64,000 nt of DNA from Amphiscolops sp. MND2022 (lineage: Eukaryota). Below are positions 1-64,000 of this stretch, in pieces (within the stretch, counting starts at the first letter, position 1; every line of letters begins with the position of its first letter). Position numbers and translations under genes: made by a program. The notes below the pieces were generated by a model. That model did no database searches, had not been told where the DNA came from, and saw nothing but the letters and a program-made list of their open reading frames with translations. The stretch covers positions 5,766,001 to 5,830,000 of the forward strand of contig OZ076415.1 of NCBI GenBank assembly GCA_964187785.1, given 5' to 3'.

Positions 1-364
1 TGAACACTCTCCTGTCTACCCCACTGTCTTTTCAAGATGCCTTCAACAACCATTCCGTTCTCTAAAAAGTTCCCTTCGACTTCTCTTTTTCGTCGCTTGC
101 CATCAAAAATGATTTTCACAGCATCTGTCTCTCCCGGGTGGTCATTGTTGCAGAAGAGGTCACTGATTGTGAAAAGTACATTCTTGTCAAACATCATGAT
201 CATAGTCGGACTAATTCGCGGAGTACAGACTTTGCGAGCATTCGCAATAGACCCAGTTGTTTGGTCTAACTCCATCACCCAAATGCCAGGCACCGCAACA
301 TTGCTCTCGGACCACAAGTTCCTCACAGATTCCGTTCTTGACGAAGGCAGCTCCAAAAAGTTCC
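1..364 (-). CDS. Host gene exon 5: end of NIDO-4 + start of IPT/TIG-like domain; gene probably continues beyond the left edge
   Basis: Acceptor ttttttcAG|GG. Frame NFLELPSSRTESVRNLWSESNVAVPGIWVMELD...CTPRISPTMIMMF... has no stop down to base 1; possible phase-1 donor G|GTAGAC after base 20. Not in the ORF track (no start/stop pair). Confidence 0.7.
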
Positions 365-1029
365 CTGAAAAAAGTACTATGATGATTCTGCTAATTTTAG
401 ATTCAAGGAATCATTAAATCCAGTATACTTTTAGTACTCACTTAGTCCTCACTGTCTCATTCAGCGGCCAACTGGAAAACAATTGTAATAATTTTGCGTT
501 TTATTCCATGATTTATTTTGGCAGATGTTTGCGTCTTGGTCCACATGAGAAAACAAAATCTCTCTGACTTTATATGACGAAATTGCCTCTGCTTTTCAAC
601 TCAAAAAATATTGGTCGTTCCACAGAAATCAACAAACTTCGGTTAGTAGCTTACGAATTTGGGAAACCAATGCTTTTGTACAACTTTTCTGACGTTCTGC
701 ACATTCAAAACAGGTTTTGTTTGGTGTGAATTCTCAAGAATTCAATGACTATAAAATTATTCACAAAGAAGTTCAATTTTTTTTCAGTTGACACTGTTTT
801 GCATCTCATTGGGCGTTAAAATTACATTGTGGCTACAAAGCTGAAGGCTGCCTTTACAGAGTGTTCAGCGGGCGTTGTCTTGGTTTTTTGACTAGAAATG
901 ACTCAAGCTATGTTTTCGTGACTTTAAAATCAAAACATGCTAAGTAACAAGCACCACATATAACCTAACAGCATAACGTATCAAACGTAACATCAACTGT
1001 TCTTTGTTTAAATTAGACTACATTGACCG

Positions 1030-1237
1030 CTCGAAATGTTTGATGCCAATATTGAAAATGCATTACACATCATTGAAAGCTCCCGTTTAGGAGCAATATT
1101 GTCTCATCTGATGGGCAACAATTAGGCATCAAAAACCAAAAAATCGTGTCCCTAGAAACTCAAGTATCACAGTTGGAGATAGTGTTGAACGAATGTTACA
1201 TGTATTCTCTTCCAATGACTGCAATATTATTGAGAAC
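1030..1237 (+). mobile_element. Left part of an old LINE (ORF1 coiled coil) interrupted by element A
   Basis: KNQKIVSLETQVSQLE...EC..YS.NDC.IIEN continues across the TSD into PPK at 21330. Start approximate. Confidence 0.55.
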
Positions 1238-1513
1238 TGTACTGATCTACATTAATAACCAATAGTATTTCGATGTTTATAGAATATTCTAGAAAGTACA
1301 TTTATTTATATTGAATGATTGTAAAACTCTACTCCTTCAGAGAGAGAAAACTAATAATCAGTATTTGGTCGACTTCCTTTTTGAGCCACCTTTCAGACCT
1401 CCAAGATTTAATAGAGTCAGCTAGCTAGCATCGTTCTAATAACTTAGTTCTATACCATCTAGAATAAAGGTAACCACCACCATTGTAAAAATAGGACTCT
1501 TTAAAGCAGCACA
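1238..1513 (+). repeat. 5' LTR of element A (276 bp)
   Basis: TGTACTGA...GCAGCACA. Aligns to 21048-21325 with ~14 substitutions and one 2-bp indel by hand count (~95% identity). Confidence 0.95.
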
Positions 1514-2030
1514 ATTTGGTGCGACTTGTAAAATTCTTTCTTTCCTTCGCTGAATGCTTTCTCCTCTCTCATCAATACAACACCTACCACTTCTCTTTGA
1601 AATTCTTTTGGATTGCAGTGAAATTTTACTAGATTTCCTTGAAAGTCTAGTCTGCAACGTTCTGAATTTCCGTTCTGAATCATTGGTAGACAAAACTTTT
1701 CTCCATTTCCAAAAAAAAACAAAACTTTCTTCAATTCTGGTTTATCACCTTTTTCTATAAACGTTGACACGGTTCTTCTTCTGTTATTCTTGTCTTGCCG
1801 GTTTATCACGTTTTCTAACACGTTGACATGGTACATTTTCAGACTGATTTATCCACAGTGACACAGTTCTGTTCTCCATACTGATTTATCACAGCTATAC
1901 GGAAGCTTGTTGAAACAGTTCTGTCCGGTTTATCAAGGTTTTCCAACACCTTTGACAAGGCAATAAATTCTTCAACCCTGCTTTCTTGAACGTCAGGTGG
2001 ACTCCTGGTGTAATAGTTGACTGAGTGCAC
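1436..2030 (-). pseudogene. Degenerate antisense ORF in the 5' leader of element A, with an internal peptide repeat
   Basis: Three overlapping minus-strand ORFs (2030-1839, 1836-1501, 1693-1436); repeated VLEN..DKP..RTVST unit. Confidence 0.3.
1514..1530 (+). promoter_or_regulatory. Primer binding site of element A (cognate tRNA uncertain; His or Phe are candidates)
   Basis: ATTTGGTGCGACTTG immediately after the LTR; TGG is complementary to tRNA CCA. Same junction GCAGCACA-ATTTG(G)TGC occurs at ~39594-39609. Confidence 0.6.
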
Positions 2031-2960
2031 GCTAGACTCACCTCACCTAAAAGCACATACGTTTCAAGATCAACTTCGTGTTGGCAGAAAACCTTGATTT
2101 TCTATTCTTTCGTTTTGGATCCATTTTCTAATGAAAAATTTTAAAAAATTACTTTCTGAATTAGATTCGAAAAACCATAAAAAGCAACCAAGTCTTTCAT
2201 TACCTCTTTAGTACCATCATCTGTCGACAAAATTTTCAACCCACTCAAAAATTTTAACCTACCTTCACAAAACATTTAATTTAACAAAACCACACATAAA
2301 ATTTTAAGACAACTCCTTTACCCTAAAATCTAAAATAAGACATGCAAATGAAACAGACACTGTAAATGTAGTTTTTAACTTTCAGGCACCCACAATTCCT
2401 ATCCCCTCCCGTAAGACTTAGACAATCAGACCCTACCTAGCTTTTGGCTTGCGTAATCTGATTCTAAGGCTGAATAAACGCCTTCGTTAAGTTTAAACGA
2501 CATTAAAAAGAATCTAGAGGACACCGAACTACGTTCGAATCTTCGAAATTCTCAGGAAGTAAAAGTAAAAGTAAAACACACAAAAGATCAAATTTTGATC
2601 TTGATCAGTATTGATCCGACTTTGGATAGTGGACGTTGATTGTTCAGAGATCCGCTCCCTTGGTCCTAAAACACACAACCCACTTAAAATTAAAATTCTC
2701 TGAGCCTTTCTGGACGTGTCAGTAACCTTATGTTAGACACCTTAATTAAAGTCCAGCTCTAAAATACAACTCTTACTGGATGTGTCAGTGGCCTTATGTC
2801 AGACACTTTAATTTAATCCAGACTTAATTCAGAACTCAGATTCTGTTAGCAACCCTTTGAGGTTGAATACAGATTCTATTGCACCCGCTTCTTTCTTCTC
2901 TATCCCTAGCAATACCAACACTTCAGACAATTTCATAAATATTTCATATTATGATCATAT

Positions 2961-4152
2961 ATGAACTCAAACACACATAACCAAATTTCTGACAATGCAT
3001 CTCTTTCTACTCCTTCAATACAACCTTCTATACGTCTAGTTCTACATCTACCTAGTACAACCTATCACTCTACAACCGTAGATTTTGAAACACTAAGTCG
3101 GCGATACGCACAATACTTTTTCTATCTTTTAGACCAACAACGACATCACCCAAGATCACCAACTTATAATTTCAAAACGAAAATATAACTTTTAACAATT
3201 TAACACACAACGAATTGAATCCAGACGGCATATTCTGTGTGAAAAACTTACCACAATAACACTTATCACCACGTATACATTTTCTGTTTTATTCCTATTT
3301 TGCATCCTGCTAGAAAAGATACTTACAATAATATATACTCTCTAACATGAAACCCTTAATAACAAAGATACACACAATAATAAATTATCTTTACCATGGC
3401 ATCCTCCATATCTTCCCTCTTCCCCTTCATCTTTTCAGATACCTTATATAAAAAATGCAAAACTAGTAAAACTCGAAATAAAACCATTTTTACATAACAT
3501 TTTTTACAATTAAACTAAACCACTTTCATTTGAAAATGAACCCTATACACTTGAAACAATTCTTCTTATTAGAGAACATTTGGATCTATATCTCTTCTAT
3601 ATTAGACACAGATCCACAACTGCCTCTACAGAATATTCATCTTTCCCAATTACTTTTCCTCAACAAGAAACCTCCTCAATTAGAACATATAGAAGAACAA
3701 TCAACCCAATCAATCTCCAAATTCCTATTCAAGAAGTTTTCTATGCTTTCCTAAATGAAGTAAATGATTTCAACTTAAGCCCAAAATGTAGCCCAAGTGC
3801 ACTTGAAGAACTTGACCAATATATACACAAGTTCGAAGTAGAAGATATAGAAAGACTAGTTTCTACTCAAAATAACCCTCATCATTGGTTACAAACAGAT
3901 ATAATAAAAACACAAAATTTCCTATATCATTGTTTCAAAGATATAACATTAAATGAACAAACAATATCTCAAACTAAACTGATATCTTTATTTCTTAGAA
4001 AATATTTCAGATTTAATTATCAACTAATATGGTCAAAACAAGATCAACTTGCTTTCGCAGCATTCCATAATCATTTTACAGCTCATGAATGTTTACCATT
4101 CATCATAAATAAACAAAATGAACATCCTTACGTTTTCAACCAGATACAATAA
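2961..4152 (+). pseudogene. Extra ORF upstream of gag (ORF0) of element A, fragmented, unknown function
   Basis: ORF pieces 2961-3188 and 3580-4152. Motif ISLFLRKYFRFNYQLIW matches INSFKLRKISR*NYQLIL in element B (~41200-41270, minus strand). Confidence 0.55.
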
Positions 4153-4163
4153 CAAATCAAACC

Positions 4164-6500
4164 ATGGATTTCATATCTTTTGATCCTTGTTTAATTACAA
4201 AAAACAATCTTCACGATGATAAGAGACCTTATCGTTATGAACAGAATATTCAAGAACAACAAAATCTATTTAACAACAATGACAATTACGATGAAAACGA
4301 CAATAATAATGAAGAATATATGCTTGAAAACCAAAATGAAAATCGTATTGAAGATATGGCCCTCAAAATAAATGAAAACAATGCAAGTGAGTATACCACT
4401 CCAGAATGTTTAATCACCTACAAGGACTCTTCTAATAGTACATGAAATGTAACTCGATCCATATATGATCCTCCATCACTTCCCTCTGTTTTTAAACATC
4501 CAAATAAAACAAATCAACCAGAAACTAATCGTAATAATAACCAACAAACTTCTAGTCAACACTATGATCCATTTAATTACTCCTCTTTTCCACCATCTAA
4601 TACAAATATTCAAACAAACAATCAGAATGTTTCTCAAAATAACAAAAACAATAATACTAATTTAATGACACAACACCCATACGCACATTTACTACAAACA
4701 AATCCTTCACAACGTAACTTTCCTTCACAAAATCAAAGAACATCCTATTCAAACATTGTACAACCTTCTCAAAGAAGATCCCAAAATCCTCCACTTTTAC
4801 ATATATCTACTGACCCTCTATATCAAATGAACCAACATACAACTTATAATCCTACTACTATTTCACCACCCGTAAACATGGTACAATCTGTAGTTCCTCC
4901 ACCTCAGTATATGGCAATACAACAAGATACAATCATAAAAACTTCAGCTTCAATACCAGAACCTTTGAAACCTTTTGATGGTTTAGACCATTATTACATT
5001 CCAGAAGAATATTTAAAACAAGTTGAAGCAAGACTGACCTTTGCCATAGGTGAAGAACCTCAAAGTATTCCTATTAATTTTAGGTCATGGCATAATAGAC
5101 GCATGGCATATATACTATGTTCTTTAATTGGAACAGGTCTTGATTGATACACTAATCTCCATATATCATATGAACAACATTGGAATTCATTCCTACAACT
5201 GTTTAAAAATCAATTTTCATCTCAAAAAACAGCTGATTACGCACAAGTAGAAGCTATGTCACTCATGAAAAAGGAAAATGAAACAGTACGCCAATTTGCC
5301 CTCAGAGTACAACAATTAGTTAAAAAGGATGGTGCAATGGAAATGCAGCTACCATAAATCTTGAAAACAATGAAATTCTTACGAAAGGATTACCTAAAAA
5401 ATTGAACGATTTTGCTCACAAAAGACAAGTTAAACGTGTATCAACATTACTCGAACCATCAATACCATTCCACACACTTGTTCGACATGTTGATTCTGAA
5501 GATATCGCTAATGAAAAAGTAAGAACAAATGACCTAGCTTGAGAAATAAACAAAGTATCAATTGAAGATGATACTAACAACAAAGAATCAGAACATGACC
5601 GAATAATGATTACTCAATCTGGAGACCCGAAAAACAAAAGCAAACCGACCTATGAAAAACATTGTTCTTATTGTCATAAAAATAATCATGGTGTTTCAAA
5701 TTGTTATCAAAAACAACGCGATGACGAATATCGAAAATATAAAAACCAGAGATCAAGAACTCCTCAACAATCCTTTGTACAATACTTTCGTAGTAAACCC
5801 AGTAATTCACGAGAAAATCGAAACAAAAATAAAAATGATTATTCTTCTAAAGATAACGACCGTAATAGATATAATCAAAACAACTACTCCTATTACAATG
5901 ACCGATAGAGAAATAAGGACAGATACCGAAGCAACAGTAGAGATTATTCACGAAAACGAACTTTCACGAAGGAAGAACTTCAAATACATCAATTGCGACA
6001 CAAACATTTGCCACCCCAAATCGATTTCCCTATCATGAAAGATAACCAACTCAAACCCGTACACTATTTAGAAAAACATGACGAAATCAAATATAATAAA
6101 AAATGATTGCCACCCAATTATCCACAAAGAGATTATTCACAAAATAATTATCGATCTAGTTCTCGACAAAGATATTACAATAGATCTCCACGTCCATACC
6201 CATCTAGATCCCGATATGACAATCATTATCAAAGAAGAACTCCATCTAGATCTCCATATAGATCACCATACAGAAACAACTCCAATTATAGATACAAGTC
6301 TCGATCAAGATATAGATCTCGTTCTCAATCACAAGGAAACTCCTTTAGACGATACAATTACCCGTATAGATTTCCATCCAGACCAAGAGATTACAGATCA
6401 AGATCTAGAACACCCTCACAAAACAGACAACAAAATAGAATAAATCAAGTAGATGTTAAATCTACCAACGAGAAAGATAGTACTAAATTTGAAACTCATA
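4164..6500 (+). pseudogene. gag: gag of element A (N/Q-rich N-terminus, capsid, CCHC knuckle, Arg/Ser-rich tail), disrupted
   Basis: KPFDGLDH..PEEYLKQVEAR capsid-type motif, zinc knuckle CSYCHKNNHGVSNC (CX2CX4HX4C), RS-dipeptide region 6107-6440. Confidence 0.85.
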
Positions 6501-6501
6501 T

Positions 6502-9500
6502 ATGCCAAACAACGAAATTGCAAATGCAATTACTCCTTATAGTTGGTTTTATTCACTATATGTACATGCTTCTGAAGGAAAAGACAACATATTACCTTCA
6601 AAATTAGAAATCCTATTCCTCTTAGATACTGGAGCTTCCATATCAGTTTTAAACTCACCAACATTTCATGTAATTGAAAAACAATTAAATCTCAATGTAC
6701 CAAAACATATTGAAAACAAAAGAGCAAAAACTCTTACAGTTGCCAATCAGACTGAAATACCGATAATACATTACGTTTCAATGACTTGTGTTACTGAAGT
6801 AAATCATCAAAATCGATTTTCAACATCGAATTTGCAGTGGCAAATATTAAATACGACATCCTTGGAGCACCTTTCGTCAAGGAAAATATTCAAAATATGG
6901 ACTTTCAACAAAGTATTATGACTTATAAAGAACAACATCCAAAACGCCCTAAAAACACATTTTTCGACATTTACAGAGAAGGACTACCCATACTTTTCAT
7001 ACATTTATACTATCAAACATAAAGAACCAAATCATTTCATACCAAGATCAGGAAGGACTATACATTTCCCAATCAAAAAATATCTTAACTTGCACTTTGA
7101 ACTGGAAGATAACACTAAAATTTATCCATTAAAGCCATATACATACTTCTTACAAAAATATAAAGATAATTTTCACTTCTTAGACATGATAGTCAACGCC
7201 AAAAGCAAAGACTCCTGCTCAACATTAATTCCAAATTTTACATCTCATCCAGCTACACTACCACGAGGAAATATTGGATATATAGAGATTCCTATTACTC
7301 AAACAACAGCTCCTCATTATAGAGTTCATGATGTAAACTCGCTTATTCATTCAGTAATACATGCCTATCATCCTGATACTACCATTCCAATCAGACAAAA
7401 TGAATACACAGATATGAATTTATGTACTCGAGTAATCCCACAGTCATTATTAGAAATCAATAAAATAGAAATAAATGATAAAACACTTCAATTACCCATA
7501 CCTTCTATCACGGGAAATCTTCGTCCTTCAGATAAAATTAGTAAAGATTTTCCTTCACTACCATATACTACAGAAAATCAGCAATTTACAAAAAAGTTCA
7601 ACTTCGAATATTCAGTTTGAATGATTCTGGATATGTAAAACTTTCAATATCCTTGTTAACGACCAAAATTGTTACGCTAAACACCGAAATGACGTAAGAA
7701 AAATTTCTATTCCATTCAGCGTTCGAATTAAAGGAAATTGTAAACTTCAACACAAAAACCCTCTAAAGTACCAATTCATTACAGAGATAGATTAAATAAA
7801 CTTTTAGTAGAACTTGAAAAATACAATATAATAAAACAAATTGGCTCTACGTCAGATGAAAAACACACTAAGTGAACAACATTTTTAAAACCCTTAATCA
7901 TTATCCCCGAAGGAGACGCAATAAAAGTCCTAGTTGCTAGACATTTAAACTCAAACACTAATCAAGAACTGGAATCTTGGCCCATCGAACCTTTAGCCCT
8001 CAATTGGCTAGAGCTAATGAAAAATACAAATCAACTGTTGATTTAATGTATGCATACGCTCATACCCCATTAGACGAAGAAATAATCAAACTTACAGGAT
8101 TTTCATCCGGAGATAAATTGAATGCCTTTATCCGTGGATTCTATGGATTAAAAGGACTCCCAAATTTTTTCACAAAACAAATGTCAACTTTCTTTCCATC
8201 ACTTATAGACAAACGTTCTGCGTTAGTATATATTGATGTTATATTACTATTAGCAGACGGAAAACAGGAAATGTTTGAACTTATCAAAGAATTTTAAAAA
8301 AAGTAACAAAAGAAAATCTCAAACTTGCATCTGAAAAATTAATTTTACATGTTACTTAAAGTAAAATTCCTTGGACATGAATTAGGGAACAACACAATTA
8401 GACCAATCCCATCAAAAATTGAAGCCATCAAAGAATCCCATCACCAAAAGAAAAGAAAGATGTTATGCAATTTCTAGGCAGTAAACTTTTATTCAAAATA
8501 CGTTGAAAAACTGCATATAAATTTCAAACCATTATACACTTTATTACATGATGTTGCTAAATTTCAATGGACACCCGAATTAGAAAAAAAATTTTCAAGA
8601 CGTTAAAACGCAATGACAGCCGAAACTGAATTAACCATACCCAAGAGACCATTAACTATGAGAGTTATTTCTTACAATCCAAGAATCCTTGAAACACAAG
8701 AACAAAAACTTTCAACATTCGACAGAGAACACCTCGCAAAAGTTTATGCATTACAAATATATGATTTTCTCATTATTGGATCTCCTCATCCTATATACAT
8801 CTTCACAGATCACAAACCTTTGCTGCACTGTTTTGCAAAAAAGGGAAGCCTTGGTCCAAGATTTTATAGAGCACAAACGCAACTAACAAATTTTTCCAAA
8901 CCAAAAACCATTTATACTCCTGGGAAAAACCTAACTGTTGCAGATATGCTTTCAAGAACTTTCACGAAAGAAAAACTTCAAATACATCAATTGCGACACA
9001 AACATTTGCAACCCCAAATCGATTTCTCTATCATGAAATATATCCAACTCAAACTACACTATTTAGTAAAGCATGAAGAAATCAATATATTCAAAAAAAT
9101 GATTGCCACCCAATTCTCGCTGACTATGGCGAAGACCAATTTTCCATTCGTATAAACAACAAAGGAGAAGACATTCATATGAAACCGTTAGATTCCTGTT
9201 CCTTTCAAGCCATTGTTCCAGTTGAATCCAAATACAAGAGACCTACAAAGAATCAAGCGAAATCACTTTTACAGCAATCAACTATCCTCAATGACACTGA
9301 TATTCTTAGTGATGAAGATGAACCAAATCAATCACAAAATACGAAGAATCAAAACACTAACACATTGCAAGAACAAACACTAGCAATACAGTATCCCACT
9401 AAATCTGATTACTGTAATCAACAAGTTCCATTTTTTGATCCATTCTTCTTTAAATACAAAAGATATTTTCATTTTTTCTTCCTACATGGACATTCAGGAA

Positions 9501-12273
9501 TTAAATCAATCAATTTCATTTTATATTATATTTAAAGAAAAGGATGTCGATATTCATTCACGACTGTATTGAATGTCAACAAAACAAACACATTAATTAA
9601 AAAATTCAAACTGCAACGATACAAACATTTTAAGAAAATGCTTCGTATTTCAATTATCGAATATCAATGTATACAAAAGGATCTATAAATCCACCATTAA
9701 AACAAAACTCATATATTCATGTGATAGTAGACGCTTTTAGTCACTTTGTAGTAACAGTACCTATTAAACAAAATACTGCTCAAAACGCTGTCAATTCCCT
9801 ATTACATCATTGGATTGTCAAATTTGGACCTCCCGTATATTTAGTTACAGACCGTGGTTCAGAATACATTAATTCTGAACTTGCAAACCTTTGTACCACA
9901 ATGGGAATCAGGCATTCACCAAGAACTCCTTAGGCACCATTAACAAATGGTTTAGTTGAGAACCAAAATAAAAACCTTGGAACCCATCTCAGACTTTTTC
10001 TACATAACACACCAGAAAACTGGTCTACCCAAGTCCATATGTACGCTTATGCACATAATTCACAACCACTTTCGGAATTGAATCTTTCACCATATGAAAT
10101 TGAATTTCATACTATACCAAGAATCCCAATCAACTTTGAACTCAATCTTCAAGGAGATACTTATAGAAATTGTACCTCTCAATACTTTCAGGACTAACCA
10201 CTTCATACACATTATGAAAAATCAAATTTAAACCCTTTCTTCCATAAGATCTTATTGAAACCATTTCCACAATGCATTTTGGCTACTGAAACTGGTATGA
10301 TACAAATATATCACACAGTCTATGAAAACACAAAAAGAAAAATTAATTCATTTGCTTTTTTTCAACAAAACATACAACAATCCAAGAACCTTAGACTTTG
10401 GTACATTTGTACTAAAAAGAAATTTTCTCCGTGTTCATTATTCAGATAAATTGAAACCTCTCAGAACTGGACCATTTAAAAACATCAACAAACTTTTAGA
10501 TAATACATATGGAATTGTAAATCAAGATGGTTACACTTCTCATATTCATAGAAACCACTTAGCTCCTTATTATCCAAAAGAACCAATCATTTTCCCCTTT
10601 ATACAACAATATAATCTACATTCAAATGATGATGATATTGATAATAATGACTCGAATGTAATTGACCCAATAAAGCATTTTAATTCTTTTTCCGATGAAG
10701 AACAATCAGTTGAAGACGAAGACCACACATTCACAAATTCCAATACAGAAACGGATATACCATCGACAATTGACTTTCAACTAGAATCATTTAACCAATA
10801 CTCCCCATTTCCGTGCCGAAAAAAACTAATAATACCAGAAAATGATATCACCCTCACCTTTATCAACCAGAAACAATTCATCATCTAGTTCAAACCATTC
10901 ATTCCAAACACTACCTGAAAATACCGCATGTCTAAATTCAGATACAGACATACTGGACTCCTCATCCTCAAACCATAGCCCATCTGCTCCATACTCTCCT
11001 GATAGAGCAACAGTAACGCCCAATAGTACACCAATACTTCAAACTCAAACATCAGTAATAACAACTCAACCACAAAATATCATAACAACTCAACCACAAT
11101 CCACTCTACAAAATTTGTCATTTTTAGGTACAAATTCACCAACAAGTGACTCTTGTGATGAATCACTCACAACCCATAACACTGTACAAGATACTTCAAG
11201 TATTCTAAACAGACCCCTCTTCCACCGATTCCTACTACTCGTACTCTTCATATTCCTTATCCTAGCTCAGTTCTTCAATACATTAAGTCTTGTCCACATA
11301 AAATACCAACTGCAACAAAAACATTAAGAAAAACTTCTATACCAACACTACCTAAAAACTCTGTTCCACCATCAACAAGTCAAACCCCAATAAAAACTAT
11401 ACCAGAAAACACAGCTAGCTCACCATCTGAACTAAGTTCATTTACATTTTCTCAATTATACCCAAGACTAGAACGCCTAATATCAACCACTGCATCTTCC
11501 TTAACAGACTTATATTATAAAGATAAAAACTCTGATTCGATTGTAAGTACCAGAGTACCAAGACATAGTTATAGCCTCAGATCCCAATCACGAAGTCTTT
11601 CTCACGCATTACAAACTTCAACTAGTTCTAGTACAAACTCAAGACTAGTTAGGCAACAAGCACAACCCAGATCAGAAACTCCTTCTCTTTCCTCATCTAA
11701 CCCCACAACACCATCTTCTCTATCACTACCATTTCAAGTCACATCAGGATTTGAATCTGCATCTCTTCTTTCAGAAGATTCTCAAACTATATCAGATAGT
11801 GCCGCAAACTTTTCCAAGTTTATTCACCTAGTTCAATACCATCTGATTCGTCCATACAATTGCCGGAATGTTTTCTAGAAGAACATTCGAGACCTCCTAC
11901 ACCAGACCCACAAGAATACCCTATTCGTGTTAACTCAAAGCTTATTCGTACTCTTAACGAAGATCCTCGATATACTGTACTCCCTGCTAGAGTTATAAAC
12001 AATAGTTCTCTCTCAAACCCAAGAAAACAAAGAGAACTACGAAGATTACAAGAAGATCAATTAGTATTGAAGTTCGAAGTTGAAGTTACATTCAACTCCT
12101 TAAAACCCCATCCATTTTCCCTTTCAACAAGAATAGTACATAAAACAACTCCCTCACCATTTTTAGTCACATCAGTATCTTATCTTTGTGACGCAGAATT
12201 ACAAGAAATTAGAACAGGTCATTTAAACTTTTTTAATCCCTACTCAGGACTTAACTATAGAACTATATTTTAA
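6502..12273 (+). pseudogene. pol: pol of element A: protease, dUTPase-like linker, RT, RNase H, integrase, long Ser/Thr tail; many stops and frameshifts
   Basis: LLDTGAS (PR); LKGLPNFF and VYIDV (degenerate YIDD); TDHKPL and NLTVADMLSR (RH, with its N-terminal DAS motif apparently deleted near 8640); HGHSG...CIEC zinc motif, VIVDAFS, VTDRGSE, GLVE (DDE); KLKPLRTGPF (GPY/F). Confidence 0.9.
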
Positions 12274-12275
12274 CT

Positions 12276-14504
12276 TTGATAAACTTACTTTTCATTGCAT
12301 ATACTGCATATATAGTACACATAGTTAACTCAACATCAGTTCCTAAAGTTGATACAACAAATCCAGAAAATCATATTTCAGAACAAGACCCAAATATCTT
12401 GAACCCTATGCTATCCCATTATGACTGTGCAAAACAAAACAACTTAAGACAGTTTAGCCTAATATTTGTTGAACCATGTAAACAAGCACCCTAAGATATA
12501 CAACACACAAAAACCCAAGCAACAGTATATGTTAGAGTAAAAGCAAAAAGAATCAAAGCCTTCAAATGTGAAGCATATAAAAAAACCGAAAAAGTTTGGT
12601 GTTCCCAAACACTTTCATCTAGTAAACGATATGATCGTTTATAATGGGGACAAAATACATTAGAACTTCCAAAAATACTTGACCCTATTGAATGCAAAAA
12701 AATGATATTTAAACGCGACCGATAGTAACGAATTGAACAACTATAATTAACAAAGTTCCTTCTCACTTTTTGATGATGGTGATTACCAAAATAAAATTGA
12801 ACAAGTTCAAAAACCATTTAGAGTAGAAAAATTAAATGCCTGGCATATCGGAACTTTCGTATATGATGAACATTATCAAGACTGGTTAGTTAAATTCACA
12901 CAAAATCCTTATTCGAGATGTAGAAGTGACAGAGAACATTTAATTACCCAAAAAAACTGGCAACTCAAAATAACCAATGCTGAAATAACATATGACATTA
13001 GAAACAACCAAATGATTCACGATGGATATATACTGCCATGATATCATTCAGATGGATTTTGTAAACCAACAACAAGAACCCATACACGTTGACATGGTTT
13101 GATGAAAAGTTTTGCCTCATATTTCGATTACAAGAATTCATTGGAAGAATGACAAGGATTAAAGACCGATATTGGATAGAAACTGATAACTTTATCGAAT
13201 CCTCAAACATTACACAAAACCTCCGGACCGAAGGAATACAAGGAACAAAATATCCCAATGTCAAAACACCACAATCAACTGTAGACAATCCAAGTCTTTC
13301 TTGATTTGAGATATACCCAATTGCACAAACCTTTTGTTGTGGAAAACGAGAACCATTATATTCAACACAATATGAAGACATCTCTGTTAAATACTTAGAT
13401 GGTTTGATATGAATAATGGACAACCGAGACCACACTCAATGATAGATCAAAAAATTAGTGGAAAGATACAATTTGATACTTCTAATCAGAAGTATATATT
13501 CCCCGCACTAAATGTATCAAACAACTTCGCCACTCTAGACTATGATGCTCATATCAATACAAAAATTGATTTCACAAAAAACCATGTATTCAAATCAATG
13601 ACAGTACAAGAATTAAGCACTCTCCATACAGTATGTGAATTAGAAAGAACACAATTGTTAACAATCTTAGCTATGTCAGTTAAGAATCCTCAATTAGCCG
13701 GTTTCCTTTTAACTGGAAACCGCAGCAACTTCCTTTATGTTGAAGGATCTACAGCATGGCTGTATTATTGCCCTCATTTTATATCACCTCTATACAGAGC
13801 AGAAAAATGCTTTGATTGAATTCCCATACACTATAGAGAAACTATATTGTACGTAGACCCAATAACAAGACAAACTTTTAATTATGCAACACCAATAGAA
13901 TGCGGAAATAACCCACAAAATATTATCGAATTAGACCCAGATACAGATGACGGAGATTTTTATGTGTTAACACCAGACCCGCTCAAAAGAGAAGCACCAC
14001 AAATGTTTAAACTTACTCAAATTAAAACAACAATAACACCCAATACATTTACCGCTCAAGATGACTCCCACACAGGATCAAATCCTTATAATCATTTAAG
14101 GATTGGATTTCATGACCATTTGTTAAACCTTTTACCACTTTTAAACCCTGACTGGTTTAGTCAAGCTTTCATTAATTACTTTGGATACCCATGTTATATT
14201 TTAACACAATGTGGAATTTATTTCTACCTTTCTTTTCACTAGGGAAGTTTTATTTTTTCGATTTAAATTCTACAGAACAATTAGCATAAAACATAATCTT
14301 CAAAGCAACATTTCCATTTTGAGTTCAAAAGCCCGTGGATTTTTAAATATAGTTACATCGGAAATGGTTACTGATTTAAACAATACTGAAAACGCAAACG
14401 GGTATATACTAAACACAAAGTTACCACAAGTGGAACTGATAACATCCTGTTATCCGAAAAAGGTACACACATTTTCTTTAGAAAATGAGAATATACTCCG
14501 GTAG
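12276..14504 (+). pseudogene. env: env-like membrane glycoprotein of element A, probable class III fusogen (chuvirus G / herpes gB-like), disrupted
   Basis: Hydrophobic N-terminus (INLLFIAYTAYIVHIV), HYDC, VRVKAKRIKAFKCEAY, CELERTQLLTILAM, GSTAWLYYCP, CFD.IPIHY, YVDPITR, IEC, C-terminal hydrophobic segment (FGYPCYILTQCGIYF). Located after IN. Confidence 0.75.
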
Positions 14505-14659
14505 TGACTCCCCTTATATACCTCCTAAACATACAAGCAAGAATTCAACCCTTCAATCACCAATAAATACAAAATGTAATAACTCTACCGGAGAGCCTCG
14601 CTAAAGTCTTTATAAAAGTTAACTCCTCCTAACTGAAAAAAGTGATAACCAAATAACCT

Positions 14660-17480
14660 TAGTTCATACTAATGAGCATGATTTTGAGAGTTTATGGGTT
14701 GAGTGTAATATCAACAATGATGTATCCAATAAGAAGAAACAACTGATAAATGTGAGTTATAACCCCAACAAAGCTCTTCTCAATAGTTTTCTAGAAGAAT
14801 TATCAACAAGCATAGATTATGCGGTAACTGAAATAAAAACCCATAACATTAATGGGAGACTACAACTTGGATTATCTCAATAAAAAAGAAAAACAAAGTT
14901 TAGACACAATTATGATACCTTATGGATTGAAAATCAGAAATGAAATTATACCTACAAGAATATCAGGTAATTGCAAATCTCTTCTCGACTATATCATTAC
15001 AGATCTACCGGAATATAAACGAACCTGTATATCTGATACACCTCTCAGAACAATCAAGGGAAAAATGAGCGATCATTATGCGACATCAATCATTACGGAA
15101 ATTAAAATGCATAAACCTCCAAAAGTTACACTCAAAGAAATTTTCGATAAAACAGACTACAGAGTCGAAGAACTACGAAAATTGATCAGTAACAGCAACT
15201 GGTGTTTGTTTTACAATCAAACCTGTGCAGAAGGGATGTATACAGTTTTCACAAATATTATAGAAAAAGCATTGCGGCGATGTGCACCCAAGAAAACAGT
15301 TTTTATTAGAAATGATAAAAACAAGCTAACAATAGAACAAAAATGGATAAAGGAGAAAACAAAAAACATGTACCAGAAAATTAACTCTAACATGGAACCA
15401 CAGTCGTTAACTTACCAGCAAATTCAAAATAACCTAAAAGAAAATATTAACTCTAATCGTTCAGATTTTCAAATTGAATTTTTCAATAATCTGAAATCTG
15501 AACGTGACAGATGGAACTTCATCAACGAGACCAGGAACAGTAAACGAATGAAAACAGAAATATTCAGTCTGAAAAACAGCTTCGGCGACATAGTCACCGA
15601 CCAAAAACGAATTGCAAACTTACTGAACTACCGTTTCTCAAAATTAGGAGAGTATTTCGGACAAGCCAGACAATATATGAATACTACCTCGGAAGAAATA
15701 CAAAACTATAATAGAAAATTCAGCCTTCAGCCCATAAGCATATTTGAATGCAAGAAACATTTGAAACGTTTAAATAAGAACAAACCGTTAGGCCCATCTG
15801 ACATCCCAGCTTGGGCGCTGAAAGATTGTTTAAATTTTCTAGCTGAACCGCTTTGCTTCATGATAAATGCCTTTATTGAAGAAGGTAAATTTCCACAGCA
15901 CCTAAAACAAGCCCATGTAATACCGATCTTTAAAAAGGGTGATAATGAAGATCCTGATAATTACAGACCAATATCAATCACATCTTCTCTAGCAAAAGTT
16001 TTCGAACAAATCCTAAGAGAACAAATGAACGAATACCTTGAGAGGAACAATTTACTCGGCCCATTGCAATTTGGATTCCGATCAAAATATTCAACAACGG
16101 ATGCTTTACTATACGCTACGGAAAATATAAGAAAGGATCTAGATGACAATCGAAGCACAGCAGCCGCTTTCTTAGACCTATCTAAAGCATTCAATTCGAT
16201 GTCTCATGAAATCCTTTTAGAAAAATTGCATCATCTCAATTTCGATGAAAAGTCGATCAAAATGATAAAGAGTTTTTTAACTGAAAGTTGTCAAATGGTT
16301 AAATTATCCACATGTAACTCAGATTGGATTCAACTATACCAAGGTGGTCCACAAGGGACAGTTCTCGGACCACTTCTTTTCAACATCTATGTTAATGACA
16401 TGCAACAATCTGTCATGGAAAATTGTAAATTAATCCAATATGCTGATGATACTATGATCTTTAGTTCACATAACGATCTAACGGAAGCTCGTAATAATTT
16501 ACAACAAACAATAGAAAGCCTTGTCAATGTCTTCGAGAGTCACCAGTTAACAATCAATGCAGACAAAACGGAGTTTATCTGTTTTTGTAAACCATCTAAA
16601 AACGATTTTGCCAGAAATCATACATTGAAGGTTAAAAATCAAATTATCACTACATCAACAACTGTGAAATACTTAGGCGTCTATCTGGACCAGAATTTGA
16701 AATTCCAAGATGAAGTGAAAAACATCCTCCGGAAAATGGCTACCGGCATCAAAACACTTTATGCGATACGTGATACTTTTCCAATTGCGACACGTTTATT
16801 ATTACTCAATGCCTTAGTTCTTAGTCACCTACATTATTCTGCTATCTTACTAACTGGCATCACTGAAAACTTGATTACAACTCTCGAAAAACAACTGAAT
16901 TGGGGAATCAAAGCCTGTTTCGATAGATCTAAGTTTGACCATTCAACAAATCTCAAAATACGACATAAAATCCTCCCTGTCCGATATGTTTTAGATTAAA
17001 AATGCCTTTCATACCTTTGGAAATATAAAAATAACTTGATTCCAGCTTTTAATAACAAGCTACAGTTACCGACTGCAAAAATAATGGTACATAAAAGAAC
17101 ACAAACTGAATACTCAGATATGACAATAAGATCTGAATTTCTACGCAACTGTTTCTTTAAAAGAACTTTACCCTTGTGGAACACACTACCGAGAAATATG
17201 ATAAAGGAGAAAATCTCATATGAAACCATGAAAAAAAGAATCAAATCTTTTCTTTTCAAAAGATACGAAAATGATATAGACCGACCACAATATGGAATAA
17301 AATGTTGGAGTTTTTACCGCTTTACATAATTTGTCCCCATAATCACCCCCTTTTACATACCTTCAATTACGCTTTTTAACACTTATATAGTATTTATACA
17401 CTGCCTCTTGAAATGGAATGGCATTTTTAATACTATTTCAAGCTGGAAATACAGTGTTTTTTTTTTAAATAAAACAGACT
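14660..17480 (+). mobile_element. 5'-truncated CR1/L2-group LINE (APE endonuclease + RT) nested in element A, nearly intact
   Basis: GDYNLD, LLDYII, SDH (endonuclease); KPLGPSDIP, QFGFR, FLDLSKAF, PQGTVLGPLLF, YADD (RT). 715-aa ORF 14852-16999 continues in frame to 17329 past one stop; ends near a T-run and AAATAAA. Boundaries approximate. Confidence 0.9.
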
Positions 17481-17880
17481 AAGCTCAAAATTCAAAAAAT
17501 TGACAACAAAAAATTCCACTATTCAACTTTCATTCTACCCAAAAAATTCTCAATTGGACAGTTGCCTATCTCAACTCAACCTGAAACAACTTCACTTGGA
17601 ACTTCATACTCCATTTGGAAAAATTCTTCGCGAATAACAAATTACAGAAGTCTCTATTCCTGGAATAGATGTCACTGTGATTGTTGATGTTTTGATCCAC
17701 AATACCCAACAGTATTCCAATATTGTAAGTACAATTTAAACTTCTACTTTCTAAAAAACCTAAAACGAAAAGAACAAAAATTACATAAAAAACTAACTCC
17801 CTCATTAGTTTAAACTTAATCTTATCATTTGCTAAAAACAATTACTATTTTAGCACTCCAAAATCACGCAAGTTAAAATA

Positions 17881-20254
17881 TTGGATTCCCTGCCTGAAAT
17901 TGATGTAGTTAACTCTAACCCTTCCAAATTGCTTGCATCCCCTTTGAATATAACTATACAAAATGTTAACGAAGATAATAATTCATCTTCACATTCACAA
18001 AATCAAGAACCCATGGAAACTATTCCAGTAGAACAAATTGACTATATAAACGCAAACTCTCAAAATAGAAAATATCCAGATATAACAGCTGATGAACCTT
18101 TTATGGAATCTGGCGCTTGTCCTCCTTTCATAAAACCATCAAAACAAGATGAAGATCGGGATTGTGATCTAATTCCCATCTTATTATCAAGACAATTCAC
18201 ATTTCAATCCCATCTAACCTCTTTGTATATGATTCCAACGAAATACAAATTTATCGTCAGAGAGTTCAAAAAGGATTATCATACCTCAATCGCTTCAAAA
18301 TAAATCACCCCATATGACTGGTGGTTAAACAATAAGTGAAAAATTTCTCACTTCAATACAATTTCCTACGACCAACTCCATATGATCTTAGAACCGAAGA
18401 GAACGACGCTAATTTCTTTCCATACCAAATAAAGAACGCCCATCATGTTACATACCAAAATTTCCTCCAATACAAAGAACCTGAAAACTATCTCTTCTTC
18501 AATTTGAAATATACTTCACGTTCCACTTTCAACTCAGACTATCTAATAGACAATACCATAATAAAAGAAAACTCAAAAATTTTGACCCATTAAAACAAAG
18601 CTTTCTCTTCTTCAAATGACAACCCAAAAAGACCAATCATAGTACCACAAGAATACATCATTTTGAATGATGAATATCCAAGAAAACAAAAAGATAAATC
18701 AAGAATCTCCAAAGAAACCAACAATTAATATTCCTCAACCAGAAAGTTTTCCTCCCATTGAAGAAATACAAAAATATGAACAATTAATGGTAATTTTAAA
18801 ACCGTATCATAACCATAAAAAAGATATACTCATTACTATTGCTGATATTGTAAGCACCCTTGAACAAACTCGAGACCTAATGCAAAATTTTGCATTTGAT
18901 ACGACAACAGATAGCCAAACAGCTTCGTTCAAACGCACATCCTTAGATGAAATCAACTACACATTTGAAAAACTCCAACAATCTTAACTGGTAATTATAG
19001 AATGAAAGCTTCAAAAATTTTAACACCTAACTCCCAATCCTTTGATAACCTGTCAGGATTAGTTGAACTTACCTACTTATGTTTACTATGCATGATTATA
19101 GTTTATACTAATCATTAGAACACACTTGTATAATAATATAATATAAAATTTCATTATGGACATAAAAATTTTCAACAAAAGTCCTCAAATTTTTCAACTT
19201 ATAACAAACTGAATTCAACAAATGAGACCTTAAATGAAAGATATTTAAATAGTCTTCAAAAGACATCTAAAATACGCCATCTTAATTCTTAAAATAAAAA
19301 AGACACAACACAATAAATTACATCAGAAAAATGTCAACAATAAACATCTGTTTTAAAACGAAATTTAACTGTGAACAAACTAATCTATTTTAGATGACAA
19401 TCATTATACTTCTCTCTTCTTCATCCTCTTTCATTCTTCTTCAACTCGCCGATCCAATGTCTCTTCACAACGACGAATCTTCAAAGAATATTCATTTCAA
19501 TTCTTCTATCTCCACCACAATGACTTCTTCGTATTATATAGCAAACTTCCCAATTGCTTCCACTCGACTCCGATCTCTCATCCTAAAGAAACATTTATCA
19601 ACACTATATACCCAGCTTACAGAAGAGAAAAAGGCAGACCCACATCTGACACGAATGATCCTCCTTAATATGTTTCAAATATTCCAGATCCATAAAATAA
19701 ATTTTGCGCAATATCCTAATTTACACAACCACCCTGATACCTTTATTCAGAAATGCGACGCTCTGACCCAGACGGATTATACCACCATTCGACAAAAACC
19801 CTGTCTTAAAAATCTATCCAATAGAATGCGTACCCCACTAGAAAAGAAAAATCATATATCCTACTGGCCATCGGATGAAAATGATTCCACCGATGATGAA
19901 CTTCAAAAGGACCCTCCTGAAGCAATTCTCAACCAAAATTCTCCATAAAAAACCTATACTTACATCGAATTTTGAAGCCATCATTCACCAACAGAGCCCA
20001 ATTGCTACAGCACACCATCAGCTGTCTGGACCCATCACCCATCAACACCATCTGAAAAGATTGCCGTTGACGACCCCACACTCTTCGAGGAGACTACCCT
20101 AGACGATTCCACATCCTTCCAAGCTGATCCCACCATCGATCCAATGATTCCAACAATCATCCAAGAAGATCCAACAAGATGATAATATGAACAGCGACAA
20201 ATAAATGGAAGCACGACAAAAAACATTCTACTTGATAAAAACTCAAAACTTTGA
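17881..20254 (+). pseudogene. Accessory ORF remnants between env and the 3' LTR of element A, unknown function
   Basis: Series of same-strand ORFs (17881-18303, 18336-18593, 18667-18987, 19394-19948, 19875-20102) inside the LTR boundaries; no motif recognised. Confidence 0.45.
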
Positions 20255-20379
20255 AAATCCACTAATGATAGTTCATATTTTAATGTGTTTAGATATAATA
20301 ATTAGAATAAAATTCCCCCCATTTTTATTTGCCCTAATTTAAAATGAAATTCATCCCATACCGATATTTACTTGCACAT

Positions 20380-20969
20380 TTTTATAGAATATTTCTTTAT
20401 TATTTTTCGGTGCTATTCTATCCCATAAAATAAAAGGAATTCAATCGTATGTTAACAAAAATCTTTTCAAAATTTCAACAAATCCAGCTCAAAATTATTC
20501 AAACACAATGTTCAATTTCAATTCGAATAATGAGAAGCTCACTTTCTTAAAGTTTTCAACATTTCTTACATAACAAACCCGCCCCGCCAAAGTTGACAAC
20601 AACCTGAAATCTTTTCAGACAGTTTTCATACTTTATGCATTTTTTTTTCAATTCACATTGACTCTTTGACCTTTAACTCATATGATGTTTGCTCACGATT
20701 TGTCAAATGCGAAGCTGATTCAGTAGCTTCAAGAGAGGCATAGAACCGAGCCGCTACCAATTCAAAAAGTAGGCCCGAAAGCATAGTGAAACAGGCCACT
20801 TTGATGCCTTTGAATTATAGTCGCACTTATGAGGTCTAATGAATTTGTCAAATTTTTTGATAGACAACTCGAGGTCTACCATTGAGTCGAACTTTCGCCA
20901 ACCTAAAAGAGACTTATGCCAATCATCCACCAAATGAAAAATTTGAACTAGCTGAAACGCTAAAATCAT
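20380..20969 (-). pseudogene. Degenerate antisense ORF starting ~80 bp inside the 3' LTR junction of element A
   Basis: ORF 20969-20754 plus a continuing protein-like frame (GIKVACFTMLSGLLFELVAARFYASLE...KLSEKISGCCQLWRGGF...) broken by several TGA/TAA. Confidence 0.35.
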
Positions 20970-21047
20970 TTAAACAAAAATCTTACTTTGTTTTATTTTT
21001 CTTATATAATGTAAAAACTTTTTGATTTATTTAATAATCGGGATGGA

Positions 21048-21325
21048 TGTACTGACCTACATTATTACCCAATAGTATTTCGATGTTTCTATAATATTCT
21101 AGAATGTACAATTATTTATATTGAATGATTGTAAAACTCTACTCCCTCAGAGAGAGAAAACTAATAATCAGTATTTAGTCGACTTCCTTTTTGAGCCACC
21201 TTTCAGACATCCAAGCTTTAATAGAGTCAGCTAGCTAGCATCGTTCTAATAACTTAGTTCTATAACATCTAGAATAAAGGTAACCGCCACCATTGTAAAA
21301 ACATAAGACTCTTTAAAGCAGCACA
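21048..21325 (+). repeat. 3' LTR of element A (278 bp)
   Basis: Direct repeat of 1238-1513, preceded by GGGATGGA (short PPT-like) and followed by TSD GAAC. Confidence 0.95.
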
Positions 21326-22310
21326 GAACCCACCAAAAACAGCAATGACGTACGATAGGATCAACAGGTATGCGACTTTTTTCTTCGAATTTCCTGAGCT
21401 ACAATGCAGATCCTTTGGACTTTAAAGAATGTCACATTAGGAGAAACATGTCACGGTTATCAAAAGCTGTCAATCCTCTCAAATGGAACCCAATCTATTT
21501 ATAAGAATCTTTGCCGCCGGCGCATTTAAAAGACAATTAAGCAAAAAGCTGATGCCTTGGGTATCATTACAACACCCCAAACTGCAATGTGGAAGTCGTT
21601 CCGAAACAAAAAAGAAACTCCGTATCAATCAGTCGTGGTAGAAAGCTTGACAGCAATTGAAGTGAAGATGTGAAAAATCAGGCAATGAAAAACTGAAACG
21701 CTGGCTGAGCAAACCCATCATTTTCTAATTCTACTCCTGAAAGGAAAATCTTGCATGCGGGTGCTGTCTTCAAAAATGCATTGAAACGAATACGAAGGTC
21801 CCGTGATGCAGAAGAAAAGGCTACACTGAAAGCACTCTGCCTCACCAGCAATTCAGAATCAATTGATCAAATATTAGATTGCGATCAAGCTAATTTGAAA
21901 AAAGCACAGTAGCAAGCTAACGTGAAGGCTCTAAGAAGAAGGTATTCACATTAAAATTCGACAACAATTTGGTGGGAAGCCGTGACTCTTTACTTTCGTT
22001 ATGTCATCTAACAAACTCCAACCTTTGGTACCGTTGGAATAAAAACTTAAGACTATGTTAGGTATGAATATCCAATCTCTGAAGTATTAAAATACGAACT
22101 TTGAAGAAAACTCGATATTTTAGCGCTTACCGATACAAGGTTAAGTAACAAAGACTTCTTAAGTGAATATGATATGGTAGATTTATATTATAAAATCGAA
22201 AGCGGAAGAAAACTTAAAAGACGATCAGGCGGCGTCGCTTGCTTTGTTGAAGGTATAGAATATTATCCCGTTCCTTTTGACAAAGATAACGAGTGCATGT
22301 TACTTAGCCC
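21326..22310 (+). mobile_element. Right part of the old LINE: ORF1 remnant + N-terminus of APE endonuclease
   Basis: DFKECH (ORF1-type motif), then NIQSL, DILALTDTRL, RRSGGVACFV (APE endonuclease N-terminal motifs). Confidence 0.65.
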
Positions 22311-22877
22311 AAGTATCTCCGAGAGAATCATTCAGTCTGATTTGAAACGTGCAAAACAGTCGACTATTATAAAGCCCAAAATTGCGAAGAAAATCTTTCT
22401 GCGGAGACATCAAATTAAAATGGAAATGCAGTTCGCCTTTGACGAGATGACGACTTCTCTGGTGCGCCCAGCCTATTTCTCGTCAGAAGAGGACAAAGAA
22501 ATGGATGTGGACATTTTATCGGTGTCTGTGGAAGGGACCGGATGTCATTCGGACGACAACGATATCGAGGTAATTGCATGCTATCGGCACGTTCCCATCG
22601 CGCAAAAAAACGATTACGCCCCGCAAAATGACGACAGATCTCTCAAGTTGTGTTGACGATGGGTTGCCTGAATTCCCGTGGCACGACTTGGTGGACCTGT
22701 GGCCAGAAGAATTTCAACCAACAAAAGTTGAGACCTGACAAGAGTGGCTCAAAACATGTCTTGATATGCTCCAAACGTTTCACATAATATCACCAAATGA
22801 AATGTTGATTGAAACACTTCAGACAACAAAAAGTGATTACTTTACAGTTTTAGCGAAACTTCATACATCATTCATTG

Positions 22878-23042
22878 ATTTGAGGAATTATTGGTTTTGA
22901 AATTCAATAAACTTTTTCTTGAGACAGGAATTTAGATTGCCACTTCTTATGCAGTTGCTCATCAACTGCATAAGAAGTGGCAATCTAAACTCCTGTCTCA
23001 AGAAAAAGTTTATTGAATTTCAAAACCAATAATTCCTCAAAT
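22878..23042. repeat. Near-perfect palindrome: 80-bp arms, 5-nt loop (CTCAT), 1 mismatch
   Basis: 22878-22957 is the reverse complement of 22963-23042 except at one position. Confidence 0.95.
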
Positions 23043-23538
23043 GTTTTGTTTCCGCTTGAATAGAAATTGAAAAAAAGCAAACCTTGTTGAAGCAAATGTA
23101 GACCATTATGTAAGATCAGTCGTTGGAATAATAATGGAAGGTGTTGATAGATGAGCCACGGAGAAAGTAGTGAAAGATTTACATAATGAAAATCACTGTA
23201 TAACAAACAGGACAAAAAACACTTTACGAAGAAACGATCAACGGTTCAGCAAATGAATTAGCGATCTCGGCGTAAAAAATCATGGACAATATGGACAATA
23301 CTGAAATAAAGTTACTGAATTGTTTAAGGAGACTATGAATTAAGAAAAACTTGTCCCACGTGCAGCAACCAAGCTCACGTATAGAACACTCAGGACAAAC
23401 AAAAAACACGACCAACCATTCAAGCAGATGCCCAATAAAGAAAAGCTAAGTAAATACTTTGCGGTAATTAACATATTACCTAACTCAAAATTAACTGATG
23501 CAAGTCAGTTTTAATTGTCCTGAAGTTTTAATCGATAG

Positions 23539-25300
23539 TGTCGCAGGCTGCCGCCTGCGACGGGAATTACTATCAAATTCCCCAAGAACGCTCAGAAACC
23601 AACGCCCTACCCGGAGTACTTCCTATTTAGACAATTAATACTGAGGGTACTTTAAAACTACAATTGATTTTCATTNNNNNNNNNNNNNNNNNNNNNNNNN
23701 NNNNNNNNNNNNNNNNNNNNNNNNNNNNNNNNNNNNNNNNNNNNNNNNNNNNNNNNNNNNNNNNNNNNNNNNNNNNNNNNNNNNNNNNNNNNNNNNNNNN
23801 NNNNNNNNNNNNNNNNNNNNNNNNNNNNNNNNNNNNNNNNNNNNNNNNNNNNNNNNNNNNNNNNNNNNNNNNNNNGTCCTGTGCCTGTTTAGTTGATTGA
23901 AAGATTATAAATTGAATGTAAATTAGCTGAATTGGAAGCTTGCAAATAAACGCAATTAGGAAACGAGTTCAAATGAACTTTTGTTAACGCTCGGTGTAGA
24001 CACCGTCCGAGTTTAATCAGCCAATCACAGCGCTGTACTATTATATATATTTGCTGTAGCTGCGCGGACCACAAGTCTGCTATGGTACTATTTATTGCCA
24101 CCCCAGCACTTCAAGTAAATTATACTGTAGCTGTGCGGACCAAAGGAACGCAATGGATGTATTTATTCGATAAGATTTTGTATGCAGTGTGATGTAGATA
24201 TTTGGACTTTAAGTCCGTTAATGTATTATTAACTGACGAATGCCCATCATAGTATTTGGACGCCATGTAGTGCTTAAATAAACATGCACACATTCATATT
24301 TACGCGTGTTCCAATTGTATTCATTCCAAACTGAAGGCTAAGCCGCCTTCCCCCTTTTCCCCCTTGAACCTATTTAGCTTTGGAGCTATATTTAACATGA
24401 CATGTAATCATGATGTGTAATCATGATGTCACACACCCTGAAGTAACCCAATTACTTTTTTTAGTATCATGACTGTGAATTTGCTTGTCATGCAAAGTAG
24501 GGTAAAAATAGAAAGGCCCAAGAGACCAAGGGACCTTCTTTTGAAAGTCCTATCTTGATACAACTCGATTCAAAATAACTGCCTTCAATTGTGTTATCAC
24601 AAGTTTGCCTTCAATACGAATAGTACGCTTCCGTTTGTCTATCAAATAAATATCCGAGTTAGACTATTAATTCATTGTTGCTGGATTTGGAATTTCTTCG
24701 AAGCCTTCTACAAGAAAGCAAAAGGCTAAGGAAAGCCATTATGTCTGATGTAGAAAATGTTAATGTAAGGTTAGGAAGTTACTCGAGAAATGATGAGTGT
24801 AATGACCAGAGTGAAATAGAACTGACTTTATGCTCAGAGTCTAGCAGACCTCAACGAAATTCTAATTTAACAGGGGAAGATTTTAGGTCACTACTCGCCA
24901 ATAGTAGAGAAAACAGTGAAATAACTAATGAAACGACTAGGTTAATTAATGAAGAAATTTCGAACCAGATGTCAAGGAGACTCAGTGAAATCAAAACTAG
25001 CCTAATTTCCCAGATATAAGATGCAATAACAACCGCAATAACTTGTACGGTACTTCCTTCTATTCAAAATACGCTGGAAATGCAGGGGAGAGCTAATTTC
25101 GCCATGGTGGACCGAGGGTCTGCAGGGCTACATCCTGGCCCAAGGACGGCCAATTCCACCATGGAGAACCAAAAGTCCAGTGTACTACCACGGAGCCCCG
25201 AAGCGGGAATACCCAGAAAACGTGGGAAAATCGTCCCCGAAAGTGCTTTACGCAGGAAAACAGTAGACAAATTTCCCGACCGAGTTGAGTAGATTCTTAC
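23539..25300 (+). mobile_element. Truncated Gypsy element D (LTR-like 5' part + N-terminal ORF), relative of C
   Basis: Starts TGTCGCAGGCT like C. ORF GEDFRSLLANSRENSEITNETTRLINEEISNQ matches the degenerate upstream ORF of C. Internal ~72-bp and 14-bp direct repeats. Confidence 0.6.
23676..23875. other. Assembly gap (200 N)
   Basis: Run of N. Confidence 1.
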
Positions 25301-25329
25301 ACAAGCTCCAGTGTAATCAAAAACAGCAA

Positions 25330-25760
25330 TAGCATCCTCAAATGTTGCCGCCCAAAACCTAAATCCTACATCGTAGAAGCATTCGATAAATGTTTCATTG
25401 AAAGTAAATACTCTGTTGGACTTTAACAGCTAAAGTAAATCCTAGTTATACAAAAGTGATAAATTAGTTTCATGAGCAGTCTTTGAGAAGGTATTACATT
25501 GGCAGATGATTTTTTGCGACAAGAACAACATTCTATATGGCTCAATCTATAGCTCAATACGGCTCCAGAACAAAAATGCTGTGGGTAGATGTCATAGCGA
25601 AGGCCACCGAGTATATGAGGGAATAAATAACGAAATAAGTTTCGAACCATACGTGCTTCGACACTATTCGAACCATAGTTTCGATACTATCGATCACAGC
25701 ATCCTCTTGGGAAAAATAGATTAGTATGGCTCCAGAGGTAATATTAGTTTTTTTTCTCTG
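25330..25760 (+). mobile_element. LINE RT fragment
   Basis: FCDKNNILY...SFDTIDHSILLGK.D*YG.RG matches the LINE RT motif (AFDTVDHSILL.KL..YG.RG). Confidence 0.65.
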
Positions 25761-26381
25761 AGTAACACGTTTTCCGTGCTGCATGACTCAAGTGAAATTC
25801 GTAACATTTGTGACGAAAACTGTATTTCCAATCGGGATGAAAGTTGTTTTTAAAAACTTTTATTGAAGTCAAAAAAGACGGATTTAGGTTTGATTACAAC
25901 CAATGGACTTAACGACAAAACATGATTTTTGTTCGGTGTGAACATTCAAAGGTTTGAAATAATTTAAAATGTATCAGAAGGAAGTTTGTAAATTTTAAAA
26001 AAAAATTGGTCCAATTCAAAATTTCACATAATTTTAATTGCAAAATTCAAATTTTTAGAGCTAGACTTTTAATTTTTTAAATGATTCTGTTGGCATTTTT
26101 TGCTGCAATGGGGCATATAAGTTTTGTTGTGGCAAAAATCTGAAGAGGACTTTCATCCCAGCGGACGTGTCCTGTTTTTTTTTTTCTGGAAGGAATAGAA
26201 ATGGCTCAATTATGTTTTTCTGACTTTCACTTTGAAAGATAATAAGGACCAACTTTTCTGTGTTTGATGATTTTAATTAATTTCATGAAAGTGAATGAAA
26301 TCGAAAAATGATGGAGTTAGGTAAGAATACAACCAATGGACTTAAATTGAACGAACAAAAATGAAACGAAAAAAATGGAAC

Positions 26382-27488
26382 CTCGATTTTCCTTCACACC
26401 ACAACCGGCTCCCGGAATCCACCACCACGACCAGTCTTGCACCGAACTTGTCATTGATGTCCATTGAACTTCAAAATAATCGAAAATGATGAAGCAAGAT
26501 GAATTTGATTGGATTCCGCATGTGATGATAGTTTGATAACTGTTGTAAGCCTTGGCAGGTGCATATCGTTGTTGGAGTTTGTACCACGTGGCCACCAGAG
26601 CCCAGGATGCTTCGAAGTGTGGGTAGTTGAGTTGGAGAAGGGAGTTTATGGTTGACAGGTCAGATGCATCTGTGGTTTGTCTCTTGAACACATTGTTGGC
26701 TAGATTGACGTACTTGGTAGTTTCACTGCCCATTAGAGTCTGTGCTAGTTGATCATCCGAATGAATGTCTAATTCACCTGGGCTGGTTGAAACTAACTCA
26801 TTCCATGCTTCAATAGCTTGATTTTCTGCATCAGTGTATAGGTGTCTCGTACTAAAATCGTAATACGAAAGAGTAAAGGGGGTATGGCCTTGGTAGTTCG
26901 GGTTAAGATACTGAACCTGCTTGCGTTGGTCGAAAAAATCCCAAGACAAAACATGACTGGTATCGAAAAGCGAACAGAATTCCGAATCGTATGCTCTCCA
27001 CCAGTTATACAAGTTTCCATTCAAAGGACCCAAATTCGCTTCAGTGCACATGTAATCTACAAGGTTGTCTGCAGTGTTGGCATAAGCCATAGGGTAGATA
27101 GCTAGAACTGGATACTGACAAGTATTCCACGAGGAAGAACCGCAATAGTTTGAAACTACAATGTATCCAGTAGAGCAAACTGCTATTCGGTTGTTTTGAC
27201 TGTTCGGTCGTGTTCTTGATAACAGTGTTTGGTCCTCGAGCTGAACATACGTGCAATGAATCGAACTTGATTTACGAAGAAATCTGTCTCCATACTTTGG
27301 TCCGAAAGGCAAAATGAACAGTTGCTGAGACCTGGCATTGTCGACTTCAACTTCATCAAAGTGAGTGATGTTGGAGAGATTTGCAACAGAAGCATTAGCT
27401 GAGTCGATGAGATCCAAGATCCATCTGCCAGGAAAACCACAGTTGCTTGAAGACGTGAGGTTTTGCCAATTAACTGGAAGAACGTTGT
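26382..27488 (-). CDS. Host gene exon 4: end of NIDO-3 + most of NIDO-4
   Basis: Acceptor tgatttcAG|AC, length 1107 (3n), open frame. Motifs NLTSSSNCGFPGRWILDL, FILPFGPKYGD, TKYVNLANNVF, WALVATWYK, NSYQTIITCG, CFIIFDYFEVQWT. Donor CGA G|GTTCCA is phase 1 but weak in its intronic part. Confidence 0.8.
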
Positions 27489-28041
27489 CTGAAATCAGAC
27501 AAGAGAGACGGAAGCTTTATTCAGGTTTCAAAAAAGCACTTCAAAAATTAATTGAAAACTTCGAAAATTTTAGAAATCAAGCTGCAAAAACTTCAATCAA
27601 AAATTCATTTAACAATATCTGGTTGTTCTGAAAAGCAACGCAGCCAAATGGGTCAGTCTAGGTTGGATTAACCGTGAGGAATACCATAACCCTCAATATT
27701 GAAAGAACTTGAAAAGATAAAAATTAAACAAATATCTCAACAAAAAAACTTGAACTAATCCTCAAACACAAATGTGTGAGCATGGAGATTTTCCAACATG
27801 GATTTTCAAGGTATAATAAATTGGCCACCTTTCAAAAACTTTGTTTCGAAGATGAATCGATAGGGAATATAAAAAGCAAGCCGCGAAACTTTTATGGCTC
27901 GTTTAGTTCTCCAAGGGTAGCTCTTTTACACCTGTCAACAGATGGTCACAGATGAACAACCAAAATTCCCGGCACGCCATCAAGGTGACCTTGCAGCTTT
28001 AGCGGTGGCAGCAACCTGAGGGACAGCCCATGCTCCAGAGC

Positions 28042-31000
28042 TGTCGCAGGCTATCCCCGACGGTGAGAATACGAATCTGCCGCCGGGAGTACTGCCAATA
28101 AGAAACTGGACCTAATGTCTACCCGGCCAAGTTATTTGAAGTGGAAGTTTAGTACTTTTATGCGGTTATTTTTATTAGTGAATATGTTTTCTGCGCTTAT
28201 TCACTGATTGAATATTCTGATCGGAATTGTATGTAATCTTGATGTTAAACAAATAGCTTGAATTTATAGCAAGTAGTAATTGAAAAGTAACGCGTTCAAA
28301 TGTTTCCGTGCTTAGGCCAGATACACGCGCTGTCCGAAGTCGCATTGGTCAAACAAAAACGATTATGCTTACACGTGCTGTTACTAAACGGACGTTACTT
28401 CCATCGTGTTATTAATCTACCAATAACGTAACAAAAGAAAGTTACTGTAATATACATAATGGTGTTGTTTTTTGATTGGACCAAAAGTCTGCCTTGGAAA
28501 GGCAAGAACTACATGTAAAAGCCAAACCACTGATCACTGATTTCTCCATTAACCTGGTGACGTCGTAACTTGACGTCACTCTCACCCCTGGTTCACCGTG
28601 TACTATAAATAGAATAATTATGTCAGTATAGGATGCTACTATTCATAGTATCGTGACCCTCAATTTTGTGAAAGTCATGAAAATGATACTATATAAGGTT
28701 GACCCACCTTGAATATGGATCATCATTTTCGACACAATCAAACGATACACTTCACTGTGAAACTGATTTCATTCAACCTTGTTCTAATATTACTTTTACG
28801 CTTGTTTAAGCTTTCTGCTTTGTTTGAATTGTTAATCCCGCTATACATTGTTCTACCAGCAAAGACCTTCAATTCCAACTACTCGCGAGCAAAAGGTAAG
28901 GGAGAAACGATCTAGACAATCAGACCTGTTGTCTTATATGGAAAACTTAGAATTGATGCTTGGAAGTCACTCTAGGAATGAAGCTGAAACCTAGCTTAGT
29001 GAAAATGAGGAAAATCTGGACCAAAAGTCTAACGAGATACAGACTACTGGCAATCCTTGCGGATATATTTTAGGACTTTGCTTAATACAAACAAAACTGG
29101 AAGTAGTGAAATTACTGCAGAAACGGTTACTATGATAAGTAGTGAAATTACCAGCTAATTCTCGAACAAAGTGAATGAGATAAAGTTGGATATAAGTTTA
29201 AAATTAGAGAAGCAATAGAACAGGTTATTTTTGAGCGGGTAATACCGTCAATTTGAGGCTCATTTGGTGAACTAGTGAACGGTTCAGGTCCAATTTGGAC
29301 TTTGCGTCAGTGAACGACATTGGAGCCCTGAATTGAACTGTCCCAAAAGAGTTTGATGAAGCATCCCGAAAACGAATAGAAATGCTACTAATCAAAACGG
29401 TCACAAAAAGGGGGGCTCATTCGACACTGCTGTAGTGATGATGATTATGACATTGTGACGGGAACCAACCCAAGAATACGGTTCCTGAATTTATCACTAG
29501 ACAACCCATGCACCACGGAGAAAACTTACGCAATCCAGCTCATACCGAATCTCCAAATACGGGACCATCAGTCCCAAAGGCTATAGCCCCAAAATACATC
29601 TACTGACCCCATCAACCGTCTAGCAGAGGGATTAGTGGATATGAACAACAAACCATCAGCACAAACTCTAATAGTACGCCCAGTCATCACAAGCACAACT
29701 ACCCTGACGTTTGATGGCAAATCAGAGAAATTTGAATTATTCGAAGGACTTTTTCACACAATGATAAAGATGAAACCCGACATTACGGAAGTCATGACAG
29801 TGAATCATTTTCATTCACTGCTGTACAAAAACTTACTACAAACTTTCAGAAACATCAACACAGCAAATAAACAAACACTTCTTGAAGACATTCTGGCAGT
29901 ATTCCTACGGAAATACGTCACACCAGAATCTCAAACAACTCTGCCAAACATAAATGGCACAGACTGGCATTTGACCCAAGCAATATGAAATTACCCGACT
30001 TCCTTGAGGACCTCAACCAGGGTGCTGAAAAAGTAATTGGGGAAAATGCCCCAGCAGTGATTGATAGCCTCCTCTATGACAAACTACCACCAAAATTTAC
30101 ACGCTCAGCAATATGGCGCGAGTAGAAAACGCCACATATGAGGAGAAAGTCACACATGTAAAACAAGAATTGGAGCTCACTGGACTTGAGGAAGGTGATG
30201 ACATTCCAGTCCCAACAATGTCCACAGCCCCAACAGCAACACGAACAAGTAACGTCCTCTTCTCATCCGGTATAGACCCAGGGAACACATGCAACGTTTG
30301 TTGCAAAAAACCGGTTCATACCAACGAAGATTGATGCAAATTGAAAAGCAAGGTGGAAAGTAAACGCAATGAGAGTCTACCAAAAAAGAGTACCCAAACT
30401 GGCCGACCTGTGACAAAACAAACCACCCGGCCGAAAGATGTTAGACAGGCGCCGGAGCCCACCTCAAGCCCAGAGCTCTCAAACTGGATGATTCTAAAAC
30501 TGATGATGCGTCCACTAGTCACAATGACTCGAGTAGTAAACAAACTTCTTCAGTTCTAAATAACCCAACAAAACTAGATTTGCCACGACTCCAAAGAAAC
30601 GAAACACTTCGAGTCCGGCAAAATAAAATATTGGACGCCCCGATGTATTTCATATTGAATACTATTCTTCCCTTAAAAACCCTTCATCAGCTGACTGGCA
30701 GCACCAGATGACAATAACTCCTACAATATTGACTGACGTGGGCCACACGTCTGACAGAGTACACAATAAAAATCCCCCAGACCACTTCCTCTTATAAATA
30801 ACTACAACCCCTACTACCCAGACCCGGAATTTGGTTTTGACCCCTTTTGTGATATTCACCTCTTCAACCAACATCGCCTAACTTTCTCCCATAATTCTAA
30901 AAAGCACGACATCGAAATAGAGTCATTCACAAAATTGATGGAACCCTCAATAAATATCTGATCAACGCAGTAGTTGACCCTTGACATTGTGAAAGGGACT

Positions 31001-34000
31001 ACATGTTTCCTCCACCACCACATAAGCGAGAAAGCGAGTCGGATCAATTCTGGACCGAAGGTCTCGCTGGCCGCAGCAGTGGAAGCCCGTTTTGTGAATA
31101 CTCTCATCACGAGGACATGGGAGCCTGACAATGTACCGCTAACTACCAACCTCGGACTCAATTATGAACAACGAATGCTCTTTTTTCAATGGATTTCAAC
31201 AAACTAACATTAGATGACCTTGTAGACGCAGAAGTTCTATCTAGCGCACTTCCAGAAGCTGATCTACCTAAAATCTGACTATTAGCCCCTCAGTCTATTA
31301 TAAAAGAGGGCCCCCGCACCCAACTTCCAGATAGTGGTCGCCAATGGGCAGCTAGGAAGGCAAAAAAGCACTGTCGAATTGAAATTCGTGGTCGCTGATA
31401 TAGCAATCTATTTTATTGTCATGGAAAAACTCTCAAGTCCTTTGATTGCCCTGTCCTTCCTTCAATGGAACAACACCATTTTGGACATAAGACAGTGAGT
31501 CCTAAACATCCCTTTCTTTTCCATGCAGCTGAAAACAACAGAACATAAATATATCAACGGAACGGAGCACATTTGTATCAAGGAGGATGTAACCATCCCA
31601 CCTTATGATAGACACCTAGTCTCAATAGCTTCACAACTGTGCATGGACACTACAGTTACTGGTATACTTCAACCGAGCAATACTCTTCCGAAGATGGCGA
31701 TACAGCCTTCTGTAATGCTATAGTCAAATTGAGCAATGGTCAAGTTGCAGTTCATTCGAACAATTTCACAGACAGTCCCCCCGTGCCCTCAAAAGAAGTT
31801 CGCCAGTCGTTAATTTCACGGTCCTGACTCCAGAACAAATGAAATATGTCAAACCCATCGACCCGGTGAACACATGACACATCTTACAGGAAAACACTGA
31901 AAATGCGACCTTCGATGCAAGCAATCTGATCAAATCAACAAAGCCTGAGGACTTCAAGGAAAACATATTGTTTTCCCACACCAGAGGACCCTCAGAACCT
32001 GACACCAATCCAGAGATGCATTCTGAAGTAACTCCTGAAACTCGAAGAATTGGAGATACTCAATCCTCAGGACGACCCTGAGTCGAGACGACCATTTCTG
32101 AACAATTTTGATTCGGTGTATATCATGCTGCAGCCACAAACCCTGGATCGCATAGAAGACTTAATAGTCGAGTTTCAGGATGTCTTCGCTAGCAACTGTT
32201 GGAACATAGGCATGAATGAAAAATTAAAAGTCAAATTGACGCCTAAAGTTGATTCCCCGCCAATAGTATGAGTCTACCGACGTCAAATAGCCTCAAGAGT
32301 TAAATTCTTGTTGAAGTGGCGCTACCTCACCGTTATGGGATCAAAAAGACACCATTCTCCAAATACGCAAGTCCAATATTCGCACAAAAGAAATCGAACA
32401 GCGAACTGAGACTCCTAGTTGATCTTCGTAAAATCAATATCCCGATCTCAGATGATTACATCAACAGCAACCATCCAGTCAGTACGTTGACTGAAGCAGC
32501 TCAGCATATGGCTGGGAAGACAGTTTTTTGTAAGTTAAATTGCTCTCAGGGATATCACTGCCTACAAATGGCTGACCAAAGGTCTATCAAAATGCTTGCA
32601 TTCAATTGTGCGAGCCGTACATTTGGCTATCGTAGATTGGCACAAGGTCTCAGTTGAGACCTTTGGGTATTTTCCAGCTTTATGCGCGAATATTTAGACA
32701 AAGTCATAAAAGCTGAACAATTTGTCCAATACATTGATAATATCTAAATCGCTGCAAATGAAGCTGAACAACTCATCAGAACTCCGAGCAACTTTTCAAT
32801 GTATTCAGAAAGCATGCTTAAATCTGACCGTGCACAAAAGCCATTTCGGAGCGGTGGAAACAGATTTTCTGGGTCGCACAATCACTGCTGCCGGGAATAA
32901 GCCGCAGAGACCACGGGTCCACAACTTCCCGGAACTTACCAATTTTCCGGAATCTAAGATGCCTTTTCAGCGCTGGGCTCCTGAACTCGTTTTCAACTCG
33001 GGGTTCCTGAACTACTGCCAAAATTACGCCCAAAGGCTTTCAGAAAAATTTACACAAGGTTCTTGGTCGATGTTGTGAACTAGCTCTCAAACTACCTCTG
33101 CCAGACAAACAAATAGCTCCTATGACTGATGCTAGTTTTAAGGCATCAGGTTACGCAGTCCTCATCGAAGACAATCCGCTCGAGAAGTACACTTCAACGA
33201 AAAAATCCTTCGCACCAGTGGCTCACGGATCCAAGACTTTCAGTCCTTCCCAATTGAAGATTTTCATTTACGCCAAGGAATTTTTAGCGATCTTCTTTGC
33301 CTTGGGAGCTACGAGACCGGGAGCTACGAGATCATACTAACAAACAACAAGACGGTCGCACTATTTTTTCAAACAAAAATTATTCCGCCAACACTGTGGA
33401 ATGCCTGTGACTACGTCATACAGTTGAATTTTACAAATGCACAAATTCCTGGAAAAAACAACACAGCCGCGGATTACTTTTATCGTCTAGAAATTTTGTC
33501 CGGATTAGAGAAGATATACCAATAACGCCCATTGAACTCACTGTCAAATCAGCGGTAGTATCTGAGGAAGAACAAATGCTCTATACGGAAGACGTCTGTG
33601 TGACTGAAGAACAAACCTGTCAAAGAAACAAAGAAGTAAGGAATAATCCAGCAATTCAAACACCAGATATCTCACTTCAAAAACAGCGATAAAGTCATCA
33701 TCAAATCTCTATTCTTGAAAAATTGTCAAAAAACAATACGTTAGCCATCGAGCAGAATAACGAAATCACCTTACAGCCTTTAAACTTAAAATATTGAAAA
33801 TAGAGTACTCGAAAGCGATCTTGCTGCAAGATACTAGATTTAAACATTACTCGCGCCAATTGGACCGGCTGTCCAATATTGAAGAACTCATCACCGGCCA
33901 ATACTTCGATGTATCAGGGGATGTTAATTGCAACAAAGTGCTTCTACAAAAACACCTGGTACCCGAGCTACTTGAATCCCTTCATCGCAAAGCGAGTAGG

Positions 34001-35750
34001 CATCCTGGAATTCCAAACATGTTGCAAGATTTAAGATCCAAATACTATTATCCTGGCATAGCGAAAAACATCAAGAAGTGGATAAATGGTTGCGAAACAT
34101 GCACTCAGGATAAACGAGTTTATATTCCGTCTATCACACCCGAACTGCTTAACCTACCAAAGTGGGATCGCATTGCAAATCGATTTGTTGCTGATTGTAC
34201 CTCCAAGCGGAGGATATGAAATGATCAATACAGCCATGTACGTCTTTTCAAAATATCTATTGGCTTATACAGTCACGGATGCATCGGCCAAAAACACGGA
34301 AACGTTAGTATCGACAAAAAGATTAAAAAATAACAAGACGGAACGTCCCAAGTTGGCGCCATATCTTAGGCTCAAAAATATTCAAGGAACAACTATTGTA
34401 AAAATTTGGAAAAAAAAATTTTTCAAAAAAATTATTTTTGAAAATTTTTTTCGAAAAAAAAGTATTTTTTAAGTCGCAAAATGCCGAAAAACTCAAAAAA
34501 GGCCATTCAGGCTCATTCAACGTTTTCTACAAACCGAAAATTTCAAAAAAAATGCAAGGGGGTACCCTTTGATAAATTTCAAAAATTTTCGAAAAAAGTC
34601 GCATAGTGCCGAAAAAAACCCAAAGGGGGGGCCCTTTGGTCTCACCTGTACTTTTGGAAGCATTAAAAAATTTATGGTTTAGTGCGAGAATCGAACCCAC
34701 GCACTCCGGCTGGGTCGAAGATGGAAGATGAACAAATATGAAAGATGAACAAATTGTAAGAAAAGTGGACCACTCAGAGTGAGATTGTCAACTGAAAAAA
34801 ACAAAAAAAAAACTACTCACTGTAAGAGTCGGGCTTTTTTCCTTAAGGGAAAAGGCGCCGACTAAAAACACACCCATTGGACGACCGTTTTGATTACTGA
34901 CAAAGGAACAGCTTTTTCGTCAAAGTTGGTAGCAGAGAGTTAGTAGCGCACATTGTGGCAATCCCAATTCGACGTGCAACAACAAAACATCCACAAACTC
35001 TTGGAAATTAGTCACAAATAAATGTTAAAACAACCTCACGGGGTACAGACGACAGTGGCACAAATACTTGGCCCAGTACTACTGATAGTATTATAGTAAC
35101 CTTTAAAACGACCTGCCATGGCACCTTAGGTTGAGGCTGAATGAATTGTAAAAGTTTTTCTCGGGCCAATTCCATAATACAACATATTAGATCATCAATT
35201 GGGCCTTTAACCTAACTCGCAGGTCCTATCGACTACAGACTTTGCTGATGAACTTCAACGACGAACAAAAATACTAATTGACTCCACCATGAAAATTATC
35301 ATGCAAATTTGAAATATAAAAAATACTACGACCGAAAGGCTAAAGCTGTGCCTTTGAAACAGGACGAGTATTTTACCACCTATCGCTGACCACCAGGGAT
35401 CCAAAATCCCTTTTCGAGAATTGCGGTGACCTGTACCTTATTTTGGCGAAAAGGTCCTACTAAATGAAACCTACATAGTTGGAAAAAGCAACTCCAACAA
35501 AACATAATTCTTACAACGAATAACAAAACGCAGCTATGAGACAAACTGATAATCGTCCATGAGGCAATTTGAAGCCTGATGATGAAAGTATCATCCCATA
35601 GGATGATATAGATAGCATTACCTGGGAACCGACTTTAGAGAGTTTCCTGATTCAAATCAAAACGACAAAACGTTGTCACGCTCAATCGGGCTGTTACTGG
35701 ACATTGACGATGACCAAATTCGGTAATCCAATGGTCGGGGAGAGATTGAA
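28042..35750 (+). mobile_element. Ty3/Gypsy element C (5' LTR-like, upstream ORF, gag, pol; no 3' LTR seen), heavily degraded
   Basis: TGTCGCAGG start; gag TFDGKSEKFELFE and knuckle CNVCCKKPVH..ED; RT YASPIFAQKK, LRLLVDLRKIN, AQGLS, QYIDN; RH TDASFKASG; IN H...HPG...CETC, LITDKGTAF. Confidence 0.85.
34332..34868 (+). mobile_element. Helentron/DINE-1-like non-autonomous element inserted in the integrase of C
   Basis: AACAAG start, subterminal inverted repeat AGTTGGCGCC (34351-34360) / GGCGCCGACT (34854-34863), terminal hairpin 34827-34863. Integrase frame resumes as TTVLITDKG. Confidence 0.65.
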
Positions 35751-35884
35751 TAGCATATTCAGACGAAATGTGGAGCTAGGTTTGTAACAATGAACACAGC
35801 ATTTTTAGACGAAACGTGGAGCTAGTTTTGTAACAATGAACACACAGTTCAACAACTATGCAATTAGGTATCATACGAATTTTC

Positions 35885-36019
35885 TTTGACACTTTTGGAT
35901 GAATATATTTCCACATTTAAACAAAACACCCAACTTGAGAATAAGCTAGATGATATAGCGTATTCTCAAATTGGGTGTTTCGTTTAAATGTGGAATAATA
36001 TGAATCAAAAAGTGTCAAA
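35885..36019. repeat. Imperfect fold-back inverted repeat (~64-bp arms, ~7-nt spacer), MITE-like
   Basis: TTTGACACTTTT...GAGAATAAGCTA / TAGCGTATTCTC...AAAAGTGTCAAA, about 8 mismatches. Confidence 0.8.
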
Positions 36020-36342
36020 ACTTTCATTTCTTCAAGACAATTCTTTGCATTTTCGTAGTGCATTGGCTGCTCTTCGGCTTCAAAATTATGTCATTGTAGA
36101 ACAATTTGGGATGCAATCATCCCACTGGTGAGCAGGCGTCTTGTGTTTTTTTTGCTCTGAACTGCTGGACAGCTGTTTCGCAAATCGTTTTCCTTTTCAA
36201 TAAAAGTCCCGCTATAAATTTGTTGATATTTTAGCAAAGAACAAGCGTTTCGTGAACCTAAAGGCTGCTGCCCCTCTTTTAAGTTTTCGGCACTGCGGTT
36301 TTTGCTTAGCGTGCTCAATGCTGAAGGATTCTACTTCGAGTA

Positions 36343-36660
36343 TTTTTTAGTTGGCGCGTTTTCCTTTCAAGGAAAAATGCCCGACTACAGCAGTGACGTT
36401 TTTTTCTTCAGACAACATACCTCACACTGATCGGTCCACTCTTTAGGAACATTGATGAAACCACCTAAGGCCAATACCGGCCTAGGCAAACTTAGTGCGA
36501 AGGGCCTCCGTTTCATTTTTTACTTTTCAACGTAACTTACAAAATCAGACAAGACCAAAGGGTCCCCCTTCTCCAAAAAATTTCAAGTTTTTTCCAAAAA
36601 AATGTTTTGCGCCTTTTGAGCCTTGGATATAGCACCGACTTTAGACGTTCTCGTCTTGTT
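36343..36660 (-). mobile_element. Second copy of the Helentron/DINE-like family
   Basis: Minus strand begins AACAAGACGAGAACGTCTAAAGTCGGTGCTATATCCAAGGCTCAAAA and ends AGTCGGGCATTTTTCC...GGAAAACGCGCCAACTAAAAAA. A shorter similar start lies at 36856 (minus). Confidence 0.6.
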
Positions 36661-36984
36661 TGATGCTGTTCTGTTGTTAAGAGTTTATTGGAAATCTTTT
36701 CCTGAGCATTTTTAAAAAGCTATGTTCGCTCTCTTTGCACTTAAAGCGGAACGTCGACTTGGGAGACGAATACGAAAAGCACTGCCGATATGACAGTTAC
36801 TGTTTACCATCAAATGCATGGTATGAGCACCGACTTTGTACTGTTCGCAGCTTGTTACGTAATCAAAACAATACGGAGATACGAAAGTTATAGATACGAA
36901 AAAACGTAAAGATGGTCCTGTTATGCCACTGTTAACCCAAGTAGGTCAGTCAAAATGTGAATGTAAAAAGTTACAAGAACTCAC

Positions 36985-38076
36985 GTGGTAATTCAGGTAA
37001 ATAGACCCCGGGAGAGAATAACCAAGGGTGAGTTGACAACTCCTGGTAATCATAGATAGCCAAACATGTTCTGTTTGTTCCTGGGGGTTTCGTCCCACAA
37101 GTTATCATCAATTGAAAATTGTGAAGAAACACGGGGGCCTGGCTGGAACTGTACTTTTCATGGGCGAAGGTTTTGTACCACGTTACAACGAAGCTCCAAG
37201 TTGCATTGAACTCCAAAAACATTGGGTCAGAATTGAGGAATCCATTGATAATTGATAGATCGGTCGGCTGAGTTGATTCTCTTGTGAAGACATTGTTCGC
37301 TAAATTCACGTATTTTGTATCGGCTCCAAAAATTTTATGTGAAACTTCATCGTCTGATGTGAAGTCGATTGGAATGACGTTTTGTTTTTTATTCCATTCA
37401 ACAACCGCTTCCAAAGTTTCCTCATCAGTCCAGACGTTCATGTCCAGAAACTGGATTTGCCAGTTCCAAGGTCGAACTTGACGCTTCCAGTCCCATACTT
37501 CATGCGTCTGTTTCTCAGCAGGGCATGGATCTGCAAGATATTGGAAATTGAGACTTGTGACCCCATCTCTCATTGCATAAACACAAAGATAATCCATCAA
37601 GTTATCTTCAGCTGTAGTCACTTCTTCTTTTGTTTCGAAAACATGAATTCGCACAGAAGTTTCGTCTTCCACTGGATGTGAGCCATCTTTTAACCACTGT
37701 GACGTTAAGTCAAAACTTCTCAACTCAATTATCCCATTGAGACAAACGAAAAGCCAGTCGAAAGTAGTTCCGAACGCTGTCAATGGTTCATCCAAAATTT
37801 GAGGAAACGAACAGCTTCTTCCAGAATTCTCACCATACCAATCCATGTAATTGCTTCGTTGCTGGTAAGAAAATGTGTCGCCATGTTTTGGCCCGAATGG
37901 TAGCATGAATGGTTCGTTGTTTGTGTTTTCTTCACTGTCGAAAGGTGTCACAGAGAAGTTTGTGAAAACATCAGGAGACTCCGCCGACAGTTTGTATACC
38001 CATTTTCCAGTGGAACCAAAATTGCTGCCCGTCAGAAGATTTTCAGCTGACAACGAGGGTGCTGCGAAGCGAAACT
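36985..38076 (-). CDS. Host gene exon 3: end of NIDO-2 + most of NIDO-3
   Basis: Acceptor ttttgtttcAG|AG, donor CCA C|GTGAGT, length 1092 (3n), open frame. Motifs LLTGSNFGSTGKWVYKL, PFMLPFGPKHGD, FVCLNGII, TKYVNLANNVF, WSFVVTWYK, HNFQLMITCG. Confidence 0.85.
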
Positions 38077-39684
38077 CTGAAACAAAAAAAACGACATACT
38101 AAAGTCTGTTTTTACGTGTTAAATATCTGTTACTACATACGTCAACTTTTCGGAATGGAACAACATCAAGAACCATGGAAAAAATTTTTGAAAAAAAACA
38201 CAATCTTGGTTTCCACTGGTTCGCAATGCATTCGCACAATAGAAGTAATTTCTGTTCATTTAATGCTGTCAATGGAAACGAATGCTGGTTTTTTCTTTTA
38301 GTTTCCGGGCTGTCGCACTCAGCCTGTACAGCCGTTAGATAAATTAATCAGTCTAACCTACAATGTCTATGACCATGTGATTTGTATCAAAAGAGTATCT
38401 TCCGCCCCTAACTGATCTAGCAAAAACGTAATTTTGAGACCCAAGAATAGCAATTGAAATATAAAAATTCAAAGACGTTTGAAAGACTGAAAGTTTTGAC
38501 GCTTTCAAATTAATCTAATCCAATTTTGAAATGAAACACATTTAGGAACACTCTTGTTTTGTACCCCAGTGTACCCTATTGTTTTGTTCCAAAAACTTCA
38601 ACTCCAATGTCAAAAACAGTCTCAACTCCAGAAAAAATTAGTGAAAATGTCAACTCCCGAAATATAATGCTCGATACTATCACCCCGAAGCAAGCTACAG
38701 CACCAACGTAGTGCCAAAGCACAAATCGAAGAATCCGGCCATGACACTGAAACCAAAAATAAAGACAGCGTGATAAAATCAAAAGACAATTTACAGATGG
38801 TAAACTGGAAAGGATAAATTCCTGATTGAAAGGAGGCACAACTGAAATTAGAGTTCAGATGACAAGACTTGGGACCGGCGATGCAAAAATGAGTTCTGAA
38901 AGCTTCAGAGACGACTTTGGACGAGTATCATTGGTTGAAATTTTTCTTCGAGAAGTTCAGAGAAAACTTTGATGAAAATTCCACATTCCGCAAAGTCCGG
39001 GAAAACCAAGAAGTCAGCAGTCGCTTTTTCAATGAATCTTGCAAGTCAGAGTAAAGACACTTCTTGACCGAGGCTCTACCGAGATTACGTACCGGTTACG
39101 CCATGGCAAAACACGCCAAGACAAATCACGTGAGAAATAATTAATATAAAACTGATATTGTCATTTGACTCATTTGACTTTGTGATGCTTTGACGCACGA
39201 CCTCAAATATTTTGAGAATCGTGAAATTTGCTTAGACTCTTTGTCCGATAGTTTGACAGATGACATCTGATTTAAGAAGTTGACACCTCATGCTTTCATT
39301 AAAGTAATCGGCTTGTATCTACTTTGTAAACCCCCGATGATAGCTAATCTTAGTTGTTGTGACATCTCAATTTTGATGTAGTAATTGAGGTAATCGCCAT
39401 AACAATATAATCAAAGTAACTTGGGTTGTTCAATCAAATAGTTTCCCTCAATACATCACTTAACCAAAGGAAGACCTACCTAACAAGTACTCAACTAAAG
39501 GAAATATTGCTATCCGAAAATAGTTTCACTTAAAACAAGAAAGATTTCTCACGTATAGCTTCAAAAAAAGACGAACTACCATAACAGTTTGGGGCAGCAC
39601 AATTTGTGCAAACCACGAAAAAATTTTTCTCTTTCTCTTTTTCCCAAATGCACTCTCATTGTACTCGCTTTCTCGAGGTCGGTG

Positions 39685-42600
39685 GTAAGGAACTTGAATG
39701 GTTACTTTTATGGCAAAGTGTAAAATTAGTTGATATTGACGTTTAGATTTGTTATATGGGTCTACAGCATGTATTCAAAGAGAAGAAGACCTCTTTCAAC
39801 AATTGAAGCGTTTGTTTGTAATGCATCGCGGAAGCCGCTACTTTCAAGAACGAATTCTTGTGTTTTGATTTTCTCCAGTGTTTATCTTCGCATTCAATGA
39901 AATTAACAAGGTATCGAAATGGAATGAAGGGTCCAAAACAACTTGAGACATGTTTAATTTGGCGTTTGTACGCAAATAGTTCTTTTTTTTTAAGGAAAAA
40001 ACGAGGAAAAATCTTATTGTATTTAACGTTAATATTTGTCCACGAATATTTGTTAAACCATGCTTGTTTTACAAGAGTTCCAATTTTTAAAGCATAATGA
40101 CTTGATTTTTTGTTACATTTTAACAATTAAGAGGGCCTCAAATTGAGCATGGTATGCAGTTTTCGAGTAGAACTGTTTTCCAAAGTTTTGGAGAAAAGAA
40201 GACCCATCGTTTTCAAAAATTTGAGAGAAACGGTAATACATAATTGAATTACCTGCGAGCGAGCAATAAAAGAATGACGTACGTCTGAAGTGCCACGCTA
40301 AATATTTTTGAAATGTAAATGTTGAAGTTCTGGTTGAATTGGTACTCAAGAACTAAGGTGAGCAAGATTTTTTCAGGATGGTACGTATGATCGAAGCGAT
40401 CAAAAAGTTTCAAAGAATCGGAGAACGCAGCAAATGGAACAGAAACCGACGTTTGTTTTTTCAATTGAGGTGGAGGTGGTAGATTTTCTGATACTGGGAA
40501 TGTGGAAAAAGTAGGTGGAAGAGGATTACGTTGTTGAAAACCTTGAGTTTATAATTGGGGATGGTTTTGAAAACTAGGTTCACGTGATGCACAAAGCTCA
40601 TATGGCTTTGCAGGAAGTGTAATATGTGTATTGGGTGCAGCGTAGGTGTTAGGAAGATTGCGTAGGTGTGGTTGAGGGTTGTGGGCAGATGAAGTTGTTG
40701 GTGCGAATTTGAGAAGAAATGGATTGAGGTTGTGTGGTTATGATACGTGGTAAAGAGTTGTGAATTATTGGAATGGTTGTGAAGATTGTACAGAAGTGAA
40801 AGGAGTGGTAAACACTTGATGTGAATGGTACGTTGAGTAATATTTGAAGTTATAGGTGGAGGGTATTATAAAAGAACCTTTAACGTCTTGAAGACGGGGA
40901 TTGCCAACAGCATGTGTGGTTATCAAAACAATTTAGGTTATAGGTATAGAGTGTAGGCAGACAAAAGAGTTTGTCTTTTGATGGAGATTTGTGAGAGAGT
41001 GTTGCATAAGGTCTGGAAGGATGTGGAGGTACAACACGTTTGTTAAAACGCATCGGTTCAAAATATAGGTAATTAAATTGATCACCTGGAATGTGCAGAA
41101 CATCATGATAGGACGGGTGTTTTCTCATTGTTTGGAATAAAAAGTAGGAGGACACAACGAGTAAATTAAAAACGAGCGAATATCAGGCCAGCATTTTGTA
41201 CTTGTTAATCAAAATAAGTTGGTAGTTTTATCTGGAGATTTTTCTGAGTTTGAAAGAATTGATTTTGAAAAAAATGTGTTCGTAAGAAATCAGTTTGGAG
41301 CCAGTTATGAGTGGTTGCTCCAATAGTGCGAATTCGTTAAATATTAGGGTGTTCAAAAGGAGTTTCCACTTGAAGTAGTGCCTGTATAGCAGTGAAAATG
41401 TGGTTAGGTAAAGAATAGTCATTTCAAAAAGTTTGTTAGGAAAGGCGATAACATCTTTGCAATAGGAAAGTATGTTTTGGTAGGATAAATGTTTTTGCGT
41501 ATAGTGTCAGATGAATTACGAGTACTATTGAAAGGGGTACAAAAAGGAGGTTCATCGTGTTGTTCAAAAGGAAGAAGAGCGTCTGAGTAGTAGGTAATAC
41601 TTACAAGAATTTGCAGAGTGTTTGTTCAGCTTCTCTTGGAAGACCAAGGTGTCATCAAAGAAGAACGGGAGAAGGATTAAAAGAAGTATGGCGGTTGTCA
41701 TTATGAATGCCAGTGGGTATAGAATTAATGTCGCAGTAGTAACGGGAAAGAGAAAAGGTGTGATTTTTGAAAGAGGAAAAGATAAAGAGAAGCGATGTAG
41801 AGGTGGAAATGTGTTGTGGAAATAAGTTAGGTTGTCAGAAAAAATGCATGAAAACATTGGAGGGTTGAGATTTAAAAGGAAAAAACATGAATTGAAATTG
41901 TGACCAGTTACTGAAGTCTTTGGATCAATTTACGGTGGCGAGGTTTTGTCGAGCGTGAGAAAGATTTGATATGCGTTTTCAGTTCAAAAATGATGGAGGT
42001 ATGTTTCACAAAAGCTGTACGATAATTGAGGAGAGTTCTTACTATAAAACGTACACCTAATGAGTAAGGAGAAAAATTTCAAATAGTTTGAAGGGACTGC
42101 GGATTGGTGGAAAAATTTTGATTAAATTCAAGGTATTGTTTAAAATTGGAGACAAAGGAGTGAAATGGAAGATACAAGAGAAACTATGGGTTGAATAGAA
42201 TGGGAACTAAGGATATTCAAAAAAAAAACAAAAAAACAACTACTTTTTCTATGGCAAGCATCAACAAACTAGCATTGAAATAAAGTGATGAACAAAAAGA
42301 AAGATTTTGACAACATTTTCAGAGGAAACATTGGAGAAAATGGAAATCTTTCTTACGAAAAAAATGAAGCATGAGCTTGTTTACATCTAGGGCAACAATT
42401 GCAAGAAGACCAAAACGGTTTAAAAAGATGATAAAAATACAAATAGTCCGCTAGAGAAGGCATTGACGCACAATTGAAAATTTGTCATGAAATGAGGAAT
42501 TGTTAAGTTTGTACCGACGAAAAAGTTGGCTCGAAATCGCTTTGGTTACTACAAAGGAAGGGTGTACTCAACGACATGTACTGAAACAGGGTCCAACTAA

Positions 42601-43105
42601 GTTTTTGTTCATGGTTAGTACAGAAGAGGGAAAGGTTTTACCGACTATGAGGTCGAATCACTTCGAAGATGCAGAACTTGAAACTGATCGAATTCATCGA
42701 ACCGCTTGGGGTTAGTACAGAAGGTATAGCGGAGGGATCGGCAAGAAAAAGACATATTGGTAGCATTATTTAAAGTACCTGTTTCTGTTGTTAATCTAAG
42801 TTATGGTCAATGCTATACTCAATTTCACATTAGGATGGTTGGTGTTACGAAGAAGTACCATGAAGAGACGCTAACAGATCAGTAGTACATTTTCTAGATA
42901 GACACAAGGGCAATTTAGTGGCAAGATTTATTTTTAGTTTCGAGGTGGATATAAAAATCAAAAGAACTTCAACTTTATGGGATGAATAAGTGTGATAAAT
43001 ACTGTTCCCAAAAGTGAGTGGTTGTCTAGACGACTGTAATGGTGGTGGGATGGTTGAGTTGAAAACAGTCTGTTATCGGGTAGGTATACCAAAACCGTTT
43101 CAATT
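39685..43105 (-). pseudogene. gag: Inverted segment of element B: leader, ORF0 and gag up to the zinc knuckle
   Basis: Minus-strand LKLFDRFDHTYHPEK, YALKIGTLVKQAW, FAYKRQIKHVS..GPFIPF and CHKSNH match gag of A. Base composition flips (G/T-rich on plus) between these limits. Confidence 0.8.
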
Positions 43106-45699
43106 TTTAAATATTACCCCAAACTCACACCTAAAACAAAATTACACATCGACTTCCCGTACATCAGAAGACCTATTTACGAACTCTCAACTGTCTGTAT
43201 ATCATTTATTATAAAGAATTCGCAATTGTTTACAATTTAAACTCTTTTACTCGACAAGGCCCATCTGCCAGATTAATCTGGTGCAAAACTCTCTATTAAA
43301 ACTCAAAATTTCGATTATATTCCTCACTCTATCTTTATTGATTTCCATTATATCCACGGCTGTCTTCATTTTCAAACCAACAAATTGTTTCCAATTGTTT
43401 CTCACAATATCTCTCCTACGTCGAATTTTAATGAGAATGCCTCTAATTTTAATTACCGAATTTAAAATGGACACGAAAGGAGCAATTTCATCATCTCAAA
43501 GTATTTCACATTACTTTGTAGTTATTGATGGCTTCAGTCACTGAACATTACAACAAAGCCTGCTCCACAAACTGTGTCCAATTACGCCATTACCAAACAG
43601 ATCGTGCTACTGAACTTATCAATCAAGACATCACCCATCGATGCGCTCTTTTGAACAAAAACCATACCTAACTCCATACTACCCATGGTCAAACAGTCCA
43701 GTTGAATATCAAAAAGGCAATCTTTGAACACAACTACGTTTGTTTTTACAAAATCCCCCTACTAGAGTGTCATTTTAAATACAAATGTATCATTGTACAG
43801 ATAAAACTACTTCTCTCACTCAATAAATATTTTCGCCATATCAAATAGTTTTTTACACCCACCCAAGCATACCATTAACATTTCGTTTAAACATTCAAAG
43901 TAAACCTCTGACAGACTGAGTAGCAACATATGGTGATTCACTTCCTCATCGTACAGTATGAAGTAATCAAGATATCAATCCCTCTTTCCTTTCTTATTAA
44001 TAAACCAATCTTCTATGCAATGTTTGAAATATATTCCACTATTCACCAACACCTAACTAATAAAATCTTTGTAAAATTCTCAAACTTCTTTCAGATGTCA
44101 CCTATGAGCTTATGACACATGATGGCTCTACATTGCACACCAACAGTTTTCATGTTTTACTGTGTTATCCTAAAAAAACTCCTCATTTTTCTATACATTT
44201 GCCAAATATTATTGACTCAGATCTTGAACATCACCAAGAAAGCCTTTCTGAATCTCCTAATCGAACCTCCTCCATTAAAACTGTTCCTCAAAATCAAAAC
44301 CTTTTGTAACTCTCCACCAAAACACCAGAATTTTTTTGGTTCCGAAATTACAAAAGACGCTCTCGATACAAATTTTGACTTAGAATCAGAAACGTTCCAA
44401 AATCTAGAAAATCTCGAGTTTTTCTAAGCCACCAACTATCAACCTGTTGCCGACACCCCACGGTTCAAGTATGAACCTACAAACAAAATTCAAATCCTCA
44501 CTAACCAAACAATCATACACATCTTCCCAAAAACTCTTACAAGGAAAACAAACCTCGTATTAGCTTCCCTCGTTAGGTAATAATTGACGCACTAATTGTA
44601 TTGAACTGAAAAACGCGATTTGACATCGTTTTGGTCTAAAAAAAATATATTCCCATGTCTAGACTTTTTAGTCGCCAATCGAATTATTTGCCTTCTTCCT
44701 ACCATCTGAAGATCATTTGGCACTAGACTTTTAGTTGTCCAGTCAGCCGATCAACTGTTTTTGATAATATCAGATCTGACAACTTTTGTGATGAGTGAGT
44801 ATCAAACAATCAATGAACATAAAATGAATGGTATAGGTTTTCATCCTCGATTCTCAAACCAAAACATCGTCTAGCCCAACGGATGCGACCTCATCTGTGA
44901 CACCTTTAGTTTCAACTGAAACTTCAAACTATTCTTCAAATTCGTCTTTAATTTTAAATCGTCTTATTTTTCACCCTATGCCTGTTACCACTATCTTAAA
45001 AACAAATCCTATTAAGAACATGAAACACACTCTTATAAAAACTTCTAACAAACGCTCTCGAACTAACGCTCTAACTGTTCCTCTTTTTGAAACTGAATTC
45101 AATATAACACCTTTAGTATAACACTTTGTCAAACTACTACTCCTCCTACTCTTTCCCCATCCCTGATTCTAGTGATATTGATCCCACACTCTCAAGAAAT
45201 AATAAAAACACTAGTCCTTGTAAATCTATATTTGATTCTTACTTTCATCGGCACTCATCGTAGACATTCTCAACTTGAGACCCTCTGTGATTCCCTTGTA
45301 ATCCTAGCCAGTTTTCCCTCTTCTGATAGCCGTCTTTTCAACATTTCTTTTGATACTGACTATCGCTCAACTCCCGCAGCTCCTGACAGAATTGATGACC
45401 CTTTGATCATCAAGGATATTCTTGTAACTCATCCCCGCGAAGGTCCTAAATTCTTTTATCTAGACTCTAATAAAGTTAACTCAAACACTACTATCTCTGA
45501 CTAACGTCGTCTTATGGCATTCAATAGATTAGAAACTCAACTCACATTATCCAACTCAATTTCGAGATCACTGTTGCTTTTCATAAATAAGGCCCACATT
45601 CAATGTTCTACCCGTGTCACAGTCATATTCGAATCTCTGCCCCATGCTTTTATAGTACGAATTCAAAGTTTTTCGTTATCGAAATTCCTCCTAAAAGTC

Positions 45700-47127
45700 T
45701 GTTACACGGTTCGATAACCTATTCTAAGTCACTAACGTGATTGAAATATACTCCTCAATTACAACACCTCCTGATCCATTATTTTTCAAAAGACATTAAG
45801 TCAATATTTTTTTCTATTTTTTTGTTTTTCCTCACTCGCCTTTTTTCATTCACCTCATATGGTGACTTGACACTGACCTTGTTGAAACTAATGATCCACT
45901 ACGTTCTGATCTTTCATCATCACGATTGTTCGATTGATCTAGACGAAATCGTTAATTGAATTCAACTAGAACAAAACCTTGCGCTCAATCCTCTCCGTCA
46001 GAAAACACTCGTCTTCTTGCTGACCTTTCCATCCGCGCAAAAGCCAGGCGCCTGAAAGCATGAACTTATGAAGCATATGTGGAACGTATTGTATGTGCAC
46101 AATGTGATACAAATAGCGAAGTCATGATCGTAACGATTTTCATCAGAACACCATCATCATCAGGAACGCGCTCCAGTTTAAGACCCTACGGATAGTAAAC
46201 CTGCTATCCGACACCTTAATGGTTAAAGACAATCACCAACTGAACTGTTTTGATTATAGTAGTTCATTCGTCATCTTGATACACTCCTGTACCAGGCCGA
46301 GGTCCAAATTTATTTTATTGGCTTGAAATGAACACATCTTTTGTCAAAATATTTCCTACTCACCTCCTGAAGCTCCCTAACATGACTTCAAAATCTCTAA
46401 CTCATCTTTCAAGTTTTCAAATCTTTCATGAGAACAAAATGTTTTGCAACACACCCACGATATGTAGATCAACTCAATTCAAACCAAATACCTTTTCAAA
46501 ACAACGCTCATCATTTTATCTTACTTCCTAAATCTTTTTAAAAAGATCCTCTTCAATTTTTCCAGCAAAGCAATATCAAACCGCTACTAGATCATATACA
46601 TTTACTGCTAAAAGGAACAGGCCTCTATTCATTTGAAGAGTTCAAACGTTTTTGGAAATGTGCTCTCATTGCCTAACGAAAAAGACATTGCAACTCATTG
46701 GAAAAGCAATTAGTTTTGAATTCATGAAATAAAAATCGTCTGAATTTCATCATGGTAATATGTTGACCCTATCTCTTTTCGTCACTTCTGAATGGCTCGC
46801 TGATGCTTTTATTAGCCTTTTTGGATATCTATGTTATATTTTAACACAACGTGGAAACTACTTTTCCACTTCACTTTTCGTTCAATTTCTATTCAAAACA
46901 ATCAGTTTTTATCAATTTCAATGCCAAAAAAATTCTTCAAAAAAACATATTCCCTTCCCTTCTCCCTTTGGGAATCGATTTTTTGGACTTACAAGAGAAG
47001 CGAAAGTCAATCAAACAGCTACGATTCAGAACATAGTTCGAATTCCTCAAAATCTCCAACAACCAATTCCGAAGGAACAAAACACGCAAAGAGCTTTAAA
47101 ACCAAATTACTAAAACTGAAAAACTAA
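45700..47127 (+). pseudogene. env: env-like glycoprotein remnant of element B
   Basis: HHDC, KARRLKA, TFTAKGTGLYSFEEFKRFW...LQLIGKAIS, and a TM segment homologous to the env of A. Confidence 0.7.
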
Positions 47128-47213
47128 AAATCTATGCCAAATTCCCCTTTACCTTCACTCCATGTACTCCTCCCAATAAAAGTCCTCCGCCGCATCCACC
47201 TCTAACTACCAAC

Positions 47214-48891
47214 AGTCAACAACAGAAGATATTTCATTTCCTTCCCCTGAAAATATAGTCATCAAAATAGTCACCGCAATAAGCTTTCTCCTAGTAGCTC
47301 TCTCTGTCTCAAGCACTCTTTTCTGTATGTGATTTTCATTTCAAACCTGGGATCAAAGCCTAGGATCGTCCAAATGCAAGTAGTTCTGTTTTGTTAACGA
47401 TGCGAAACTAGAATGTTACTTTTTAACTTGAATTCACAACCATTTAAGCCTAGTACCAGTTATTACCCTATCGTCTATATTGTGCAGGAATGCTTGTTCT
47501 CCTTCTCTATTGAGTCATTGCCCACTTTCTTTTGCAGGAACGCTCAATAGAATAGGTAGGATTCTCTTCTCTGTCTCAAGCACTCTTTTCTGTATGTGAC
47601 TTTCATTTCAAACCTGGGATCAAAGCCTAGGATCTTCCAAATGCAAATAGTTCGCCGATCAAATCTTGGCGACCAAAACTGTTTGCTGTCTCAACACCGT
47701 AGGCTGCGGCGGTAACATTTGGTCCGCCGATCCAGATAGACTAAGAAAGAAGCTCTAGGATTAGACAACAACCCGAAGAATTGGTTATGACTACATCAGT
47801 TCTCAAGACGTCGGATGCACACGAGACTGATATACAGCGACTGATACGTCAACGGATAGGACACGTGGCAAATATTTGCAAGTGCAATACAACCATCAAG
47901 GCTTGTGCAACATAGCCGTTTCAGACTTCACAGAGGAGAATTTGCAGACTTTGGAGCCCATGCGCGACAAAGTGAACGACAAACTTGCCGTGGTAAAAGC
48001 CAAAACAAAAAAAAACAAACAAGTTTATCGATGAAGAAGAACTTGGCGACGAAATTTTAAAGGCATTCTCACACATCGACGAATTCAATGTTAGCAAGTA
48101 AACAGCAGACGCAATGATTTAAAAAATGGAAGCCGTCAGTACGCGTGAAACACATGATTCCACTATGTCAATCAACAGCTTATCAACTAAGTCAAAGGAT
48201 GACAGGATACTTCCGCGGAGCGAACTGCCAACGTTTTCAGGTAAATATTCGGAGTGGAGTGTATTAGCTGAACTCTTCGTTGCTGCAGTACACGACAAGT
48301 CAAGCCTCAGTGACTGCCAGAAGATGCAATAATCAAAACCTCATTTCGTGACGAAGCCTCAATTTTATTTCAGCGTTACCGTTCACCAATGCCAATTTTA
48401 AAGCAGCATGGGGCATCCTTGTGATGCGTTATGACAACAAGAGAGCAATAATAAGGTCCCAACTCCATGCAATCTCCACAGCGGAAAAGCTAAAGCCTGA
48501 CTGCGACGCCAGAATGTCCGCAGACTGATCACAACGGTGCAAGAAAACTACATGGCTCTCGAATCCAACTCAATTGACATGAAAGCATGGGACTCAATCT
48601 TGATACACCTCCTTGTCGAAAAGCTTGACGGCAAGACGGGAAATTACTGGGAGCTGGAAACGCCGGTAACCAGCTTGCAAGAGTACAAGGAGCTGATGGA
48701 AGTTTTGGCAAACACTGCGGGAGCACATGAAGCTTGATCAAGGCATATCAATCACAAAGCTGCAAACACAAACAAGAATTCTCAACCTCAATCGCGCGGG
48801 ACAACTCCGTCGCCAGATTGCCAGTACCAAGAATCTTTGTTTCAAATGCCTACAAGAGGCTGTCTCAACCCCCTAGGCTGCGGCGGGAACA
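47214..48891 (+). mobile_element. Internally deleted BEL/Pao LTR element nested in B
   Basis: TSD CCAAC (47209-47213, 48892-48896); 5' LTR 47214-47717 ending GGCGGTAACA followed by TTTGGTCC PBS; gag LPRSELPTFSGKYSEW (DUF1759-type) and NLCFKCL; last ~33 bp match the LTR end. Confidence 0.85.
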
Positions 48892-50319
48892 CCAACCTTC
48901 CATCTCTATACTAGACTCCTACCATTTTTAAAATTCCGCATCCTTCAAGATTGCAATGATGATCATTATGCTGCTTCTGCATCAAACCAACTTTAACAAC
49001 TCCCTTTTGGCAAGGTCGAACGCTTCGGTTTCTCCCACTTTAATTCGTATACTTAAAACCAACTCAACACTGCGCCATTACTGTCCCAATTGATTTGATA
49101 CATCTTTATCCGTAAGGAAAATGCACTATCCAACGTATAAACTCTTCCTAGAACAAACGCACCCCAGCAATTTGATTTTTCAGCTCCACAAAATCACCTA
49201 GCCTTTCTCCTATCACGCACACTATTAGGTAACCTACCTCCATACTATTGAAACGTCAATTCATTCATTCTTCCTACTCGAATCTCTACTCATGTTAATA
49301 ACATTTTTGCAAAGGTTAAAAAAATAGAGGATACCCTCTTGATGACCACCCTCGCTCTCTCTGTACCTCTTTAAAACCTCATCACTACTCTATCGCCCAC
49401 TAAAATTCACCAATGCAAAATTTTCCTTTTTCATACTTGAAAACAATACAAGTGTTCTGCTAAAACCAAGTACTGTAAAAACTATTAACGCCCTGCCCGA
49501 ATTACAATCCAATAACTTTAACTTATTTGAAGCTTCTCAACTCCCATTTCGAATCCCTCTACTCTTGTACAAAGTCCTGGTTCGTTATCATTCGTCCTCC
49601 AAACAGTAAAAGCTAACGTCTGTGATAGCGCCTTCTCCTATCCTGCTGATAAATCTGTTACAAAAGTCATTTCGCTACTGTGACCTAATATTGGAATTGA
49701 CCACCCTAACACTGATCCGTTTCCAACTTTGACTCACATTTTCGAGTTAACTCCTCAAAGTTTTTTTCAACTCCATTCAAAACGAAATGCAAATACACAT
49801 CATTTCAACTCTGCAGCACATAAAAGGTCTTCCCGAGAAACCTTTCTTTTCGCTGAAATACATCACAATACCTCCAATAAATCAATCTCTTCTCACAATT
49901 TGGAGGCTTTCTCAACCAAAATATGATTTTTTTTCAAGTAAAACTCCTCCTAACATCTCAATTTAATGTCTTTTCTAGAATGAATTTGAAAATAAAATTC
50001 AAGACAATTCTATTCTTTAAATTTCTATACTCTTTAAAATACTGTACAAAAATCTCATCTTTCGAAATTCAAAAACTAATTCGAAGAACCTTCAATTGCC
50101 CCCAGGTGGAGCTGGTTCTGTAAGACAACGTATTTTCCAATCTGTATTGTATAAGCAAAAACTTGCCAATTGTATTGATGGTTTAAGCAATAATGAAAAC
50201 AAAAAACGTTTGGATTCTCTCTCTCCAAACAGAGAAATCAACGATCTATCAAACATTCCTCAACTTTAATTGAACAAATCAACAAAAGTGAATGGTAACT
50301 CACTCTCAAATGGTCTCAA

Positions 50320-52735
50320 AGAGATATTTCGACCAAAGAATGTGGTGGAGGAGTAATGTTGATATTTCCGTCAAGTCTGAATCCTAAAGTGCGAAATGAT
50401 CTGGATTACATGAACAAGAAAAAGTTTGAACGTCTTTGGATAGAATGCAGTGTGAACAATAATTCTGCCAACAAGCAAAAGCAACTCATGAATGTTTCTT
50501 ACAACCCGAACAAAAGTCGATATCATCAATTCCTAGAAGAATTGTCTGTCGGCGTAGATCATGCAATTGTTGAAAATAAACCTTTGACAATTATGGGTGA
50601 CTACAATATTAATTATCTCAACATAAGGGAAAAACGACATTTGGAAACAGTAACTCATCCATATGGCCTGATATTTAGCAACACTGATCAACCTACGAGA
50701 ATAAAGGGTACATCAAAAACATTAGTTAAATATATCATAACGGATCACAGCAATGCTGCATGTTTTACACCTATAGTTATCGACACCCCTCTCCGTACCA
50801 TCGGCAAAAAGCCTATTGATCATTTAGCCACGTCTGTGATAACTAACATTGAAATGATGGAATCAACCAATGTTTTTAGAAAAACGATATTTGATAAGAA
50901 AACCTATAATAAAGAACTAATCCAATATTATGTTCAAAATTGCGATTGGGAGTACTTCTATGGACGAAGTTGTGCAGAAGGACTGTTCTCAATATTCTCA
51001 AATTTCATTGAAAACTCTTTAAACACATTTCATTGAAAACGGTCTTCATGCGAAACGCTAAAAGTAACTTAACATTACATCAGAAATGGGTTACGGAAAA
51101 GACTAAACAACATTACAAACAAATACATCAAAGTATGAATCCTTCTGACGCAAAATATGAATTATTCCATAGCAATTTTATTGAGCGTTTGAACGCTGAT
51201 CGCAATGATTCTCTAACAAAAGTTTTGGCTGATCTATCCAATGATTGAGAAAAATGGAATTTTATAAATGAAGCCAGAAAATCACTGAAAACCAAAACAA
51301 AAATTTCATCTCTGAAAAATGTTTTCGGCGAAACTGTATTAGATCAAACGAAAATTGCAAATCTTCTAAACTATAGATTGTCCAAATTGATTGACTACTT
51401 AGGTGGAATAAAAACGTTCAGTGAGGAACTTATTGATGGTGCAATCAGGAATAAAACCAAACTGCAGTTTATTCCTATTACACCTGTTGAATGTAAGCAA
51501 ATAGTGAGACAATTTAAATCTAACAAACCGCTCGGACCATCAAATAATCCTGCTTGGGCGCTCAAAAATTGTCTCAATATTATAGCTGAAACTCTTACCT
51601 ATTTATTAAACGCATTTTTAGAAGAAGGAAGGTTCCCGAATCATCTTAAGAGAGCAGATGTTGTACCAATACACACAAACGGTGACACCGAAGAACCAAA
51701 CAATTTTAGACCAATCTCAATCACATCGACAATTTCAAAATTTTTTGAAAAGGTAATTCGTAATCAAATTTTTGAATATTTTAATAAACATAACCATTTA
51801 AGTCCTATCCAGTTTGGAATTCGTGCAAAACTCTCAACATTTGATGGCCTTTTGTATGCCACTGAAACTATCAGATCAGATATTACCAACAATAAAATGG
51901 AAGAGGCCGCCTTCCTCGATCTATCAAAAGTTTTTGACCCATGAAATACTTTTGGAAAACCTTAAATGATATCATTTCGACTGTACTGCGATTGCCCTAA
52001 TTAAAAGCTATTTGACTAAACGAACTCAAAAAGTAAATCTTCAAAATACGTCATCAGATTGGATTAGCCTTATCAAGGTGTTCCACAGCGTACCGTATGT
52101 AAAATAATACAATATGCAGACGATATTTTTTTCTTGCAGACAATTTTTCAATACTGCTTAACAACGACTTGAAAATATTATTGCCAAATTAGTTGAATAT
52201 TTCAAAAATCGTAGACTTAATCTCAATGAAGATAAAACCGAATTCATTGTCTTCTGCAAAAATTCCCAGAACAAATAATCAAAAACTCTCAAATTACAAG
52301 TGAAAAATCACTCAACAAGTCTTAGTACTTTTGTAAAGTATCTTAGAGTTTACTTAGACCAAAATCTAACTTACGAAAAGGAAGTAAAACAGTCTTGAAG
52401 AAAATGGCCTTTGGTATTAAAACAATCTATGCAGTGAAACAATTCTTGCCGCAAAAAATTGTCTATTACTTCTTAATGCTCTAGTTTTTAGTCATCTTCA
52501 TTATCCAGCAATATTGGTTCAAATCATTTCACAAAATCTCTTACCAACACTTGAAAAACAATTGAGTTGGGGTGTAAAAGCCTGTTTTAATCGTCAGAAA
52601 CAGGCCTCATCTAGTGATTTGAAATTTAAACAATTTATTTCCAATAAGAATTTTTCTTGACTATAAATAATGTTTTAACTTCTGAAAATATCAAAATAAC
52701 CTACTATCAGCCTTCAGTGTTCATTTCTCAAATAA
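50320..52735 (+). mobile_element. Degraded CR1/L2-group LINE, same family as 14660-17480
   Basis: GGGVML, LWIEC, VSYNPNK, MGDYNINYL, DH (endonuclease); KPLGPSNNP, QFG.R, FLDLSK, QYADD (RT). Confidence 0.85.
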
Positions 52736-55450
52736 AATAGCGAAAAAAAGGAACACCTGGAACATAGAAAAATTGCTGGAGAGATTACCGCTTCAATTAA
52801 TTTTATAATTATTGCATTAGTTTTGTTTTTATTAAAAACCACACTGCCTTTTATAAGGAAACAAAATGATGTCTCTTTTATTTACGGAATTCAGTGCTTT
52901 TTCCAAACAAAATTGAAAAGAGGACCCTTTGAGATTTTTCAACATCCTTTCTGTCGCAAAGCTCCAAAAAATTGGAGGGGGTCCATTTTGGAAAAAAAAT
53001 TTTCCCCGAAGAAAAGTCTCGCAATGCCGAAAACAGTAAAAGGGGGCCGCCTTCCTCGATCTATCAAAAGTTTTTGACCCATGAAATTCTTTTGGAAAAA
53101 CTTGAATGATATCATTTCGACTGTACTGCGATTGCCCTAATTAAAAGCTATTTGACTAAACGAACTCAAAAAGTAAATCTTCAAAATACGTCATCAGATT
53201 GGATTAGCCTTATCAAGGTGTTCCACAGCGTACCGTTCTTGAACCTCTCTTATGCAACCTTGACGTTAACAGTATGCAGAAAATAATTGACGAAACATGT
53301 AAAATAATACAATATGCAGACGATATTTTTTTCTTGCAGACAATTTTTCAATACTGCTTAACAACGACTTGAAAATATTATTGCCAAATTAGTTGAATAT
53401 TTCAAAAATCGTAGACTTAATCTCAATGAAGATAAAACCGAATTCATTGTCTTCTGCAAAAATTCCCAGAACAAATTATCAAAAACTCTCAAATTACAAG
53501 TGAAAAATCACTCAACAAGTCTTAGTACTTTTGTAAAGTATCTTAAGAGTTTACTTAGACCAAAATCTAACTTACGAAAAGGAAGTAAAACATGTCTTGA
53601 AGAAAATGGCCTTTGGTATTAAAACAATCTATGCAGTGAAACAATTCTTGCCGCAAAAAATTGTCTATTACTTCTTAATGCTCTAGTTTTTAGTCATCTT
53701 CATTATCCAGCAATATTGGTTCAAATCATTTCACAAAATCTCTTACCAACACTTGAAAAACAATTGAGTTGGGGTGTAAAAGCCTGTTTTAATCGTCAGA
53801 AACAGGCCTCATCTAGTGATTTGAAATTTAAACAATTTATTTCCAATAAGAATTTTTCTTGACTATAAATAATGTTTTAACTTCTGAAAATATCAAAATA
53901 ACCTACTATCAGCCTTCAGTGTTCATTTCTCAAATAAAATAGCGAAAAAAAGGAACACCTGGAACATAGAAAAATTGCTGGAGAGATTACCGCTTCAATT
54001 AATTTTATAATTATTGCATTAGTTTTGTTTTTATTAAAAACCACACTGCCTTTTATAAGGAAACAAAATGATGTCTCTTTTATTTACGGAATTCAGTGCT
54101 TTTTCCAAACAAAATTGAAAAGAGGACCCTTTGAGATTTTTCAACATCCTTTCTGTCGCAAAGCTCCAAAAAATTGGAGGGGGTCCATTTTGGAAAAAAA
54201 ATTTTCCCCGAAGAAAAGTCTCGCAATGCCGAAAACAGTAAAAGGGGGCCGCCTTCCTCGATCTATCAAAAGTTTTTGACCCATGAAATTCTTTTGGAAA
54301 AACTTGAATGATATCATTTCGACTGTACTGCGATTGCCCTAATTAAAAGCTATTTGACTAAACGAACTCAAAAAGTAAATCTTCAAAATACGTCATCAGA
54401 TTGGATTAGCCTTATCAAGGTGTTCCACAGCGTACCGTTCTTGAACCTCTCTTATGCAACCTTGGCGTTAACAGTATGCAGAAAATAATTGACGAAACAT
54501 GTAAAATAATACAATATGCAGACGATATTTTTTTCTTGCAGACGATTTTTCAATACTGCTTAACAACGACTTGAAAATATTATTGCCAAATTAGTTGAAT
54601 ATTTCAAAAATCGTAGACTTAATCTCAATGAAGATAAAACCGAATTCATTGTCTTCTGCAAAAATTCCCAGAACAAATTATCAAAAACTCTCAAATTACA
54701 AGTGAAAAATCACTCAACAAGTCTTAGTACTTTTGTAAAGTATCTTAAGAGTTTACTTAGACCAAAATCTAACTTACGAAAAGGAAGTAAAACATGTCTT
54801 GAAGAAAATGGCCTTTGGTATTAAAACAATCTATGCAGTGAAACAATTCTTGCCGCAAAAAATTGTCTATTACTTCTTAATGCTCTAGTTTTTAGTCATC
54901 TTCATTATCCAGCAATATTGGTTCAAATCATTTCACAAAATCTCTTACCAACACTTGAAAAACAATTGAGTTGGGGTGTAAAAGCCTGTTTTAATCGTCA
55001 GAAACAGGCCTCATCTAGTGATTTGAAATTTAAACAATTTATTTCCAATAAGAATTTTTCTTGACTATAAATAATGTTTTAACTTCTGAAAATATCAAAA
55101 TAACCTACTATCAGCCTTCAGTGTTCATTTCTCAAATAAAATAGCGAAAAAAAGGAACACCTGGAACATAGAAAAATTGCTGGAGAGATTACCGCTTCAA
55201 TTAATTTTATAATTATTGCATTAGTTTTGTTTTTTATTAAAAACCACACTGCCTTTTATAAGGAAACAAAATGATGTCTCTTTTATCTACGGAATTCAGT
55301 GCTTTTTCCAAACAAAATTGAAAAGAGGACCCTTTGAGATTTTTCAACATCCTTTCTGTCGCAAAGCTCCAAAAAATTGGAGGGGGTCCATTTTGGAAAA
55401 AAAAATTTCCCCGAAGAAAAGTCTCGCAATGCCGAAAACAGTAAAAGGGG
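51905..55450 (+). repeat. Tandem triplication of a ~1.2-kb unit (LINE 3' half + Helentron-like fragment)
   Basis: Unit starts GGCCGCCTTCCTCG at 51905, 53045 and 54247; periods 1140 (unit 1 has a ~62-bp deletion) and 1202; units 2 and 3 differ at only a few bases. Confidence 0.95.
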
Positions 55451-55657
55451 GACCCTTTGGTCTGGTCCGGTATCAGATATTACGAATAAAACCTGTTTGG
55501 TTCAGTTGCCTGGGCCAACAGGGGCAATTTGAAACTTAGTAGAATTTTTCATAGAACTATTTTGATCACTTCAGGTGAATCGAAAAAAAAATTTTAAACA
55601 CTGACGGAAAGCCATAACTATAGTCGGCTATTTTCAGGAAAAGGCGCCGACTAAAAA
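55140..55657 (+). mobile_element. 3' portion of a Helentron/DINE-like element (its internal part is repeated in the triplication)
   Basis: GCCGAAAA..AAAGGGGGACCCTTTGGTC core shared with 34600-34645; end hairpin AGTCGGC...AGGCGCCGACTAAAAA. Start approximate. Confidence 0.6.
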
Positions 55658-55725
55658 TTGGAAAGCATCGACGAATCTTATCGAGGGATTAGCTGCTTAT
55701 AAAGCAATGCTAACAATCTACCTAC

Positions 55726-56740
55726 CTTTGAAGCGAATTTCTGTTAGAAAGGACACTTCTCCCCATTGTAGTTCACAGAAATCGTAGATGATAAAACAAC
55801 TCTCAGCACCACATGTAATTATGCACTGGAAGGTATTGAAGAGACTGGCATCATCGGTGGTTCCAATTTTGTACCAAGTCACCACGTATGCGAACTCAGC
55901 CAGGAACGAACGATCTCCTTGACTAATGAACGAATTGATAACATTCAAATCAGATTCTTCTCTCGTTTCCCTCTTGAGAACATTTCCTGCCAAGTTGACA
56001 TATTTAGTTGAGTTTTCACCGAGCAACAGTCGCGATATTTCATCGTCGACGGTGATATCCAAATTATGTAGGGGCGTTTTCATAATCTTTTCATTCCATT
56101 CAACTACAGCTGCTAACTTTTGATCGTCACTGATTCCATACGTACTGAGAAGAGGGAAACTTGAAGTTGGGTTCTCTCTACTGAGAATTTGTGAACAAAC
56201 GTCATTGAAATAACTCTCTGCTGAATAGAACTCAAGTGAGTAAAGGCAAGAATAGTCAAAAAACTCGATTGTAGTTTCATACCCATAATAATTTCTGTGA
56301 ATCAAAAGAGGAGCGATTACAATTGTATCCGATGAAAACGTGCCTGTTTCTAAGAGGTTGTAACTTGTTTCCTCTCGATGCGTGAAACTTAAATATCCAT
56401 CTTCGCATATCAAAGCGAAACCAGCAGATTTCCCCCAACACAGTCAATTTTCGTCCCAAAATTTTAGGTTGTGAACACTTGTTTCCTCTGGATATGTATT
56501 TGTCGCCGGACTGGGGTCCAAACCTGAGCAAGAACGGTTCATCTGGTTCGTATTCATTGAAAGCATGAACTGTTGTGTCACTGACATTAAAGATAACATT
56601 GTTATCTTCTCGTAGAATTTGACTGGTGCTGTCGTTTTGGTTCAGTTCATAAACCCACACGCCTTTTACCCCAATGTTGCTTTTCCTCATCAGAAGATCG
56701 GCTTCAAAATTCGTCGGCAAACACTGAATTGGTATTTCCT
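55726..56740 (-). CDS. Host gene exon 2: end of NIDO-1 + most of NIDO-2 (one apparent 1-nt insertion in G5 run 56432-56436)
   Basis: Acceptor ttgtttcAG|AG. Begins with the NIDO C-terminal motif LLMRKSNIGVKGVWVYEL, then PFLLRFGPQSGD, IAPL, KYVNLAGNV, YVVTWYK, NTFQCIITCG, FIIYD. Donor AAA G|GTAGGT (phase 1). Length 1015 = 3n+1; removing one G restores the frame. Confidence 0.8.
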
Positions 56741-57633
56741 CTGAAACAAATGCTTGATATTTTTTCTTCAAATTTCAACCTCGGAGGTTTTGCTGAAGAA
56801 GCCACTGCACAGATCAGTTTCTTTGATTGCTTTTTTTATCCCTCAATAATTAAGTACTTAACACGCAATTCATCAACACTTATTTTTCAATGTTTCAATA
56901 ATCACTTCGGGTTCCGGTGAATTTCAACTGTTGCAAATTTTTACACAGACCAATTTTAACTTCTACATATGAGACAAAAAACAAGAGTTCCTTGACGTGG
57001 CCAAAAAACTCAATACATGATAAAAACATTTTTTATGAGAACTTCTCCCTTAGGGAACAACTCCAAAATCATGCAAAAACGATACCATGAAAGATGAAAT
57101 CAAGCATTATGCCGTCCAGGTAAAGGTCTCAATTATTATAAAATTCTTAAGGCAACCATTATCTGAGATATTTGGCATAAAGGCATTGCTCCGTTGAAAC
57201 TAGTCAAGGTTTACTCTAGAATCAGCGTATCCAGAAACAGAGTCAACAAACACATATAAACTTACTGAAGAGTTTTGAAACAAAGTGACTAAAAACCTCA
57301 GAAGTGCAGTTATGCCAAAATCAATTTCGTCATTTTAGCTTCATTTCCCCTTAAGTGATCGGAAATGGAGAATCAATGCCAAAGCCAAAAGTTCTTTTGG
57401 GAAATCGAAAAATAAATGTTTTGGAGTCGTAGATTTTTCGAAAAATGTTTCAATTTTCCTATGCACAGAAGGTATATTCAACATTATCTCCATTGGAACA
57501 AAATAACTGTTCTTCAAAACAAACTTTTTGGTCATTTTTAACTACCGAGTTTGGATTTGAAATACTTGATTATCTAGTGAAAAATTTCTTCAATCGTCAA
57601 CGTACCCGCACCGAGATCAATTTGTATACTTAC

Positions 57634-58629
57634 TTCGATCGGTCATGAAGCCACAGTGTTGCTCTAAAAATTGGGCATTGACAAGTTGCCACCTTGACAA
57701 TCCAGTGGTCTCGAAATAGTTGAAAATTACGAAACACCTGCCAGAGATGTCGCCCTCTTCGCTGCACACAATAATCATCTGGAAGCTGACTGAACACTCG
57801 TAAAAATAATAGCCAGTGACCACTCCAGTTGACGAATCGCAGTGTCTGACCCGAATCTTATACCATGTAACAACGAGCGACCACTGACCGACAAAGTTTT
57901 CACTGTTTTCCATTGTCATCCTTTGTTCAAGATTTCCAAATCTTCACCGGAAGTGATCCGCCGTGAGAAAATATTGTCGGCCAAGTTCACATATTTGGTT
58001 GAGTTCTGTCCAAAAAACCTAAGCGCTACTTCGTCATCTTTGTGGATGATTGTCGCCAGATCACTCTTTGTCAAATCCCTTTCATGCAGTTCTTTGAATA
58101 TTTCCATTGGCTCCTCAGCAGCCGTGACCTTGTCCGGTCGGAAATCACGTGAAAAGTATTGATACAGAGTTCCAGCTGGGTGAAAATACTCTTCGTACAT
58201 TTCCATGCACCAAAACTGGTTTCCATAAAAGGAGTTTTCTTCAACCGAGTACAAACACCTGTAATCGAGAAAACGATTTTCAAGTCTGTGCAGAGCTAGA
58301 AAAGGTGCAACGATGGGATAGTCGATTGCCTGAAAGTCAGGAAAATCATTCCATTCCCAGTAGGTAGGAGTTTGCACAAACAGTTCACCTGGTAAATTGA
58401 ATTTGATCACGCCGTTCAAGCAAACGTAAGCTTTCTCAACTCTTGAGTTCCCAATTTTGAAACTCTGCTCCAAATCCATTGCCAGAGAACAACCCTCCCT
58501 GCTTGCGAAAGCATCCCCGTGTTTGGGGCCAAAGGGTAGCAGAAAAGGGTCGTCCATGTCGGGAATAGAAGCAGCATATCCACAAGTAACACACAAAAAA
58601 ATTGTCTGGAGGAATGAAAAAGTATGCAT
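57634..58629 (-). CDS. Host gene exon 1: signal peptide + NIDO-like domain 1 (one apparent 1-nt frameshift near 57920)
   Basis: ATG at 58629, hydrophobic leader MHTFSFLQTIFLCVTCGYA. NIDO-type motifs PFLLPFGPKHGD, AYVCLNGVIKF, IVAPF, WSLVVTWYK, SFQMII, CFVIFNY. Canonical donor CGA A|GTAAGT (phase 1). ORFs 57916-58629 and 57617-57919 join if 1 nt is added; exon length 996 is 1 short of 3n+1. Confidence 0.8.
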
Positions 58630-60249
58630 TGTGGAGAATATGTGGAAGTTGCTGAGGTTTTCGCGCTGAATATCAGCAAAAGAGGAACCAAACTTTACAT
58701 CGATTTTGGAATTTGTTCTTAAGGTGAATCTTGTGTGGTAAAACTCAAAGCATGAAACAGTGGCGATTCAATTGAATAAATTATTACTGTTGTAAATTAC
58801 TTCCTGAAAAAGAATTGAAATTCATCTTTAGCTTGAATTGTAAGAATTTGGAGATATGATGCAAAATAGAGAAATATAAGAGAAAATTCCGATGGTTCAA
58901 AGATTCATAAACACGCAGTAATCACTGTTGATTAAAAAGAAGGGGGCATTCTCGATCAAATCAAAAGAATGTTCAAGCAGTTCTGTTGCAATTTCTGTCA
59001 CAAAGCGAAGAGTAAAAATGAAATGAGAAAAATTTCGAGCCGATTGAAAAGTCTGTGTGTGTTTTCTCGGTTAGTTTTATTCGATTTTGAAGCTCAAGAA
59101 AGAGTGCAGAATGTTTCAGCTTCAATCATACAAAACCATATCGTATTCAGATCGTTGTTTTTGAAAGCTGAACATTTTTTGTCAATCAAAGTCTTTCAAA
59201 GCAGCCGAATTTGTCCAAGAATAGAAACCAGTGTTGCAATTAAGTAATCACATTTTAAATGAACACGAAACATGCGCAAGTTATTTCTTCTTGTACTATA
59301 AATATATTCTAGTCATTCTAGTTGATGCAAAAGTTATCTGACGTCACAAAATGCATGTTTTTATATGGAAGAAAAGGACTTTTATTGTGAGAAAAGAAGA
59401 AACTTTCAACTTCTGATTTCAACTTCTGATTTCAACTTCTGACAAATAACGTGAGCGGAAAACTCGTCAATAACAACTAGTCAAAAGTGTGGAAAACACT
59501 ACATCGAAATTGAAAAATGAGAACTGGTCAAAACTGGAAATCACGAAGTCTTAAGCAATGATAATTATGGAACACATTTCGTTAATTGAGTTGTAAATTT
59601 ACCCAAAAAATTCTTTTTCAATTGCATAAAAACTTAATGACACGTCAAAAGCAAATCCAAACCTATTTCGAACTCGTTGCAAGAGGCAATCAGTTTCTCT
59701 TGAAGCTGGTAAAAACTGGTACCATGGCTTTTGTCATCTTATTAGCGTCCTCTACTAGGTTTACGCTCCATTTTCAAAATTAATTACAGATCGCAATCCG
59801 AAGTAAAAAGGTACAGCTTCACTGACGAAAAAACGATAATGAAGAATCCTTTAATACCTGCCACAGCAAAAAGTCCATGAAAGCTTTTCGCCAATATAGC
59901 ATGTACAATCGAAACAAAACTCCAAAAATTTTCGGGGAAACTTTTCCTACTGCAACCACCAGAATAATTTCATGATGTTGAACAAGATTCAAACGTTGTG
60001 AGAAACGTAAGTCTTTGATAATTCAGGTTTCAATTATTTGACAAAATTAGAGCACCTTTCATTTGATGCGAGCAGCAATAAATGATTGATAAAAAACAAC
60101 ATATTATTAAAATTTTTGTGAACTGGAGTCCTTAAGAGATTCTTTATATGATTTTCTGCATCTTAAGCGAAGTACTGTCTCTATTTGATTGGAGACACTG
60201 TAAATGTAGTGTTTGTTTGTAACTGTAAAACAAACTAAATGGTCGGTCC

Positions 60250-61060
60250 GTTTTTTCACTCAGGTCTCATTGTTTACAAAGAGATTGTCGTTAACAAAAA
60301 TTGAATTATGAAAAACTTTTGGGTGACTTTATTGGTGGTATCTGTGGATGCCTATTTGAGGAAAGTGTGTTAAATTGGGTAAAGTTGCGGGGGGGTAGGA
60401 TTGGGAATGTTTTCTTTGGTTTGCAAGGCAGGATAATAATGAGCTAAAGATGGATGAGGTGGGGAAATGTGAGTATTTGGAGTTGATGTTAAAGGTACTG
60501 CGGATCGATGCATTGAAAATTAGATTTTTAGTTTCAATAATTTTGCCTCAAATAAAATTGGAGACTTGTTAGATTTAGAGTTAGGGAAAATTGGGGAGTC
60601 TTCATGACTATCAGAATCAGATTCAAGAATGTTAATCAGAGCTTGAGTGATAGTTGCAAAAACCTCGATTGAAAGTTATTTGAAAGATTAGGAATCTATT
60701 GAAGGTGAAGTAAGAGATTGAAAACCTTTTGCTTTGAACACAATTTGACTGATTGATATTGCATAGGCGAGAGTGATCAAAAATTTTCAAGCCGGATTCG
60801 AGAAGAAAAAAATTGGAGGGCTGTCAGGAAAAGAACTCGACAGTAGTCAATGCAATATCAACAAGACAAACGCTGAGCAGCGAGATAAATTCCGCCCCAA
60901 ACTGTTCTATAACTACATAAATTTGAGGCTCAAGAATAGCCACAACACTATGAAAAAAAGTTCGAAGAAAAAAGCTTTGATTCATCTTAGTCCAGTTTTA
61001 AAGGCAACACCTAATTTATCATTTCTGCAATAGCTGCCCACATTTTCTATTTTAAGCACT
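60250..61060 (-). mobile_element. Possible fragment of an A/B-family internal region (composition only)
   Basis: C/A-rich degenerate coding-like sequence on the minus strand, similar in style to the 3' regions of A and B; no diagnostic motif. Confidence 0.2.
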
Positions 61061-62199
61061 ATGCGACTCACCGCGTGAGGGAAACTTTTGGAAGACAATT
61101 TTCGAAAAACATTTTCCACAAATTTTAGTTTTTGAGGTTTTCTGTAAAGGAAATAAGTTTTCCGAGTCTTCGGGGGGACCTCTTTGTTACTTTTGATACT
61201 TTGGAACTGATGAGTTTTTTTATGATTGTGGAAAATACCTCTTGTCATTTTTGTTTTCGAGTCATTCTCAAGTTTTCTTCCTACGTGGGAAAGTGCAAAA
61301 ACATTTTCCCATTGAAGTTTTACTCCATATCTAGTGATTTTGCTTGGAGGTTTTTGAATATTGAATATTTCAAAAATGAGGTCGAAAAAAATTTTACGTT
61401 TTCAAATAAATTTTTTGAAAATTGTGCACAAACCCTTGTGTGATATCTTTCCGAAACACTACCGGCAGTTACACGTTTCAATCCTGAGACTATGAGTTTT
61501 CTGATTGAAAAAAAATTTCGGAAAGGTTCCAAAATTGTTACTTGATTGTCGAAAATTGAGAAAATTCGGAAATTCTGACATCTTTGATGCAAACTCGAAC
61601 TTTATCGTACTTTTTTTCCCAAATTGCGTTTTGAATACTTTATTGTTTCAACGTTCAGGCGAATGGAATTTCTATTCCACAAAACTTTCGTGGTTTGAAC
61701 AAAAATTTGCAATAATTTGTCAAAAAACGAGCTTTTTTGACGTTTGTTGGATTTAGGGGAGTTTTTGAGGCGAATTCCAAAAAATTGCAGTTAAAACTTC
61801 AAAAATGCCTACTGGATACCGGGATTAGTCATTACTGAGTTTTTTAAACCTCTTTATGCAAGAAGTAGCTTAAAAATTGTACAAAAAAACTGCATAAAAT
61901 GTTTTTAAAAATGAAACTTCTCTTTTTGCATTATTTGGGTCCTTCTGAGGAAACTTTTTGCCATGAATTATGCTAATTTCTTTTCCAAAATGTTTCTAAC
62001 TGTGCTGCGGTCCTAATTTTACCATATTAAATTTTTGGAAGCGTTTATCTTTATAATTTTTCAATGTACTGCATAGCTTTCGGTTTTTTCAAACCTTAGT
62101 TTTTTCAAAGCCTAATACGAAAGCTCTCGGAAAATGTACAAAAATTGCATTAAAACGACAAAAACAAAATTTACCGACGTTTTCTATCGAGTCAATTTG

Positions 62200-63322
62200 A
62201 GGCATTTTCTATCACAAATTTTATTTAGCTCTCAATGAAAGCTCACTGAAACGAGGAGTCGTTTCATTATGTAGGAGTTTTAAAGTTCTAGTTCACGAGG
62301 CCTATCAATAATTTGTTAAAAACTGCATAAAAACATTGAAAATTTGAAAATTTTGGGCTTTTTCTCAATTTGGGTGTCAATTTGAGATAATTTTCCTTTA
62401 GAAAACTGAAATTATCTCTTCATAAAAGACTACTAGACAACAAATTCTTTCCTTGTTGACCCTTTTTGACATTCCAATCCACGAAGTCTGTCATAAATTT
62501 GACAAAAGCTGCGTAAAAACTTTGGACGTTCGAAACTTTGGGGTTTTTGTCTATTTCAGTGCCAATTTGAGATTTTTTCAACATAAAAACCGCAATTATC
62601 TCCATAAAACACTACTGAACAACAAATTTTTACTTCGATGACCGTTTTTAACATTCCAATCCTCGAAGTCTGTCAAAACACTTTGAAAATTGGAAAGTTT
62701 TGGGGTTTTTTTCATCATTTTCGGTTCCAATTTGAGATATTTTTAACTTGGAAAACTCTTCGGAAAAGCCTACTGGACTACAAAATCGTTCTTTGTTGCC
62801 ACTTTCTAACATTCAAATCCACTAAGTCTGTCATAAACTTGACAAAAACTGCATAAAAACTGCGAAAGTTTGAAACTTTTGTGTTTTTTTGTCTATTTTG
62901 GGGCCAATTTCAGATATTTTTCAACTTGAAAACCGCAATTATCTCTTCATAAAAGACTACTGGACAACAAATTTTTTCTTTAATGACCATTTTCAACATT
63001 CCAATTCACGAAGTTTATCGAACATTTGACAAAAATTGCATAAAAACTTTGAAAACTGGAACATTTTGGGTTTTTTGTCTATTTCGGGGCCAATTTGAGA
63101 AACTTTTCAACTTGAAAACCGCAATTATCTCTTCATAAAAGACTACTGGACAATAAATTTTTACTTTGATGACCATTTTCAACATTCCAATCCACGAAGT
63201 CTATCGAAACTTTGACAAAATTTGAATAAAAGCTTTGAAAACTGGAAAATTTTGATTGTTTTGTCTATTTCGGGGCCAATTTAAGATACTTTTCAACTTT
63301 TCAATTATCTCTTCATAAAAGA
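62200..63322. repeat. Tandem satellite-like array, ~180-185-bp unit, ~6 copies, decaying leftward to ~61700
   Basis: ATTATCTCTTCATAAAAGACTACT anchor at 62411, 62595, ~62750, 62938, 63124 and 63304. Confidence 0.9.
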
Positions 63323-63462
63323 AGTAGTAGCCTCAAGCAGTAGAACATTATCATAATTAAGTTTTTATCATTTCAAACAAGCATACTTGTTCAATATTGT
63401 AAAAACTTCATTATGATAATTTTCATTTTACTTCAAAAATATGACCATTGAAAACACAACCT

Positions 63463-64000
63463 TCATAAAAAAGACACGGCTGGAAAAGTCGCCATTTGCT
63501 TGATCTTGTAGAAACCTTGACTAAGTGATTTAGCAATTGTTGTTGCGCAACTTTTATAGAAGATTGAGGGTATGCCGTCTGGACCACTTGCTTTCTTTAT
63601 ATCTAGATTTTGACAAATTCTAATAATAGTTGTTTCTGATACATCAAAATCATCAATCGTATCCACAAGCGCGGTTCGGGGCAAAATAGTTCTAGCTCTA
63701 GATTTTATAAGAATTGCAACAAAGTGTTCAGAAAATAATTCAGATTGTGTTGCATGGTCGTTTGCGTAATTATCGTTCAGAAACATTCACGTTGGGGTTT
63801 TCGATTTTTTAAGAGATCTGTAGAATTTGAATAGAGAATCCGTAGACCTCGTATCCGCTAGATTACATTCATACTCAATTTGATACTGTTCGCACATTTC
63901 TGAGCATAACTTTTGAAGATAACTACATCTCCGCCAATTCCTTGGAGTCTTTTTCAGGGCATTCTTCAGTTTTTTTATGACGTTAGAAGTACCAGGTTTC
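63463..64000 (-). mobile_element. LINE ORF2 fragment (pre-RT region), runs off the right edge
   Basis: LDIKKASGPDGIPSIFYKSCA...TFP motif. Confidence 0.8.

What the first reader, a model, noticed from the sequence alone, without database searches (positions are those of the whole stretch)
1..58629. One >58-kb gene built from four tandem NIDO modules, each cut at the same phase-1 intron
Seen: the four scattered minus-strand ORFs are not separate genes. Only the first has Met + signal peptide; each later exon opens with the C-terminal NIDO motif (SN.G..G.W...L) that completes the previous exon. Junctions translate cleanly: TDR|K-EIPIQCLP, RFK|E-FRFAAPS, ELP|H-NVLPVNW, ENR|G-NFLELPS. Known: nidogen, alpha-tectorin, SNED1, MUC4 and insect Mesh carry a single NIDO domain. 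Inference: lineage-specific expansion by tandem exon duplication giving an unusual multi-NIDO surface or matrix protein.
Basis: partly seen in the sequence, partly recalled or inferred. Interest (0 to 1): 0.75.

Follow-up and report, generated by a model that had tools for sequence, protein, structure and literature searches.

The report
Four-NIDO Mesh/MUC4-like gene, frameshifted copy
The scattered minus-strand reading frames are exons of one long gene for a secreted Mesh/MUC4/SUSD2-type protein with four tandem NIDO domains, but this copy has two frameshifts, and proteins with several NIDO domains are already in public databases.

Summary
Four homologous minus-strand exons (M1 to M4) and a fifth exon (E5) are joined by GT..AG introns, all in phase 1. 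Each intron cuts a NIDO domain at the same place, and only M1 has a Met and a signal peptide. The same five-exon order occurs in three other versions from one public sample. Exon dN/dS is about 0.3. An annotated acoel homologue has its intron in the same Gly codon and the same phase.

The N gap lies inside intron 4, within about 25 kb of inserted repeats. In two other versions that intron is about 750 bp, and its two ends match the window on either side of the insertion, so order and orientation across the gap hold.

Three corrections:
- The window's copy cannot make the roughly 1500-aa product. M1 has a 7-bp deletion and M2 an extra G, both private to this version. Its 99% sister allele has two different frameshifts. 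Two older copies are intact.
- The gene runs off the window. In another copy AMOP-like, VWD and MUC4-C8-like exons follow.
- Multi-NIDO proteins already exist: DEX-1 (2), a rotifer 2xNIDO-AMOP-VWD protein, and frog proteins with 3 to 15.

The module duplications are old, not recent.

The parts
57634..58629 (-). Exon M1. It holds the ATG (58629-58627), a signal-peptide-like start (MHTFSFLQTIFLCVTCGYA|AS) and the head of NIDO 1, and ends in phase 1 at a GTAAGT donor. It is broken by a 7-bp deletion at about 57924/57923, which brings a TGA into frame at 57918-57916.
   Evidence: The intact orthologous exon in copy B scores 37.6 bits on Pfam NIDO.
55726..56740 (-). Exon M2. It holds the tail of NIDO 1 (SNIGVKGVWVYEL), a linker and the head of NIDO 2, in phase 1-1. 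It is broken by one extra G in the run at 56436-56432.
   Evidence: (NIDO 34.5 bits)
36985..38076 (-). Exon M3. It holds the tail of NIDO 2, a linker and the head of NIDO 3: 1092 nt, phase 1-1, intact in the window. The 99% sister allele has a 32-bp deletion here.
26382..27488 (-). Exon M4. It holds the tail of NIDO 3, a linker and the head of NIDO 4: 1107 nt, phase 1-1, intact. Its weak GTTCCA donor is conserved in all four versions.
   Evidence: (NIDO 37 bits)
1..364 (-). Exon E5, cut by the window edge. It holds the tail of NIDO 4 (SNVAVPGIWVMEL). What follows the tail is uncharacterised here and in copy B; only the matching exon of the more distant paralogue L002 gives a weak IPT/TIG hit (21.4 bits against a 20.9 cut-off). 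The open frame continues past position 1.
365..26381 (-). Intron 4 (26,017 nt as assembled). It is an ancestrally ~750-bp intron swollen by about 24.8 kb of retroelement sequence (951..25762). It contains the assembly gap at 23676-23875.
38077..55725 (-). Intron 2 (17,649 nt). It holds LINE fragments and a 1.2-kb unit repeated three times in tandem.
27489..36984 (-). Intron 3 (9,496 nt).
56741..57633 (-). Intron 1 (893 nt).

Best explanation
The window carries most of one minus-strand animal gene. The animal is probably an acoel, because the nearest annotated homologues come from Symsagittifera and Convolutriloba.

The gene encodes a secreted or membrane-anchored extracellular protein of the Mesh/MUC4/SUSD2 type. 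Its order is signal peptide, four tandem NIDO domains and then, beyond the window edge, AMOP-like, VWD and MUC4-C8-like parts.

Each NIDO domain is split by a phase-1 intron in a conserved Gly codon. Every internal exon therefore encodes the tail of one NIDO, a linker and the head of the next. The exons are symmetric (phase 1-1).

This layout is what an intragenic tandem duplication would produce if one breakpoint fell in exon 1, after the signal peptide, and the other in exon 2, after the NIDO tail. Repeats of that fused unit would then give four modules. This origin is inferred, not shown.

The particular copy in the window is disabled. A 7-bp deletion in M1 and a 1-bp insertion in M2 shift the frame, so translation from the ATG stops at codon 238. 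It is most likely a null allele or a young pseudogene of a duplicated locus whose older copies remain intact.
For: Shown:
- Splice sites, phase and junction translation.
- The NIDO profile is split across the junctions.
- There are exactly four modules.
- The same M1-M2-M3-M4-E5 order and conserved splice sites occur in three other versions from sample ERZ25074608: allele b (99% identical) and copies B and C.
- Copies B and C are open in all five exons.
- Exon dN/dS is 0.27-0.37 at dS 0.1-0.25.
- The RefSeq homologue XP_063710766 of S. roscoffensis, mapped on L004, has its intron in the same Gly codon in phase 1.
- AMOP-like (below cut-off), VWD and C8-3_MUC4-like (below cut-off) exons lie downstream in copy B; in paralogue L002, VWD with weak TIG and sub-cut-off AMOP hits.
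- The frameshifts are private to the window version. An independently named contig, ctg185644, is 100% identical to the window over 16 kb.
- Allele b has two other frameshifts, -1 in M1 and -32 in M3.

From literature: Mesh is NIDO, Ig-like E set, AMOP, vWD and sushi (10.1101/2020.11.10.376210).
Against: - There is no RNA evidence, so joint inclusion of all four modules in one mRNA is inferred only.
- The extra G in M2 sits in a homopolymer and could be a read-consensus error.
- The window and ctg185644 may derive from the same reads, so their agreement is not fully independent.
- Whether versions B and C are paralogous loci or very divergent haplotypes is unresolved (all have about 100x coverage).
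- E5 and its flank are closer to copy C than to copy B, unlike M1-M4. The left side of the gap could therefore belong to a converted or different haplotype.
- The AMOP hit is below Pfam's cut-off.
- No sushi or TM segment was sought or seen downstream.
Confidence: 0.8

Rival explanations
1. The gene in the window is intact and functional. The two frameshifts would then be consensus errors of the assembly.
For: The M2 lesion is one extra G in a G run, which is a typical long-read error. Exon dN/dS is about 0.3 in comparisons that include the window.
Against: A 7-bp deletion outside any homopolymer is not a typical error. A second contig from the same sample reproduces both lesions exactly. The 99% allele carries two further, different frameshifts, one of 32 bp. 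Four lesions at dS 0.027, against none in copies B and C at dS 0.25, points to relaxed constraint at this locus.
Confidence: 0.12
2. The modules are alternative exons and are not all included. Because every internal exon is phase 1-1, skipping or mutually exclusive use of M2-M4 would give isoforms with 1 to 4 NIDO domains, and could bypass a broken internal exon.
For: Symmetric phase 1-1 exons, with any head and tail able to pair across a junction. Annotated acoel homologues have a single module.
Against: The introns are 9 to 26 kb and the modules are only about 30% identical, unlike known mutually exclusive exon clusters. All modules are under purifying selection and are kept in the same order in every copy. 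Tandem inclusion of NIDO units is seen in database proteins of frog (RefSeq) and rotifer (GenBank). Skipping cannot rescue the M1 lesion.
Confidence: 0.15
3. The ORFs are separate single-NIDO genes or gene relics in a tandem array, each with its own promoter.
For: The exons are far apart and separated by retroelements.
Against: M2-M4 have no start codon or signal peptide. They begin at acceptor sites with the tail of a NIDO domain and end at donors in mid-domain. No E5-like or VWD exon follows M1-M3. Splice sites are conserved in all copies.
Confidence: 0.03

Closest known systems
Drosophila/Anopheles Mesh, vertebrate SUSD2 and the MUC4 C-terminal NIDO-AMOP-VWD unit
   Same: An extracellular protein with a signal peptide and NIDO followed by an (Ig-like/IPT) domain, AMOP and VWD. 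A MUC4-type C8-like stretch lies downstream in copy B (10.1101/2020.11.10.376210).
   Different: It has four NIDO domains rather than one. AMOP is only weakly matched. No sushi domain or TM segment is shown. The NIDO head carries an insert of about 110 aa, and Pfam scores are low (24-37 bits).
Brachionus plicatilis 'sushi domain-containing 2-like' RNA04016.1 (P0051)
   Same: Tandem NIDO domains followed by AMOP, VWD and C8-3_MUC4.
   Different: It has two NIDO domains, not four. It is a distant sequence, and its NIDO domains match Pfam much better.
Acoel RefSeq homologues: Symsagittifera roscoffensis XP_063710766 and Convolutriloba macropyga XP_075250590 and others
   Same: These are the best annotated matches to the whole module. 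The architecture is NIDO, AMOP-like, VWD. The S. roscoffensis gene has a phase-1 intron in the same Gly codon.
   Different: They have a single NIDO module and are only about 28% identical.
Amphibian and fish multi-NIDO proteins (Rana temporaria XP_040182910, Hyperolius XP_068098422, Mixophyes XP_075046984, Xenopus mucin-4-like XP_041425685)
   Same: They carry many NIDO domains in tandem: 15, 6, 5 and 3.
   Different: No AMOP or VWD was found in the Pfam scans. They have classical NIDO sequence and an unrelated lineage, so the expansion is probably independent.
C. elegans DEX-1
   Same: It has more than one nidogen domain in an apical extracellular-matrix protein (PMC11304992).
   Different: It has two NIDO domains plus EGF and TM, and no AMOP or VWD. 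It was not compared by sequence here.

Membership tests
NIDO domain (Pfam PF06119) | Match to the profile at or above the 25-bit gathering score | tested here: met
   M2 scores 34.5 bits and M4 37.0. M3 scores 24.0, just below the cut-off. M1 gives no hit in its broken pieces, but the intact copy-B M1 scores 37.6, copy-B M2 49.9 and copy-B M3 29.2.
NIDO domain (Pfam PF06119) | Complete domain: the head (profile about 1-131) and the tail (about 154-185) are both present and adjacent | tested here: met
   The tail matches lie at the start of M2 and of E5, and of E5 in L002 and L010. The SN.G..G.W...L motif is present in M2, M3 and M4. In E5 the first G is an A. Head and tail are adjacent only after splicing, which was not observed directly.
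Mesh / SUSD2 / MUC4-type NIDO-AMOP-VWD proteins | VWD domain downstream of NIDO in the same gene | tested here: met
   Not visible in the window because the gene is cut at position 1. In copy B the VWD scores 45.7 bits, 2 kb after E5. In paralogue L002 it scores 49.5 bits.
Mesh / SUSD2 / MUC4-type NIDO-AMOP-VWD proteins | AMOP domain between NIDO and VWD | tested here: inconclusive
   The AMOP hits score 14-17.6 bits, below the 25-bit cut-off, in L002, L010 and the S. roscoffensis homologue. They are at the expected place.
Mesh / SUSD2 / MUC4-type NIDO-AMOP-VWD proteins | Sushi domain and a single-pass TM at the C-terminus | not tested
   The 3' end of the gene was not traced. By eye, the S. 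roscoffensis homologue ends in a hydrophobic TM-like stretch.
Functional protein-coding gene (as opposed to a pseudogene) | Uninterrupted reading frame from the ATG through all exons | tested here: not met
   The window version has frameshifts in M1 (-7) and M2 (+1), with a stop at codon 238. Copies B and C meet this feature.
Single transcription unit | Spliced reads that link the exons | not testable with these tools
   No RNA data are available. Support is indirect: splice sites, phase, domain completion, conservation, and the homologue's gene model.

The most novel reading that the evidence does not exclude
This animal lineage, probably acoel, may have evolved a family of Mesh-like surface proteins in which symmetric phase 1-1 'NIDO tail + head' exons act as cassettes. 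Exon skipping would then give isoforms with one to four chimeric NIDO domains. It would also let alleles with a broken internal cassette stay functional.
Probability: 0.1. Interest if true: 0.5.

Novelty: new variant of a known kind. Interest (0 to 1): 0.3.

Why it matters
It is a clear example of how a domain split by an intron can be multiplied. A duplication with breakpoints in two neighbouring exons creates a fused, frame-neutral exon that can then be repeated.

It also adds a four-NIDO form to the NIDO-AMOP-VWD proteins (Mesh, SUSD2, MUC4), which act in epithelial barriers and junctions, in a poorly annotated animal lineage.

For annotation, the practical points are these. The scattered ORFs belong to one gene. 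The gene extends beyond the window. This haplotype should be flagged as frameshifted, and intact copies exist elsewhere in the same sample. No new biology is established.

Tried and rejected
- AlphaFold2 of the first 430 residues of the S. roscoffensis homologue, with an 8-row alignment, was meant to show whether the exon-2-encoded tail packs into the NIDO fold. It gave mean pLDDT 37.5 and is unusable. No fold search was run.
- A profile search of PDB sequences found no solved relative.
- Naming the organism: only the nearest annotated homologues (acoels) could be named.
- A relaxed tblastn for extra or degenerate modules in the introns found none.
- Tiny introns as an explanation of the two frame changes were rejected. 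The frames overlap with no residues to spare, and the other three versions show plain indels at those spots.
- The idea that the -7 and +1 lesions compensate was rejected. The sum restores the frame, but the stretch between them hits a stop at once.
- Whether versions B and C are alleles or paralogues was not settled. Flank comparison shows collinearity of the window with b and partly with B, and only around the exons with C.
Full report
**Anatomy**

On the minus strand there are six long open pieces, not four. They form five exons.

| Exon | Window coordinates | Length (nt) |
|---|---|---|
| M1 | 58629-57634 | 996 |
| M2 | 56740-55726 | 1015 |
| M3 | 38076-36985 | 1092 |
| M4 | 27488-26382 | 1107 |
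| E5 | 364 to the window edge | 364 in the window |

The introns are 893, 17,649, 9,496 and 26,017 nt.

Each has a pyrimidine-rich acceptor ending in TTTCAG.

The four modules align over their whole length at about 30% identity. A relaxed tblastn finds no further module in the introns.

Pfam NIDO matches profile positions about 45-131 near the end of M2, M3 and M4. It matches positions 154-185 at the very start of M2 and E5. Each intron therefore cuts a NIDO domain. Each internal exon encodes a NIDO tail, a linker of 20-30 aa, and the next NIDO head, which starts at the PF.LPFGPK.GD motif.

Only M1 starts with Met and a signal-like stretch, MHTFSFLQTIFLCVTCGYA|AS.

**The gap**

The 200 Ns at 23676-23875 lie in intron 4. 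They are about 2.5 kb past the M4 donor and 23 kb before the E5 acceptor, in non-coding sequence.

In two gap-free contigs that carry other versions of the gene, M4 and E5 are about 750 bp apart on one strand. Window 26400-25762 and window 951-1 match directly abutting stretches of that short intron: L010 11015-11232 and 11226-12158, and likewise in L001.

Everything between about 951 and 25762, the gap included, is therefore inserted repetitive DNA. It holds Ty3/gypsy-like and LINE ORFs, and a 254-nt direct repeat pair at 1238 and 21048.

Order and orientation across the gap fit the gene model. The length of the gap is unknown. Whether both sides come from the same haplotype is also not shown. 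E5 and its flank are closer to copy C (84%) than to copy B (76%), which is the reverse of M1-M4.

- M1 changes frame at about 57924/57923, and a TGA follows at 57918-57916.
- M2 changes frame at the G5 run 56436-56432.
- The frames overlap with no residues missing, so these are not introns.

**Four versions in one sample**

Protein searches led to ENA sample ERZ25074608, which holds four versions of the locus.

| Version | Contig | Relation to the window | Reading frame |
|---|---|---|---|
| window | ctg185644 | 100% identical over 16,085 bp | M1 -7 bp, M2 +1 G |
| b | ctg185022 | 98.8-99.1% identical, collinear through introns and 10 kb upstream | M1 -1 bp, M3 -32 bp |
| B | ctg184934 | 88-93% identical, collinear through intron 2 | open in all five exons |
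| C | ctg182520 | 82-93% identical, around the exons only | open in all five exons |

All four have the same M1-M2-M3-M4 order, followed by E5 in the window, B and C (E5 was not recovered for b), and conserved splice dinucleotides. In C the M3 acceptor has moved by one base, next to a 2-nt insertion, and the frame is kept.

Against the other three versions, the window's M1 lacks 7 bases and its M2 has one extra G. The lesions in b are different from those in the window.

So there are four independent frameshifts in the window/b pair, at dS 0.027. B and C show none at dS 0.25. This points to a recently disabled locus, or to null alleles. Assembly noise is a less likely cause. Only the extra G looks like a typical read error.

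**Selection**

Nei-Gojobori dN/dS over about 1,500 codons is 0.27-0.37 for every pair. Each of the five exons taken alone gives 0.13-0.47 for comparisons with B or C. All four modules have therefore been coding sequence under purifying selection.

**The rest of the gene**

The E5 reading frame runs off the window.

- In copy B, E5 is followed by an exon with a weak AMOP match and a clear VWD match (45.7 bits). After that comes an exon with a weak C8-3_MUC4 match.
- A more distant paralogue (L002) shows, after its NIDO tail, a weak TIG/IPT hit (21.4 bits against a 20.9 cut-off), then a sub-cut-off AMOP match and a clear VWD.

This is the Mesh/SUSD2/MUC4 layout. Mesh is described as NIDO, Ig-like E set, AMOP, vWD, sushi and TM (10.1101/2020.11.10.376210).

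**Relatives**

A profile of the module was searched against 1.84 billion representative proteins. It found many single-exon ORFs from unannotated ENA contigs. The best annotated whole-module matches are acoel proteins:

- Symsagittifera roscoffensis XP_063710766
- several Convolutriloba macropyga proteins

Each of these has one module followed by an AMOP-like region and VWD.

Mapping the S. roscoffensis protein onto a 98% identical contig places its intron in the Gly codon of ..N|G|FKVELP.., in phase 1. The M4/E5 junction of the window..R|G|NFLELP.., splits the same codon in the same phase. An annotated gene model therefore shows this intron being used.

The window's organism is thus probably an acoel without annotation. 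That is an inference from best hits only.

**Is multi-NIDO unusual?**

| Protein | NIDO domains | Other domains | Source |
|---|---|---|---|
| Rana temporaria XP_040182910 | 15 | - | |
| Hyperolius riggenbachi XP_068098422 | 6 | - | |
| Mixophyes fleayi XP_075046984 | 5 | - | |
| Xenopus laevis mucin-4-like XP_041425685 | 3 | - | |
| Brachionus plicatilis RNA04016.1 | 2 | AMOP, VWD, C8-3_MUC4 | |
| C. elegans DEX-1 | 2 | EGF-like domain; described as transmembrane | PMC11304992 |

Four NIDO domains in front of an AMOP-like region and a VWD is, as far as these searches show, a new count. It is not a new kind of protein.

**Origin (inferred)**

A single-module ancestor had two relevant exons: exon 1 with the signal peptide and NIDO head, and exon 2 with the NIDO tail and the rest. 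A tandem duplication with one breakpoint after the signal peptide and the other after the tail gives a fused tail+head exon, flanked by two copies of the phase-1 intron. Repeating that unit gives four modules.

A tree of 44 modules groups them by position. M1 falls with eight first-exon ORFs (support 100). M4 falls with six others (99). M3 falls with ten others (93). M2 stands alone. The duplications therefore predate the spread of the family and are not recent.

Several other contigs also carry internal-type exons that begin with a NIDO tail, and L002 is one of them. Other family members are therefore multi-module too.

**What remains open**

- No RNA evidence is available. Joint inclusion of all modules is inferred. 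Because all internal exons are phase 1-1, exon skipping is possible.
- Whether B and C are paralogous loci or extreme haplotypes is unresolved. All contigs have about 100x coverage.
- M4 is a mosaic between versions, which suggests gene conversion.
- A structure prediction meant to test domain completion failed, with pLDDT 37.5. No solved relative was found by sequence.

**Verdict**

This copy is frameshifted, the gene is truncated by the window, and the architecture is a variant of a known kind. Interest is modest.

Noticed in passing
window 951-25762 (LTR-like pair 1238-1491 and 21048-21301; ORFs 3580-11327 +; 14852-16999 +): About 24.8 kb of intron 4 is absent from copies B and C. It holds a block of about 20 kb bounded by 254-nt direct repeats (95% identical). 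Inside are Ty3/gypsy-like ORFs (RNase H hit) and a nested LINE ORF of 715 aa (RVT_1, E = 3e-41). All of these lie antisense to the gene.
   Followed up: partly
window 51905-55458: A 1.2-kb unit is repeated three times in tandem (98-100% identical) just downstream of the M2 donor in intron 2. Copy B (L003) has it once.
   Followed up: partly
window 26382-27488 versus L007, L010 and L001: Exon M4 is a mosaic. Allele b matches copy B in the middle third, while the window matches copy C in a nearby stretch. The window-b difference in M4 (31 substitutions) is far above the 1% seen elsewhere. This suggests gene conversion among the copies.
   Followed up: partly
L001 16056-16327: Copy C carries a second, partial copy of exon E5 about 4 kb downstream of the first. 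It is 92.6% identical to window 272-1, closer than the first copy (84%).
   Followed up: no
window 1-951 versus L010 and L001: E5 and the adjoining intron are nearer to copy C (84%) than to copy B (76%), the reverse of M1-M4. The sequence to the left of the assembly gap may have a different history or haplotype from the sequence to the right.
   Followed up: partly
L007 versus window 36479-35257: A 1.2-kb stretch of intron 3 in the window is absent from the 99% allele b. This is an insertion/deletion polymorphism.
   Followed up: no
window 62262-63299: A 186-nt tandem repeat of about 3 copies (85% matches) lies upstream of the gene, next to a reverse-transcriptase-like minus-strand ORF at 63786-63466.
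   Followed up: no
window 40001-42000: There is a strong positive GC skew (+0.46) in a 2-kb stretch of intron 2. It was not examined.
   Followed up: no
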